Source of the DNA: a virus
Lineage: Duplodnaviria > Caudoviricetes
DNA: 57,831 nt
Reading direction: 5' to 3' (one strand)
IMG/VR virus record: IMGVR_UViG_3300006789_000027
Location: 1 to 57,831 of that record
The notes under the pieces are model-generated. The model was not told where the DNA came from and ran no database searches. It saw nothing but the letters and a program-made list of their open reading frames with translations. This document shows positions 1-57,831 of this stretch, one piece after another (the first letter of the stretch is position 1; each line of letters begins with the position of its first letter). The position numbers were made by a program, and so were the translations under genes.

Positions 1-1
1 C

Positions 2-874
2 TTTCATTACGACACTGATGACCTTCTAACAGACCTTTATGAGGGACATAGGTTAGAAGACTTGTATAAAAACCATAAGCTAGATGAGCTTACAAAGGCT
101 ATTTACAACAACGCAGATTTAGTATCTGTAACCCAAAGAAAGTTCGCAGAAAGAGTTATGCCTTTTATAAAAGGTACTCTTGTCGTAATTAAAAACGCAA
201 TTGATTACGACTTACCTTGTTGGAATTTTCCTAAACCTCAAGTCCCTAAGAAAGCTCCCTGTCGAATTGGATGGGTAGGAGGAATTCACCATGAGCAAGA
301 TTTAAAGCAGGTTCCCAACGTTGCTATGGGAGTTAATGCCAAAGTGGGACCTGAGAAAGTTCATTGGAGATTCTTTGGGAGACCTCCCCTTAATAAGAAA
401 GGCGACAAAGGTGATTGGCAACAGGACGTATGGAATAATTATGAGAAGATCCTAACCAGAGGGATTCGGCATAGGAATTGGGCTGTATATCCTGCAATGG
501 CATCCCACCTGTACGGAGCTATGTTTCCGAATATGGATATTGCTATTGCTCCCTTGGAGTGGAATAACTTTAATGACTCTAAATCCGAAATTAAGCTTAT
601 GGAGTGTGGTAGGTATGGGATTCCTTTAATTGCTACAGACTGCGGATGTTACGATGAGGTTATTAAGAATGGGGTTACGGGGTACCTTGTATCTAAGGAC
701 AACCCAAGGGGTGAATGGGTTTCAGCTTTGTCTCGCCTTATTAAAGACAAAGATTTACGAGAAGAAATGGGTAGAAATCTGAAGAAAATCACAGATGAAC
801 GCTTTAATATTAATAATCATATACATTCCCGCTTGGAGTTATATGAACAACTTTTAGAACGTGTCGAAAATTAA
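2..874 (+). CDS. GT-B (GT4-like) glycosyltransferase, 5' truncated
   Basis: Frame open from the window edge. DTDDLL, IGWVGG..H..DL, and NDSKSEIKLMECGRYGIPLIA...IKNGVTGYLV are typical GT4-like C-terminal motifs. Confidence 0.85.
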   Translation, partial: FHYDTDDLLTDLYEGHRLEDLYKNHKLDELTKAIYNNADLVSVTQRKFAERVMPFIKGTLVVIKNAIDYDLPCWNFPKPQVPKKAPCRIGWVGGIHHEQDLKQVPNVAMGVNAKVGPEKVHWRFFGRPPLNKKGDKGDWQQDVWNNYEKILTRGIRHRNWAVYPAMASHLYGAMFPNMDIAIAPLEWNNFNDSKSEIKLMECGRYGIPLIATDCGCYDEVIKNGVTGYLVSKDNPRGEWVSALSRLIKDKDLREEMGRNLKKITDERFNINNHIHSRLELYEQLLERVEN

Positions 875-1643
875 AATAATATCGGGCTGGACTAACCCTG
901 GAGGTTCTACGGTTGCATTTATAAACTTGTGTAATCTTTTTAACGAGAATGGTTTAGATTGTACGTTTTATGGTCCTCATGATTGGCACTTGGACAAGTG
1001 TAAGGCGGGAAGACTTCAAGAGTGTGCTGTAAATGAGGAAGGTGAAAATCTCATAGTACACTTTTTGAAGTTTCCTGAAAGACCTGAAAGCTCGAATAAA
1101 GTTATTTTAGCTTGTCATGAGAAGCAAGTATTTCCCATAAAGGAAATAAAGCCTTTTTGGGATGACATCGTATATGTGTCTGAATCTCAAATGAAGTGGC
1201 AAGAAGTTACGGGGGAGATTATCCCCAACATAATTTTCCCCCTTATTGAAAGAGAAAAATCCTTTGTATCTGCAGGAGCTATTGGAAGTATAGATAGAAA
1301 CAAAAATACGCATGTTTCCATCGAAAGAGCTTTAGCGGACGGGCATTCTGAAATGCTTCTATACGGGCTAGTAACTGATGAAGTGTATTACTCCGAGGAA
1401 GTAAAAAACTACGTCGAGTCTGGTTACGCAAAAATTATGAAACATGAGAATGACAAACAGAAAATGTATGATACCCTTTCAGATGTTTATCATAGCTCAC
1501 TCAGTGAGACTTTTAATTTTATTAAGCCTGAGTGTGAAAAAGCAGGTGTTAGGTATCACGGATTAGACTCCGCTGAATCTGGAGCGGGATATTGGACCTC
1601 AGAAGATATACTGAGTAAATGGAAGGAACTGCTAAAGGTATGA
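861..1643 (+). CDS. Glycosyltransferase-like protein (GT-B)
   Basis: N-terminal PGGST motif and C-terminal HSSLSETF motif; lies in a GT cluster. Confidence 0.65.
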   Translation: MSKIKIISGWTNPGGSTVAFINLCNLFNENGLDCTFYGPHDWHLDKCKAGRLQECAVNEEGENLIVHFLKFPERPESSNKVILACHEKQVFPIKEIKPFWDDIVYVSESQMKWQEVTGEIIPNIIFPLIEREKSFVSAGAIGSIDRNKNTHVSIERALADGHSEMLLYGLVTDEVYYSEEVKNYVESGYAKIMKHENDKQKMYDTLSDVYHSSLSETFNFIKPECEKAGVRYHGLDSAESGAGYWTSEDILSKWKELLKV

Positions 1644-3628
1644 CTGTACTTAAAAAAATGGAACAAAGTTCTCAGAGAATAGTGGTCTTAACGACCTTGT
1701 ATAATTGTGAAGAGTGGATTGATAAATGCATTCAATCTATTAAAGACCAGACGTATGATAATTATAAGTGTTTCATTTTAGATGATATGTCAACGGACTC
1801 TTCAGTAGAAAAAGCTAAAAAATCTATTGGCGATGACCCTAGGTTCTTTATAGTTCAAAATACTAAAAAGTATTACCAGACTGGAAACTACGATCAAATT
1901 ATTAGGAGTGATCAAGTTCAGGATGATGATATTTGCGTCGAAGTTGATGGGGACGATTGGTTGCCCGATAGTGGTGTTTTTGACAGAGTGATTGATACCT
2001 ATTCAGAGGGGGAGATTTGGATTGCTTTTGGGCAGTTTAGATATGCAGATGGGCGTAAAGGCTTTGCCCAACAAGGAAGCGTAGCTCAATGCAGGACGAG
2101 TGTGTTTACAATGTCTCACCTAAGAACTTGGAAAGCGTTTTTGTGGCGTAGCATTCAGGTTGAAGATTTATACACTTATACGGGCTGGTATTCTGATGGA
2201 GGGGGAGATGTATTCTTTATGACCCCCATGTATGAGATGGCTACAGAACGGCACACTAAATTTATGGAGGGTATTAATTATGTTTATAATGATGATAATC
2301 CTCTTAACGATCATAAAAGGGAAAGCAATCCACAACACCAACACGCTAATTTTGCTAGAAGTAAGTCCCCCTACGGACCCCTTAATTTTGGATATAACCT
2401 CTTAACTCCTTATCGTTTTGATTTAGTCCCCAAATTCTTGTATGCTTCGTATAAAGAGGCTAAACTAAAGACTGATTTTGCAGTTGATATTTACAAAGAA
2501 CATTTACGTGTTTGGAATGGCTTTAAGGAGTACGATAATCCATATAAGAATACCTTTGAAAAATTTAAGGAGTGTTTTGATAATTTAATTGCTTCTATGC
2601 GAGAGAGCGGGTTTGATAAAAACTACCCCGTCCCTACTACTCCAGAAGGACACCTCTTAAATGGATCGCACCGAACAGCGGCAGCTTACATTACTAATTC
2701 AACTTTAAGAACACAGAAGACTACTGAGCCCTCTGCTGGTCAGCTTGATTGCGGCTCTGCTTTTTTTAGAAATTTAGGTTTAGGTAAAAAGCACTTAGAT
2801 TTTATAGCTTTAGAGTATGCTAAACTGAAACCTAGTACTAAAGTTATTACCTTACATCCCGTGAGAGATCCTTCTAAGGAAGAAGCAGTAACTGATTTAA
2901 TATATTCTACCACCGAAGTTGTTTATGATTCAGTAGTTCCTTTAGAAAAAATTGGATTTACCAGATTTATGAGCCAAATGTATTTAGGGGAATCTTGGTT
3001 AAGCACACCACAAGATCCGATAGCTGGAGCAAAGATTAAAGCAGGCTTATGTTGGGGCTCTACCCCTGTTCGTGTTATCTTAATTGAAGAGGCTGACCTA
3101 GAAAAAGTAAATTCGCTTAAATCGAATATTCGGAGTATTTATAATATTGATAAGTCTTCAGTCCACATTAATGATACTCATGAAGAGACTTTACGATTAG
3201 CAAGAGTAATATACAATCCCAATAGTGTTTATTTCCTGAATAAAGGTAATCCTGATTTTTCGGAAAAGCTTAGTATTGAATTGAATAAGTACAAGAGAAC
3301 TATTGAAGGTAATAATTTAAATTCTGATCTTTTCTGTGTAACAGGAAGTGCGGTGATGTCCTTGTTTGGGTTGCGAGAATGTGCTGATTTAGACTATCTC
3401 CATTATAATCCTAATCATATTATTAAAGGTAGCTCTTACATTAGTTCACATGAAAATGAGTTAAGTAAGTATCCTATGCATAAAGATGACATTTTGTTCA
3501 ACCCTAATAACCATTTTTATTGGAACAACATAAAGTTTGCTACATTAGACGTTGTGAAATCTTTAAAGGCCCATAGAGGGGAAGCCAAAGATTTAGTTGA
3601 TGTTAAGTTAGTGGAGAGTATTTTATGA
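1640..3628 (+). CDS. Multidomain GT2 glycosyltransferase fused to ParB/Srx-like and nucleotidyltransferase-like domains
   Basis: N-term TTLYNCEEWI..DDMSTD..VDGDDW (GT2); mid LLNGSHRTAAA; C-term TGSAVMSLFGLRECADLD (GS..DxD). Start moved to the ATGA overlap at 1640. Confidence 0.7.
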   Translation: MTVLKKMEQSSQRIVVLTTLYNCEEWIDKCIQSIKDQTYDNYKCFILDDMSTDSSVEKAKKSIGDDPRFFIVQNTKKYYQTGNYDQIIRSDQVQDDDICVEVDGDDWLPDSGVFDRVIDTYSEGEIWIAFGQFRYADGRKGFAQQGSVAQCRTSVFTMSHLRTWKAFLWRSIQVEDLYTYTGWYSDGGGDVFFMTPMYEMATERHTKFMEGINYVYNDDNPLNDHKRESNPQHQHANFARSKSPYGPLNFGYNLLTPYRFDLVPKFLYASYKEAKLKTDFAVDIYKEHLRVWNGFKEYDNPYKNTFEKFKECFDNLIASMRESGFDKNYPVPTTPEGHLLNGSHRTAAAYITNSTLRTQKTTEPSAGQLDCGSAFFRNLGLGKKHLDFIALEYAKLKPSTKVITLHPVRDPSKEEAVTDLIYSTTEVVYDSVVPLEKIGFTRFMSQMYLGESWLSTPQDPIAGAKIKAGLCWGSTPVRVILIEEADLEKVNSLKSNIRSIYNIDKSSVHINDTHEETLRLARVIYNPNSVYFLNKGNPDFSEKLSIELNKYKRTIEGNNLNSDLFCVTGSAVMSLFGLRECADLDYLHYNPNHIIKGSSYISSHENELSKYPMHKDDILFNPNNHFYWNNIKFATLDVVKSLKAHRGEAKDLVDVKLVESIL

Positions 3629-4362
3629 GTAAGCTAAATGTTCCTTTTTATGTGTCTACTAATAACAAGCATCTTGAATGCTTGGAGGTCTTCATCCATA
3701 TATTTAATCAGTGTATTCCAGAGCAAGAGCTTATAGTTTTAGGCTATAATAAACCATCGTATGAATTACCTGAAAATTGTAAGTTTATTTCAATGGGTGA
3801 GCAGGGGGATGTTTCCGAGTGGTCAACAGACCTGAGAAGATACTTTTTAGGCTGTGATGATGATTATTTCCTATATGGAACTGAAGATACTTTCTTTTAT
3901 GATACACCAAAAATTGAATACATTAACTACTTGTTGGGAAGAATGAAAGATAATGGGGCAATAGGGAGAGTTCAACTTACAGATGGCGCAGAGGAAAATG
4001 ATTGCACTCTTGAAACCAGTTGGCATTATAAAGTAAAATTGGTAGATGAAGTTACTGAGTGTCCTTGGGGAGACTTTAAACTGTTTAAACAAGTTCAGGG
4101 AAGCAATTATACTATAAACACGCAATTTTCACTTTGGAATAAGGAGTACTTTCTTAAATACATGACTGATGGGATGACCCCTTGGCAATTTGAAATTGAT
4201 GGCTCAGTACGAGCAAGAAATGACAGTAATTACGAAGTATGGATGGTCGATGGAACAATCCCAATCAAGAAAAAAGAAGGGTATCAGGCAGGAAGATGGC
4301 AAAACGTAGAGCATTGGGCTCATGCATTAGGTAATAAACTAAAAAAGAGAATTTTAACATGA
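3625..4362 (+). CDS. GT-A fold glycosyltransferase-like protein
   Basis: YFLYGTEDTF and SLWNKEY...TPWQFE motifs; overlaps neighbours by ATGA. Confidence 0.55.
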   Translation: MSKLNVPFYVSTNNKHLECLEVFIHIFNQCIPEQELIVLGYNKPSYELPENCKFISMGEQGDVSEWSTDLRRYFLGCDDDYFLYGTEDTFFYDTPKIEYINYLLGRMKDNGAIGRVQLTDGAEENDCTLETSWHYKVKLVDEVTECPWGDFKLFKQVQGSNYTINTQFSLWNKEYFLKYMTDGMTPWQFEIDGSVRARNDSNYEVWMVDGTIPIKKKEGYQAGRWQNVEHWAHALGNKLKKRILT

Positions 4363-5231
4363 ATTATATAAAAGAAGAGACTTTGGGAGAACAAGATGAA
4401 AGCTATCATAGATATTTGCTAGTATGTGAAAAAGCATCTACTGATGATGATACCTTTCAAAATTTTAAATCGGATCCAAACTACACATACGAACTAGAAC
4501 ATACATCTGCACCCTTAGGAGAACACTACGTCTCCCTGCTTCTAGAGGAATACCCGAGTATATTAAAAGAGTTGGATTGGGATAAAATAAGAATAAATGA
4601 TAGGCACGGTAATACGGCAAAGCATAATTTTTCAAGACTACTTAACTACTGTGGTGGCGATAGTGAGTTTTCACCAACAACCATTGGCTACTTGTATCTC
4701 GCTTTACGAATGCTTCATAACCTGAAAAAACAAAATAAGAACAATATTGATGTTTTTGAAATAGGGTGTGGTTATGGGGGACAATGCTACTTATTTCACA
4801 TAATTTCAGAATTCATGGGTATCACAATTAACTCATACAACTTAGTTGACCTACATCATGCAACGACCCTGCAAGAGAAATACCTCGCTCTTTTAGGTAT
4901 AACAGAAACTGTTAATTTTCTCTCGTGCAAAGATTTTGATGAGTGGAAAACTAAAATTGAAAATGTTGATTATGTGATTAGCAATTATGCTTTTTCCGAA
5001 ATGAGTGACTCATGGGCAAGAAGATATCTGGATACCATTGTCTCAAAAGCAAAGCATGGGTTTTTTCAATGGAATAATAGGGATGGGAAAGACGGCAGCA
5101 GTCGAGGAGGCAACCTTACATTATCCGAATTTGTTAGCAAAATTCCTGATAATAACTCTATGATTCAGGATCCAGGTAACCCTTTACATTTATATCCGCA
5201 ATGGCACTACATGAGACTAATTGAGTTTTAA
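4359..5231 (+). CDS. Putative sugar O-methyltransferase (SAM-dependent)
   Basis: VFEIGCGYGG motif I, LVDL, and DYVISNYAFSEM. Confidence 0.7.
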   Translation: MNYIKEETLGEQDESYHRYLLVCEKASTDDDTFQNFKSDPNYTYELEHTSAPLGEHYVSLLLEEYPSILKELDWDKIRINDRHGNTAKHNFSRLLNYCGGDSEFSPTTIGYLYLALRMLHNLKKQNKNNIDVFEIGCGYGGQCYLFHIISEFMGITINSYNLVDLHHATTLQEKYLALLGITETVNFLSCKDFDEWKTKIENVDYVISNYAFSEMSDSWARRYLDTIVSKAKHGFFQWNNRDGKDGSSRGGNLTLSEFVSKIPDNNSMIQDPGNPLHLYPQWHYMRLIEF

Positions 5232-5232
5232 T

Positions 5233-5895
5233 ATGAAGAATATAATTATACTTGCTGCTGGACCCCCCAAATACGAAAGAAATCGTCATTTAGAGATTTT
5301 TGATGGGGAGATTTTAATTGATAAAGTAATCAATAAGTGTAGAATAGATGATACAAAATTATATGTGGTTATTGATAAAAGCAATAATCAACTAAGAGAT
5401 CACCTAGAAAATTTAAATGATATTCAAATACTCTACCCAGAGGATCAGAGAATGTACAGCACCTTTAAAGAAGCCTTGTCTGTAGACGGAGACTGCATTA
5501 TGGTTGCTGGAGATTTAATTGGGTTACGGAGTGGGGACATAGAAAAGTTTGTTAATAGTAACTTTAAATCAGCTATCTGTAAGTATGCTCATCCTTGGGG
5601 TAATAATCTTATACAAAAAGGAATGATTAGACGGGCAGACGTAGGAGACTGTATTAATATGATATGTCAGGAGCATAAGGAAGAGTTTTTAAGCAACGAT
5701 AATAGGGATAAGGCGCAGGACTTGTGGAGTATTTTTTTTGAAGGCGCTACTATGAATCCTTACATTTATAATGACGTAGGTACGTTTATGTCCTATTCTT
5801 TTTATCACAATCTTTGGTCAGATCCTAAAACTGACTCTAGAGGAGAAAAAGGATTAATACCTTTTAATCACAATATTTATAATGACAATGATTAA
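5233..5895 (+). CDS. NTP-transferase (MobA/LicC-like nucleotidyltransferase fold)
   Basis: MKNIIILAAG N-terminus and MVAGD motif; immediately upstream of the pepM-like gene. Confidence 0.55.
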   Translation: MKNIIILAAGPPKYERNRHLEIFDGEILIDKVINKCRIDDTKLYVVIDKSNNQLRDHLENLNDIQILYPEDQRMYSTFKEALSVDGDCIMVAGDLIGLRSGDIEKFVNSNFKSAICKYAHPWGNNLIQKGMIRRADVGDCINMICQEHKEEFLSNDNRDKAQDLWSIFFEGATMNPYIYNDVGTFMSYSFYHNLWSDPKTDSRGEKGLIPFNHNIYNDND

Positions 5896-5904
5896 TAGAT
5901 CAAA

Positions 5905-6774
5905 ATGAAAACTATAAAAGAATTATTAAATGACGTAAAAGCTACTAATGTTGTTATAGGGGCCAACAACCCTTTAATAGCAGAACTAGCTATGAGAGCG
6001 GGGTATGATGGGGTATGGGTATCAAGCTTTGAATCTCATGCATGGAACCTTCTACCAGACGCAAACATTCTAAATACGACTGATTACTTTGATACTATTA
6101 GCAAGATTAGTGACAGGATAAGTATTCCTATTTTGGTGGACGCTGATGAGGGTGGTCCTAGCTCTATTAATACAATTAGAATGGTTAGAGAGTATGAGAA
6201 GGCAAAAGCTTCTGCTATGTGTTTTGAGGATAATCCATCTCCTAAGCGGTGTTCTTTTTATGGGATGAAGCAAAGTTTGGAAACACCAGAGATTATGTGC
6301 GGCAAGATTAAAGCAGCAGTAGAGAAAAGATTAGATAAAGATTTTGCAATCATTACTAGAACAGAGGCTCTAATTCAAGGTCATGGTCAGTTGGTTGCTT
6401 TAGAGAGAGCTAAAATGTACAACGATGCTGGGTGCGATGCGTTTTTAATTCACAGCAAGAGTAAGACTCCAGAAGAGGTTTTAGAATTTGCTGATGCGTA
6501 TCATAAAGCTAATCTTCGCGCACCTTTGGTTTGTGTGCCTACTACGTATAATAAGGTGACTATAGACGAATTAAACAGTGCAGGGTTTAGTTTGGTAATT
6601 TACGCTAACTACTCTGTTAGAGCGGCAGTAAAAGCAATTCAGGATGTTTTTAAAAAGATACATGAGGGAGGTTCTTTATCTGCTGCTAATGATGATGTAG
6701 TTGAGATGGAAAATATATTTGAATTGATTCGAGTGGATCAACTTAAGGACAACCAGCAAAGATATGGATCCTAA
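5905..6774 (+). CDS. pepM: Phosphoenolpyruvate mutase-like (ICL/PEPM superfamily)
   Basis: GYDGVWVSS, LPD, ILVDADEG, EDNPSPKRCSF loop, RTEALI, LIHSK, VPTTY, VIYANY; followed by Ppd and AEP transaminase genes. Confidence 0.8.
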   Translation: MKTIKELLNDVKATNVVIGANNPLIAELAMRAGYDGVWVSSFESHAWNLLPDANILNTTDYFDTISKISDRISIPILVDADEGGPSSINTIRMVREYEKAKASAMCFEDNPSPKRCSFYGMKQSLETPEIMCGKIKAAVEKRLDKDFAIITRTEALIQGHGQLVALERAKMYNDAGCDAFLIHSKSKTPEEVLEFADAYHKANLRAPLVCVPTTYNKVTIDELNSAGFSLVIYANYSVRAAVKAIQDVFKKIHEGGSLSAANDDVVEMENIFELIRVDQLKDNQQRYGS

Positions 6775-7159
6775 CCTGTTTGATAGTTTAGTGCGTGAAG
6801 GTTATACATTCTTCACTGGAGTTCCTGATAGTGCGTTAAAACAATTTCAAGACGATATTATAAACTCTGGGCTACGGCATGTCATTGCAACCAATGAAGG
6901 TCAAGCGATTGGCATAGCTGTAGGAGCAGAATTAGCGGGTGAAAAGGCTTGTGTTTATTTGCAAAACTCTGGTTTGGGTAACATTATAAACCCAGTAACT
7001 AGTTTGTGTATACCTTATGGTATTCTACCTTGTTTAGTCATTGGGCATCGACATACTTTGCCTCAACATAGAATTATGGGAGAAACTGATGAAAAGTTAC
7101 TTCAGTTGATTGGATACACAAATTACACCATTGTTAAAGGGGGTAATAATGTTAACTAG
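6764..7159 (+). CDS. ppd: Phosphonopyruvate decarboxylase, alpha/N-terminal (PYR) subunit
   Basis: FFTGVPDSAL, NEGQAIGIAVG, YLQNSGLGNIINP, PQHRIMG. Confidence 0.85.
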   Translation: MDPNLFDSLVREGYTFFTGVPDSALKQFQDDIINSGLRHVIATNEGQAIGIAVGAELAGEKACVYLQNSGLGNIINPVTSLCIPYGILPCLVIGHRHTLPQHRIMGETDEKLLQLIGYTNYTIVKGGNNVN

Positions 7160-7610
7160 AGAGGAGTCTATTAGAGAGATATTTGAAAAGCATGGTGACG
7201 CTGTTTACGTGACCAACACTGGTTACATGTCCAGGGCTGTGTATAGTTTATATCCCGACAAAGAAAGCATATTCTATATGCAAGGCAGCATGGGTATTGC
7301 CCCGTGTATTGGTTTGGGCATTGCTAAGAATACAACTAAAGATGTTGTAGTTTTAAGTGGGGACGCTGCACTACTAATGCATTTAGGGATTACTCATAGC
7401 ATTCGTGATGCAAACTTGCCTAACTTATTCGTTTATGTATTAGATAATGGTTGTCATGAGTCTGTTGGAGGTTACGATTGTTCATTTTTGGAAAAGAACT
7501 ACCCTGGAGTTACTAAGATTTATAAAATTAGCAATGACGGAAAGTGTCCTAGAGTGGAGGTTGAGTGTTTAGAAAATACAAAAAGGGTTAAGGATTTTTT
7601 AAATGCATAA
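7149..7610 (+). CDS. ppd: Phosphonopyruvate decarboxylase, beta (TPP-binding) subunit
   Basis: TNTGYMSR, FYMQGSMG, GDAALLMHLG, LDNGCHESVGG (GDG..N-type TPP motif). Start moved to ATG 7149. Confidence 0.85.
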   Translation: MLTREESIREIFEKHGDAVYVTNTGYMSRAVYSLYPDKESIFYMQGSMGIAPCIGLGIAKNTTKDVVVLSGDAALLMHLGITHSIRDANLPNLFVYVLDNGCHESVGGYDCSFLEKNYPGVTKIYKISNDGKCPRVEVECLENTKRVKDFLNA

Positions 7611-8592
7611 GATACTACTCAACCCAGGACCAACTAATACGAGATATAAAACTAAAGAGGCCCAGACTAACGGCTCTGATGTCTGTCATAGGACGGAAGA
7701 GTTTAAAAGTATATTGCAGCAGACTAAAAATCTATTACTGAAGAGATTTGGTTCCTCATGTGGGTTTAAGATTGCTTTATTGGGGGGAAGTGGGACTATT
7801 GGAATGGAAGCAATGATTTCCTCTCTTGTGGATGAAAAAGTGGTTGTGCTCAATGCTGGCATCTACGGGCAAAGGGCAGTAGACATGCTGAAGATTTATG
7901 GTGTAGAGTATACTGAAGTTCCTGTTAAAGACATCAGAGATGTTAAACCTAACGAAGAGTATAAATGTGTTTATTTCGTAGAGAATGAAACTACGACAGG
8001 TGAACACTTCCCTTTAGAAATACTAGCACAGAAGTATCCTAATGCTAAGTTTTTTATTGACGCTACATCCTCTTTTGGAGCATCTAAATATGATGACTTT
8101 TTAAATAGAATCAATGTAATTTCTTTTTGTAGCAATAAATGCTTGCAGTCAACCCCCGGCCTTGGCATTGTAATATGGGACGAGAGACTGAAATGTCATG
8201 GTAGATCTTATTATTGTGATTTAAGTAGGTATACATCTGAAAGTATACCGTTCACCCTCCCTGTCCAGTCAGTATATGCACTACATTCTACTCTAGAAAT
8301 AACTTCCAACCATCAAGAGTGTTTTAACGAGAGAAGAGATAAACTAATTTTAGAGTTTTCTAAGATGGGAATAGAATCAATAAATTACTTACCCAGCAAT
8401 TCTATTATAGGATTCAAACATCCTACTATGAAGTATGAACAATTAAGAGACTTTTTGTATGATCGGGGGTTGGTCATATATGCGGGGGTAAAGGGGATAG
8501 AAAACAGTTTTAGAGTTTCTACTATGAGTTCTATTTTTGATGATAAATTTAATTTTATAATGGAGAAATTTAATGAAACGTGTATACGCTGA
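7603..8592 (+). CDS. 2-aminoethylphosphonate transaminase (class V PLP; AepZ/PhnW-like)
   Basis: LLNPGP, HR..EF, GSGT..ME, NETTTG, DATSSFG, SNKCLQSTPG (PLP lysine), PFT.P. Confidence 0.85.
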   Translation: MHKILLNPGPTNTRYKTKEAQTNGSDVCHRTEEFKSILQQTKNLLLKRFGSSCGFKIALLGGSGTIGMEAMISSLVDEKVVVLNAGIYGQRAVDMLKIYGVEYTEVPVKDIRDVKPNEEYKCVYFVENETTTGEHFPLEILAQKYPNAKFFIDATSSFGASKYDDFLNRINVISFCSNKCLQSTPGLGIVIWDERLKCHGRSYYCDLSRYTSESIPFTLPVQSVYALHSTLEITSNHQECFNERRDKLILEFSKMGIESINYLPSNSIIGFKHPTMKYEQLRDFLYDRGLVIYAGVKGIENSFRVSTMSSIFDDKFNFIMEKFNETCIR

Positions 8593-9415
8593 TATAGTAG
8601 GTGATTTATTTCATGTAGGTCATTTGAATTTGTTTAAACAGGCTAGAGAGTTTGGAGACTTATTGATAGTTGGAGTTCATTCGGACGCCACAGTAGAATC
8701 TTATAAAAGAAAACCTGTCATAGAAGAAAACTATAGGTACGAGATTGTTAAAAATTGCAGACTAGTGGATGAGATTATAGAAAACGCTCCTAGGATGATT
8801 ACTAAGGAGTTTATTGATAGGCACAACATAGATGTGGTTGTACACGGAGATGACCCCAGCCCAGAGTTTGAAGAACAACATAAAGTACCTTTAGCTTTGG
8901 GTATTATGAAGTATGTTAAGTATACTAAAGGGATATCGTCAACGGAAATTATAAAAAAAACACAGGACGTTGCTGATAGGAAAAATCTTAAAGCTGAAAA
9001 AGAAATAGTTAAAGTTAGATCTAAATTGAATAATAAAATGCTTCATTGTGTTTACAGAGCGTCTGAATTAGTTTCGGGAAGGACGGAGTTAATTGAGCCT
9101 GATAATTTTATTCAGTGTGCTTATTTAAAGATGGATAAGGGCAAAACCTTTAGAGCACATAAACATATCTGGAAGAAGCCTTGCTTTGAGGAAATGATTG
9201 CTCAAGAAAGTTGGGTAGTAATTCGAGGTAGTGTAAAAGTGCATTTTTTTGACACGGAAATGCAGCCTTTAGAAACGCACATACTTAAAGCAGGAGATGC
9301 CTCGTTTACTTTAGAAGGAGGGCATACCTATGAGATTTTAGAGGATAACACCCTAGTATACGAATATAAAACCGGCCCCTACGAAGGCCAAGAATTAGAT
9401 AAGGTATTTAATTAG
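8573..9415 (+). CDS. HxGH cytidylyltransferase fused to a C-terminal cupin (WbuC-like) domain
   Basis: GDLFHVGHL, GVHSD..YKRKP, VVHGDD, GISST; C-term AHKH..QESW..GGHTY..EYKTGPY. Confidence 0.8.
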   Translation: MKRVYADIVGDLFHVGHLNLFKQAREFGDLLIVGVHSDATVESYKRKPVIEENYRYEIVKNCRLVDEIIENAPRMITKEFIDRHNIDVVVHGDDPSPEFEEQHKVPLALGIMKYVKYTKGISSTEIIKKTQDVADRKNLKAEKEIVKVRSKLNNKMLHCVYRASELVSGRTELIEPDNFIQCAYLKMDKGKTFRAHKHIWKKPCFEEMIAQESWVVIRGSVKVHFFDTEMQPLETHILKAGDASFTLEGGHTYEILEDNTLVYEYKTGPYEGQELDKVFN

Positions 9416-9416
9416 A

Positions 9417-10007
9417 ATGAATTTTAACACGGTAAAAGAATTTGAGAATACCATAGCAGAGTTCTACGGAGCTCCTTATGGAGTTGCTGTAGATTGCTGC
9501 ACTCATGGAGTAGAACTAGCTCTGCGATATACCTGTGCAGAGTCAATTACAGTCCCAACTAGAACCTATATTTCTATTCCTTTTCTAGCTAATAAACTAG
9601 GAATAGAGTTGCAGTGGACAACAAAGGAGTGGGAAGACTACTATTATTTAACGCCTGAAGTTATAGATGCAGCTGTATTGTGGACTAGAAATAGCTATAT
9701 TCCTGGAACCTATATGTGCTTAAGTTTTCAATTCCAGAAACATTTAAGTTTAGGGAGAGGAGGTATGATCCTAACAGATAACGAATCTGCCGCTTTAAAT
9801 CTTAAAAAGATGTCTTATGACGGCAGACTTCCCGATAAGCCCTGGAGAAATCAAGATATTAGTAGTATGGGATATCATTATTACATGACTCCTGAGACTG
9901 CACAGAACGGATTAGATAAGTTTGAAGAGGCGAAAAATAGAAATCCTCGCCAATGGAAATGGAAAGACTGGCCTGATCTAAGAAATATGAAAATATTTAA
10001 CACCTAG
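9417..10007 (+). CDS. DegT/DnrJ/EryC1-family sugar aminotransferase (short form)
   Basis: FE..IAE..G..YGVAVDCCT, IDAA, SFQFQKHLSLGRGG, GYHYYM. Confidence 0.75.
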   Translation: MNFNTVKEFENTIAEFYGAPYGVAVDCCTHGVELALRYTCAESITVPTRTYISIPFLANKLGIELQWTTKEWEDYYYLTPEVIDAAVLWTRNSYIPGTYMCLSFQFQKHLSLGRGGMILTDNESAALNLKKMSYDGRLPDKPWRNQDISSMGYHYYMTPETAQNGLDKFEEAKNRNPRQWKWKDWPDLRNMKIFNT

Positions 10008-10021
10008 GACTATTATAGAAC

Positions 10022-10984
10022 ATGCAAAAAGTAGCGTTAATTACAGGAATCTCTGGGCAGGACGGAAGTTATCTATCAGAGTACCTTCTCTCGAAAGGGT
10101 ATGAAGTACATGGTATCGTTCGTCGCAACTCAGTAGCGGAAAATCAAGACAGTAGGATTGCTCATCTGGACGTAACTTGTCACTACGGAGACTTGTCAGA
10201 CATTCACTCCCTGCATAGAATTGTATCAGAGGTAAAGCCCGATGAAGTTTATAACCTTGGAGCCCAAAGCCATGTAAGAGTTAGCTTTGATGTCCCCGCA
10301 TTCACAATCCAGACGAATGCTATTGGCGTTTTGAATATTCTTGAGGTTTGCCGCATTCATGTTCCCAATGTAAAGTTTTATCAGGCTAGTTCCTCTGAGA
10401 TGTTTGGAAACTCTGTTGATGAGGATGGTTACCAAAGAAAGACTACCCCCATGATGCCCACTTCTCCGTATGGCTGTGCAAAAGTAATGGGGTACAATTT
10501 GGTTCGTCACTATAGAGCAGCGTATAATATGCACACTTGTAACGGCATTCTTTTTAATCACGAGTCCCCTCGTAGAGGATCAAACTTTGTCACTAATAAG
10601 ATTGTAAAAGGAGCAATTGAAATTAAAAAAGGTATTAGAGATACTTTAGCTTTGGGAAATTTAGATGCGTCTAGAGATTGGGGTCACTCTAAAGATTATG
10701 TAAGAGCCATGCATTTAATTAGTAATCATTCAGAGGCTTCTGATTGGGTGGTTGCCACGGGGGAAAGTAGAACTATTAGGGAGATGTGCGATGTAACCTT
10801 TTCATTGTTAGGTTTAAACTATAAAGATTATGTTACGGTAGATCCTAGGTTTTTTAGACCTCAAGAATTAGATTTTCTAAAAGGAGATTCTTCGGAAATC
10901 AGGAAAAAACTAAATTGGAAACCTAAGTACACATTCGAAGGTATGGTTTCGGAAATGGTTGATCATTGGATGAATATACTGTAA
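10022..10984 (+). CDS. gmd: GDP-mannose 4,6-dehydratase
   Basis: ALITGISGQDGSYL, NLGAQSHVRVSF, YQASSSEMFG, SPYGCAK, GILFNHESPRRG, RDWGH. Confidence 0.95.
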   Translation: MQKVALITGISGQDGSYLSEYLLSKGYEVHGIVRRNSVAENQDSRIAHLDVTCHYGDLSDIHSLHRIVSEVKPDEVYNLGAQSHVRVSFDVPAFTIQTNAIGVLNILEVCRIHVPNVKFYQASSSEMFGNSVDEDGYQRKTTPMMPTSPYGCAKVMGYNLVRHYRAAYNMHTCNGILFNHESPRRGSNFVTNKIVKGAIEIKKGIRDTLALGNLDASRDWGHSKDYVRAMHLISNHSEASDWVVATGESRTIREMCDVTFSLLGLNYKDYVTVDPRFFRPQELDFLKGDSSEIRKKLNWKPKYTFEGMVSEMVDHWMNIL

Positions 10985-11057
10985 GTATTCTTTTCAAAAA
11001 GGAATAGGAATTACATATAATTGTATAAAATCTCAAGTAAAAGTACTTTAATATAGT

Positions 11058-12023
11058 ATGAGCATCTTAGATGATATTTGTAAGGATTTAGAGAACGCTT
11101 CGGTGCTCTCAAAAGAAAGCCAAATTTTTGGTTACGTGGACTCAGGTTCCTATGCCCTTAACAAAGTAATTTCGGGAGATTACAACGGAGGATATCCTAT
11201 TGGGGGTATTACAGAGATTTTCGGAGAAAGTAGTACGGCAAAAACCGTATTCCTCACCCACGCTTTTATTGGAGCCCAAAAGAAAGGTTATTATACCGTA
11301 ATGGTAGACAATGAGCATGCGTACTCTCCAGACTTCGCAGAGAAACTTGGGTTAGATACGAGCAAATTAATCTACGCAGAACCCGAATCATTAGAGGATT
11401 GTTTTGAGTTTATTGAAAAATCAATTTTGGCAATTCGCAAGAAAGACCCTAAAACCCCAATTCTCGTAGGGTATGATTCTATTGGAACATCCCCTACCAA
11501 TAAAGAGCTTTCAGATGGTTTTGGAAAGAACTCTGAGATGGGAGGAGCCCTCAGAGCTAAAGTAGCAGGGCAATGCCTAAGAAGAATTAATACTTTGCTA
11601 AGAAAGCATAAAGCAGGTTTAATCATTATTAACCAGATTAGAAGCAAGGTGGGAGTAATGTTTGGGGACCCTCGTACCAAGGCAGGAGGAGGCAAGGCAC
11701 TTCTTTACTATTGTGGAACCGCGTTAGAAACAGCATCGAGTAAGAGCGACCAAATGTTTGATGACCGTAAAAACCCTCTAGGTATTACAGGAACTATCAA
11801 GGCTGTAAAAAATAAAATAACAAAACCGTTCCAAACCTGTGAATTTAAGCTTTTATATGATGAAGGTTTAGTTTCCGAGCACGGACTAACCGAGTCCTAT
11901 TATAAAGATGGACTTGCGACTAAGCCAACACAGGGATGGTTCTCTATTGATGAGGGTAAGACCAAGCATCGAAAGGGAGACCTAGACAGAAAAATCGCAG
12001 ACAAACTAGAAGATGGACAATAG
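11058..12023 (+). CDS. uvsX: RecA/UvsX recombinase
   Basis: DSGSYALN, GGYPIGGITEIFGESSTAKT (variant Walker A), YDSI, INQIR.KVGVMFGDP..AGGGKAL. Confidence 0.9.
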   Translation: MSILDDICKDLENASVLSKESQIFGYVDSGSYALNKVISGDYNGGYPIGGITEIFGESSTAKTVFLTHAFIGAQKKGYYTVMVDNEHAYSPDFAEKLGLDTSKLIYAEPESLEDCFEFIEKSILAIRKKDPKTPILVGYDSIGTSPTNKELSDGFGKNSEMGGALRAKVAGQCLRRINTLLRKHKAGLIIINQIRSKVGVMFGDPRTKAGGGKALLYYCGTALETASSKSDQMFDDRKNPLGITGTIKAVKNKITKPFQTCEFKLLYDEGLVSEHGLTESYYKDGLATKPTQGWFSIDEGKTKHRKGDLDRKIADKLEDGQ

Positions 12024-12279
12024 CACGTTTTATATGATTATGGGAGCATTCATTGGAATCTCTCTATACCAGGTATACCAACATATTTCTTTTTTAAGGT
12101 CGGAAGGAAAACGTAAAAAAGAAGAGGATGCAAAGCAGAGAGAGCTTGTTATTTTAAGACTTAGCTCTGAAGTAAAAGCTGTAAAAAGCCTTTTGGGTGA
12201 GATGCAGAAAGAAAGAGAGTTGGAAGAAGTTCGATTATTAACAGAAGGATTAAAACATGCCGAGAGTAACATCTCTTAA
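12013..12279 (+). CDS. Small membrane-anchored coiled-coil protein
   Basis: N-terminal hydrophobic helix; overlaps both neighbours. Confidence 0.55.
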   Translation: MDNSTFYMIMGAFIGISLYQVYQHISFLRSEGKRKKEEDAKQRELVILRLSSEVKAVKSLLGEMQKERELEEVRLLTEGLKHAESNIS

Positions 12280-12682
12280 TAAGTTCGCTGATTCTCGAGG
12301 ATGGAGTTTAAATGACATTTATGCTCAGATTCCATTAACAAGCAGACAGCAAGTAAATTTTTCTATCTTGTATCCGGGAATTGTAAAAGCCTGGCACAGA
12401 CATAAACATCAAGATGATTATTTTTGTGTTCTTACAGGCATGGCTCAGGTAGGAGTTTACTCTGATGAAAATGGAGCCGAAAAATTTTTCATAGGAGAGC
12501 ATAACCCTGCAGTTATTCATATTAAGGCAGGAGAATGGCATGGACTTACCGCCATAGGAGATAAGCCTGTAGGTTTGCTTTATATGGTTACTAAGGACTA
12601 TAACCCTAATGAGCCAGATGAAGAAAGAGCTGGACATTTAAGTTTTGTGGATGATGAGTGGTGGAAACCGGAGAATAAGTGA
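12257..12682 (+). CDS. rmlC: dTDP-4-dehydrorhamnose 3,5-epimerase family cupin
   Basis: DSRG, PGIVKAWHRH, WHG, Y.VTKDYNP. Confidence 0.8.
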   Translation: MPRVTSLNKFADSRGWSLNDIYAQIPLTSRQQVNFSILYPGIVKAWHRHKHQDDYFCVLTGMAQVGVYSDENGAEKFFIGEHNPAVIHIKAGEWHGLTAIGDKPVGLLYMVTKDYNPNEPDEERAGHLSFVDDEWWKPENK

Positions 12683-12897
12683 TGATTGAATCGTTTTTGG
12701 GGTTTGTTATTTTTATAGGGATTATTGCCTATTTTGTATGGGGATTTTTCTTAGGGCCTTTGCTTCTTATTACAGGGAAATTAGACCCTCCCCCTGAGGA
12801 AAAGAATAAAGCAGTTAAGCCGAAAGCTAAAGAGTACAAAATTAAGGGTCACGTTGTGCCTATACGTTCTGAATATGACCCAGAATACGAATTATAA
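12682..12897 (+). CDS. Small membrane protein
   Basis: Hydrophobic N-terminal half; packed in the operon. Confidence 0.5.
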   Translation: MIESFLGFVIFIGIIAYFVWGFFLGPLLLITGKLDPPPEEKNKAVKPKAKEYKIKGHVVPIRSEYDPEYEL

Positions 12898-13070
12898 TGG
12901 GACGTATTAAAGAATCAGATAAGTATGAGTGGCACGGAGTAAAATGTGCCGGTTGTGGGGAGAGGCAAACTATTCGATTAGGCATAGGAACCATTTTAAC
13001 TTCTGACAGGTTTAATGATCGTCACGAGTATATTTGCCCGAAATGCAAAAAAGGAAAAAAGGGTAAGTGA
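12897..13070 (+). CDS. 57-aa zinc-ribbon protein (not in ORF track)
   Basis: Hand translation MGRIKESDKYEWHGVKCAGC...YICPKCKKGKKGK; TAATG overlap with the upstream stop. Confidence 0.65.
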   Translation: MGRIKESDKYEWHGVKCAGCGERQTIRLGIGTILTSDRFNDRHEYICPKCKKGKKGK

Positions 13071-13092
13071 AAGGGTATATAAAAGGAATACT

Positions 13093-13599
13093 ATGCATCT
13101 CTTCAATTCACAATACGAATCTTCCATGGACGCTTTCGACTTTGACAAGGAGTTTAGGCTCTTTGCAGAGGCTAAAATGGAAACTGAGAGTGGACGATTT
13201 GTCGGATACTCGGACGCTAAAATCATGGAAGTACTTAGAGAAGAATTCTCTATGTTTAAAAATGCTTCTCCTAATAAAGAAGGAGAGGCTGAAGCTAAAA
13301 AATCCAAGATTCCATCCTTTAAGTCTATCGGACAAGCCCTAAAGACCTCCAACTACGGTCAAATTTTTACTACTCCGCAGTCTGATAGGATTTATGTAAT
13401 CACCAAGGGTACTTGGGGAGAGAAGTCTACCGATAAAGTAGTAAAAGGATTCCCTCTTAGTACAGACATGGCAAAAATCAAGAAGTATTCCAAGAGAACA
13501 AAAGTAAAGCATGGAGGTTCTTCTCCCGAAAGCCTCTCTAAAGACGAAGTAACCCCTTCAATCTTGAAGAAACGGTCAATCAAGCCCACCGACACATAA
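13093..13599 (+). CDS. Hypothetical protein, probably late
   Basis: ORF-track frame; start moved downstream of a TATATAAA element at about 13076. Confidence 0.55.
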   Translation: MHLFNSQYESSMDAFDFDKEFRLFAEAKMETESGRFVGYSDAKIMEVLREEFSMFKNASPNKEGEAEAKKSKIPSFKSIGQALKTSNYGQIFTTPQSDRIYVITKGTWGEKSTDKVVKGFPLSTDMAKIKKYSKRTKVKHGGSSPESLSKDEVTPSILKKRSIKPTDT

Positions 13600-13601
13600 T
13601 T

Positions 13602-13823
13602 ATGGTATCCAGCAGACAACGTAGAGCAAACAGAATTGCAACCCTTGCCGCAGAACGAGCAGAACGAGCAGAACGAGCAGAGCTTGAAGGCGTAGAAGGG
13701 GTAGAAGAAAAGCCTAAGGCTAAAAAGGCTAAAAAGGCTAAAGCTAAAAAAGCTTCTAAGCCGAAAGAGGAAGAGAAGTCGATGAGAGAAAAATTCTCTG
13801 AGATTTTCAAGAAAGATAAGTAA
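13602..13823 (+). CDS. Small Lys/Ala/Glu-rich protein
   Basis: AER x3 and KAKKAKKAKAKK low-complexity tracts, histone-H1-like. Confidence 0.55.
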   Translation: MVSSRQRRANRIATLAAERAERAERAELEGVEGVEEKPKAKKAKKAKAKKASKPKEEEKSMREKFSEIFKKDK

Positions 13824-14164
13824 TGGCAACAACCTATCATCCTCGCAAACCTTATTTCTCCCCTAATAGGATTCAGCTTGTAGGGAAGGAAATTATTCGT
13901 GATTGTGCGGAGGATAGAGTTCGTGCGTTGGAGGCTTTTGATTATTATAAAGGGATGGTGGACGCCAACCCAGAGGATGATAAATCAAAGTCCGAAATGA
14001 TCAAAGCTCTAGAGCTGTCTATGGAAGCTAACAACCGAAAAATTAAAATGTTAGACACTATGGTAAAGCTCGCAATCCACCGAGATAAGACTCAGCCAGC
14101 GAAAGCTACGGAAAAAGAGCTAGACAAGTTATCTTTTGAGGATTTTAATCAAGTAAAGAAGTGA
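13823..14164 (+). CDS. Helical hypothetical protein (possibly terminase small subunit-like)
   Basis: Predicted helical ORF; the function is only a guess. Confidence 0.45.
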   Translation: MATTYHPRKPYFSPNRIQLVGKEIIRDCAEDRVRALEAFDYYKGMVDANPEDDKSKSEMIKALELSMEANNRKIKMLDTMVKLAIHRDKTQPAKATEKELDKLSFEDFNQVKK

Positions 14165-14197
14165 TATTTGTTCATCGGTTGAGTCTTTAATATAATA

Positions 14198-15436
14198 ATG
14201 ACTACCGATCACTACATCGTCTATAGCCAAGTCCTTGACTGCTTCGTAAAAGTACGCAGATTACAACCTGAGGATATTGGAAGTATTTTTGAAGCTCTGG
14301 ACAAGAAGCTTGAGAATCCTAATTTCTCAATCAATGGTCTTGTTCGGCTAATTGTAAAAAAATGCGTGGTTGGATTCGAAGCCATGCAAAAGAAGTACGG
14401 GGACGTTTCCGTATTTAACGAGGCTGTCTACGAAGCCGTTACAGAGGTGTATCCAATGCTTACCGCCGACACCGCATGTAGTCACTATAATATCGTAGAG
14501 GGTGAGGAGGAAGAAGAGATGGGGCTATTAAAGCCATATAATATGAAAGAGCTTATTTCCATCAAACAAAAGATTTCGAAAAATATTATAGGGCAAGACC
14601 AAGCTATTAATGAAATGTTTGAAACGTTCAAGCTGTTAAACTCGGGATTTGAATCCTTTGCATCCTTATTCTTCATCGGAACAACCGGAGTAGGAAAAAC
14701 AGAGCTGGCTCGTCAAACCGCTGAGCATTACCTAAAGAACCCTAAAAGGCTTTTAAAGATTAATTGTGCGGAATACGCAGGAAACCATGAATACGCTAAA
14801 CTCATCGGCAGTCCCCCTGGATATATTGGCTCCAACGAGAAAGGTATTCTTACAGAAAGAGCAGAGGAGTCATCCCAGTGGGTTATCCTGTTTGATGAGA
14901 TTGAAAAAGCTAGTGATAAGCTCCATAATCTTCTTTTGGGTCTCCTAGACGAAGGAACCATAATGGACAATAGAGGAGCCGTATTAGATTTTTCTAACTC
15001 TATAATCTTGTTTACCAGTAATGTAGGAGTAAAAGATTCCGTTAACAAGACCGCAATTGGATTTGGGGAAGATGCCGACACCTCTTTTGCTGTAGTAAGG
15101 CAGGAGATTACGAGTGCATTCAAGAAAGAATTTCCTCCAGAATTTATTAATCGTATTGACAGTGTAGTATACTTTAATCAGTTAACGCCTGAGGATGCGG
15201 CAGTTATTGCAAAGCTAAATCTTCGCAAATTACCTATCAATATTACAAAAAAGCTCGTTACCTACGTAGTAGATAATGCGTACTCTGCGGAGTTTGGAGC
15301 AAGAAACATTAAACGCTTTATTAAAAAGAATGTTACTCTGAAATTGGCAGATAAAATTCTTGAGGGAAGCACTTGTGCTAAATTCAAAGCAATCTTTAAA
15401 GATAGCACATTTACCATAGAAGAAACTAAAAAATGA
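14198..15436 (+). CDS. ClpA/B-type AAA+ ATPase, D2 module only
   Basis: IIGQDQAI, GTTGVGKTE, LIGSPPGYIG, LFDEIEKA, FPPEFINRID, FGARNIKR. Confidence 0.85.
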   Translation: MTTDHYIVYSQVLDCFVKVRRLQPEDIGSIFEALDKKLENPNFSINGLVRLIVKKCVVGFEAMQKKYGDVSVFNEAVYEAVTEVYPMLTADTACSHYNIVEGEEEEEMGLLKPYNMKELISIKQKISKNIIGQDQAINEMFETFKLLNSGFESFASLFFIGTTGVGKTELARQTAEHYLKNPKRLLKINCAEYAGNHEYAKLIGSPPGYIGSNEKGILTERAEESSQWVILFDEIEKASDKLHNLLLGLLDEGTIMDNRGAVLDFSNSIILFTSNVGVKDSVNKTAIGFGEDADTSFAVVRQEITSAFKKEFPPEFINRIDSVVYFNQLTPEDAAVIAKLNLRKLPINITKKLVTYVVDNAYSAEFGARNIKRFIKKNVTLKLADKILEGSTCAKFKAIFKDSTFTIEETKK

Positions 15437-15696
15437 AAAGTTTAAATTTTACTTGGGGTAACGTAATCACGATAATTATTACGCTATTTGCTGCAGGAAC
15501 CGCATGGGGAATATCGAACTCTCAAATCAAAGCAAATGAAGAGAAGATAGAGGCTGTGAGAATTGAGTTTAGTTCGAATGAGAAAGATATTAAAGGTATG
15601 CTAGAGGATATCGAAACGAATATTTCGATTTTGAATATTAAAATGGCTGAAGTAGCAAAAGATATTCAATGGATTAAAGAAAATTCAGATAATTAA
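15433..15696 (+). CDS. Small single-TM coiled-coil protein (holin/XhlA-like architecture)
   Basis: N-terminal TM segment followed by heptad repeats. Confidence 0.45.
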   Translation: MKSLNFTWGNVITIIITLFAAGTAWGISNSQIKANEEKIEAVRIEFSSNEKDIKGMLEDIETNISILNIKMAEVAKDIQWIKENSDN

Positions 15697-15728
15697 ACAC
15701 TTCTTAAATCCTGGCACTATAATAGCTT

Positions 15729-16463
15729 ATGAAAGGAGTAATTCTTTGTGGAGGAAAAGGAAGCCGTCTTTACCCCCTAACATATTCAAACAATAAGCAC
15801 CTTCTTCCGGTATACGATAAGCCGATGGTGTATTACCCAATCAAAACTCTTGTTGATGCAGGTATTAAAGATATCCTTATTGTATTTTCAAACCATATGG
15901 AAGGGTTTATTAAAACTCTGAAGAATGGGGAAGATTTTGGGTTAGACTCCTTAAGTTATGCGTACCAAGAAGGTGATGGGGGGATTGCAGACGCATTATC
16001 AAAAGCCAAAGCATTTGTGGGGGAAGACAAATGTGCCGTAGTACTAGGGGATAATTTGATTTTTGATGATATATCCTCCGCAGTAAAAGAGTTTGAAACT
16101 TTTGGAGGGGCAATGATTTTTACTAAGAGCGTATCTGACCCTGAAAGATTTGGAGTAGTGGAGTATGACCCTGTAGGAGATGGGGTTAAGGACATTATTG
16201 AAAAGCCTGAAGTTGCCCCTTCCAACGATGCAGTTATAGGGTTGTATTTTTATGACACTACAGTATTTGATAGAATTTCAGAACTATCACCGTCCGAGAG
16301 AGATGAGTTAGAGGTTACTGACCTTAACAGAAAATATCTCGAGGATGAAGCTTTGAGCGTAAAGAAAATTCACGGAACCTGGATAGATTGTGGAACCCCC
16401 GAATCTCTTTATAAAGCTTCTAGACTAATGTTTGAAGAGCAAAATGTTAACCTAACTGTATAA
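15729..16463 (+). CDS. rmlA: Glucose-1-phosphate thymidylyltransferase
   Basis: GVILCGGKGSRLYPLT..NKHLLPVYDKPM, LGDN, EKP, ELEVTD, WIDCGT. Confidence 0.95.
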   Translation: MKGVILCGGKGSRLYPLTYSNNKHLLPVYDKPMVYYPIKTLVDAGIKDILIVFSNHMEGFIKTLKNGEDFGLDSLSYAYQEGDGGIADALSKAKAFVGEDKCAVVLGDNLIFDDISSAVKEFETFGGAMIFTKSVSDPERFGVVEYDPVGDGVKDIIEKPEVAPSNDAVIGLYFYDTTVFDRISELSPSERDELEVTDLNRKYLEDEALSVKKIHGTWIDCGTPESLYKASRLMFEEQNVNLTV

Positions 16464-17425
16464 TGACCCAAGATATTATTGTTGTAACTGGAGGAGCCGG
16501 TTTTATAGGCTCTAGATTTATTAAATACGTTTTCGATACCACGAAAAGCGATATCGTCTGTGTAGACAAAATGACCTATGCTGCTGACAGAGATAGAATT
16601 GAAGACTATATTTGGCAAGATGATAGATTTTCTTTTATTCAGAAAGATATCTGTGATTTAAAATTGAAAGATTTGCCAAAAGATTTCACGCATCTCGTGA
16701 ACTTTGCAGCAGAGTCTCATGTGGATAATTCGATTGAAGATGGCAGTCCTTTTCTAAAAAGTAATTTTGAAGGAGTGTATAACCTTATTCAAGTAGTATT
16801 GAAAAGAGGTTTAAAAGGTTTTGAACGTTTTGTACAGATTTCTACGGATGAAGTTTACGGAGATATGAAAACTGTAAAGAAGTATGGGGCAAGTGAGAGC
16901 CATGTTTTAAAGCCTAGCTCTTTCTACTCCTCCACGAAAGCTTCTGCAGAAATGCTTGTAATGTCGGCATACAAAACATATGGAGTTCCATATTTGATTA
17001 CCCGAAGCTGTAATAACTTCGGACCAAATCAACACGAAGAAAAATTTCTCCCTAAGCTGTTCAAATCTATTAGTGAAGGGGATAAAGTTCCAGTTTATGG
17101 AGATGGTCACCAGGTACGAGAATGGATGCACGTAGATGATAACGTTCGTCTCGTTCATACCCTAATGAATAGCAACGGAAAGACTGATGTTGTAAATATC
17201 GGTTCTGGTTTTGGATATACAAATTTAGAGATTATAGAATTGGCATCCAAAGCCCTTGGCAAAAAGGTTAAGGTAAAGCACGTTAAAGATAGACGAGGTC
17301 ATGATAGAGTATATCAGCTAGATTGTGAATACCTAAAAGAGCGTGTTGGTGACTATATGTTCCTATGTTTGGAAGGATTTTTTAAAGATGAAGTTAGACG
17401 GATTGACTGTATTGTTGACAGGTAG
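16463..17425 (+). CDS. rmlB: dTDP-glucose 4,6-dehydratase
   Basis: VTGGAGFIGS, NFAAESHVDNSI, ISTDEVYG, YSSTK, NNFGPNQHEEK. Confidence 0.95.
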   Translation: MTQDIIVVTGGAGFIGSRFIKYVFDTTKSDIVCVDKMTYAADRDRIEDYIWQDDRFSFIQKDICDLKLKDLPKDFTHLVNFAAESHVDNSIEDGSPFLKSNFEGVYNLIQVVLKRGLKGFERFVQISTDEVYGDMKTVKKYGASESHVLKPSSFYSSTKASAEMLVMSAYKTYGVPYLITRSCNNFGPNQHEEKFLPKLFKSISEGDKVPVYGDGHQVREWMHVDDNVRLVHTLMNSNGKTDVVNIGSGFGYTNLEIIELASKALGKKVKVKHVKDRRGHDRVYQLDCEYLKERVGDYMFLCLEGFFKDEVRRIDCIVDR

Positions 17426-18122
17426 CAATGGAACTCTAGGAAAAGAGCTTGTTCCACTGCTAAGAGCCAAAGGGGCAAAATTATTGCTTCCTTCACATAA
17501 AGACTTTCCTGTAGAGGATATTCTTAGGGTTAATGAATATGCCAGAGAGAATCGATTTGATGTAATTATTCATGCTGCCGCTTGGACAGATGTTCCGGGA
17601 GCAGAGAAAAAGAAGAATTATCAAAAAGTAATAGACGTTAATATTAATGGAACCTGCAATATGAAGTATATCGCAGGAATTCATGAAGCCAAGCTAATTT
17701 ATATTTCCACTGATTATGTGTATCCTGGAATTAATGGATGTTATGATGTAAAAGATGCTGCTAAACCTACCACCTTTTACGGGTTTACAAAGCTGGCAGG
17801 AGAGAGTTATGTGGATATTAAGAAGGATATGGTTATTAGAACTTCCTTTATAAAGAGAGGAACATGGGGACCTGCGAGAAAGCAACTTCAGGCAGTATTT
17901 GATGATGTATACACCTCCAAAGATTGGGTGGACATTATAGCCGAAAAAATCATTCAGCTAATATCAAAGAAAAAGAAAGGTCTTTTTAACGTAGGAACTA
18001 GCAGAAAAAGTCTTGTAACCCTCGCAGAAGCTGAATATCCTGAAGTATCTAAGATTCTAGCAGCCGATTTGAATTTAGGTTACGAATATCCGTTGGATAC
18101 CTCCATGAAATCCTCTATATAA
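17388..18122 (+). CDS. rmlD: dTDP-4-dehydrorhamnose reductase
   Basis: LTGSNGTLG, HAAAWTDV, ISTDYVY, YGFTKLAGE. Start moved to ATG 17388. Confidence 0.85.
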   Translation: MKLDGLTVLLTGSNGTLGKELVPLLRAKGAKLLLPSHKDFPVEDILRVNEYARENRFDVIIHAAAWTDVPGAEKKKNYQKVIDVNINGTCNMKYIAGIHEAKLIYISTDYVYPGINGCYDVKDAAKPTTFYGFTKLAGESYVDIKKDMVIRTSFIKRGTWGPARKQLQAVFDDVYTSKDWVDIIAEKIIQLISKKKKGLFNVGTSRKSLVTLAEAEYPEVSKILAADLNLGYEYPLDTSMKSSI

Positions 18123-18138
18123 AACGAGGTTATAACTA

Positions 18139-18567
18139 ATGGCATTACCAACATATTCAGGAGGACACGGCAGAGCCGGAGGTCCTAGTACCCAACACCA
18201 GAAAGAATACTTGAGCATGGAAGTTAATTCTGCATCAGGAACCGCCGCAGGAAATATCATTCAGATTGATCCTGAATCTGACGAGCATGTTTGCATGTGG
18301 GGAGGGTCTTTCTCTTTTGCCGGGAATCCATCAACCGCCGATACAAGTGTTACATATTCTGTCAGCGGACTTACAGAGGGAGTTGTATATCAGGATAAAA
18401 TCGGGGCTACTTCCACTTTGAAAGGAAATCCGGGAGTTATGAATAATTTTACATTGCCTATGCCTGTAAAATTCAGCAAAGGTGACTCTGTAGCTGTAAA
18501 TGTATCCGATATTACGGCGGGAAGTGAGTTTTATGCTAATTTTCACTACACAGTTGTTAAGGGGTAA
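18139..18567 (+). CDS. Putative virion protein (paralog 1)
   Basis: Ser/Thr/Gly-rich; begins MALPTYSGG like the next gene; TATATAAA upstream. Confidence 0.55.
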   Translation: MALPTYSGGHGRAGGPSTQHQKEYLSMEVNSASGTAAGNIIQIDPESDEHVCMWGGSFSFAGNPSTADTSVTYSVSGLTEGVVYQDKIGATSTLKGNPGVMNNFTLPMPVKFSKGDSVAVNVSDITAGSEFYANFHYTVVKG

Positions 18568-18573
18568 TAAATA

Positions 18574-19002
18574 ATGGCATTACCAACATACTCAGGAGGG
18601 AATACTTTTGCAGGAAAAACCTCTACAGCAAGAATTAGGGAGTTTAAATCTTTAACCTGTGTAAACTACGTCAAGACTACAGGCTCCGAAAACGACGATG
18701 AAATCATTGCCGCTCCAGCAAGCGGAAAAACAATTAATGTGTGGGCTCTACACGTAGGGTATACTTCCACTGCGGCTACTGCAGGGGTATGGTATGCTTT
18801 GCATGATGATGGAAGGTCTAAAGATTTTCATATAGGAAGCATGAGAAGCCACAGTACTACTAACATTGGAAATTCCGATTGGACCGTGCTAGATATGCCT
18901 ATCTCTGTAGGAGATGCCGAACCGCTAAACATTACATTTGGCACCGATTCAGGAAATAGAGTTATTAGCATAAACGTTTTTTATACTGTAGACAATGTCT
19001 GA
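18574..19002 (+). CDS. Putative virion protein (paralog 2)
   Basis: Same length (142 aa) and same MALPTYSGG start as the upstream gene. Confidence 0.55.
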   Translation: MALPTYSGGNTFAGKTSTARIREFKSLTCVNYVKTTGSENDDEIIAAPASGKTINVWALHVGYTSTAATAGVWYALHDDGRSKDFHIGSMRSHSTTNIGNSDWTVLDMPISVGDAEPLNITFGTDSGNRVISINVFYTVDNV

Positions 19003-19552
19003 TACAACGGTAAATGTCTCCGGCTCTGATGGCACATATGGCATCGACGCCGTTCAAGTAGGAGATCCCGCTTCTTCTGGGGATTACAGGCAAGTTCTTG
19101 TAGTTGGAGATTTCACTAATTCTGGTGTAGATGGGTCTATGGCTACCGTGTCTACTAGTGCTTTGCATGTAGCAACGAAACCAGGAGATTCTTATTTTTC
19201 TGTGTGTTCCATAAATTTCTCGGGAACCGCCGCCCCAGCCTCCCTCGCGTCGGCGGAATTAATGCCAGCCCCTGGAGCTGAGTTAAAATACATTATACAC
19301 GGAGTAACATGTTCCACGAGAGGCTCAGGTGCCAGTTCAGCGGCTACAATCTATTTTCACCAGAGCGCAGCCTTCACTGAACCTTTTTTCTATAGTGCCT
19401 CACATATAGGAAAAATGACAGCAACACATAACGCAATGTTTTCCCATGGAGTTGCAATACCTACAAATACAGCAGTAGGTATTACCCATGAAGAAACTAC
19501 GACTCAAGTCTATATTCTAGCGACAGTATATTACCAAGTGGTTTCTGTATAA
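18995..19552 (+). CDS. Putative virion protein (paralog 3)
   Basis: APGA..Y.IHGV segment resembles APASGKTINVW of the previous gene; similar C-terminal YxVV end. Confidence 0.5.
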   Translation: MSDTTVNVSGSDGTYGIDAVQVGDPASSGDYRQVLVVGDFTNSGVDGSMATVSTSALHVATKPGDSYFSVCSINFSGTAAPASLASAELMPAPGAELKYIIHGVTCSTRGSGASSAATIYFHQSAAFTEPFFYSASHIGKMTATHNAMFSHGVAIPTNTAVGITHEETTTQVYILATVYYQVVSV

Positions 19553-19573
19553 CAAGTTACCTAGATAAAATGT

Positions 19574-20416
19574 ATGAAAAGACTTGCAATTCTTTTAGGA
19601 CTTTTAGTATCTTGCAATTCCCCGCAGGTCATCGTCGAAGACACTATCGAAGAAGTTTCTCTTACTGAGAGATACCAAATAGTAAAAACTATCGAGGATG
19701 CTGTTAATGCTACCGTTCAGGTAGATTTTGGACTTGCAACTGGTACCGGCTTTGTTGTCGGGCATAAAATTGACCCTGTAACCAAATCCTATTATTACGA
19801 AATTCTGTCTGCAGCTCATGTATTTGAAGAGGATATTCCTGTAGATGGATCTCCGGTTCCTCCTGTAAGAGTAGTTTTTTCCATAAACAAAAAGAAAAGT
19901 TTTTCATTGGGTACTCTAGAGAAGATTGATATTGAGGCAGATATAGCCCTAATCAAAGTATATGATTTCATATCGGACAAGCCAAGGTGTCCAATATTTG
20001 AAATTGAAAAAGGTACCGAGTACTTGAATTATCATACAGATGTAGCTATTGTAGGATATCCTCAAGGGATTGGTCCTATTGTTACTAGAGGTCATATTTC
20101 AGGCATTGAGATGTTGGAGTGGGACAAAGAATCTTTTCTTACGACTGCACAATCAGCCCCTGGAACCAGTGGAGGTCCCGTAATTAATTTAAAGACGGGA
20201 CGTATTATAGGAATGTTGAGAGCAGTTTTGGTACTTCGTCCTTCAGGTCAATTGCTTACATGGTGTTCTATTGTAACTCCCGTGTCCCGTATTCAACGAT
20301 TTTTAGGTGAATATTATGTTGAAGATTATCCGTATATTATTAAGCCAGCTGAGGTGTCCCGGGGAGTTTCCTTTCAAGAGAAAGGGAACTTTCTTTTGTT
20401 TTATCCCGACGAATAA
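19574..20416 (+). CDS. Trypsin-like (S1) serine protease with lipoprotein signal
   Basis: LLVSC lipobox; GTGF, SAAHV, DIALI, GYP, PGTSGGP catalytic triad motifs. Confidence 0.85.
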   Translation: MKRLAILLGLLVSCNSPQVIVEDTIEEVSLTERYQIVKTIEDAVNATVQVDFGLATGTGFVVGHKIDPVTKSYYYEILSAAHVFEEDIPVDGSPVPPVRVVFSINKKKSFSLGTLEKIDIEADIALIKVYDFISDKPRCPIFEIEKGTEYLNYHTDVAIVGYPQGIGPIVTRGHISGIEMLEWDKESFLTTAQSAPGTSGGPVINLKTGRIIGMLRAVLVLRPSGQLLTWCSIVTPVSRIQRFLGEYYVEDYPYIIKPAEVSRGVSFQEKGNFLLFYPDE

Positions 20417-20433
20417 AGATATATAATTCGATT

Positions 20434-21477
20434 ATGTTAGCGGAGTATATTTGGCTCGACGGAACAAAAGGATTTCCCCAAATCAGGGGAAAGCTTAGAG
20501 TTTTAAAGGATATTCAGGCAAAAGCTCTTGGGAGTTACGAGACTTCCGATTTTCCTGAGTGGGGATTTGATGGTGGAAGCACTAATCAAGGCACTTTAAG
20601 TGATTCTGACTCCGTTCTTAAGCCCTGCAGAATCTACACTAATCCTTTAATGAGCGAAGGTGTTATTGTGTTATGCTCCGTGTACGAGCCTGATGGAACT
20701 TCTTCTGAGAGCAACACTAGAATAAAATTAGAAACTCTTTCCTCTAAGACCAGAAAGGAAGAACCTATTTTTGGTTTTGAGCAAGAATACACCCTTTTCA
20801 AAGGAAATACTCCCGCTGGCTTTACAGAAGGAGTCCCAGCCCCCCAAGGACCTTATTATTGTGGGGTTGGTACGGGTAAAATAGTTCACAGAGAACTCGC
20901 AGAGACACATTTGCAGAAATGCCTTAAAGCAGGGATAGACCTTCACGGAATAAACGCAGAAGTAATGCCGGGACAATGGGAGTTTCAGACTGCCGCTAAC
21001 TCCCCTCTAAAAGCCTCTGATGATTTATGGGCTGCAAGATATGTCTTAGAGAGATTGGCTGAGGAGAGGGGTTTAAATGTGTCCTATGACCCAAAGCCGA
21101 TGGAGGATTGGAACGGAGCGGGATGTCACGCTAATTTCTCCACTAAAGATATGAGAGAAGGAACCAGTGATGACGAGGGAGGTATTAGTGGATACGAATT
21201 TATTAAGCATGCTATTGAACGCCTAGAGTCTAGGCATATGAAACATATTAAAGTGTACGGGACGGGAATTGCTAAAAGACTTACAGGAGAATGTGAAACC
21301 TCTCCTGTTCATGAATTCACGTGGGGAGTGTCTGATAGAGGAGCAAGTATAAGAGTTCCTGCGCATGTAAAAAAGGAAGGAAAGGGCTATCTTGAAGACC
21401 GAAGACCCTGTGCGAACATAGACCCTTATAAAGTTGCCGCAATTATCCTAGAAACTGTGTTAAAATTCGACAGTTAA
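20434..21477 (+). CDS. glnII: Glutamine synthetase type II
   Basis: AEYIWLDG, WGFDGGST, FGFEQEY, PQGPYYCGVG, NAEVMPGQWEFQ, DWNGAGCH, RGASIRVP, YLEDRRP. Confidence 0.95.
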   Translation: MLAEYIWLDGTKGFPQIRGKLRVLKDIQAKALGSYETSDFPEWGFDGGSTNQGTLSDSDSVLKPCRIYTNPLMSEGVIVLCSVYEPDGTSSESNTRIKLETLSSKTRKEEPIFGFEQEYTLFKGNTPAGFTEGVPAPQGPYYCGVGTGKIVHRELAETHLQKCLKAGIDLHGINAEVMPGQWEFQTAANSPLKASDDLWAARYVLERLAEERGLNVSYDPKPMEDWNGAGCHANFSTKDMREGTSDDEGGISGYEFIKHAIERLESRHMKHIKVYGTGIAKRLTGECETSPVHEFTWGVSDRGASIRVPAHVKKEGKGYLEDRRPCANIDPYKVAAIILETVLKFDS

Positions 21478-21492
21478 GACCTTTAATAGAGT

Positions 21493-21666
21493 GTGAACGA
21501 GCAAAACAACCAAGAGCAGAGATTTCGTGTTGTAATCGATGGAAAGATTGTGAACGAGAACTTCAATTCTATTCAAGAAGCCATGGAGTGGGCTAAGGTC
21601 ATAGTAAAGGAAGATTCTAATATTTCTATAGAAACTTACCTAAAACCTAAACTTTTATTGGACTAA
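21493..21666 (+). CDS. 57-aa hypothetical protein (GTG start; not in ORF track)
   Basis: Hand translation MNEQNNQEQRFRVVIDGK...KPKLLLD; CTTTAAT lies 5 nt upstream. Confidence 0.55.
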   Translation: MNEQNNQEQRFRVVIDGKIVNENFNSIQEAMEWAKVIVKEDSNISIETYLKPKLLLD

Positions 21667-21683
21667 AGGTACTTTAATAGTAT

Positions 21684-22019
21684 ATGACTGACGACCAATC
21701 ATATCACCGAGAAGACCGTTGGAGCAAGTCTTACGGTCCCTCAGGAGAAGAAGAACATTTGGCGGCTGATGAAAAGACTGCAGAGTATCTCAGAGGTATT
21801 CAACGTCACTATGAGAGTAGAGAGGATAAGGATATTGTAAATCATCCGCCTCACTATAACCAAGGTATTGAAACCACAGATTATATTATTTCTAACAACA
21901 TGAATTTTTGCGAAGGTAATATCGTTAAGTATGTCACTAGATATAAGCTTAAAGGTGGAATGGAAGACCTTAAAAAAGCCAAGTGGTACTTGGAAAAACT
22001 AATTAAATCAACCAAATAA
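21684..22019 (+). CDS. DUF3310 / T7 gp1.7-like protein
   Basis: VNHPPHYNQGIE...GNIVKYVTRY..KGG.EDLKKAKWYL. Confidence 0.85.
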   Translation: MTDDQSYHREDRWSKSYGPSGEEEHLAADEKTAEYLRGIQRHYESREDKDIVNHPPHYNQGIETTDYIISNNMNFCEGNIVKYVTRYKLKGGMEDLKKAKWYLEKLIKSTK

Positions 22020-22023
22020 TATT

Positions 22024-22164
22024 ATGAAAGAATTTTTGAAAGAAAACAAATGGAAAGTTGCAATGGCTGTACTGGTCATTTTTGGAGTTGGACGTGCGTG
22101 TGGATGGATTACACCAAATACACAAGATGAAGCAGAGGCTTCATATTATAACAACACAAACTAA
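22024..22164 (+). CDS. 46-aa membrane peptide (not in ORF track)
   Basis: MKEFLKENKWKVAMAVLVIFGVGRACGW...; follows the upstream stop closely. Confidence 0.5.
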   Translation: MKEFLKENKWKVAMAVLVIFGVGRACGWITPNTQDEAEASYYNNTN

Positions 22165-22172
22165 TAGGCTTT

Positions 22173-22224
22173 GGAGATGTGCCAGTGCGCTAGTAAGCAA
22201 TAGTACAAAACATCTCCGTTTTTA
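22173..22224 (+). terminator. Possible terminator hairpin
   Basis: GGAGATGT...ACATCTCC followed by GTTTTT; loop is large. Confidence 0.4.
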
Positions 22225-22232
22225 TCATACCT

Positions 22233-22786
22233 AAAAAAGTCAAAGCAAGGTGCAAAAAAGTCAAAGCAATACCCTGATGAAAGATTTCCTGTCAGCTCTA
22301 AATGTAATTTCTATAGTTGCCATGACAATCACATCTTTTCCTTCGTGGTCCAGTATCATGTTTCTATGGTCTTTCTTTGCCCATATTGTATATGTGATAT
22401 ACTACGAAAAACCCTTAACCTAAAAAAGTCAAAGGACATGTCAAAAAAGTCAAACAATAACCCTCCAATGGAATATCTGTATCTTCTCATCGCAAAAGAA
22501 TTAGGACGCGATGGGACTCCTTCTCATAACGAAAAAATTCTTTCAGTCTATAAAAGTCAAAAGGATGCTGAAGTTATGATAGAGGCTCAAAATGAAAATA
22601 AAAGTAACTGGGGATTCAAAATCAACGAAACTGATAAGTTAGAGATTTTAGAAGTTCCTCGTGAAATTACTTTTGGACTTCAACTTCCGTCTTGGACAGA
22701 AGAAATGAAACGCATGGAAGAAATGCTTTCCGAAATGATGGAAAGTGTTTCTGAAACTGAAAAGCAAAGCGACTAAAAAAGTCAAA
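22233..22786. repeat. Cluster 1 of AAAA(AA)GTCAAA motif (6 copies)
   Basis: Copies at 22233, 22254, 22422, 22443, 22552, 22775; all in the same orientation. Confidence 0.85.
22438..22776 (+). CDS. Hypothetical protein
   Basis: ORF-track frame; start moved to ATG 22438. Confidence 0.55.
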   Translation: MSKKSNNNPPMEYLYLLIAKELGRDGTPSHNEKILSVYKSQKDAEVMIEAQNENKSNWGFKINETDKLEILEVPREITFGLQLPSWTEEMKRMEEMLSEMMESVSETEKQSD

Positions 22787-22814
22787 TCACACACAAAACC
22801 AATTTTATAAAATT

Positions 22815-23054
22815 ATGGAAATGAACGAACAAATTAGAGAACACCTTATGGATACTCTTAAAGCATATAAAGGAAGCATTGATGGCGTTGAGGATTTTAT
22901 CAAAAATCATTCTCAACAACTTGAAAATGCTAAGACTCATAAAAAAACTGTAGAATCCAAGATTGCTGACCTACAAGAACTTTTGGGTGTATCCGATGAG
23001 GATATGAAAACTGAAAATTCTGAGGACACAACGCCTGAAATGAAACTTGTTTAG
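22815..23054 (+). CDS. Small coiled-coil hypothetical protein
   Basis: 79-aa ORF after an A-rich leader. Confidence 0.6.
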   Translation: MEMNEQIREHLMDTLKAYKGSIDGVEDFIKNHSQQLENAKTHKKTVESKIADLQELLGVSDEDMKTENSEDTTPEMKLV

Positions 23055-23138
23055 GGGAGCCGGAAAGCCTGCCATTTTGGCAGTCGTATCTTGTGAAAAA
23101 ACCCCCACTAAACCAAAACTACTTTAGTTTTAGAAGCC

Positions 23139-23171
23139 GAAGGAATCCTAATAATATTTTAGGATTCCTTC
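23139..23171. terminator. Inverted repeat / terminator-like hairpin
   Basis: GAAGGAATCCTAA...TTAGGATTCCTTC perfect stem. Confidence 0.6.
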
Positions 23172-23416
23172 ACTCTTTTCCCATTAGCACAAAAAGAACA
23201 AAAAATCTTAGGAAAATATTAAAACATCGTAATGCTTACTTTCCTTACACTATTAAAGGGTAAGCACTTAAGGTTCTAAACATAATTCTTTTAGGTATAG
23301 GGCGAGACGAGGGCGAGTAGTCATAAACCCTTTATCTATAAGATAATAGCAAAAATATCTGCGAAATAAATACGAGAAAGTTTGATATTTTTTTTACTTT
23401 TGCCCTTTAATATACT

Positions 23417-23525
23417 GTAGGGAAAGGGAGGTTCGCCTTTGATTCACTCCTAAGTGGAGTTAGAGAAGGAAAGAATCTAACCTGATTTTCTAACCATAAT
23501 AAAAAAGGAACGCCCTGACCCTACA
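23417..23525 (+). ncRNA. Candidate structured RNA or 5' leader
   Basis: Ends pair (GTAGGG/CCCTAC, AGGG/CCCT, GTTC/GAAC, CCTTT/AAAGG) around two internal hairpins; starts 5 nt after CTTTAAT. Confidence 0.5.
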
Positions 23526-23553
23526 TTCACAAAAATCTTAAACAATAAAAAAA

Positions 23554-23835
23554 ATGGCTAAAACACCAATTTACTCTAAGTCTTTCCGATACCGCTCTAA
23601 CGGTTCTGAAAGCAATCGTCAAGTTCTTGTAACCGCACAAAACCAAAACACCCTGAAAGGGTTTGATATTACGGGAATGTCTCCTGCCAAGATTACTGAA
23701 ATTCAGTCTACTTGGAATCGTTATGCAAGTCGCAGTATGCCTTTAACCAAGAAAGAGTCTGCTGTGTTGAATCGAGTTTCTGCTCCATTCAAGTCTTTCA
23801 AGACGAGTCGGATTCGCTATTTCCACAACAACTAG
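23554..23835 (+). CDS. Small basic WYL-like (SH3/Sm-type fold) protein
   Basis: F.Y....S.R.V......L.GFD......FKSFK.SRI pattern. Confidence 0.45.
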   Translation: MAKTPIYSKSFRYRSNGSESNRQVLVTAQNQNTLKGFDITGMSPAKITEIQSTWNRYASRSMPLTKKESAVLNRVSAPFKSFKTSRIRYFHNN

Positions 23836-23851
23836 GATATAGTAATTTTGT

Positions 23852-23891
23852 AAATGCCTCCTAGATTCTTTCTGGGGGGCATTATTTTTTT
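23852..23891 (+). terminator. Rho-independent terminator
   Basis: AATGCCTCCTAGA...TCTGGGGGGCATT followed by a T-run. Confidence 0.7.
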
Positions 23892-23905
23892 GGTATTTTT
23901 CCAAG

Positions 23906-23940
23906 TTTATACTTGATATATTTTCATATTATGGTATAAT
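23906..23940 (+). promoter_or_regulatory. sigma70-type promoter (copy 1 of a 35-bp duplicate)
   Basis: TTGATA-16-TATAAT with TG extension; 34/35 identical to 26086-26120. Confidence 0.75.
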
Positions 23941-23998
23941 GGTAGCACCTAGAAAGGGAAAACCCCTCTCATAAACTCGTTTCATAAACAAAACAAAA

Positions 23999-24829
23999 AT
24001 GGCTTCTAACTTCGTAATTGACCCCGTAAAGAAAAAGATTCTTACGGAACTCGTAAACTCTGGCAAAAATACTCTTTTGACTGGAGGAACTGGATGTGGA
24101 AAAACAACTTTGGCAATCGAGATTGCTAAGGAACTTGGACTAAAACCAGTAGTTATCAACTGTGGCTCTACTCAAGATGCCCGTTCTTCTCTTTTGGGAT
24201 ACTTCACATTGAAAGACGGCGATACTGTTTTTCAAGAAGCGGATTTCCTGAAAGCAATTCAAGAAGAGAATACGCTTATCATCTTGGATGAATTGTCCCG
24301 TGCTTCTGATGATGCGTATAACATTATCTTTCCAATTTTGGATTTCCGCCAAGAAGTTCGTGTGGATGAAAAAGATGATGAGCGTATTGTTCAAGTAGCG
24401 GATAATGTAAAGTTCTTGGCTACGGCTAACATTGGAATTGAATATTCTTCTGCTCGTAGTATTGACCGTGCTTTACAAGACCGTTTTCTAACCTTCAACA
24501 TTCCTTATATCAAAGGAAATAAATTGAAAACCTATGTGAAAAAGCAATTTGATTCTGAGACTGCCGAGGCTTCAACAGAACTTTTCAAGTTATATGATTA
24601 CTCACATAAAATGTTTGACGAGTCAAAACTTTCTGCTCGCCTCTCAACGAGAATGATTTTGGATGTAGTGCCTTTAGTATCGAAATTTACTATTGGAGAA
24701 ATTCTCGACCATGTTATTCTTTCCATCTTCAAGCAAGATAGTTCTTCTATTATCACAGACGCAAATGTGTTACGGGAGTATGCTGATTCTCTTGGAGTTT
24801 ACAAAAAAACTAAAACTGCTACGGCTTAG
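23999..24829 (+). CDS. MoxR/CobS-like AAA+ ATPase
   Basis: LLTGGTGCGKT, LIILDELSRA, ATANIG.EY...IDRALQDRF, STR. Confidence 0.85.
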   Translation: MASNFVIDPVKKKILTELVNSGKNTLLTGGTGCGKTTLAIEIAKELGLKPVVINCGSTQDARSSLLGYFTLKDGDTVFQEADFLKAIQEENTLIILDELSRASDDAYNIIFPILDFRQEVRVDEKDDERIVQVADNVKFLATANIGIEYSSARSIDRALQDRFLTFNIPYIKGNKLKTYVKKQFDSETAEASTELFKLYDYSHKMFDESKLSARLSTRMILDVVPLVSKFTIGEILDHVILSIFKQDSSSIITDANVLREYADSLGVYKKTKTATA

Positions 24830-24831
24830 TA

Positions 24832-26061
24832 ATGGAAGATAACATTTTTGACGGCATCGAAGAAGTAGATGCTGAGTTTATGGAAAGGTGGCTTGGAGGG
24901 GCAAAGATTAACTCTTTGTCCCCCAAGACACTTTACGATATACAAATGCTTATTAAGCATTATTCCGATATCATTGTTCCAGACAAAAAACTTTCGGTTG
25001 AATTTCCAACTGAACAAGATGGATGTGCTAGAGCAAGTGTGGCAAACGGACAAGTTATCATTCCTACAAATCTTTTACAAGAAGGGCGTGTAGATGAAAC
25101 TATTGGATGTATGATTCACGAACTTCACCACATTAAACTTTCAGACTCTGAAAAGGATATCTGGCTAAAATGTTTTGTGTTTGTGTGTAAGGCATTAGAT
25201 TCGTTATTTATTGAAACTGAAAAAGGATATTACACTTCTCTAAAAGATGTAGTCCTTTCAGATTCCAGTTTATCTTTTGCGGATATCATGTCGGATAATC
25301 CACAAAATCCAAATGCTGATTTCTTGCGTCAGGCTTGTGATGATGTTGCGTTTCTTCTAAATGCTGTGGAGGATATTCGTATTGACGAGAAAACACCTCC
25401 CAACTTGAAAAAATACTTAGACAAGCAAACGGATAGAATCGGAAAAGAGTTTAAGGAAAAATACGATGAAGGAGATTTAGATGAAAATAATTTGATGAAC
25501 ATAGTTTTCAGATTATTATTTCATCATAAAGATGTAATTCACGATGATTTTATAGATTCTCGTTTTGGGGATAAAGAGTTTATTGTAAATTCTTCTCCTT
25601 CGGAATATACCCCTGTGGTATTTGACGCTTTCAAGAATGAATTGAGAAATCACATTGAAAATCTTTATCAGGACTCTAACAATACGGTTGGTAATTCTGA
25701 AAAGCAAGATGAACAAGGTATAGACATAATGGATATGTATCTTGGTGATGATATAAAAGAAAGCATTGAAGAACAACTTAAAGAACATTCGCAGGGAGAT
25801 AAGAATAAAGCATTTTCTTCATGCGGAGAAATTGAGTTTGATGATAAAGAATTGGGGGACGGACTTGTTAAATTCAGTCAAAACTCTAAAAAGGTTTCTG
25901 AGGAAATGATAAAGGTAATGAAAACAAAACCTCCTATCTTGCCAATACAAACCATTCTTGAAATAGACTCTTACGCCCGTATCAAAATTCACCAGACAAC
26001 TGAGTGTTTTGATGGCAAAAATGTAAATTACGCCTGTGTAGTTTACGATGACACAAAATAA
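24832..26061 (+). CDS. HEXXH metalloprotease-like (CobT N-terminal-like) protein
   Basis: HELHHI and LLNAVEDIRID motifs; adjacent to the MoxR-type ATPase. Confidence 0.7.
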   Translation: MEDNIFDGIEEVDAEFMERWLGGAKINSLSPKTLYDIQMLIKHYSDIIVPDKKLSVEFPTEQDGCARASVANGQVIIPTNLLQEGRVDETIGCMIHELHHIKLSDSEKDIWLKCFVFVCKALDSLFIETEKGYYTSLKDVVLSDSSLSFADIMSDNPQNPNADFLRQACDDVAFLLNAVEDIRIDEKTPPNLKKYLDKQTDRIGKEFKEKYDEGDLDENNLMNIVFRLLFHHKDVIHDDFIDSRFGDKEFIVNSSPSEYTPVVFDAFKNELRNHIENLYQDSNNTVGNSEKQDEQGIDIMDMYLGDDIKESIEEQLKEHSQGDKNKAFSSCGEIEFDDKELGDGLVKFSQNSKKVSEEMIKVMKTKPPILPIQTILEIDSYARIKIHQTTECFDGKNVNYACVVYDDTK

Positions 26062-26085
26062 AAAATAAATACCAAGATTTCCTAT

Positions 26086-26120
26086 TTTATACTTGATATA
26101 TTTTCATATTCTGGTATAAT
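26086..26120 (+). promoter_or_regulatory. sigma70-type promoter (copy 2)
   Basis: TTTATACTTGATATATTTTCATATTCTGGTATAAT. Confidence 0.75.
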
Positions 26121-26159
26121 ATAGGAGTCTTAAACCCAGAAACCCGTTTAACAACACCA

Positions 26160-26888
26160 ATGGCTACACAAAAAACTTTACAATACTATGAAATGAAACA
26201 TCCCCTAAAGGATGCGAAAATTCTTAGTCCAACTGCTCTTTCTCAAATTCCTAATTCTGATGTTGATGATTATGAGGTTGAACATGAGAAATATATTGTT
26301 CCTGCCTTCGACCATGATACTACTATTCTATCTGAACGCAAAAGCGAAGTTTTAGATTCTTTGAGAACCCTTTACGGTTCCCAAAGTAAAGAATACAAGT
26401 ATATGGAAAGGTCTTTTAGGAAAGGAGATGATAAGATTACCAACCATTATAACAAAAATGTTCCCCCGTCTTTACTAAGAAGAAAAATATCTGAGGCTCG
26501 TCAATTAGCAGAAGGAAATGGAGGATACAAGAAAGCATCTTCTGGAGTAGATTCTGATTCTATGGAGGATATTGACTCCGCAATCAAATTCTTAATTTCT
26601 GAAGGGTATGAATACGGAAAAGATTTTTCTTCTCATAACTCTGTTTCAATCGCAAATGCTCTTATTCCAGAGATTGCCGAAGAATACATTTTGGGGAAGA
26701 AAGAAATTGACGGAATGAAAATTCCTTCTGTGGATAATGACGGAGAGTGGACATATGATAGTGATATTTACTCATGTTCAGACATTCTCCTTTCTAATGA
26801 CTACAACCATGAACAAGTAAGATTGTCTTTCTTTATCGAAGAGGGGGAAATCAAAGTAATTCAAAACTGTGTCGGGGAAGATAACTAA
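26160..26888 (+). CDS. Hypothetical protein
   Basis: 242-aa ORF behind the duplicated promoter. Confidence 0.7.
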   Translation: MATQKTLQYYEMKHPLKDAKILSPTALSQIPNSDVDDYEVEHEKYIVPAFDHDTTILSERKSEVLDSLRTLYGSQSKEYKYMERSFRKGDDKITNHYNKNVPPSLLRRKISEARQLAEGNGGYKKASSGVDSDSMEDIDSAIKFLISEGYEYGKDFSSHNSVSIANALIPEIAEEYILGKKEIDGMKIPSVDNDGEWTYDSDIYSCSDILLSNDYNHEQVRLSFFIEEGEIKVIQNCVGEDN

Positions 26889-26890
26889 TT

Positions 26891-27799
26891 ATGCCGAGAA
26901 AGATAGAAAACGCCACTTTCTCATCAGAGTTTATGTTTGAAGAGAAAGTGTCTCCTGACCTTAAAAGATTCAGAGATGTTTTGTTTTCTAGGTTTTCTAG
27001 GCAAATCGGTTTGCTTTTAGAATCTAAACGACCTAGAAAACAAAATTCCACTAAAGGAAGATTGAATACTAGAATTGCGTATAGACACCCGTTTAGCGAT
27101 AATATCTTTTCTAAGTATGAGCATATTCCTTCTTCGGATACTACAATCGTAATGCTTATTGACGGTTCAGGAAGTATGAGCAGTAGAGATAGTTCTCGTT
27201 TCAGTAGAATCGACACTTGTAATGCTGTTTGTAGTGCCTTCGCAAAATCAGTAAAAAATGTTCTAAAGGATGAACTCAAAGTAGAAATTTTTGTAAAATC
27301 TGCTCCTGCGATAGAATCTGAGTCTTTAGGGGTAGCAGGTCAATTCCCAACACTAACAAGAATTTTCACTAATACAACCCCAAAGACTAATTCTGATTTT
27401 GATAAACTACTAGGACTAAACACATATTCTCCTATTACTGTTGATGGAGATGGCGTAGGAAGTTATACGGCAGAATATAGTGTTCTACCTGCTCTTATGG
27501 ATTGGGCAGAAAATAACATCACCACTAAAAATATGATTGTGTTCAACCTTACTGATGGTGGAACTTATATTAACTTAGGAACAAATCATTTTCGTTTTGG
27601 TAACTCAGATACTGGTCTGATGAAATCGAAATATCTTAGAGGTGTCCCTAATCTCTCACTTTGCTTAGGTAATGATGTAGCCAGAAAGGAATTAACCAGT
27701 ATGTATGGCAAGGATGTAATCTTCTCTGATGGAGAAGGAGATTTTGTTCCTGCCATGTTCAAGACCCTAACTCGATTCGTGGATGAAAGCGTCCAATAA
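26891..27799 (+). CDS. VWA-domain (CobT C-terminal-like) protein
   Basis: GRLN..IF preceding LIDGSGSMS (MIDAS) and LTDG. Confidence 0.8.
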   Translation: MPRKIENATFSSEFMFEEKVSPDLKRFRDVLFSRFSRQIGLLLESKRPRKQNSTKGRLNTRIAYRHPFSDNIFSKYEHIPSSDTTIVMLIDGSGSMSSRDSSRFSRIDTCNAVCSAFAKSVKNVLKDELKVEIFVKSAPAIESESLGVAGQFPTLTRIFTNTTPKTNSDFDKLLGLNTYSPITVDGDGVGSYTAEYSVLPALMDWAENNITTKNMIVFNLTDGGTYINLGTNHFRFGNSDTGLMKSKYLRGVPNLSLCLGNDVARKELTSMYGKDVIFSDGEGDFVPAMFKTLTRFVDESVQ

Positions 27800-27805
27800 A
27801 TAAAA

Positions 27806-28474
27806 ATGACTAACACACCAAAAAACTTTAGACAAAAGAAAACACCTTCACTTACAAAGGGAGGAAAATTACCAAATAGTTCTTTTTACCATACACTTTC
27901 CCAAACAATAGATTTATTGGGATGGAAAGATACTGGAAATGCCTATTTAGATGAATTCAAGAGCGACTCGTTAGAATTTTTTCAATGTCCAACAATAGGA
28001 AAAATTTCTATTCTAGATTCCAAGAAAACGAATTATACTCTTGCAGGAACTGAATTAGTAATTCCTACTGGATTTCTCTTAGACCTAACCTCACATCTTT
28101 ATGACATGATAGAGAAAGAGGACTCCACCGCTCAACCTAGCAGGCATTGTGAATATCGCAAAGTAATTTATAAGTTATTAGATATTATTTACTTTGTAAA
28201 AGAAAGTGCTTACGATGTGGTTTCCACTAAAGAACACAAAAAACTTACCCATAGATATTCTTATCGAAGGAATAGAAATGTAGACTTGGGAGCGTCTACT
28301 TTTCCAATGCTGTCAAGAAGATATGAAAATACTTCTTTTTACAATACGGCACAAGAATTATATTCTGAAGTTATGGATTTTTCTGATTGGAACCTTGATT
28401 TGAGTTTTCCTTTGAGGGGATTGCCTTTGAATGTCTTGAAAAGTGAAATTTTACAATACCGTATGTCGCAATGA
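27806..28474 (+). CDS. Hypothetical protein
   Basis: 222-aa ORF in operon. Confidence 0.65.
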   Translation: MTNTPKNFRQKKTPSLTKGGKLPNSSFYHTLSQTIDLLGWKDTGNAYLDEFKSDSLEFFQCPTIGKISILDSKKTNYTLAGTELVIPTGFLLDLTSHLYDMIEKEDSTAQPSRHCEYRKVIYKLLDIIYFVKESAYDVVSTKEHKKLTHRYSYRRNRNVDLGASTFPMLSRRYENTSFYNTAQELYSEVMDFSDWNLDLSFPLRGLPLNVLKSEILQYRMSQ

Positions 28475-28911
28475 AAATCTATCCTATAAGTAAACGCCTA
28501 CGAAATGTTTTTGGTAGACTGGCTTTTGAGTTAGATGAATCTTTAGAACTTGCAAAACATTTGGATGTCCCTAAAGGGGAATATGAATTGTTTGAGGATG
28601 ACATAAACATTCTAAAAGAATTTGTAACTTGTTTTGATTGGAATGGGGGTGTTTCTCAACGAGGAGAAATGCCCTCTTGTTGGAATAAAGATACTATCTT
28701 TGATAACTATGAGGAACATGAACAAAGATTCAATTTTCCTTATGAGCGTTCCCAATTAGAATTTGATTGGGATGCTAAGAAAACCGAAGAAATTAAATGC
28801 CCTCTCTGTAAAGGAAAGGGCGTTGAAGAAGAAAAAAATAAAGGTTACAGAAGGTATAAATGCCATTCTTGTAACGGTAACAAAAAAATTGAAATTGAGA
28901 TAGGAGAATAA
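28471..28911 (+). CDS. Hypothetical protein with DnaJ-type Zn motifs
   Basis: CPLCKGKG...CHSCNGNK. Confidence 0.65.
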   Translation: MKIYPISKRLRNVFGRLAFELDESLELAKHLDVPKGEYELFEDDINILKEFVTCFDWNGGVSQRGEMPSCWNKDTIFDNYEEHEQRFNFPYERSQLEFDWDAKKTEEIKCPLCKGKGVEEEKNKGYRRYKCHSCNGNKKIEIEIGE

Positions 28912-28913
28912 CG

Positions 28914-29501
28914 ATGCCAAACTGGTGTTCTAACATACTAACGATTGAAGGTTGTAAGGAAGAAGTAGATAATTTTGTTGAAACAGCAAAAGGATACGGA
29001 TATAAGCCTGAGAAGCAAAATACAAAAGATGGTTTCACGCCATTTGATTTTAACCAATTTATTCCTATGCCTCCAGAAGTAATTGAAAATGGTTACAATG
29101 GAGAAAAAGGAATGGAAGGTGTAGAATCTGGTTACTTGTGGGAAAATAATAATTGGGGCGTGAAATGGGGTGCTTGCGAAACTTGTATGTCCCGAAATGG
29201 AGATACCGAAGCAGTATATTCTTTTGATACAGCATGGAGTCCCCCAATCAAAATGATGGATGCTTTTATAGAGCAATACCCGTCTTTAACATTTACTTTA
29301 CAGTATGAAGAACTGGGAATGATGTTTGAGGGAACTTGTATCGCAACGAACGGAAGTGTTTCTGATGAGTGTAAAGAAATCACAGTAGAGTCTTTACATG
29401 AGCAAGGTTGGCACGATGACCCAGAAGATTATGGTGATGAATGTGAATTGTGCGAACAAGAACTAATTGCTAATAACATTGAGGAAGATTACAATGACTG
29501 A
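28914..29501 (+). CDS. DUF1281/YubB ferredoxin-like domain protein
   Basis: MPNWCSNIL, FDFN..IPMP, W...NWGVKW, FDTAWSPP, YEE.G. Confidence 0.75.
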   Translation: MPNWCSNILTIEGCKEEVDNFVETAKGYGYKPEKQNTKDGFTPFDFNQFIPMPPEVIENGYNGEKGMEGVESGYLWENNNWGVKWGACETCMSRNGDTEAVYSFDTAWSPPIKMMDAFIEQYPSLTFTLQYEELGMMFEGTCIATNGSVSDECKEITVESLHEQGWHDDPEDYGDECELCEQELIANNIEEDYND

Positions 29502-30063
29502 TAAACAATATGTAACGACAAATGACCAATTAAAGAAAATTGAGAAAAAGTATGGAAGGTTAATCTTTACTATTGCTCATAGAATTGGAGGAGATTCCGT
29601 AGTAAATTCGTTTGAGGATTCTGTCCAAGAACTTTATATTTCTTCTTTAGATGCCTGTGAAGCATATGAAAGAAAAACTGAAAAGTTATTTGACGAGTTC
29701 TTTGGAACAGATGAATTTGATAAGTATATCAAATCTGTTCTTTGGAATAAAAAGAATAATCAAGGAAAGCAAATCACAAAGAAACTTGGGATAAATCGAC
29801 ACGCAACTCTAAATGAAGAAATTTTAGAGCATGACCCTGCGTTAGAATATGAATTGTCTGATGTGAGTAGTATGTTGGCAGAAGTAGATGGGATTACAGA
29901 AGAGGGAGAGAGGCTAATTGAAATGATTGTTTCCGACCACAAACTCGTAAAGCCTAACGGAAGCCTAAACATTTCTAAAATCTCAAGAGATATGGGAATG
30001 ACCAAAAAGGATGTAACGCTTTTGGTTTCTCAACTTAAATCTATTTTGGTGGAGTATTACTAA
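29494..30063 (+). CDS. Phage sigma-70/ECF-like factor
   Basis: Region-2-like KYGRLIFTIAHR...EDSVQELYI...F..YI; C-terminal HTH-like ISKISRDMGMTKKDV. Confidence 0.55.
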   Translation: MTDKQYVTTNDQLKKIEKKYGRLIFTIAHRIGGDSVVNSFEDSVQELYISSLDACEAYERKTEKLFDEFFGTDEFDKYIKSVLWNKKNNQGKQITKKLGINRHATLNEEILEHDPALEYELSDVSSMLAEVDGITEEGERLIEMIVSDHKLVKPNGSLNISKISRDMGMTKKDVTLLVSQLKSILVEYY

Positions 30064-30919
30064 TGAGATACTTACTAAAAGAATTTGAATTTTGGTGTGA
30101 ACGATGGTTCAGCACATTTGCGTTTATCAGGACGATTGTATGCTTGGCATTTTTACTTTTGGCGGTGCTAAGATGAAAATTCCTCCTTATTGTAAAATGT
30201 GTAAAGGGTTTCAGATAATGGCATATTTTCCCAAGCAAAAGAGGTATTGGGGGGACGCATGGGTTCCTATAAACTCATCTTACGGCTACCCATACACTTA
30301 CAAAGGTTTTGCTATCAACAAAGCAAATCATATACTGACTTGGAATAGAAATGCGGATGCTTATATACAAATAATAGACTTACAAACTGGAGGTGTTGTT
30401 TGGGAATCAGAAAATATGAAAGAGGTAACACAATGAAAAAAGCAATACTAATGGGTGGGCTTGCAGGATTACTTGTAGCAAATGTTTTCGCTACGATAAA
30501 AACAAAAATGGTGGTAACTGAACTACAAAAACAAGTATTTCATATCGACACGCATAGGCAAGTAATGGAAAGGCATACTGGGGATAATGTTTATTGTGTT
30601 CTATGTTCAGAATACAATCAATGGAAACTGGTTCAACAAACCTCTTCTTCAAGCACATACCAAAATAACGAAGAAGAAATGATAATCATAAAACATCTAA
30701 AAAACTAAAGAAATGAAATCAAAATACAGAAGCCACGGAACATTCTCAAACGAGAGAAAAGCACAGAAGAAATTAGATTCTCTTATTGTCCTGCATGGAG
30801 AATATGCGGATGGGGATAAGGGTGAAATCCAAAGGTTTTTCATAAAGAAAAGAACTTGGATGGGAAAGGATAAATCCAGATACCAAGTATCGGAACTAAT
30901 AAGGAAAGGAAGTAAGTAA
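30063..30919 (+). CDS. Four small overlapping hypothetical genes (30063-30176, 30173-30436, 30433-30708, 30713-30919)
   Basis: Chain of TAATG/ATGA overlaps; first gene is a 37-aa hydrophobic peptide not in the ORF track. Confidence 0.55.
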
Positions 30920-31320
30920 TGATTGAGTGTAACGATTGTTTTACAGGATGTATATTTTGTGATACCACAGGCATAAAAACTGACCATCACATTATTGTAA
31001 AGGACGAATATCCAATAACAAAAGGACATTTGCTTGTCATACCTAAACGCCATTTGCTTCATCTTTCCCAATACAACACTCAAGAATGGAATGATTTATA
31101 TCATGCTATTAACGAAGCAAAACAGATGTGTTCTTTCGCTACCGACTTCAACATTGGAATAAACGATGGAATACGAGCAGGACAAACAATAGAGCATTTG
31201 CATTGGCATATAATCCCACGCACAGAAAATGATGGTGGAAAACCCTGTGGAGTTAGAAATGTTTTTTCTGATAAAGCAGATTACCGCAACAAACAAAAAA
31301 AGGAAGTAAGTAATGATTGA
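30919..31320 (+). CDS. HIT family hydrolase
   Basis: CIFC, YPITKGHLLVIPKRH, NDG..AGQTIEHLHWHIIPR. Confidence 0.9.
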   Translation: MIECNDCFTGCIFCDTTGIKTDHHIIVKDEYPITKGHLLVIPKRHLLHLSQYNTQEWNDLYHAINEAKQMCSFATDFNIGINDGIRAGQTIEHLHWHIIPRTENDGGKPCGVRNVFSDKADYRNKQKKEVSND

Positions 31321-32881
31321 ATACGACACAATGCCCCAAGAACTTCAAAAGTTTTACGAAAAAAAGGGAAAAGAAGAAGGAATAACAGGTGAGCAGTTTT
31401 ACATAAGAGAACAAAAATCCAAACACATTTTCATAAGAAATTTATTTGAGAGTAAAACTAGAGAGGAAATAAATATTCATCTTAGTGATGTTCACTCACA
31501 TCTTATGGATATTTCTGATTACTTAAACATTATCGACTCTCCCCACGCAAAAGAAGCATCAAAGATATCAGGTGATTTTCTTAATTTTATTTCCTGCTTT
31601 GCGATTTTGTGTGATGAATCCAAACGGGTTGGTTGGCATTGGGAAGAAGAAGATTTTTGCGGGAGGAAAATAAACAAATGAAACTAATAGGAATGATAAT
31701 GTTGGCAACAATGACCGTGCCAATCAAAACAGAAATTGAAACAGTTTCACACGGAGTATTCTATGTTGAAGCATGGGATTGCGAAGCAGGATTACTTGCA
31801 AAGGGAACTAAGGAAAAGAGGGTAATGTTCAATATGGAGCATATCCTATACGCAGAAGAAAAAGGAAAAACTACTGTTATTACCGTTGAAGATGGTAATG
31901 CTACTAGAGAGTTTCTAATCAAAATGAAGTTTGAGGATACCATGAAAGGTATTATCTCAACATATACTAAAAGTGGAGGGAAATAAATGAGAACCGAAGA
32001 AGAATTGAAATGGTATGAAGAAGAAATGAGAAGAGAAGAAGAAGCAGGGCTGAATATGTTATCCCTTGTAGCCCTAACTCTTCTAGTAACCACAATACTT
32101 TTGGCGAGAAAAATGATGCCAATTTCAGAACCAGAACCACAGAAACAAGAGACTGAAGTCTCTAGGCTTCAAGAAAGAAAGGGTGGAGGACAAGGTGAAC
32201 TTTACGAATGTAAACCTCAAGTAACTATCGTATCTAACTACGATATACATAAGCATCATCAAATGGTATTGAACATAGTATCAGAACCATTGATTTGTGG
32301 AGTGTGTAGAGAAAACCAAAATCATTTTTTTGGAGGAAACTAAATGAATTTCAGCGAAGAAGGAACAAGCCCACGATTGCTATCATATTTGAGAATAGCA
32401 TTCATACTAACAACACTAATAATAGCAGGAATGTTCATGTCCTGTTCAATACCAGAATGGTATTATGAAGAGCAGTTAATAGCACATCAGTATCATGTAG
32501 AACTAAGATACCAATACGAAGATTGTGATTTCTGCCAATACGGAAGAACCCAAAACTTTTACTAAAATGGAATACGCACTAATAACAATAGCAGTCTTGA
32601 TTCTAATAGTCCAAATAGCCCAACTATTCAGGTTGGCAAAGATGGAGAAAGACATCGAGATTCTGGAAGATTTCGCTGAGTTATCAGCGATGAAAATAGA
32701 GGAACTGAAAACTACTACGAGTAAGTTCGACACCCCATTTTAATTTTTCCCGCCGAGAACAATGAGTAATAAGTATAGAGACAATAGTAAGAATACTTGT
32801 AAAGAACTAGAAGATAATCCTAACAAGATAACACTTACAGAGATTCTATTTATCCTCATTTGTATCATTGTATTACTATAG
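31313..32881 (+). CDS. Six small hypothetical genes (31313-31681, 31678-31986, 31987-32343, 32344-32565, 32567-32743, 32762-32881), mostly with TM/signal segments
   Basis: Tightly packed ORFs, several with GGAGG upstream. Confidence 0.55.
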
Positions 32882-33117
32882 GATAATATACACATACACA
32901 CCAGTATTACCTATTATTACTTGTATGGAGTAAGGTAAGAATACAACTAAAAAAAGGAAAGATTAAATAGATTTATATGTAGATGTTGGTTACGGATTTA
33001 GAAGAGTATGTTATAATGGTTCAAGAAATGTATGATGTTTTGGTATGAATATCTTATTTTTTTTCCTATTTGTTGATATTTTGTGTTTTTTAATTTTCAA
33101 CTATAGTTCATCTAAAA

Positions 33118-33192
33118 AATTAAATACGAAGAATATCGTAATAAACCGAATTAAATACGAAGAAATACCACTCTTTTCGAATTAAATACGAA
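33118..33192. repeat. Three AATTAAATACGAA direct repeats with exact 31-bp period
   Basis: Copies start at 33118, 33149, 33180 in an AT-rich non-coding gap. Confidence 0.8.
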
Positions 33193-33400
33193 CATAATCG
33201 TATATTTTGATTTTTTGTTTCCAAAAAAGTCAAAGCCCTTAATAGCAAAAACCCCCTTTAACAGAAAAGTCAAAGGGGGTTTCTACCATATATGGTATGG
33301 GTAGTAAATATTTTCCGAGGTTCATAAAGTATCACACACAACATATGGTATATGTATATTAAAATTTTTTCGTGCGGATAGTAAAAAGTCAAAGGAGGAC

Positions 33401-33477
33401 TGGCACACCCGATAGGATTCGAACCTATACTCTACAGATTAGAAGTCTGTTGCTTTATCCAATTAAGCCACGGGTGC
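33401..33477 (-). tRNA. tRNA-Arg(UCU) with encoded CCA
   Basis: Reverse complement GCACCCGTGGCTTAATTGGATAAAGCAACAGACTTCTAATCTGTAGAGTATAGGTTCGAATCCTATCGGGTGTGCCA folds as a cloverleaf; anticodon TCT; GTTCGAATC T-loop. Confidence 0.95.
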
Positions 33478-33852
33478 TTATTCCAGCCAAAAAAAATTTA
33501 ATTCTTATGGTAATACAGTAGAGAAGATACCCCATAGTAAAAAAGTCAAATGGGGAATAGGTAAAAGAAAAATGCCATGAGAAATCCAATTTAATTTTTA
33601 GATTTCCCACGGCTATCACCTTTATTTAATTTTCTCCTAAAAAGAACAAATGCCAAGAGGGGTTCCCCCTCCTTGGCGATAAGCATTATACCATATTTGT
33701 AAGCCCTTGTCAATAAAGAACTTACATTTGTTGTAAAGTATTTTTGATTTTTGGCACTTATTTTGGTATTATTTTTTGATTGTAACTGCTTATGTGGCAG
33801 GGATTTAAGTCAAATCCGGGCCGAGAACCTGCCATTTTGGCAAGAAGGGAGC

Positions 33853-34080
33853 CTAAGCCCCCTCCTCGATGTAGTGTGGTGTAATGTTATCCCATCTTTC
33901 CCGTCGCAAGGAATATCCGTCATCTTTCAATGACCATTCCCCCTTACAATGAATACAGGATATCGTTACAGGTTTGCGTTCTGAAAGAAAGAAACTTCCG
34001 CATACTTGGCACTCAGGACATTTCCGAGAGCCGAGAGATAGACCCTCAAGGAGCCTATCCCTCTTTTCCCTATATGCCAC
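33853..34080 (-). CDS. Early zinc-ribbon protein
   Basis: CPECQVCG...CIHC; start abuts the upstream stop. Confidence 0.6.
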   Translation of the reverse strand: MAYREKRDRLLEGLSLGSRKCPECQVCGSFFLSERKPVTISCIHCKGEWSLKDDGYSLRRERWDNITPHYIEEGA

Positions 34081-34454
34081 TATTGAAGTTCCCCCAAGTC
34101 CATATTTGCCACCATAGAATCGACATCCAATTCTGCGATGACCTCTTGCTTGCGTTCCGAGATATCATCCAAGTTAGACTTCATTTCCTCTTGGATACGC
34201 TCTGCGTTCTCAAGATTATGTTCAGCCTCTACGACTTGGCTCTTAAGCCGAGCAATACGGACAGAAAGACCTTTTTCTGGGTCAAGCCACTTCATAGCCT
34301 TTGCCAATTCGACCTTAGCCGTCTTTTCTTCCGAGAGAATTTCTACCATGCGAGGGTCATCTGCGATTTGCTTTTGAGCGACCTTAACCTTCAAGGCGTT
34401 TACCTTTTCAAGTGCTTCGGAGAGTAACTGTTGGGGAGTTCTGTGTTTAGCCAT
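34080..34454 (-). CDS. Early coiled-coil protein
   Basis: 124 aa, downstream of the promoter at 34513-34540. Confidence 0.7.
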   Translation of the reverse strand: MAKHRTPQQLLSEALEKVNALKVKVAQKQIADDPRMVEILSEEKTAKVELAKAMKWLDPEKGLSVRIARLKSQVVEAEHNLENAERIQEEMKSNLDDISERKQEVIAELDVDSMVANMDLGELQ

Positions 34455-34923
34455 TTTCTTTACCTATTACGAGTTTAGGAGAATGAGGGTGGTGTCCCTC
34501 TGTGATGACCCTATTATACCATCTTTCTGGCTCAGGTCAAGTAAAAAAGTCAAAAAGCGTGAAAATTCTCTAAAAAACTTTGGGAGGGGGGGAGATTAAA
34601 GAGATGCCCCTAGTATAACATATTTCCGAGCCATGTCAAGCAAAAAAGTCAAACCTCTTTAGAAAATCCACCAGCCCCAAAATAGCATTAATCCGGATCC
34701 GCAGCTGGCTCCCTGGTAAAAAAATCCGGTGGCTGCCAAAACGGCAGACCCTGGGCCCGTGGAAAAAGTCAAAGAGTAAAATGGGGGGAGTTTGGAATAG
34801 CGAACCTATTAAGAATCTTTGCATCGATTCAGTTCTACACAGTTGGAACAACCGTGCCAAACTCCTCCCCAAGTGCTTTGAAAGAGAGGCTAGACATAAG
34901 CCTAGCCCCCCCATATTCATTAG

Positions 34924-35103
34924 TTATGCATAATGCCCACAACTCCGCAGATTGCGATTAACATACGAGCGAGCGTTGTTCTTTGAGTTAAATCGCAGGG
35001 TATGGGTTTTTCCTTTGGAAACATAACTCACCGTATGAGCGGTCATGTTATTAGGAACCTTGCGAATGTGAATTTGGCGAGCAGGTGTTTTCGTGTTATT
35101 CAT
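34924..35103 (-). CDS. 59-aa basic early protein (not in ORF track)
   Basis: MNNTKTPARQIHIRKVP...NLRSCGHYA; ATG lies 6 nt after TATAAT. Confidence 0.65.
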   Translation of the reverse strand: MNNTKTPARQIHIRKVPNNMTAHTVSYVSKGKTHTLRFNSKNNARSYVNRNLRSCGHYA

Positions 35104-35248
35104 GAAAGTATTATACCATATCCTATGCCCAAGTCAAGAGAATATCTTATAAAATCAAGAAAATCCCAAAAAACAAATGTTCCGGGATCTGCCAAAATGG
35201 CAGACCCTGGGCCCGTCAAAAGTGGTGATTAGACCCCCTGGGCTTGCT

Positions 35249-35863
35249 TTAATGGGCAATATAGGCTATGGTATGAACTTTTTTAGACCAACACGCCCGA
35301 CAATCCTTACATTTTCCTTTCCGAGCAAAGGCACGGCATAAGGAATAACCCTTGGAAGGGATAAAATTATCTTCGGATTGTATGATTGTGCTAGTATGAG
35401 AACCCGATACCTTTCCACCAATAACGCTATCGCTAGAATATCGCACCACTACATTTTCTGGCATTTTCTCTAATACCGCTTGGATATTAGGAATTTTATA
35501 AGTGCGGGTAGGAATCCAGTGTTTCGTATTAGGCGTAGCCTTACAAACCCTTACAATTTTCTCCGCTAGAATTTCATTCTCAATATCCCCAGAATCAAAC
35601 CACCGAAAGAATTTTCCCTTTCCAATTGCTTTCACCATAGCATCAACCCAACCGCTACGCTTCCAATCTTCCATATTGTATTCCCGTAAGTCTTTTACAG
35701 CCCCAAACTTATAGCGTCCCTTAGTAGCGTAGCAACCTTGGCAAGCATCGACTAGGGTAACGCCATCGGACTTAAAAGCCCCTTGGCAAGTGGTAACTGC
35801 TGGAAGCGACCAAGATTTACAGGGCATTTTAGAGGCATTAGAGAGTTTGGGGCTTGCTTTCAT
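35249..35863 (-). CDS. Phage Gp88-like (Cys-rich, radical-SAM-like) protein
   Basis: SKMP..SWSLPA..TC, CQGCYA, FRWFDSGD, HWIPTR, C..CRACW. Confidence 0.75.
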   Translation of the reverse strand: MKASPKLSNASKMPCKSWSLPAVTTCQGAFKSDGVTLVDACQGCYATKGRYKFGAVKDLREYNMEDWKRSGWVDAMVKAIGKGKFFRWFDSGDIENEILAEKIVRVCKATPNTKHWIPTRTYKIPNIQAVLEKMPENVVVRYSSDSVIGGKVSGSHTSTIIQSEDNFIPSKGYSLCRAFARKGKCKDCRACWSKKVHTIAYIAH

Positions 35864-36009
35864 GAAAGTATTTTACCATATCCACAGGCTCAGGTCAAGA
35901 ACTATTTTGAGGAATTTACCGGGCTCAAGAAAGTATCTGCCAGCCAGGCTGCCAAAATGGCAGACCCTTGGCCCGAGGAAGGGAGCCGAAGCCCCCCTCC
36001 CCTAAATTC

Positions 36010-36216
36010 CTACCATTCCTCTATTTCGTGGCACTCCATTTCAGCCTGAGATTGAGCATCAGCCCAAGCCTCAAAAGTTTCCTCGCCAGAGTCGCAATCG
36101 CAAAAAGTGGTGGATTGGACATCAGAGCCCATTTCAAGAATTCCATCATCGCCACAATTAGAACACACAGGGATATCGTGAATTTCCCCGAGAAGGTCGT
36201 TGGTATCGTATTTCAT
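36010..36216 (-). CDS. Acidic early protein with CxxC/CxC
   Basis: CSNC...FCDC; leaderless-type start. Confidence 0.65.
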   Translation of the reverse strand: MKYDTNDLLGEIHDIPVCSNCGDDGILEMGSDVQSTTFCDCDSGEETFEAWADAQSQAEMECHEIEEW

Positions 36217-36431
36217 ATTGGCATTATACAGTATTCTGAGCCAAAATCAAGTAAAATAAGCAGAAAATCTCAAAAAACAAATATTCCGGGCAGCATGCTA
36301 AAACGGCAGCGCCCTGGGCCCGCAAAAATGAAAAAACCCCACTCCGTCCAGAGCGTTTACATGCATGGGAGGAGTGAGGTAGGGGGATTATTTGGTAGGC
36401 TATCCCCCTTGTAGCCCTATGAAACATACCC

Positions 36432-36662
36432 CTAGAATCCTTGAGTTGCCCAGTAAGGCTTCTTGGATGAGCGATAGTTATTTCCTTCGTGGTTATTGTC
36501 GTGGATAGACAAAACCTTGGGAAGCCTACGCCGTAGAGCAACATAGATTTCTAGTTTTTTCAAGGTTATCCATCTTTGGTTGTCCCTTGATTCTGCGGAG
36601 TTCCAAGATTTCGCAAAAGAGCGACCTGCAAGGATTGAGAGGTAGTTGATGATGTATTTCAT
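36432..36662 (-). CDS. Early hypothetical protein
   Basis: ATG lies 6 nt after TATAAT. Confidence 0.65.
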   Translation of the reverse strand: MKYIINYLSILAGRSFAKSWNSAESRDNQRWITLKKLEIYVALRRRLPKVLSIHDNNHEGNNYRSSKKPYWATQGF

Positions 36663-36704
36663 GAGAGTATTATAACAGATTTGAGAGGTTCTGTCAAGCC
36701 TTTT

Positions 36705-36899
36705 CTAGGAATTCTTTATCAAAATGTCCTGAATCCAATTAACAAACCGTCCACTATCAAAAGCAGGGTTTGAGCGTTCGCACATATCACAAAAGGACAA
36801 TATGATAGAATCCGTTTGGTCTCTGTCAGCATTAATATTGACGATGATTTCAGCACAGGTGTCAGCCAATGCTTGGAAGTGTTGGCGGGTCATTTTCAT
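36705..36899 (-). CDS. Early hypothetical protein
   Basis: MKMTRQHFQALA...NPAFDSGRF; start corrected to the ATG 7 nt after TATAAT. Confidence 0.7.
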   Translation of the reverse strand: MKMTRQHFQALADTCAEIIVNINADRDQTDSIILSFCDMCERSNPAFDSGRFVNWIQDILIKNS

Positions 36900-36953
36900 G
36901 TGTTCTATTATACAGTAGCGAAAGGGTGCTGTCAAGGAAAATCTAGGAAATCT

Positions 36954-37157
36954 TTAGTAGTTTACAGACTCGCAAGCCAATTTGTAGACCAAACTGCGAC
37001 CCAGTTCCGAATCGGTGAAATCTTCAAGTTCTTGGTCAGTAAGAGGAGTGCCATCCTCACGTTCGCCATAGCAGGCGAAAGCATCGCAGAAATCGAAAGC
37101 GTCTTCCATATCGACACCATCGACACGGATTGAATTTAGGTTGATTAGGTTTTTCAT
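36954..37157 (-). CDS. Acidic early protein (paralog A)
   Basis: DAFDFCDAF...DGTPLTDQELEDFTDS; start corrected to lie behind the promoter. Confidence 0.7.
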   Translation of the reverse strand: MKNLINLNSIRVDGVDMEDAFDFCDAFACYGEREDGTPLTDQELEDFTDSELGRSLVYKLACESVNY

Positions 37158-37309
37158 TATGTAATCATTATACCATCGCGGGAGTGAGTTGTCAAGTAAA
37201 AAATCAGAGAAATTTCGGGCCGAATATCTGCCAATTTGGCAGGAAACGGGACTTGAAGCACTACAAAGTAGCCTAGACTTATACAAGCCCCTATGAAAAT
37301 ATACCCTTC

Positions 37310-37681
37310 CTAGTCCATCTCGAACATCTCATCCAAGTCCGAGGAGGTTAGCGTCCCGTGTAAATCCTTGATAGTTCTTTGAAAAGCATTGTAGTATCTC
37401 ACGGGAATGTTGATTATTTTCATAATATCGTCAAGCGTTTCACCTTTCTGTTCCATTATAGCAAACAGCGTGTTAATTGTAAACACATCTGCCACTTGCC
37501 GAGGGGACAAAGCCTCGAAATCAAAATCTGCTTCCATGTTGAAAAAGTGCTTCATTATGGATTCTTTCACTTCCTGAGAAGTATGGGCAATGGCTTTGAT
37601 TACAGAGGTTTCGGCTATGGTGAGGTTGCCTACTGAGGTAAAGGAGGACAAATCGAAAGTAAAGGTTTCAGAGTCGTTCAT
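37310..37681 (-). CDS. Early hypothetical protein
   Basis: ATG 37681 lies 6 nt after TATAAT; promoter is inside the 3' end of the upstream gene. Confidence 0.65.
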   Translation of the reverse strand: MNDSETFTFDLSSFTSVGNLTIAETSVIKAIAHTSQEVKESIMKHFFNMEADFDFEALSPRQVADVFTINTLFAIMEQKGETLDDIMKIINIPVRYYNAFQRTIKDLHGTLTSSDLDEMFEMD

Positions 37682-37695
37682 GCTCATATTATACC

Positions 37696-38100
37696 CTAGC
37701 GATTGAGTTTCGTCAAGACCTTTTTCCAGTATTTTATTGTGGCTTGTTTCTTGTAGCCTTTTGGTCCCCCGTTATGGATACGGGCAACCTTCTCGGCATC
37801 GAATTTTGCGGGATTAGTCCATGCCTCACGAGCATAGCGTTTCATATAGGCATCGAATACCTTGATAGCATAGTCCCTATTGAAACAGTCCTTATAGGAA
37901 CCCCCTATATTACTACGCTCGATAGCATCCGTGTGATATATTTCCCAAATCTGTAAGCATCCGATAGCATTACCATTATCACCACGAGCATTATCATTAC
38001 CATTACTTTCAACAAGGATAAGAGCATTGACCAATTCATTTTGTTGGGGTGTGAGAATTACTTGCGGAACAGCAAGCATGAGGAGGAGAGGTGTAATCAT
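37696..38100 (-). CDS. Lysozyme-like protein (i-type/destabilase or SLT-like) with signal peptide
   Basis: ILVESNG (catalytic E), GCLQI..Y, ARIHNGGPKG, YW.KV. Confidence 0.75.
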   Translation of the reverse strand: MITPLLLMLAVPQVILTPQQNELVNALILVESNGNDNARGDNGNAIGCLQIWEIYHTDAIERSNIGGSYKDCFNRDYAIKVFDAYMKRYAREAWTNPAKFDAEKVARIHNGGPKGYKKQATIKYWKKVLTKLNR

Positions 38101-38291
38101 GAACATATTATACCACAATTCTAGGCTAGGTCAAGCATAAAATGAGAAATATTTGAAAATGCGGCCTAGGACCTGCCATTTTGGCAGCTAGAAGAAAATC
38201 ATGTCCAAGCATCTACAGCATAGCATCACGCATATAAAGCATATGCCAAGCAGTCCCGTAAGTTCCAAGCGGTCAAACATCTCCTCCCACA

Positions 38292-38504
38292 TTATTCTTC
38301 CCCTGGGTCACTGAATACGCTATCTTGGCATACTTGGCACATTCCACTAATACTATACTCTTTCCGAGAGATATCATCCATTTGAGTTAATGCTTGCAGG
38401 CTAATCTCATCATTGCAGGTAACGCATAAACCATTCAGGATACGGTCAACCTTTTCAGGAAACAGAGAAAAAGCGGGCTTAGAGAGGTCGGGAGGGAGAG
38501 GCAT
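38292..38504 (-). CDS. Early Zn-binding protein
   Basis: CVTC...EYSISGMCQVCQD. Confidence 0.65.
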   Translation of the reverse strand: MPLPPDLSKPAFSLFPEKVDRILNGLCVTCNDEISLQALTQMDDISRKEYSISGMCQVCQDSVFSDPGEE

Positions 38505-38569
38505 TAGTATTCGTCCGTTCCGAAGGGGAAGAGGATGCAGTCCCAGAAGAGGGTGATGATTTGTTTCAT
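38504..38569 (-). CDS. 21-aa leader peptide (not in ORF track)
   Basis: MKQIITLFWDCILFPFGTDEY; ATG 6 nt after TATAAT; TAATG overlap with the next gene. Confidence 0.55.
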   Translation of the reverse strand: MKQIITLFWDCILFPFGTDEY

Positions 38570-38611
38570 GCGTGTATTATATCAGAGCGTTAGACTTGCG
38601 TCAAGTAAAAA

Positions 38612-38839
38612 CTAGGCGTTTTTACAAGCGGCAGAGTGTAGATGCATACCGCCAGCATCCGAATCGGTGAGGGTATCCAATTGATTATTATCGAGAGGTG
38701 TGCCATCCTTAAAGGTAGCACTTGAGATAAACGCATCCGAGTTATCGAAAGCATCGAGATTTTCCATGACCATAGAGGACACAAGAACGGGCTGGGGGAG
38801 AGCCGTGAGAGTAATCGTAGGGGTATTATCGTATTTCAT
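38612..38839 (-). CDS. Acidic early protein (paralog B)
   Basis: DAFDNSDAF...DGTPLDNNQLDTLTDS; start corrected. Confidence 0.7.
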   Translation of the reverse strand: MKYDNTPTITLTALPQPVLVSSMVMENLDAFDNSDAFISSATFKDGTPLDNNQLDTLTDSDAGGMHLHSAACKNA

Positions 38840-39061
38840 GCTTATATTATACCGTCGCCATGTGTCCCTGTCAAGCATAAAATCCTAAATCCCACCGGAG
38901 AATACCACGCTTTGGGTCCCATGCCAGAATGGCAGGTCGCATAATATACAGATATCTTGCCTCCCTTTTAAGGGTCCCCTTTTTTGTTAAGGGACTCCTA
39001 GAAAAAAAATAAAATCCAATAAAATCCCAAATAAAATCCAATAAAAATACAAAAAATGAGC

Positions 39062-39069
39062 TATAAATA
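39062..39069 (+). promoter_or_regulatory. T4-type late promoter TATAAATA
   Basis: Exact T4 late consensus, 7 nt upstream of ATG 39077; another exact copy at 56449 and TA(A/T/G)ATA variants before other structural genes. Confidence 0.6.
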
Positions 39070-39076
39070 TAATACA

Positions 39077-39430
39077 ATGAAACTACTAGTTGCCTTCATC
39101 TTAATCTTATCTTTATCATATATTGATCAAACTCAAATAAGATATGGAGATTATAAAAATTTTGACGCTGAGAAGAACCATAAAGTAGGTACCATAGAAT
39201 CGAAGCAAGTGTATTATAAGATTCCTGCTTACGAAGGAATCAAAACAGGAGAATATGAGAAAGGTACTGCCAAATACACCCAGGCTCTTAAAGAAACTAC
39301 TATGGAATATCGAAGGGTAATGCGAGTGACTGCTAAGAAACAGGATTTAAAGCTAATAGTGGAAATGGGAGGAATATCGGACTACCCCTCAAAAGATATT
39401 ACAGAGAATTGCATCTCTCACATTAACTAA
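39077..39430 (+). CDS. Secreted/membrane hypothetical protein
   Basis: Signal-like MKLLVAFILILSLS. Confidence 0.6.
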   Translation: MKLLVAFILILSLSYIDQTQIRYGDYKNFDAEKNHKVGTIESKQVYYKIPAYEGIKTGEYEKGTAKYTQALKETTMEYRRVMRVTAKKQDLKLIVEMGGISDYPSKDITENCISHIN

Positions 39431-39440
39431 ATAAAGTACT

Positions 39441-40865
39441 ATGGACCATGATAAGCTTATAAAAGAGTCGGAAAAAATTTTTGAGGGTGTATTAACAGAG
39501 AAAGGACTTAAGGCGCTCGCAAGATCAGGAGAGCTTGGACCGGATGTGGCCTCTTTTCATAGTAAAGGGAAAGGCACCTCTAACACAAATTGGGACAAAC
39601 CGATAACTAGGCCGGTAATGCCGGGAAGGATATCCGGACCCATGCCCCTGCATGCGAAAACGGCGAGAGCTAGATACAAATTATCACAATCGCAAAAGAG
39701 AGCAAAACTTCGTCCGGATTTAGTAGGTGGATCCACAAACCCAACCATACACGCTGACCCTGACGATAAGAAAGAAATGGATCAGTCTGCTGAAACATAC
39801 CGGAACCCAAACCCTCATGGTACGAAACGCGATTTGGGTGGCACTCCACCCGATTGGCGTCAAGGTACGGAACGAGGCGTGAAGAAGGTTCCAGGTGAAA
39901 AGCCTGCGGGACCCGATACTTCGAGGAAATTGGTTAGGCGTTTGAATCGTGTAAGACGTCCGCAGACCCCTATGAGTCAGCAAAAGAAAAATAGGATCCA
40001 AGCCTTCAAACCTTCCATGGAAAACTCCAACCAAGATCCCAGATTGGAGGAAGGTGTCGGACAAACGGTCGCAAAAGTTCTTAGGAGTAAACCCGCTAGA
40101 GCTCTGGGTCGTGGAATAGAAGCAGTAGGTGGAGCTGCGCTGAATGTAGCTGGAGCTGCGGGGAGGAGTGGAGCAGAAGCTCTCGATCGGGAAGCCGGGA
40201 GGTTGGGTCAGTGGGGTAAACGTAAAATAAGGCAAGGTTACCGAGCACTAAAGAGACGTGCTGGGGAAGCACTTGATGCTAAAGCAAAAGACAAGCCAAA
40301 TGTAATATCTCGTGAGGAAGCAACTAAGAAACGGCAAGCAAGACAGAAAGCGTTGGATACTCCTACGGATGTAGAAATGGAAAACTCCAACCAAGATCCC
40401 AACTTGAAGGAAGATAAAAAGCATGATGGTTCGATTTCAGGTCAACCCGCTACTTTCAAAAAAGGTAAAGAACTTGAGAGCACGAAAGGAAAAGGTTACC
40501 GTCTCGTAAAGAAAAAGTGGAAACTCGCATCTGAAATGGAAAACTCCAACCAAGATCCCAACTTGAAGGAAGCAGTTTCTGATTCTGGTACTCAACTGCA
40601 AAGGATTTATAAATCTGGAGAGCTCGCTGGAAGTGGAAAGTTTAGTGGGGAAAAGAATCATGGAGAGGTGCAAGATCAATTAGATCGTATTCGTAATAAA
40701 GGTCGTAAATTGGCACTAAAAGATAAAAAGATAAAGCCGAAGTTGAAGAGTAAGCTGATGACACCTTCCCAAGGCGGGGGAGACGTTGCAACTGAGAAGT
40801 CTTTGGTTAAAGGCATTACGAAGGGTAAAGCCATCAATAGAGCAATACGGGCACTTCCCAAGTAA
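39441..40865 (+). CDS. Basic putative internal head protein with three MENSNQDP-x-L-x-E repeats
   Basis: K/R-rich modules; DNA repeats at 40017, 40374, 40533; N-terminus shared with the next gene. Confidence 0.6.
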   Translation: MDHDKLIKESEKIFEGVLTEKGLKALARSGELGPDVASFHSKGKGTSNTNWDKPITRPVMPGRISGPMPLHAKTARARYKLSQSQKRAKLRPDLVGGSTNPTIHADPDDKKEMDQSAETYRNPNPHGTKRDLGGTPPDWRQGTERGVKKVPGEKPAGPDTSRKLVRRLNRVRRPQTPMSQQKKNRIQAFKPSMENSNQDPRLEEGVGQTVAKVLRSKPARALGRGIEAVGGAALNVAGAAGRSGAEALDREAGRLGQWGKRKIRQGYRALKRRAGEALDAKAKDKPNVISREEATKKRQARQKALDTPTDVEMENSNQDPNLKEDKKHDGSISGQPATFKKGKELESTKGKGYRLVKKKWKLASEMENSNQDPNLKEAVSDSGTQLQRIYKSGELAGSGKFSGEKNHGEVQDQLDRIRNKGRKLALKDKKIKPKLKSKLMTPSQGGGDVATEKSLVKGITKGKAINRAIRALPK

Positions 40866-40870
40866 TTCCG

Positions 40871-41194
40871 ATGAATCATAACAAGCTTATAGAAGAATCT
40901 GAAAAAATTTTTAATGCTGTGATTAAAGAGGGTTCTGGTGGAGAACAAAGCCAACTTCGAAGAATAGATGCGGAGGATGATAAAAATCCTGCTACTAACC
41001 CCGTGCTAAAGCGTCTCGAAAGTAAGTTGAAGCATAAGCAAAAAGGAGCGGACCGAAGAGCAAAGCATAGAGGTATGTTGGTAATCCCTAAAAAGGACCG
41101 TGAGCCTAAAGATCTCAAGCAACGACTTCAACAAAGACAAACCATGAGGCAAGCTAGACCCGTAAAAACGGTCGGAGAGAAACTCCCCAAGTAA
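40871..41194 (+). CDS. Basic putative internal head protein
   Basis: MNHNKLIEESEKIFNAVIKE matches MDHDKLIKESEKIFEGVLTE; both proteins end in LPK. Confidence 0.6.
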   Translation: MNHNKLIEESEKIFNAVIKEGSGGEQSQLRRIDAEDDKNPATNPVLKRLESKLKHKQKGADRRAKHRGMLVIPKKDREPKDLKQRLQQRQTMRQARPVKTVGEKLPK

Positions 41195-41752
41195 ATGAAA
41201 AAATTTTTGGCGCTAGGACTAATCCTATGCCTCGTAGGATTTCTCAGTAATATACCATCTTATTCCGATTCTGCATCAGAAGAGCCAGAGGAATCTATGG
41301 CATTCCATGATCCTTATAAGCCTTATAAGCATGAGATCGATATTGAATTTCTCACTCATTGTAGTCTGACCTTATCGAATGGAATTGGTACCTTTCGAAT
41401 GTCTGGTTCTCAATTTTTTATTAGAATGCTACAAAGAGATGAGCCAGGCGAGACTCACGAGACTGGGCTTGTTCTACATAAACCAAATTTTCATTTTCAT
41501 TGGCCTCAACGTTCTGTTTTAGGTTTTAATGCTTCAGTAGAGTACACTTATCCAGCTCATTCTTTTGTAGGGTATTACTATAATATCGGATTATTTGACC
41601 CTCCTAGTATTAATAACATCGGATCAAAGATTCATTATAGAGGAACGGGAATCCTCCAGCTCCGGGAAGGCTCCGCCTTAATTACTTTAGGGAAACGTAC
41701 TTGGGTGCAACATGCTCCATGGGTATTAGTTTTCGGAAGAAATCCTAAATAA
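41195..41752 (+). CDS. Secreted/membrane hypothetical protein
   Basis: Signal peptide MKKFLALGLILCLVG. Confidence 0.6.
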   Translation: MKKFLALGLILCLVGFLSNIPSYSDSASEEPEESMAFHDPYKPYKHEIDIEFLTHCSLTLSNGIGTFRMSGSQFFIRMLQRDEPGETHETGLVLHKPNFHFHWPQRSVLGFNASVEYTYPAHSFVGYYYNIGLFDPPSINNIGSKIHYRGTGILQLREGSALITLGKRTWVQHAPWVLVFGRNPK

Positions 41753-41792
41753 ATGGCGTTAAGGGGGGCGGAACTTCTCTAGATATAGTAAT

Positions 41793-42635
41793 ATGCCATT
41801 GAGCCAGCCCTCCCAACCAACAACTAATAAAGTAACCACTAATGCCAGTGGGATTAACGTCGTATCAGGAATTCCTAATTCCAGTGGATATGACGGACCG
41901 TGGTATATCGAGGAGCAAACCCTAAGTATAAGCTACAGAAGAGTACCTGAGGCCCGGATGACGGATTGGAATTGCAGCTTGGACTATGTTAGATGGGAGG
42001 GGCAAGTAATCCGCACTCAGCTTGCCATGTTTATAACTGCCGAGGTTAAAGGTTATAAAGACTGGGGGCATTACGACACTTCCGCATGGTCACAACCTCA
42101 AGTCCTTAAGGTATACGCTGCTAGTGCCGATGCTAGTGGAAGTACTTATGGGAATTTAACAGCCTCTTCATGGGGACCGGCAGGAGAAGTTGTAACCGAT
42201 CAGAAGTACTATCGCAGAGTCGCGTGGGATGATGCATCTGGAGCTTCGGAATTTACTCAGAGTTGTTTCGCAAGTAACGCATTCGCAGAGTGGCACGTCA
42301 ACCCGTATACCGAATATGCGTCTTCCGGGATGTACCCGGTTGAGGACCTGCTTGATAATATGTATTGGGCTATGGGTCCGCGAAAACCTGGGTGCCCGCA
42401 AAGTCCGATGATGTATTGGACTGCAAAGTGTGGTTTTGGAGCCTTGGGGTCACTTTTTGGTCCGTACGACACTTCTGGAGAGTACATGGACACGGCAGAT
42501 ATCCTAGATGAGGTTGGCAGTAGAATTGGATATTTAGGACTTTATAATCTGCCGAAGGCAGACGTGAACTCCAGTGGTGATGTCCTTGCGAATACTGGAG
42601 TAGCAGCATACCGAACCAGCAGGCACTCTTGGTAA
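41793..42635 (+). CDS. Putative virion protein
   Basis: S/G/Y/W-rich 280 aa; TAGATA upstream. Confidence 0.55.
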   Translation: MPLSQPSQPTTNKVTTNASGINVVSGIPNSSGYDGPWYIEEQTLSISYRRVPEARMTDWNCSLDYVRWEGQVIRTQLAMFITAEVKGYKDWGHYDTSAWSQPQVLKVYAASADASGSTYGNLTASSWGPAGEVVTDQKYYRRVAWDDASGASEFTQSCFASNAFAEWHVNPYTEYASSGMYPVEDLLDNMYWAMGPRKPGCPQSPMMYWTAKCGFGALGSLFGPYDTSGEYMDTADILDEVGSRIGYLGLYNLPKADVNSSGDVLANTGVAAYRTSRHSW

Positions 42636-42733
42636 GAGTATCTGATTAATTTACACCTAAGATTTTAGAATCTGCTAAAGATTAGAACTTTTAGCGTTCT
42701 GTTAAGCGCCTTCGGCGCATATATAACTTGATT

Positions 42734-42955
42734 ATGAAAATACTCTCTTCCTTACGTTCTGTGTTAAATTGGGCAGTTGCCAAGTTTGATGCTTGTTTTG
42801 CTTGGACTACCCAGCGTTTAGATATTCTATTTGGAGAAGTTACTGCGGTAATCGACTCTTTGATTAGAGTTGGTACTCGCGTTGTAGTTTTTCTACTTTT
42901 ACTTCAGATCCTTAATTTAGATCTTATTGGAGCTTTGAAGGAGTTTCTTGCGTGA
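42734..42955 (+). CDS. Small membrane protein
   Basis: Hydrophobic C-terminus. Confidence 0.5.
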   Translation: MKILSSLRSVLNWAVAKFDACFAWTTQRLDILFGEVTAVIDSLIRVGTRVVVFLLLLQILNLDLIGALKEFLA

Positions 42956-43407
42956 ACTTTAAGGATTACATTGTTACGGAAGCTAAGAAGTGGGAGGATA
43001 TGACTCCTAAAGAGCGAGAAGCTAGTGAAAAAGCAAAAAAAGAGGCTGAAAAAATGGTAGCTCAAGGAAAAACTGATCTAGGTCTATCATCTAAGTCTAA
43101 AGCAGAAAAAAAAAGACTTCGTACCATCGCAGCTAAGAAGAGGGGACCCTCTGAGCTAGATGATGACTTGAAGTGTGATGAGTCCAAACGAGAAGAAGTT
43201 GAAAAAGAGGGCCCTTACGTAACCTCCCGTAAATTTAAAAAAGTAACGGACCCTGCCAAGAAAAGAAAAATGAGAGCTCAAAATCCTCCAATCGAGAGGA
43301 AGGATGTACCCTCTGTTAAAGATATCAAGGATAGGGAAGCAAAAAAGCGGAAAGAGAGCTTTCGAGCCGCCGGAAGAATGGCTGCTAGATCTAAGTTCAC
43401 AAATTAA
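42952..43407 (+). CDS. Basic putative internal protein with capsid-targeting-like N-terminus
   Basis: MNFKDYIVTE resembles the T4 internal-protein leader MKTYQEFIAE; very K/R/E-rich. Confidence 0.55.
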   Translation: MNFKDYIVTEAKKWEDMTPKEREASEKAKKEAEKMVAQGKTDLGLSSKSKAEKKRLRTIAAKKRGPSELDDDLKCDESKREEVEKEGPYVTSRKFKKVTDPAKKRKMRAQNPPIERKDVPSVKDIKDREAKKRKESFRAAGRMAARSKFTN

Positions 43408-43898
43408 AGAGGCGACGACCCTTCTACCGTTAGTCTCTCGTAAGGATCAGCACACGAACAGGTTCCATTACTCGCAGACGTGTTTCCTACGATACATACA
43501 GTAATCCCACAAGTTTTAAGGAAATCAACTCCTTCATCCAGGCGATAAAGTTCACCGCAGACCACGCGACGGATTCCTGATTGGACAATAAGCTTAGCAC
43601 ACTCAAAGCAAGGAGATAGAGTGGTATAAAGCGTAGCTCCTTCGGAGCTACTGGTTCCCTTCGCTAGTTTAGTAATCGCGTTAGACTCCGCGTGAAGCAC
43701 CTCTCGACGCGTATCTCCGTTGCGGTCTTCACACATATTACTTTGTCCTGTAGGAGTTCCATTAAATCCGTCCGAAATAATCTGTCCGTTCTTTACAATA
43801 AGACATCCGACCTTCATTCTATTGGCTTGGGAAAGATTTGACCAGTTTTTGGCCATTTCGAGATAAGTTTGATCTAGTTTAGTTTGTGTAGCCATCAT
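43404..43898 (-). CDS. dCMP deaminase
   Basis: KVGCLIV, GFNGTP, HAESNAI, LSPCFEC. Confidence 0.92.
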   Translation of the reverse strand: MMATQTKLDQTYLEMAKNWSNLSQANRMKVGCLIVKNGQIISDGFNGTPTGQSNMCEDRNGDTRREVLHAESNAITKLAKGTSSSEGATLYTTLSPCFECAKLIVQSGIRRVVCGELYRLDEGVDFLKTCGITVCIVGNTSASNGTCSCADPYERLTVEGSSPL

Positions 43899-43913
43899 AT
43901 AATATAAAAGAAT

Positions 43914-43940
43914 AAAGGGGGCTAAAAAGCCCCCTTAAAA
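43914..43940. terminator. Terminator hairpin
   Basis: AAGGGGGCT-AAA-AGCCCCCTT flanked by A/T runs. Confidence 0.6.
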
Positions 43941-43957
43941 GTAATTAAATATTTAAA

Positions 43958-44575
43958 TTATAGATCTTCTTCCTTTTGTGCAGCTCTAGAAGCTTTCTTG
44001 GACGCAGCACCCGTTCCTTTGGTAACTTTCTTCATAAGATTACGAGCAGCTTGATTCAAAGCATTTCCATTAGCGTCGAACTTCGCCTTTTCCTTCGTCT
44101 TAGACCCAAACTTAGCATTAAGAGCATCGTCACGTTCTTTTTCAGCTTTAGTACGAGCTTCAGCAAGAACTTTTACGATATCACAAAGACTTTGAACCGT
44201 TTCTTCAAGCATTCCAATTCTATCCTCAGGGGTATCTGGCTCCTTATGATCTTTTAAAGTTTTAGGCATAACCCACTTATTAGCGATGTTAGAGGGAAGA
44301 CCGAAGTTATCCATTCCAGCAGAGGCTGGATCGCTCTTAGGCTCTCCACCGCCACTAGGACCAGCCTTAGAGGCTGCTGCGGCATTCTCCTGGTTACCTG
44401 TAACAGTTCCAGAGCCTTTACCTTGATTCTCTTGGCTATCGCTGCCAGAACCTTTAGCGGTTGGAGTACTCCACTTATTACCATTCCCGAGCTTAGCATC
44501 GCCACCTGTTAATTTAGGGAGCATAGCGTTAGCTTCGAGAAGGGTGTTTACAAAATCTTGAGAAATATCTTTCAT
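43958..44575 (-). CDS. Hypothetical late protein (G/S/K-rich, coiled coil)
   Basis: 205-aa ORF with TATATAAA upstream; LLE and LAE motifs. Confidence 0.6.
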   Translation of the reverse strand: MKDISQDFVNTLLEANAMLPKLTGGDAKLGNGNKWSTPTAKGSGSDSQENQGKGSGTVTGNQENAAAASKAGPSGGGEPKSDPASAGMDNFGLPSNIANKWVMPKTLKDHKEPDTPEDRIGMLEETVQSLCDIVKVLAEARTKAEKERDDALNAKFGSKTKEKAKFDANGNALNQAARNLMKKVTKGTGAASKKASRAAQKEEDL

Positions 44576-44649
44576 TTTTTAATTACCTATTTTATATATT
44601 GTTCTTACTTAGAAAGTAAACAGCTTTATTCTAACTTCTAGATATAATA

Positions 44650-45162
44650 ATGGAACAAGAATTCTTCGATAACATTGAAAAAAATCCAATTATTGGGATT
44701 TTCGGAGATACTGTATTTCCTAATAAATCTATAGGGGAAGGGATTAGAGAAAAATCCAAAGTAATTTCAGAGCTTAAAAGCTTGCTTCTAAAGATGGATC
44801 CTAAGAAAGTATACATTATTCCTCATAGGGGGGTAAATTTAACATCCCTTACGATTTTACAGTATTTAAATATCCCATATACTATTGTAAACCCTTATCG
44901 AGGTTATTTTAATAGTACTCACAATAGAGACAAACTAAAAATTGTTTTTGGTATGGAAAATAGTTCTTCGGTTATTACGGTAGGAAAAAATCCTAAAAAT
45001 GCTAGAGGGACCCTAAAAGCTTTATCAGACACAGAAGATTTTGTTATTGACAGATCAGATCTCATTATTTCTATTAATGGTAATAAACCAGACAATAAAT
45101 CAATGAATTTACTTAAAAAACTTCCTGAATCTGGAAAACATATAATATTTTTTAAATATTAA
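44650..45162 (+). CDS. Hypothetical protein, possibly SLOG/YspA-like
   Basis: IIGIFG...GV...IPY....PY...IDRSDLII pattern. Confidence 0.45.
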   Translation: MEQEFFDNIEKNPIIGIFGDTVFPNKSIGEGIREKSKVISELKSLLLKMDPKKVYIIPHRGVNLTSLTILQYLNIPYTIVNPYRGYFNSTHNRDKLKIVFGMENSSSVITVGKNPKNARGTLKALSDTEDFVIDRSDLIISINGNKPDNKSMNLLKKLPESGKHIIFFKY

Positions 45163-45175
45163 CAAAGTTATAACG

Positions 45176-45874
45176 TTATTTAATGTGGAGGGGTAGATTC
45201 TTTTTGAACAGGTCCGCAAACGCTTCCCTGTTTTCATGCCAAGAGGTCTTACCCTTAATCTCCCCTCTAGAGTAATGGATGACCTGTAAAGGTATGACCC
45301 TGTTTCGAAGACCCTTCATGTGCGCTTGAGATGTATAAAAGATATCATAAAAATCCCAATTCCCGGGAAAACATTTAGGCTTCTTTAGTTGGATAGTATT
45401 CACGGTTCTTCCTTTCGCTGCGAGGAATAATCCGTCCATTACCACAACATCCCCCAAAGGTCCAAAGTACGTTTGGAAGATTTCAGCCTTTTTATCCCCG
45501 TGATAAACACTTCCCGCTAAAGGATTAAGATGTGAATCCGCATGTGGAGTCTGCATGTCTTCCCACCAAACACAACTTGATCTGAGGAGACGAGTACCAG
45601 CTAAACCTACAAATCCAGAATTGGAATCCTCTAAGTTCTTTTCTATAAACAAGTTAAAGTCCCAAGGACTTGTTAAAACCTCAATATCATCGTGACAGAA
45701 GATAACAAGATCATCCGCTTTAATATCCTGATCCTTAACTCCAGTATCAAAAGCTTCAAAGATATTCTCAAACCCTACTAAAGGAACAACTCTCCATTCG
45801 GATAGTTCAAGGAAATGCCTTAAGGTTTTTTTGATTTTACCGTCTCGAGTTGGAATAAAAGCGACTTTTTTCAT
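45176..45874 (-). CDS. GT-A glycosyltransferase-like protein
   Basis: VIFCHDDI, GFVGLAG, VMDGLFLA, WDFYDI, IHYSRG. Confidence 0.75.
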   Translation of the reverse strand: MKKVAFIPTRDGKIKKTLRHFLELSEWRVVPLVGFENIFEAFDTGVKDQDIKADDLVIFCHDDIEVLTSPWDFNLFIEKNLEDSNSGFVGLAGTRLLRSSCVWWEDMQTPHADSHLNPLAGSVYHGDKKAEIFQTYFGPLGDVVVMDGLFLAAKGRTVNTIQLKKPKCFPGNWDFYDIFYTSQAHMKGLRNRVIPLQVIHYSRGEIKGKTSWHENREAFADLFKKNLPLHIK

Positions 45875-45910
45875 TTTCTATATAATTACACACTATTATA
45901 GGATGTTTTT

Positions 45911-47398
45911 ATGGTTTCTAAAAAAGAAGAAATATTAGAAGAACTTCGGAAATGCTCCGAAGATCCCGCCTATTTCATTAGAAACTACGTAAACATTGAG
46001 CATCCTATTAAAGGCATAGTACCTTTCGATTTATATCGATTTCAAGAAAAAATTATTAGTGAAGTTGAAGAATACCGATTTAACATTATTAGGAAGTTTA
46101 GACAAGCGGGAATTACTACTATCTGTGCGGCGTATTCCCTTTGGGCTATAATCTTCAAAAATAATCACAATATTATGGTTGTCTCTATTGGAGATCGGGA
46201 ATCTACCGCATTTCTTCGCAGAGTAGTTCTCATGTATGATGATCTTCCTGTATGGCTTAAACCAAAGATTACTGAAAAAAACAAACACTCTTTGTACCTT
46301 AGCACTGGAAGTCGTGTAAGAGCTCAACCTGCTGGTGCTGGACGAGGTGAATCTGTATCTCACTTGATTGTTGATGAGGCTGCATTTGTTGATAAGATGC
46401 GTGAGTTTTGGGCTGCGGTATACCCTACAATTTCTACCGGAGGTAAGGCTACTTTGATTTCAACGGTTAATGGAATGTCTAATCTATACTACGAGCTTTA
46501 CCGGGATGCGGAGTTAAAGAAAAATTCTTTTAACGTATTAGACCTTCATTGGAGAGAGCATCCAGAATACACTGACGAGTGGGCTAAGGAGAATAGACCT
46601 ATTATTGGGGAACGCATGTGGGCTCAAGAGTATGAGTGTGAATTCCTTGGCACAGGAGATACTTTTATAGATGGAAACACCTTGAAGCGTCTAAAAGGAA
46701 ATTCTTGCGAGGACTACTCGACTAGACACTCGGGCAAACTTAGAGTATTTCGGGAGCCTGACCCGTACCACCAGTATGTGCTAAGCGTCGATACCTCTTT
46801 TGGTAGAGAGCGTGATTACTCTGCATTTCAGATTATTAATCTTTACAGTGGTGAGCAAGTAGCAGAGTTCTATTCAAACACCACTCCAATCTCTAACTTT
46901 GCAAAAATTATTAAATCAGAAGGTGATGCTTATAACACGGCTCACTTAGTAGTTGAAAGGAATGGTTTGGGGATTGCACTGATTCAAGAACTATTTGATG
47001 TTCTTGAGTACGAAAACATGTGGATGGATGACAAAGGAGAATTTGGAATCCAGATCACTACTAAAACGAGAGAAGGAGTACTCTCCTCTTTAGAGGAAGC
47101 TCTTCGAGCTTCCAAGTTCAAAATTAATTCTGAGCGGACAATTGATGAGTTGATGACCTTTATTGTGAACGACAGCGGTAAAGTTCAGGCTGATGACGGC
47201 TATCATGATGACCTAGTTATGAGCTTAGCCCTTGCAGCCTCTGTTCTTGAGGAGTTAAAAGATAATGCTCCTATTATTCCTATGGGGACTAAAGATTTGA
47301 ACGAGGATAATCCAATTAAAGAACAATATAATATTCCAATACACATATCTAATAATGATAAAACCACTGAGGACATGTCATGGGTGATAAAAGACTAA
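45911..47398 (+). CDS. Terminase large subunit (T4 gp17-like)
   Basis: DPAYFIRNYV..HP, RQAGITT, LIVDEAAF, STVNG, QEYECEF, VDTSFG...DYSA, VERN, HDDLVM. Confidence 0.95.
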   Translation: MVSKKEEILEELRKCSEDPAYFIRNYVNIEHPIKGIVPFDLYRFQEKIISEVEEYRFNIIRKFRQAGITTICAAYSLWAIIFKNNHNIMVVSIGDRESTAFLRRVVLMYDDLPVWLKPKITEKNKHSLYLSTGSRVRAQPAGAGRGESVSHLIVDEAAFVDKMREFWAAVYPTISTGGKATLISTVNGMSNLYYELYRDAELKKNSFNVLDLHWREHPEYTDEWAKENRPIIGERMWAQEYECEFLGTGDTFIDGNTLKRLKGNSCEDYSTRHSGKLRVFREPDPYHQYVLSVDTSFGRERDYSAFQIINLYSGEQVAEFYSNTTPISNFAKIIKSEGDAYNTAHLVVERNGLGIALIQELFDVLEYENMWMDDKGEFGIQITTKTREGVLSSLEEALRASKFKINSERTIDELMTFIVNDSGKVQADDGYHDDLVMSLALAASVLEELKDNAPIIPMGTKDLNEDNPIKEQYNIPIHISNNDKTTEDMSWVIKD

Positions 47399-48999
47399 AC
47401 GAAGATAATCTTAACGAATCGTATACTGAATTCGGCCAGTTCAAAGCCGGGTATGGAGCTACCGGAAGCGGAGCTCTTTCAAGCTTCTTTGGGAAGTTTT
47501 TTGCTCGTAGGGGACGTAAGTTCACAAAAGGCGGAAGACTTGCAGGAGATGCCGCTACAACCTCAGATACCTTTGAGGGTGTTCCAGGTATTGGAGTTTC
47601 CAAAGGACTTCCTAAGTTGCCTCAGGTTGAATACGAACGAAAACGTAGGTATAAAGAGTATGAGGATATGGATGAGTATCCAGAAATCGGAGCCGCGTTG
47701 GACATCTATTCTGATGATGCATCGCAAAAGAATATCCGAGGAGAGGTTTTTGAGGTTAATGGTCCCAATGAGCAGATTGAATCTATCGTAAAAGATTTTC
47801 TTGAAACTGCAAAAATTAAAGAGTTTATCTGGGATATTATTCGTAACGTATGTAAGTACGGAGATTGTTTTATTGAGAATATTGTGGACCTTAATAACCA
47901 AGATGCGGGAATCCAAAGAATTAAAATCTTAAACCCCAACTATGTCTCCAGGGTTGAAAATAAGTATGGGTACTTGGAAAACTTCCTACAGGAGATTCCA
48001 GAAGCTAAAAGTGCTTTTCTTCCCGATCCTAGTCAAGGGATGGGTCAAGGAACTGGCAAGTATATGAAGCTCGATAAGGAGCAGGTCGTTCACTTTAGAA
48101 CGCATACTTCCGATCCAAATTTTTACCCTTATGGCAAGTCAATCTTAGCCGCAGGAGTAAGAGCTTGGAAGTCTTTGAAGCTTATGGAAGATGCTATGCT
48201 CATCTACAGGTTGGCCCGTGCTCCAGAAAGACGTGTGTTTTATGTCGATGTAGGTAACATGCCTACTTCTAAAGTAGAAATGTATATGGAGCGTCTTAAG
48301 CAGAAGTTTAAGAAAGAAAAGTTTTGGGATGGTCAAACAGGTAACATCAGTGAAAGATATAACCCTTTATCCACGGACGAAGATTTCTTTGTCCCTACGA
48401 GACCTAAAGGTTCAACTAAAATCGAAACCCTACCAGGAGCTCAAAATCTTGGCGAGACCGACGATGTAAAATACTTTAGAGATAAGCTCCTTGCAGCACT
48501 TAAAGTACCCAAAGATTATATTGTAGAAAAGGATAAATCTCCAGAGCGCAAAGCAAACCTTTCCCAATTGGATATTAAATTTGCACGTGCGGTTACTAGA
48601 GTCCAACGAGAGGTAGAGATTGGACTTACCATGCTTGCTAAGAGACATCTTACTCTTCGCAATATTCCAGGTCATCAACTCATAGGTCTTGAAGTTGTTC
48701 TATGTCCTCCTTCCGACATGTTCGAAAAGAGACGGCTAGAATTGGATGATCAAAAAATTAGAGTAGTTCAAGCCGTTAAGGGTTTGGAATTATTCCCGGA
48801 TGAATGGATTTATGAAAACTATTTCCAAATGACAGAGCAAGGTATTAAAGATACTATGTCTAAAATGGAAGCTCAAAAGGAAAAGCAAGCTGAAGCGATG
48901 GCAGCTCAAGATCCTATGGCAGGGGGAATGCCTCCCCCTATGCCGGGAGAAGAAGGTATGGAAGGTGAAGAAATGCCTCCAGATGAGGAGCCTGTATAA
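47380..48999 (+). CDS. Portal protein (T4 gp20-like)
   Basis: PEIGAALDIY, YGKSIL, MEDAMLIYRLARAPERRVFYVDVGN, EDFFVP, TLPGAQNL, ALKVP. Confidence 0.95.
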   Translation: MGDKRLNEDNLNESYTEFGQFKAGYGATGSGALSSFFGKFFARRGRKFTKGGRLAGDAATTSDTFEGVPGIGVSKGLPKLPQVEYERKRRYKEYEDMDEYPEIGAALDIYSDDASQKNIRGEVFEVNGPNEQIESIVKDFLETAKIKEFIWDIIRNVCKYGDCFIENIVDLNNQDAGIQRIKILNPNYVSRVENKYGYLENFLQEIPEAKSAFLPDPSQGMGQGTGKYMKLDKEQVVHFRTHTSDPNFYPYGKSILAAGVRAWKSLKLMEDAMLIYRLARAPERRVFYVDVGNMPTSKVEMYMERLKQKFKKEKFWDGQTGNISERYNPLSTDEDFFVPTRPKGSTKIETLPGAQNLGETDDVKYFRDKLLAALKVPKDYIVEKDKSPERKANLSQLDIKFARAVTRVQREVEIGLTMLAKRHLTLRNIPGHQLIGLEVVLCPPSDMFEKRRLELDDQKIRVVQAVKGLELFPDEWIYENYFQMTEQGIKDTMSKMEAQKEKQAEAMAAQDPMAGGMPPPMPGEEGMEGEEMPPDEEPV

Positions 49000-49051
49000 A
49001 TTTCTCAAATAAAAATAGAATAATATCTGTATATAAAATAGGAAAATAACC

Positions 49052-50713
49052 ATGAATTTCGAAAATAGAAACAAGGACTTAACCAATATCCATAAAGCAG
49101 CTGATTACCTTAGCCGTTCCCTTAGAGAGAACTTGAAGGTTTTCTCTGTAGATTCCGCCAATGGAAGAGTAACATTTCTCTCTGAGGCAGAGGTTGCTAT
49201 CCATTGTGACTACGAAATCTCCAAAGGATCCGCTCACCTGTCTAACTTTGATATTGAACCAATCGCAGTAATGCTTTCAGAAAAGAAAGTTAGTGATAAG
49301 ATTGAAGGGTCTATTTCAGAATTTGTATCTTCACTTCGTGAAAACAGATACGATGTGGCAGATACTTCTTTTGACGATGTTATTGGGTTATTTGAAACTC
49401 GTAGTAATCTTAAAGATTTAAATTCTCGTGTAGGAAAGCATATGGCATCCTTTGATGATAAAACTAAGATTATTGAGTCTGAAGAATTTAGTAAGTTAGA
49501 GCAGATTAAGGATATCATGGTTTCTTATATCTCTGAAAACAAAGAAAAGGTTTTAGGCAATAAAGATATTTCTAACTCTTTGAGAGTTGCTAATGCTCTC
49601 AGAACTGCTTTTAACGCTCCTGATACTAACTACGAAAGCTTAGTGGAAGGTGCAAGATTCTCTGTAGATCTCTGTGCGGATGCTTCTCTTTACGAAATGA
49701 TTTGTAAGCAGGAGTTGGTTCGCCAAGAACTTCTCGAGGCTAAAGAAGAATTTGCAAACACATGGATCTCTAACGACGCTATCCAAAATCTTGCATCTTG
49801 TATTTACGCTAAGGACGAAGCTCTACAAGAAACTCTTAAAAACATCTTGGAAGAAGTTCCTTACTTTGCATTCGCTACCAAATCGGACTTGAACGAAGTA
49901 TTCACTTCTGTGTTCGAGGTAAACTCCACAGATGTGGTGACCAAGAAAGAAATTAAAGAATTCACTCGTAAGTTGTACGAGTGGAAAAAGCCTGCAAAGG
50001 AAGAGATTACCCAACTACTTGATGAGAAGTATGGAATCAACGTTGCAAACCTCAAGTTTATCCCAACGTTTAGTAACTTGGCAAGAACTCAGTCCGTAAT
50101 GTTTGAAGTTCTTTCGATGCTTTCTGAAGATAATAGTCTTGTACAAGACATCTCAAGAGATTTCTCTAAATTCATCTCCAAGAAAGGTGGTGTTGAAACC
50201 CTAACCTTGAACGATTTTATTGTAGAGTGTTTCGAAGAAGCTTTGGAAGAGCCCCTCAAAGAAAATCTTCTTATGCAGTACGTAGACATGCCTAGACTGT
50301 CCCGTGATATTTCGGCTCTCAAGACCCTTGTAGTAGGAGATGATGCTCCTGTGGGCGGGGAAATGGGCGGAGAAGAGATGGGAGAGGAAGTTCCTGAAGA
50401 AGAAGTACCTGAGGAAGGAATGGAAGAAGAAGTACCTGAAGAGGGTATGGAAGAAGAGGTTCCTGAAGAGGGTATGGACGAAGAGGTACCTGAGGAAGGT
50501 ATGGAAGAAGAGGTTCCTGAAGAAGGAATGCCTGAAGAAGAGGAAGGTGTGCCTGTAGGTGACGATTCTACGGAAGAGATTCCTTTTGGAGGCGGAGGTG
50601 AAGATGAAGGAACTCCGCAAAACTCTCTTGCTTCGGATCTAGAAGCTCTTGTTAAGAGTTTGGGTCTTGGGAGAGAAGAGGAAGAGGACGGAGACGACCA
50701 GTACGAAGCCTAA
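49052..50713 (+). CDS. Probable prohead core/scaffold-type protein with acidic repeat tail
   Basis: Directly after portal; helical and acidic; EEVPEEGM x5. Confidence 0.5.
   Translation: MNFENRNKDLTNIHKAADYLSRSLRENLKVFSVDSANGRVTFLSEAEVAIHCDYEISKGSAHLSNFDIEPIAVMLSEKKVSDKIEGSISEFVSSLRENRYDVADTSFDDVIGLFETRSNLKDLNSRVGKHMASFDDKTKIIESEEFSKLEQIKDIMVSYISENKEKVLGNKDISNSLRVANALRTAFNAPDTNYESLVEGARFSVDLCADASLYEMICKQELVRQELLEAKEEFANTWISNDAIQNLASCIYAKDEALQETLKNILEEVPYFAFATKSDLNEVFTSVFEVNSTDVVTKKEIKEFTRKLYEWKKPAKEEITQLLDEKYGINVANLKFIPTFSNLARTQSVMFEVLSMLSEDNSLVQDISRDFSKFISKKGGVETLTLNDFIVECFEEALEEPLKENLLMQYVDMPRLSRDISALKTLVVGDDAPVGGEMGGEEMGEEVPEEEVPEEGMEEEVPEEGMEEEVPEEGMDEEVPEEGMEEEVPEEGMPEEEEGVPVGDDSTEEIPFGGGGEDEGTPQNSLASDLEALVKSLGLGREEEEDGDDQYEA
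50396..50530 (+). repeat. Five 27-bp coding tandem repeats (xEEVPEEGM)
   Basis: GAAGA(A/G)GT(A/T)CCTGA(A/G)GA(A/G)GG(A/T)ATG units. Confidence 0.85.
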
Positions 50714-50937
50714 TCTAAAATATATCCCTGCTTGATCCAACGTCGTAGAATATGTTGATGCCTATTCTGCATACCTAAAAGCTCTACGACGATACTTTCA
50801 AGTCCCTCAATAGAGTCCTCTGTTATTTCGGAGGACTCTAAAACTTTTTCAAGTTTCTGCATGATATACTTTAGAGAGTCCTGATCGTCATCAGACATCT
50901 TGTTTATCTTAGCTTCTTTAATTTTCTTTGATTCCAT
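50710..50937 (-). CDS. Small hypothetical protein
   Basis: Helical ORF overlapping the helicase stop. Confidence 0.5.
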   Translation of the reverse strand: MESKKIKEAKINKMSDDDQDSLKYIMQKLEKVLESSEITEDSIEGLESIVVELLGMQNRHQHILRRWIKQGYILD

Positions 50938-52285
50938 GAATATCGACCTCAAAATTCAAAGACTTATAAGCTCTAAGCCTTTGGATTGAATGTTTCCCTA
51001 AATAGGGAGCTCTATCTATAAAATCATAGATAAAAACTTTGGATTTATTCTCATGTTTTCTTAAAGTTCTTCCTAATGCTTGAACCGTAGCAATCTCAGA
51101 TTTCAAACCTCGAGCATTAATAAGATGAGTGAGTTCGGGAATATCGACCCCTGTCTGAAAGATAATCGTCCCAATGATTATAGAAGGTCCAGGAGCATCT
51201 ATAAAGCTCCGTAAGGTCTTATCTCTATCTTCAAGACTATCCTTACCCTCTAATTTAAAAGAGCCTGGAAGGAGGTTGTGTAGCTTCTCCGCATGCTTTA
51301 AGTTTTTCGTGAGAATAAGAACTTTTGAATGGTTTCCGGTAATACCCTTGGCAATATTTGCAATCGTGTTGTTACGCTCTTCGCTTTCGACAATGTAATC
51401 ATTGTAAATTTCCATATAGGACTGACCCTTATATTTGTCTGAGTCAATATCCGGAAGAGTAATCATCTGAATAGATGGAGGGGTGAGATACCCATCTTCG
51501 ATTAGTTCTTCAGCGGTGACATACTCTATCTCCTTACCTAGAAAGGATGTTAGGGATAATTTAGAAAACTTTTCCGTGGGGGGAGTAGCCGTCATTCCAA
51601 TCCTGACAGAGGAAGAAGGAAAGGATTTCAGTACTTTAGTAGCCAGTTTCCCTTTAGCGAACTCATGAATCTCATCAAACATGATAAAATCAGAATCTTC
51701 TAAATGGGACATAATAATTTTATCCACCGATTGAATCGTACAAAGAGTAATATCCTTAATGTCCACCCCATCCCCAAAAGCTACTCCAACATCAATACCA
51801 TGCTCTGTCAGAAATTTATGCGTTTGAGACAAAAGTTGTTTTTTGTTAAAGAACACAATTCCCTTTTTACCTTCCAAGGCTTTTAAGAGTCCTCCCATAA
51901 CAATAGTCTTCCCACTTCCAGTAGGAGCTTTAATGATACACGCTCGTCTCTCTAAAGCCTCCTCAACGAGATACTTCTGGTACGGACGATATTCGATCCC
52001 TTCTAAGTCATAGTCTCCAAAGGAGATATCGCTTCTGCTGTCCACAAGTTCGAAGTCCCTCTCCAAATAATTCAAATCCTCAATAATGCTATATAACAGC
52101 CCAGTACCAAATTTTCCAGTTTTGGAGCTGAAAAATTCTTTTTCTCCGTTCCAAGACCCTCTTCGATAAGAAGGGGTAAATTGGTATCCGGGAGTTTTAC
52201 AGCTATATTTCTTTCCTAAAGCCTTGAGAAGTTTTTTCTCTTTAGTTTTTAGTACAGAATATACATTAGAAATAAAAATTTTCAT
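50918..52285 (-). CDS. uvsW: SF2 DNA helicase (UvsW-like)
   Basis: RPYQ, PTGSGKT, DEIH, GMTATP, TGVDIP, QALGRTLR. Confidence 0.88.
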   Translation of the reverse strand: MKIFISNVYSVLKTKEKKLLKALGKKYSCKTPGYQFTPSYRRGSWNGEKEFFSSKTGKFGTGLLYSIIEDLNYLERDFELVDSRSDISFGDYDLEGIEYRPYQKYLVEEALERRACIIKAPTGSGKTIVMGGLLKALEGKKGIVFFNKKQLLSQTHKFLTEHGIDVGVAFGDGVDIKDITLCTIQSVDKIIMSHLEDSDFIMFDEIHEFAKGKLATKVLKSFPSSSVRIGMTATPPTEKFSKLSLTSFLGKEIEYVTAEELIEDGYLTPPSIQMITLPDIDSDKYKGQSYMEIYNDYIVESEERNNTIANIAKGITGNHSKVLILTKNLKHAEKLHNLLPGSFKLEGKDSLEDRDKTLRSFIDAPGPSIIIGTIIFQTGVDIPELTHLINARGLKSEIATVQALGRTLRKHENKSKVFIYDFIDRAPYLGKHSIQRLRAYKSLNFEVDIHGIKEN

Positions 52286-52331
52286 AAAATTTATCGTTCT
52301 TTTCTATTATAGATAGAAAACTCACATTATT

Positions 52332-53171
52332 ATGTCAGAAGAAAAAACAATTTTAGATCTCGCAAAAGCAGGAGCCGCCCAACAGGAAGCATCAAATCCA
52401 GGGTCTCCTCAAGTTCCAGTAAGCAATCAACGCCAGGAAGATTCCTCTGTTTCCGATGCCCTATCAGAACTACTTTCTAAGGTGGAAAGCAAGGGAGCGT
52501 GGGTTCCTGTAAAGCTACCATCTCTAGGAAAATACAATGAAGGTTTGGGAGATACGGTTGAGCTTAGACCTTTTAACTTTGAGGATGAGAAAATCCTTAG
52601 ATCTGTCAAAAACATGACGGATATTAAGAATGCAGTAACTACTCTCTTTAACAGATGTACTAGAGGAATTCCTTACCCCCAAATGAGTTTAGTAGACAAA
52701 AGTTATTTGCTTTTTAAGCTTAGAGAGATCTCTTATGGGGCTGAGTATCCTATAGAAGCAGAATGCCAGTCTTGCCAAACCAAGAATGAACTTACTATAG
52801 AATTGGATAAGTTGGGAACTAATTATGCTTCCGACGACGCAAGTGCTGAGATGACAATTATGTTACCAGACTCAGAAGTAGAAGCTTCTATTAGAATCCC
52901 GAGAACAGTAGACGAGCCTCTTCTAGATAATCCTGCCGCTCTTATGGACAACCTTTGGAGATTTGTTACCCGCGTGGGAACTCACACGGAGCGTATTATT
53001 ATTCAAAACTTTATTACAAAAACATCGGCAAGAGATGTCGCAGTAATCAGAGAATCTATTTTTGGAGATAAAGCAGGACTTGAAACAAAGGTAATGTTTA
53101 GATGTCTCCAGTGCGATAGTGAGCAAATAACAGAACTACCTTTAAATGAAAATTTTTTCTCGGTGAATTAG
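52332..53171 (+). CDS. T4 gp26-like baseplate hub / tail-assembly chaperone
   Basis: LPSLG, LRPF..EDE.IL, D..YLL..LR.ISYG, two CxxC, ends ENFF. Confidence 0.75.
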   Translation: MSEEKTILDLAKAGAAQQEASNPGSPQVPVSNQRQEDSSVSDALSELLSKVESKGAWVPVKLPSLGKYNEGLGDTVELRPFNFEDEKILRSVKNMTDIKNAVTTLFNRCTRGIPYPQMSLVDKSYLLFKLREISYGAEYPIEAECQSCQTKNELTIELDKLGTNYASDDASAEMTIMLPDSEVEASIRIPRTVDEPLLDNPAALMDNLWRFVTRVGTHTERIIIQNFITKTSARDVAVIRESIFGDKAGLETKVMFRCLQCDSEQITELPLNENFFSVN

Positions 53172-53347
53172 AAGCTCGGCTAGATGGAGATTCCTTGTAT
53201 CAGGAGTCCTATATCCTAGTTCACCTTTGTGGGTTTAGCCTTAAAGATGTCTACACTATGACCTATATGGACAGAGGAGAATACATAAAAATAAGAAAGG
53301 AAGAGTCCGACAGAGAATCCGAAGAAATGAGTAAAGTAGAACAGTAA
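53156..53347 (+). CDS. gp51-like ORF in the -1 frame (not in ORF track)
   Basis: LYQESYILVHLCGFSLKDVYTMTYMDRGEYIK; no upstream ATG; entered via T TTT TTC at 53153-53159 or TTG 53195. Confidence 0.65.
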   Translation, partial: FLGELEARLDGDSLYQESYILVHLCGFSLKDVYTMTYMDRGEYIKIRKEESDRESEEMSKVEQ

Positions 53348-53366
53348 ATACCTTGAAGGATTTACT

Positions 53367-54278
53367 ATGGTACAACTTAACGGACACAACGTAACCCCAA
53401 GACACAACCGACCAGGAGTCTTGGGAAACACTTATTTGGAGTTTTTCTTCATCAATAACGGCGCTTTTGCACATCCTTACGAGGTGTGCAGTGTTCATAT
53501 ATTCGCGGATACCACTAACGGAGATTCTAGCGAACTAATAAACTCAAGCGGAACCTTAGATTCAAGCACTGTAAGCTCATTAGCCAAAATGGAGTTTACA
53601 AACTCTGCGACGGTTCTTGGCACACTCCCCGACTCGTCAGGGTTCGATCCAACAGGATTTGGAGACGATGTGAATACAGCCAGTGCAATTTACAGGATTG
53701 GGGATGGAGAGGGACACTTTGCAGTGGCACTGAAACCTAACGCATTGTGGGCAGGAGGAGCATCAGCAAATAGCGCCTCTTCCACAGGAAAATATTTTGA
53801 TATTTGGACTGTAGTAGATGTAAACGGATCTGATCCAAGAACTTACGTACACGCCTTTGAATTATTCAGGGATGTAATATTCTCTATCACAGAGCCTTTA
53901 CTGGTCACTACATCTCACGCCTTGGTGCAGAAATACGTAAATAAGAATTCCATTGTAAAATTACAAATCAAATCCGACCACGTAGTAAACAATAGGAATA
54001 TTTCCGAAGAGATCAAGAACGTTTTTACTCAGTCCGTAGTAAACAATGCAGCTGTTCGAATTATCAAGTTGAAGGAGGACACCTCTACTGGTCTACCTTA
54101 TGACCAAATTAAGGATTGGGGAGATACTTCCGGATATGTCCAAATTGATTCTGCAGACACAATTACCTATAATTGGGATACTAGTGGAATGGAAACGGGT
54201 ATGTACGAACTCCAAGTAAGCTCTACAGTCCTAGATCAAACGATAATGAGTGACAAGTTTAACTTAGTAGTTCGTTGA
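53367..54278 (+). CDS. Putative virion structural protein
   Basis: S/T/G-rich beta-type sequence; TAAATA upstream. Confidence 0.6.
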   Translation: MVQLNGHNVTPRHNRPGVLGNTYLEFFFINNGAFAHPYEVCSVHIFADTTNGDSSELINSSGTLDSSTVSSLAKMEFTNSATVLGTLPDSSGFDPTGFGDDVNTASAIYRIGDGEGHFAVALKPNALWAGGASANSASSTGKYFDIWTVVDVNGSDPRTYVHAFELFRDVIFSITEPLLVTTSHALVQKYVNKNSIVKLQIKSDHVVNNRNISEEIKNVFTQSVVNNAAVRIIKLKEDTSTGLPYDQIKDWGDTSGYVQIDSADTITYNWDTSGMETGMYELQVSSTVLDQTIMSDKFNLVVR

Positions 54279-55239
54279 CCCTGAAGTCGAAACCCATCTT
54301 CCGTACGTTCTTATTGATGTGCATAACCACATCTTTCTTAGGGGCTTGGACAGTAAACTCGTTCCAGTCCTTGAATCTTTCAGGAGGCTGAACAACCCAA
54401 GGAATAGGAAGATTTTTAGATTTAATAAGTCTAAGAGATTTTAACATTCCTTCTTTGCCCGGAGCATCATTATCAAAAGAAAGGATAATTTTAAAGCCAT
54501 CTAACTCTTTTAACTGTGCATGAGACATGAAGCTTCCCTGAATACTGGTAGCATTAACACCTAGGCTTTGAAGGGCAATCGCATCCAGGGGACCTTCTAC
54601 AACTACCACATAGGATTCGAAGCAATCAAAAGGAAAGAGAACCTCAGAGGATTTGACGCCGTGCTCTTTATGAGTAGGATTAAGATACTTCATACCTCCC
54701 CCCAATATGTTTCTAGCTTGGAAATAGTAAAGCCCCCCCATATCCTCATAAGGAATAATGAGACGATTTACATACTTCCCTCCTGTAGCAACATAGAATT
54801 TTTGGTCTTTTAAACCTCTAGACCTAATCATTTTACAAGCCAACTTCTCTATCAGGGACTCTGAGAATCTGCTGGTATCATAGTCTAAAAGTTTAAAGTG
54901 CTCTAGCTCATTCTGGATATCCAAAGAGTTTAGAGGGTCAGGAGCTTTAGATTTTTGAGGAGTATAGAACAATAGCTCTGGCGTATCAACCAGTCTCCTC
55001 ATCACCTTAACCGAAGCCTCATCATAGGAAATACCTTCTATGAAGGATACTAGATGAACAAAACTCCCCCTCTCTTTAGACTTGAAACACTGCCATAACC
55101 CAGTCTCTCCATTAACAGACATATGTTTCTTGGAATCCTCAAAAAACAAAGAATTCACGATAAATTCCTCACCCGCTACATGATAATCTTGGAATTTATC
55201 AGCAATATACTCTTTAATAATACTAGGAGGAATCTTCAT
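54259..55239 (-). CDS. DNA primase (DnaG/Toprim)
   Basis: NRLIIP, FQAR, KYLNP, VVEGPLDA, FDND..G, KDWNE. Confidence 0.9.
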   Translation of the reverse strand: MKIPPSIIKEYIADKFQDYHVAGEEFIVNSLFFEDSKKHMSVNGETGLWQCFKSKERGSFVHLVSFIEGISYDEASVKVMRRLVDTPELLFYTPQKSKAPDPLNSLDIQNELEHFKLLDYDTSRFSESLIEKLACKMIRSRGLKDQKFYVATGGKYVNRLIIPYEDMGGLYYFQARNILGGGMKYLNPTHKEHGVKSSEVLFPFDCFESYVVVVEGPLDAIALQSLGVNATSIQGSFMSHAQLKELDGFKIILSFDNDAPGKEGMLKSLRLIKSKNLPIPWVVQPPERFKDWNEFTVQAPKKDVVMHINKNVRKMGFDFRVNELLS

Positions 55240-55284
55240 AAATACATTAATGGGGGTTCACAACATATTAAAGAACAACAGACC

Positions 55285-56076
55285 ATGTTTATTTCAAAAG
55301 TTTCCCCAAGTAAATTAAAAACCTACGATGAATGTCGTCAGCGTTACAAGTTCAGATACGTAGATTATTTGAAAGACCTCTATAACCCTAACAGTAATAC
55401 CAACGCTCTTCAATTCGGATCTTACGTGCACAAGATTCTGGAGGATGGTGTAGAGGCTAAATCAGTAGATGAACTTCGGAGGCTCGCTGAGGAGCTTCGT
55501 CCTAATTATAAATTTTCGGACAGAAAGAAGGAGGCTCAGATGGATAAAATTCTGGAGAACTTCTTCAAGTTTAACGCTCAGCTAGAGGAAAATGTAAGTA
55601 CAGAACTTCCTTTTGAAATTAAGATGACTGATGATTTTGCTATAAACGGAATCATTGACCGTGTAATCAAAGGAAAAACTGGCAAATACTTAGTAATTGA
55701 TTATAAGACTTCTAGACAAGCAGCTTCAAAAAGGTCATTGTTTAAAGACCCTCAGATGCTCATGTATGCTTATGCAATCCACAAACTGTATAATGTTCCT
55801 TTTTCTGACATTACAGTTTCACATTACTATCCACACTTGGATAAGCTGGTAGCTATTAGTTATGGACCTACTCAGGTTAATGCTTTCCTCAGGACTCTAA
55901 AGGATAAAATCTGGGAGATTAGAAAAAAGAAGTCTCAAGACCTTAAACCTATCCTGAATCAGTTTTGTGACTGGTGTAGCTTCAAAGACCTATGTCCAGA
56001 ATTTGGAGGAACCTCAAAGATGCTGGAAGAAGCTAAGGCTAAAGAAAAAGAAAAATACCCACGTAAAAAACCTTAA
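55285..56076 (+). CDS. PD-(D/E)XK RecB/AddB-like nuclease with Cys cluster
   Basis: SPS.L..Y..C, GSYVH, GIIDR, IDYKTS, QM..YA, CDWCSFKDLC. Start moved to ATG 55285. Confidence 0.85.
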   Translation: MFISKVSPSKLKTYDECRQRYKFRYVDYLKDLYNPNSNTNALQFGSYVHKILEDGVEAKSVDELRRLAEELRPNYKFSDRKKEAQMDKILENFFKFNAQLEENVSTELPFEIKMTDDFAINGIIDRVIKGKTGKYLVIDYKTSRQAASKRSLFKDPQMLMYAYAIHKLYNVPFSDITVSHYYPHLDKLVAISYGPTQVNAFLRTLKDKIWEIRKKKSQDLKPILNQFCDWCSFKDLCPEFGGTSKMLEEAKAKEKEKYPRKKP

Positions 56077-56357
56077 TCAAGTTTTATAGCTGGACAGTAT
56101 AGAGATAAATCAATCTCTCTAAAGAATTCAAGAACTTCTCTTTCGGAATACTTAAATTTTTTAGTGTACTGTGAAACGATTGTAGACTTCTTTACAGGTT
56201 TTCTATTCTTCATAGCTTTTAATAAGTATTCCTGGAAGATAGATATAAAGTGAGCAGAGAACCTATGTCTCCATTTTTCTGTAAATCTTGAGCTTAGAGC
56301 ATAATCAACCTGCTCCAAAAACTCATGGATTTCTAACTCTGAATCGAATTCACTCAT
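56073..56357 (-). CDS. Hypothetical protein
   Basis: 94-aa ORF convergent with the nuclease. Confidence 0.55.
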   Translation of the reverse strand: MSEFDSELEIHEFLEQVDYALSSRFTEKWRHRFSAHFISIFQEYLLKAMKNRKPVKKSTIVSQYTKKFKYSEREVLEFFREIDLSLYCPAIKLD

Positions 56358-56485
56358 TTTTCTATATCTTTATAGTATTTTTTTTAGATTTTATCAGATC
56401 TATTTAATCTTTTTTCTGTGTTTCCGTTTTTTGATCTAGGATAAATCATATAAATATATTGCATTAAAGTAAACTTTTAACGATT

Positions 56486-56905
56486 ATGGCGAAAAATATT
56501 ACAGAATCTTTACCGGACGGAATGAAAGCTCGTCCTTTTATGAATCCACGTAAAGTGGAATCTGCTGCAGGTAATTTGTATACCTTCACTTACAACTCCA
56601 AGACGGCTAAAATCGGACAGCCTTTGATTATAAATGTACGTAGGAACAATAAGAGATTGTTCAGAGCTAAGAACAGAGATCAGTATATGGCAGGAATTGT
56701 ACTGAATAATTTATCACCTGCAATGACAGCTTTTTTAATAAAGAGACTAGGAACCAGAAAACTTATAACCTGGAGGGATATTAAAGCTCTTGGAATTTTA
56801 GCGCCTAAGGCTTACTACAGAATATACAATGTAAAATATCGTCGGGATTTTCATGTAGTTGATCCAAGTATATACTTGGAACGAGAACTAGAAGAATCTC
56901 GATAA
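56486..56905 (+). CDS. Possible T4 gp2-like DNA end protector
   Basis: GNLYTFTY..KT...PLI...GI.LN.L...YRIY pattern; TATAAATA at 56449. Confidence 0.5.
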   Translation: MAKNITESLPDGMKARPFMNPRKVESAAGNLYTFTYNSKTAKIGQPLIINVRRNNKRLFRAKNRDQYMAGIVLNNLSPAMTAFLIKRLGTRKLITWRDIKALGILAPKAYYRIYNVKYRRDFHVVDPSIYLERELEESR

Positions 56906-56913
56906 TTTAAACC

Positions 56914-57831
56914 ATGGCTGAAGGAAAGAAAGATCGCGAGTATTTAGGATTAGAAGCAGGAATGCGGGATCTCCGTTATTCCGTAGATAATCTTGTATTT
57001 AAGGCAGTCAAATCTGCGCTTCCTGAAAAGCTTGGAGCCGTGGCAGCCGTAGCCCATGCGCTCGAAGTATCTTTTAGAGCAGGAATGCAGGCACAGAATA
57101 AGTTGGCGTCAATGATGGCTGCTACTGGTAGGGGTTTAAATCAACATACTCAAGCTTTAAATATACAAGGTGTAACTTTTGAAAAAGCTGTAGCCGCTGC
57201 AGCGGATACATTTACCGCTGGACTTCGAACAAATGTAAAGTCTTCCGCTGTATTGATAGGTCAGTTAAAAGTTCTAGATCTCGATACTAAAGCGGCAGCG
57301 CAGTTCTTGGCTCACAATACTCAGCTACTAGGAGTAAATGCTAGGCAATCTCAAGCTACTTTAAAAGGTGCTGTTGAAACCGCAGCAGCCTATAGAATCT
57401 CAGGAGACGCGATGATCTCCGCTATGAGAGCCCTAAGAAAAACTCTTGAGTCTGCATCAGCAGCTTATGGACCAAAAGTTGCCACGGCTATAACCCAGGC
57501 AACTACTGAATTACAAGGAAGAGTAGGTCAGGGGTCACAAGGTGCGCTGGAATCTGTAATAAACCAATTAGCCGCAGGAACTGAAGAATCTAATAAACTT
57601 CTTCTCAGGCTTGGGGTTCCTCTGGAGATGTTTGCCTCCCAAGACCCTAAAGAAATAACAAGAGGTGTAGAAATGGCTATGCAGACAGTAAAATCTATTA
57701 CAGGGGGGGTAAGAGGAGGTGCAGCTGCAGGTATTATGAAAGACGCTATCGCTAAAGGTTGGGGTATAAACGATTCTTTCATTCTTCTGGCTGACAAGCT
57801 AGCAGATCCACTTCATAAACTTGATGAGAAA
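56914..57831 (+). CDS. Tape-measure-like protein, 3' truncated (not in ORF track)
   Basis: Ala/Gln/Gly-rich helical frame MAEGKKDREY..., open to the window end. Confidence 0.65.
   Translation, partial: MAEGKKDREYLGLEAGMRDLRYSVDNLVFKAVKSALPEKLGAVAAVAHALEVSFRAGMQAQNKLASMMAATGRGLNQHTQALNIQGVTFEKAVAAAADTFTAGLRTNVKSSAVLIGQLKVLDLDTKAAAQFLAHNTQLLGVNARQSQATLKGAVETAAAYRISGDAMISAMRALRKTLESASAAYGPKVATAITQATTELQGRVGQGSQGALESVINQLAAGTEESNKLLLRLGVPLEMFASQDPKEITRGVEMAMQTVKSITGGVRGGAAAGIMKDAIAKGWGINDSFILLADKLADPLHKLDEK

What the first reader, a model, noticed from the sequence alone, without database searches (positions are those of the whole stretch)
22300..39055. ~16.7-kb zone purged of 4-bp palindromes: candidate first-injected DNA or long terminal repeat
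Seen in a by-eye scan: between AGCT at 22294 and AGCT at 39059, I found no GTAC, and no AGCT, GATC, CCGG or GGCC except beside the CTGCCA-N3-TGGCAG elements. These words are frequent on both sides (GATC and GGTACC reappear within ~130 bp past 39059). TCGA, CATG and TGCA are tolerated. The zone matches the host-sigma70 promoters and small early genes. Known: T5 first-step-transfer DNA and the SPO1 terminal repeat carry host-takeover genes. Inference: this segment meets host restriction first, and the rest is protected later, which would be unusual for a T4-like architecture.
Basis: partly seen in the sequence, partly recalled or inferred. Interest (0 to 1): 0.85.

Follow-up and report, generated by a model that had tools for sequence, protein, structure and literature searches.

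The report
Restriction-site-free early block in marine phage
A 16.7-kb block of early genes in an uncultured marine T4-type phage, and the matching block in its relatives, has lost almost every short DNA word that restriction enzymes cut, probably because this DNA must work in the host cell before the phage can protect the rest of its genome.

Summary
Between 22294 and 39059 the four words GTAC, ACGT, GATC and AGCT occur 5 times; about 195 are expected from the flanking density. GCGC, CGCG, TGCA, GGCC, CCGG, TTTAAA and GTATAC are also depleted. Shuffling synonymous codons shows the loss is at DNA level. The block holds 14 of the contig's 15 near-consensus sigma-70 promoters and ends exactly at a T4-type late promoter. 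All 6 related lineages with enough sequence (39-52% protein identity) carry the same block at the same syntenic place, with lineage-specific word sets, so selection maintains it. A terminal repeat spanning the whole zone is not supported, because contig depth is flat across 22.3 kb. However, 31.75 to about 39.0 kb sits at roughly 2x depth in 4 of 4 runs, which could mark a shorter 7.3-kb terminal repeat or a co-occurring strain. Best reading: an early block proofed against restriction, like T5 first-step-transfer DNA, here in a T4-type phage. Staged DNA entry is inferred, not shown. This scan has found the same kind of block before on other DNA.

The parts
22300..39055 (.). Zone purged of Type II restriction-type palindromes (16,756 bases)
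   Evidence: 5 GTAC/ACGT/GATC/AGCT sites against about 195 expected from the flanking density.
22295..34695 (.). Strict core, with no GTAC, ACGT, GATC or AGCT at all (12.4 kb). It carries + strand operons conserved in relatives.
   Evidence: longest gap; synteny with G001.
22234..22786 (+). Array 1 of the polar motif AAAAAGTCAAA (5 exact copies plus 1 near copy), sitting on the left edge of the zone
   Evidence: The same array lies at the left edge in 5 relatives, always on the + strand; G002 has the variant TATAAGTCA (4 to 5 copies).
33224..34773 (+). Array 2 of the same polar motif (6 exact copies plus 1 near copy on the + strand), at the right end of the strict core
   Evidence: In four relatives (G001, L026, L033, L027) a second array lies 10-11 kb to the right of array 1.
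23913..23940 (+). Extended -10 sigma-70-type promoter in front of the AAA/CobT-like operon. A near-identical copy lies at 26093-26120.
   Evidence: repeat family D10.
23999..24829 (+). AAA_5 (CobS/MoxR-like) ATPase
   Evidence: PF07728 1.4e-14; phrog_249 1.2e-27.
24832..26061 (+). 409-aa protein with an HELHH motif (CobT-like, as a lead only). It was used as the anchor to find relatives.
   Evidence: No Pfam or PHROG hit. Atlas lead to CobT/VWA clusters. Alignment.
33401..33477 (-). tRNA-Arg(TCT), downstream of a 12/12 consensus promoter at 33713
34924..38874 (-). Array of one-promoter-one-gene leaderless early cassettes (TATAAT, 6-9 nt, ATG)
   Evidence: 9 of 15 - strand promoter hits open an ORF of 30 aa or more, 6-9 nt after the -10 box.
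23069..38935 (.). Eight CTGCCA-N3-TGGCAG hairpin elements (23069, 33829, 34733, 35189, 35949, 37228, 38173, 38921) plus a degenerate copy at 36291-36321. They carry nearly all residual CCGG, GGCC, GATC and AGCT sites.
   Evidence: 8 matches against 0.05 expected.
31753..39060 (.). Block at about 1.7-2.2x contig depth in 4 of 4 public runs: a candidate 7.3-kb terminal repeat, or a stretch shared with a co-occurring strain
   Evidence: table 8. The right end, back-calculated by hand from the mixed contigs in that table, falls at 38.76-39.07 kb.
39062..39079 (+). T4-type late promoter word TATAAATA, 7 nt before ATG 39077: the right edge of the zone and the start of the late cluster
   Evidence: TATAAATA at 39062.
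45911..47398 (+). T4-type large terminase, 6.9 kb to the right of the zone

Best explanation
The block 22.3-39.06 kb is the early region of an uncultured marine T4-type phage. The record is estimated 53% complete, so the genome is roughly 110 kb or more. The block is read by the host's own sigma-70 RNA polymerase. SHOWN: purifying selection at DNA level keeps it almost free of the short palindromes that Type II restriction enzymes cut, while the rest of the genome carries them at normal density. The same block, at the same syntenic place and of similar size (17.2 kb in G002), is kept in distant relatives, each with its own list of forbidden words. INFERRED: this DNA must survive and be expressed in the cell before a phage-made protection covers the remainder. 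The most likely way to get such sharp edges is polar or staged DNA entry from a fixed genome end, as in T5 (first-step transfer) or T7-like phages. One edge would then be a genome end and the other a pause site. Two anatomical candidates for this were found. One is a 7.3-kb sub-block at about twice the depth that ends at the right edge (possible terminal repeat). The other is a pair of conserved arrays of a polar 10-mer (AAAAGTCAAA), one sitting exactly on the left edge (possible pause or boundary signal). The protecting function itself was not identified.
For: 1. Depletion and its statistics.
2. The loss is at DNA level and is not an effect of amino-acid or codon usage: synonymous shuffles in the window and in G001 and G002. 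In the G002 zone GTAC is 0 against 45 in shuffles and AGCT 1 against 45; outside the zone they are 183/176 and 194/182.
3. Conservation: 6 of 6 related lineages with at least 7 kb on both sides of the anchor show the gap, and its left edge lies 2.5-2.8 kb upstream of the anchor. G002 shows both edges (GTAC gap 46287-63489).
4. Word sets differ by lineage. L031 tolerates GTAC and AGCT but purges ACGT, TGCA and CCGG. L027 tolerates AGCT.
5. There is one zone only in 57.8 kb (window), 67.7 kb (G002) and 63.6 kb (G004).
6. 14 of 15 near-consensus sigma-70 promoters lie in the zone, and the right edge is at a late promoter.
7. Negative control: 30 of 32 loci of 11 kb or more from unrelated phages that carry a GP88 homologue show no zone.
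8. No DNA methyltransferase of PF01555, PF00145 or PF02086 was found in the 5 records searched, about 280 kb in all.
9. Depth step of 1.7-2.2x over 31.75 to about 39.0 kb in 4 of 4 runs whose absolute depth differs six-fold.
10. Motif arrays at the edge in the window and 5 relatives.
11. Precedent: T5 and BF23 are restricted only through sites in first-step-transfer DNA (PMC10644984, passages). Murciaviruses escape a Type I system when the motif is absent from the leading region (PMC12455610, abstract and discussion).
Against: 1. The large terminase is T4-type (best 35-36% identity to cyanomyophage gp17). By homology that predicts headful packaging with no fixed first end. PMC12455610 (discussion) says leading-region avoidance should not matter for such phages.
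2. Inside the zone CCGG and GGCC are absent from transcription units (0 against 17.4 and 0 against 20.5 expected) but at expected frequency in the gaps (8 against 6.0; 7 against 10.2). If any cut killed, 15 such sites should not be tolerated.
3. The purge is weaker in the right, small-cassette part in relatives (12 ACGT in one 2-kb bin of G002). That part would enter first under the terminal-repeat version.
4. The depth step may be a second strain. Extra contigs at 90-99% likeness lie on 30.7-39.4 kb, and their depth added to the main depth gives about the observed value (tables 2, 3, 7). Contigs also break at 31705/31753 with other letters before 31753, which a true genome end would not produce.
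5. No array of DnaA boxes like the T5 stop signal (20 matches against 16.5 expected, none clustered at an edge).
6. No known anti-restriction family among the 32 zone ORFs scanned.
Confidence: 0.5

Rival explanations
1. Expression-first, or unit-integrity, selection without staged entry. The whole genome enters at once. What must stay uncut is each early transcription unit, so that early proteins (restriction and exonuclease inhibitors, repair functions) are made. Cuts elsewhere are few or are repaired once those proteins exist.
For: Residual sites sit between units, not in them. Units have 16 sites against 255 expected, and 3 against 208 without TGCA. Gaps have 22 against 52. This reading is compatible with a T4-type headful terminase. 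Both edges coincide with changes of promoter class.
Against: About 480 four-base sites outside the zone would have to be survivable. GTAC, ACGT, GATC and AGCT are still depleted in the gaps (4 against 24.7 expected). The residual CCGG and GGCC are built into a conserved hairpin element, so functional constraint alone can explain them.
Confidence: 0.2
2. The purged words are targets of the phage's own early nuclease(s) that destroy host DNA. The early block lacks them so that it is spared, as Davison proposed for T5 protein A1.
For: Davison preprint 10.1101/866236 (passages read) proposes this for T5 first-step-transfer DNA. Many zone genes have no known function.
Against: Ten or more different words would need many specificities. 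The word lists differ between close lineages, as expected for changing host repertoires. The rest of the phage genome would still need protection or late entry. No nuclease domain was found in the zone.
Confidence: 0.08
3. The whole 16.7-kb zone is a long terminal repeat.
For: SPO1 and T5 keep host-takeover genes in long terminal repeats (recalled; for T5 see PMC10644984). The right 7.3 kb shows about 2x depth.
Against: Depth is flat across the 22.3-kb edge and through 22.3-31.7 kb in 4 of 4 runs (X2 61.8, 59.9, 56.2; X8 50-60, 58.5, 53.8).
Confidence: 0.03
4. Mosaic import: the block was recently acquired from a phage lineage that avoids these words genome-wide.
For: Early regions of T4-type phages are known to be plastic (recalled). 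GC content differs inside the zone (35% and 43%).
Against: The same block is at the same place in 6 lineages at 39-52% protein identity. Both compositional halves are purged. Word lists evolve within the clade. Synonymous sites are saturated at that divergence, so absence must be maintained.
Confidence: 0.04
5. The rest of the genome carries a base modification in the virion that the early block lacks or must lack, for example because host RNA polymerase cannot read modified DNA. Only the block then needs site avoidance.
For: The contig carries a large sugar and aminoethylphosphonate gene cluster and a glutamine-synthetase-like gene of unknown role. No methyltransferases were found.
Against: No known modification is confined to one region of a genome. 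No DNA-modifying enzyme was identified here. The records are 26-62% complete, so absence of genes is weak evidence.
Confidence: 0.07

Closest known systems
First-step-transfer (pre-early) DNA in the terminal repeat of phage T5 / BF23 (Tequintavirus)
   Same: A block of early genes under host-type promoters that must lack restriction sites, while sites elsewhere in the genome are harmless (PMC10644984, passages; 10.1101/866236, passages). A repeat-rich cis region lies at the inner border. A terminal repeat may overlap the block.
   Different: T5 is a siphovirus with its own terminase type, and its block (7.9% of the genome) lies wholly inside a 10.1-kb repeat. Here the terminase and baseplate genes are T4-type. 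The zone is about 15% of the estimated genome, and at most its right 7.3 kb could be repeated. There is no DnaA-box array. No pre-early homologue (A1, A2, dmp) was looked for by sequence. Two-step entry is untested.
Leading (first-injected) region of T7-like phages, e.g. Murciavirus (PMC12455610)
   Same: Restriction acts on a sub-genomic scale, on the DNA that enters first and carries the early anti-defence genes.
   Different: That case concerns one Type I motif and a few kb in 40-kb podoviruses with short terminal repeats. Here ten or more Type II-type words are purged over 16.7 kb. No Ocr-like protein was recognised.
SPO1 terminal-redundancy host-takeover module (recalled, not checked in a paper here)
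   Same: Arrays of small early genes, each with a strong host-type promoter and terminator, at a genome end of a large myovirus.
   Different: Whether SPO1's repeat is purged of sites was not checked. There is no evidence here for hydroxymethyluracil DNA or for a 13-kb repeat.
Earlier findings of this scan on other uncultured large phages (e1-5858143 marine T4-type; e1-6150396, e1-5864058 and others)
   Same: Sharp-edged 12-30-kb early blocks purged of 4-base palindromes, conserved in relatives.
   Different: Different genomes. These are AI notes that I did not re-test. New here: the depth step that ends at the zone edge, the polar motif arrays that bracket the strict core, and the unit-versus-gap count.

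Membership tests
T5-type first-step-transfer region | Restriction sites absent from the block but present in the rest of the genome | tested here: met
T5-type first-step-transfer region | The block lies within a long direct terminal repeat | tested here: inconclusive
   depth is flat over 22.3-31.7 kb and about 2x over 31.75 to about 39.0 kb. Only contig depths were available, and a second strain could give the same picture.
T5-type first-step-transfer region | Injection stop signal with a conserved array of DnaA boxes and inverted repeats | tested here: not met
   20 matches with up to 1 mismatch against 16.5 expected, with no cluster at either edge. A different polar repeat array sits at the left edge.
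T5-type first-step-transfer region | Two-step DNA transfer that depends on pre-early proteins (A1, A2) | not testable with these tools
   Needs a cultured phage. Homologues were not searched for by sequence.
T7-type leading region | A known anti-restriction gene (Ocr-like) among the first genes | tested here: inconclusive
   32 zone ORFs were scanned against Pfam and 15 of them against PHROGs. No anti-restriction family was hit, and most ORFs have no family at all.
T7-type leading region | Early promoters oriented inward from the entering end | tested here: inconclusive
   + strand promoters at 23913 and 26093, and 12 - strand promoters at 33.7-38.9 kb. Each set points inward from its own edge, so the direction of entry cannot be read from them.
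T4-type phage (headful, circularly permuted) | gp17-type large terminase | tested here: met
   Terminase_6N and 6C; 35-36% identity to cyanomyophage gp17.
T4-type phage (headful, circularly permuted) | Circular permutation without fixed ends | not testable with these tools
   No raw reads were available: all 24 runs are kept as contigs.

The most novel reading that the evidence does not exclude
A clade of marine T4-type myoviruses has fixed genome ends and delivers its DNA in two steps. A block of about 17 kb, free of restriction sites and partly made of a 7.3-kb terminal repeat, enters first. Conserved arrays of the polar 10-mer AAAAGTCAAA, which bracket the strictly purged core, act as the pause or boundary signals. 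The remaining DNA enters after an unknown early protein has disarmed restriction. This would be a T5-like strategy evolved on a T4-like chassis with unrelated cis signals.
Probability: 0.3. Interest if true: 0.8.

Novelty: new variant of a known kind. Interest (0 to 1): 0.62.

Why it matters
The principle that restriction presses hardest on the DNA exposed first is known from T5 and T7-like phages. It has been argued not to apply to headful T4-type phages. Here it appears in extreme form in a T4-type clade: ten or more words purged, about 15% of the genome, edges sharp to within 100 bases, conserved over deep divergence. Either these phages do not package and inject as their terminase suggests, or early genes are protected for a reason other than order of entry. 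The purge is also a sequence-only marker of the early or first-exposed region in uncultured phages. The lineage-specific word lists record the restriction repertoire of unknown marine hosts. The block is a place to look for new anti-restriction genes.

Tried and rejected
No close DNA relative in the phage collection (megablast, no match).

Proteins on the right flank (39441-40865 and 41793-42635) found no relatives in viral contigs. The right edge could therefore be seen only in G002 and partly in G004.

The anchor protein of L031 found nothing in viral contigs. An exact 38-base word at 31753 found no viral contig, so no alternative left flank of the 2x block could be fetched.

Metagenome contigs of 116.8 kb (L026) and 107.9 kb (L031) could not be read beyond the 17-20 kb fetched (records not held). 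Their far ends, which might show a repeat, remain unseen.

G002 and G004 do not overlap at their far ends by tblastx, so genome size could not be closed.

The contigs of 8 of 10 relatives end inside the right part of the zone. I do not count this as evidence for genome ends, because repeated promoter and terminator elements of 40-50 bases can break assemblies.

Read laying gave contigs only. It shows no read starts, and places without cover are not evidence.

Rfam found only the tRNA.

Atlas search of the anchor gave a CobT-like lead only.

Pfam and PHROGs gave no function that explains the protection.

Structure prediction, complex prediction and the large protein searches were not used. They would not have settled entry order.

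Supplements of PMC10644984 may list site counts per phage.

Claim about what is in print: I found no paper describing multi-word purged early blocks in T4-type phages in searches. These cover only the held library.

Full report
WHAT THE WINDOW IS. The window is a whole virus record of 57,831 bases. CheckV estimates it 53% complete, and it comes from marine metagenomes. It encodes a T4-type large terminase at 45911-47398 (Pfam Terminase_6N and 6C). The best matches are gp17 of cyanomyophages at 35-36% identity. There is no close DNA relative among isolated phages. First-stage notes on the same contig list T4-like recombination and baseplate genes and a sugar and phosphonate cluster. I did not re-test those.

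THE OBSERVATION.
- Between 22300 and 39055 there are 0 GTAC, 1 ACGT, 2 GATC and 2 AGCT. The other 41 kb holds 102, 81, 94 and 202.
- A second-order Markov model built from the zone itself expects 45.6, 32.2, 54.5 and 41.7.
- GCGC (1 against 16.5), CGCG (2 against 13.1), TGCA (15 against 62.5), GGCC (7 against 28.8), CCGG (8 against 19.3) and TTAA (60 against 100.8) are also low.
- The 13 most depleted of 136 strand-symmetric 4-mers are all palindromes.
- TTTAAA (0 against 47 outside), GTATAC (0 against 18) and GCNGC (8 against 82) follow the same pattern.
- Of 484 sites of the four core words, 5 lie in the zone. The longest gap is 12,402 bases, while the longest gap anywhere else is 997.
- Both edges are sharp: the last site is at 22294 and the next regular one at 39059.
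- Shuffling synonymous codons among 31 zone ORFs gives 33, 30, 45 and 40 sites where 0, 1, 2 and 1 are seen. The loss is therefore written into codon choice and codon order, not into protein composition.

WHAT LIES IN THE ZONE.
- 14 of the 15 near-consensus sigma-70 promoters of the contig are in the zone.
- Two nearly identical extended -10 promoters (23913 and 26093) drive + strand operons up to about 32.7 kb. These encode an AAA_5 (CobS/MoxR-like) ATPase, a 409-aa HELHH protein (CobT-like by Atlas lead only), a DUF1281_C-domain acidic protein, a weak sigma-region-2 match and a HIT protein.
- A tRNA-Arg follows a perfect promoter.
- From 34.9 to 38.9 kb lie - strand cassettes with the form TATAAT, 6-9 nt, ATG, that is, leaderless. 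They include a GP88-family protein and a lysozyme-like protein.
- Eight CTGCCA-N3-TGGCAG hairpins punctuate the zone.
- The right edge falls on TATAAATA (39062), 7 nt before the ATG of the first late-cluster gene.
- The zone therefore equals the region read by host polymerase.

RELATIVES.
- I used the 409-aa protein as an anchor and fetched contigs from IMG/VR and JGI metagenomes. A GP88 search added more.
- Of the 12 metagenome loci I examined 8. Four loci of 2.3-4.1 kb were too short and were left out.
- All 6 lineages with at least 7 kb on both sides show the same thing: G001/L022, L033, L026, L027, L031 and G002, at 39-52% identity of the anchor. Density is normal up to a point 2.5-2.8 kb upstream of the anchor, and a gap of 10-17 kb follows.
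- In G001 the edge follows the homologue of the same gene as in the window.
- G002 (67.7 kb) shows both edges: GTAC is absent from 46287 to 63489, 17.2 kb.
- G004 (63.6 kb to the right of the zone) and the remainders of G002 and G001 have no second zone.
- Synonymous shuffles confirm selection in G001 and G002.
- The forbidden list changes between lineages. L031 keeps GTAC and AGCT but purges ACGT, TGCA and CCGG. L027 keeps AGCT. GATC is absent from the whole of G002, G004, L026, L031 and L033, but only from the zone in the window and G001.
- As a control, 30 of 32 loci of 11 kb or more around GP88 homologues in unrelated phages show no such zone. The other 48 of the 80 loci were shorter and not scored, except L041, which was scored.
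- At this divergence silent sites are saturated, so the zone is maintained by selection at a fixed place. It is not a recent import.

TERMINAL REPEAT?
- All 24 runs that hold the DNA are kept as contigs. Only per-contig depth was available.
- In 4 of 4 runs depth is flat from the left flank into the zone. The four runs come from four study codes, possibly one campaign.
  - X2: 61.8, 59.9, 56.2
  - X3: 9.3, 7.4, 13, 8.8, 10.4
  - X5: 18.6, 17.1, 20.7, 17.9, 19.6
  - X8: 50.1, 60.2, 58.5, 47.4, 53.8
- This rejects a repeat covering the whole zone.
- From 31753 onward depth rises: X2 98-126, X3 20-21.5, X5 34-44, X8 93.5-98.5. That is 1.7-2.2x (table 8).
- Contigs that straddle the right edge have intermediate depth. 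Assuming 2x then 1x, I place the drop at 38.76-39.07 kb. This is arithmetic done by hand, and the value matches the zone edge.
- A constant ratio over a six-fold range of abundance suggests two copies per genome, hence a 7.3-kb terminal repeat.
- Against this: contigs break at 31705/31753 with other letters in front of 31753, and extra contigs at 90-99% likeness lie on 30.7-39.4 kb. Their depth (X2 44-50, X5 14, X8 50), added to the main depth, also gives the observed value (tables 3, 7).
- I leave this open, at about even odds.

MOTIF ARRAYS.
- AAAAAGTCAAA occurs 11 times exactly, always on the + strand and only between 22234 and 34773.
- One array sits on the left edge (22234-22786). The other sits at 33224-34773, where the first residual sites reappear.
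- The same two arrays, same strand and same places, occur in G001, L026, L033 and L027. L031 shows array 1, and its contig ends before array 2 would be reached. G002 has the variant TATAAGTCA, 4 to 5 copies, at its left edge.
- The strictly purged core is thus bracketed by a conserved polar repeat.
- Its role is unknown. On the - strand it reads TTTGACTTTT, and in array 2 it lies just upstream of -35 boxes. It may therefore be a promoter-associated protein site rather than an entry signal.

UNITS VERSUS GAPS.
- Inside the zone, transcription units (13.8 kb) hold 16 sites of nine words against 255 expected. Gaps (3.0 kb) hold 22 against 52.
- CCGG and GGCC are 0 against 17.4 and 0 against 20.5 in units, but 8 against 6.0 and 7 against 10.2 in gaps.
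- All of these lie in the long hairpin element, whose stem and flank contain these words. Functional constraint can therefore explain them.
- Even so, 15 tolerated sites are hard to square with 'any cut kills'. This keeps alive the reading that each early unit, and not the molecule, is what selection protects.

MECHANISM.
- Shown: selection against Type II-type words confined to the early block, in a whole clade.
- Inferred: the block is exposed, or needed, before a phage function protects the rest.
- If the whole unmodified genome entered at once, the roughly 480 sites outside would be as lethal as sites inside. So either entry is staged (T5, T7 precedent: PMC10644984 passages; PMC12455610 abstract and discussion; 10.1101/866236 passages), or cuts outside are survivable once early proteins exist, or the rest is modified.
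- No methyltransferase of three families was found in the 5 records searched, about 280 kb in all, though these records are fragments.
- I favour staged or polar entry (0.5), followed by unit integrity (0.2).
- The T4-type terminase is the main argument against.

COMPARISON AND NOVELTY.
- The block works like T5 first-step-transfer DNA, but it is not a member of that system. It has no DnaA-box stop signal, a different virion type, and at most partial overlap with a repeat.
- This scan has reported similar purged early blocks in at least 8 other uncultured phages. Those are unchecked AI notes and do not count as support.
- Searches of the held library found the T5, BF23 and Murciavirus work and genome-wide avoidance studies. 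They found no description of such blocks in T4-type phages.
- I class the finding as a new variant of a known kind.

Noticed in passing
G002, G004, L026, L031, L033, L005-L012, L014: GATC is absent from the entire sequence of these relatives (0 in 67.7 kb of G002, where synonymous shuffles expect about 145 in genes outside the zone). In the window and G001 it is purged only from the zone. GGCC is low genome-wide everywhere (window O/E 0.33 outside the zone; G002 2 seen against 80 in shuffles).
   Followed up: partly
window 22234-22786 and 33224-34773; relatives G001, L026, L027, L031, L033: A polar 10-mer, AAAAGTCAAA, forms two conserved arrays that bracket the strictly purged core. On the - strand it reads TTTGACTTTT and lies just upstream of some -35 boxes.
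   Followed up: partly
window 34924-38874 (- strand): At least 9 early cassettes have the ATG 6-9 nt after TATAAT, so the mRNAs are leaderless. This hints at a host that translates leaderless messages well. The host is not identified.
   Followed up: partly
window 33401-33477 (-): tRNA-Arg(TCT) inside the early block, behind a 12/12 consensus promoter at 33713 and a GC-rich hairpin.
   Followed up: no
window 39376-40042: The 474-aa gene just to the right of the zone has much lower contig depth than its neighbours in 3 of 4 runs (X2 31, X5 10.5, X8 5.6). It also carries internal 40-nt repeats (family D3). It is probably a hypervariable gene.
   Followed up: no
window 39434-39500, 40864-40930, 41189-41222: Three successive late-cluster genes begin with similar sequence (repeat families D6 and D7), so they share an N-terminal module.
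   Followed up: no
window 50344-50574: Eight copies of a 27-nt period repeat that encodes a Glu/Gly/Val/Pro-rich stretch inside the 553-aa ORF.
   Followed up: no
relatives' contig ends (G001, L022, L026, L027, L031, L033, G003, G004): 8 of 10 related contigs end inside the small-cassette part of the zone, including contigs of 107.9 and 116.8 kb. The cause could be repeats, strain variation or real genome ends.
   Followed up: partly
window 1619-9415 and 20434-21477: A glycosyltransferase and phosphonate cluster (first-stage note) and a glutamine-synthetase-like gene (PF00120 5.4e-22). Whether they modify DNA or a surface glycan is unknown.
   Followed up: no
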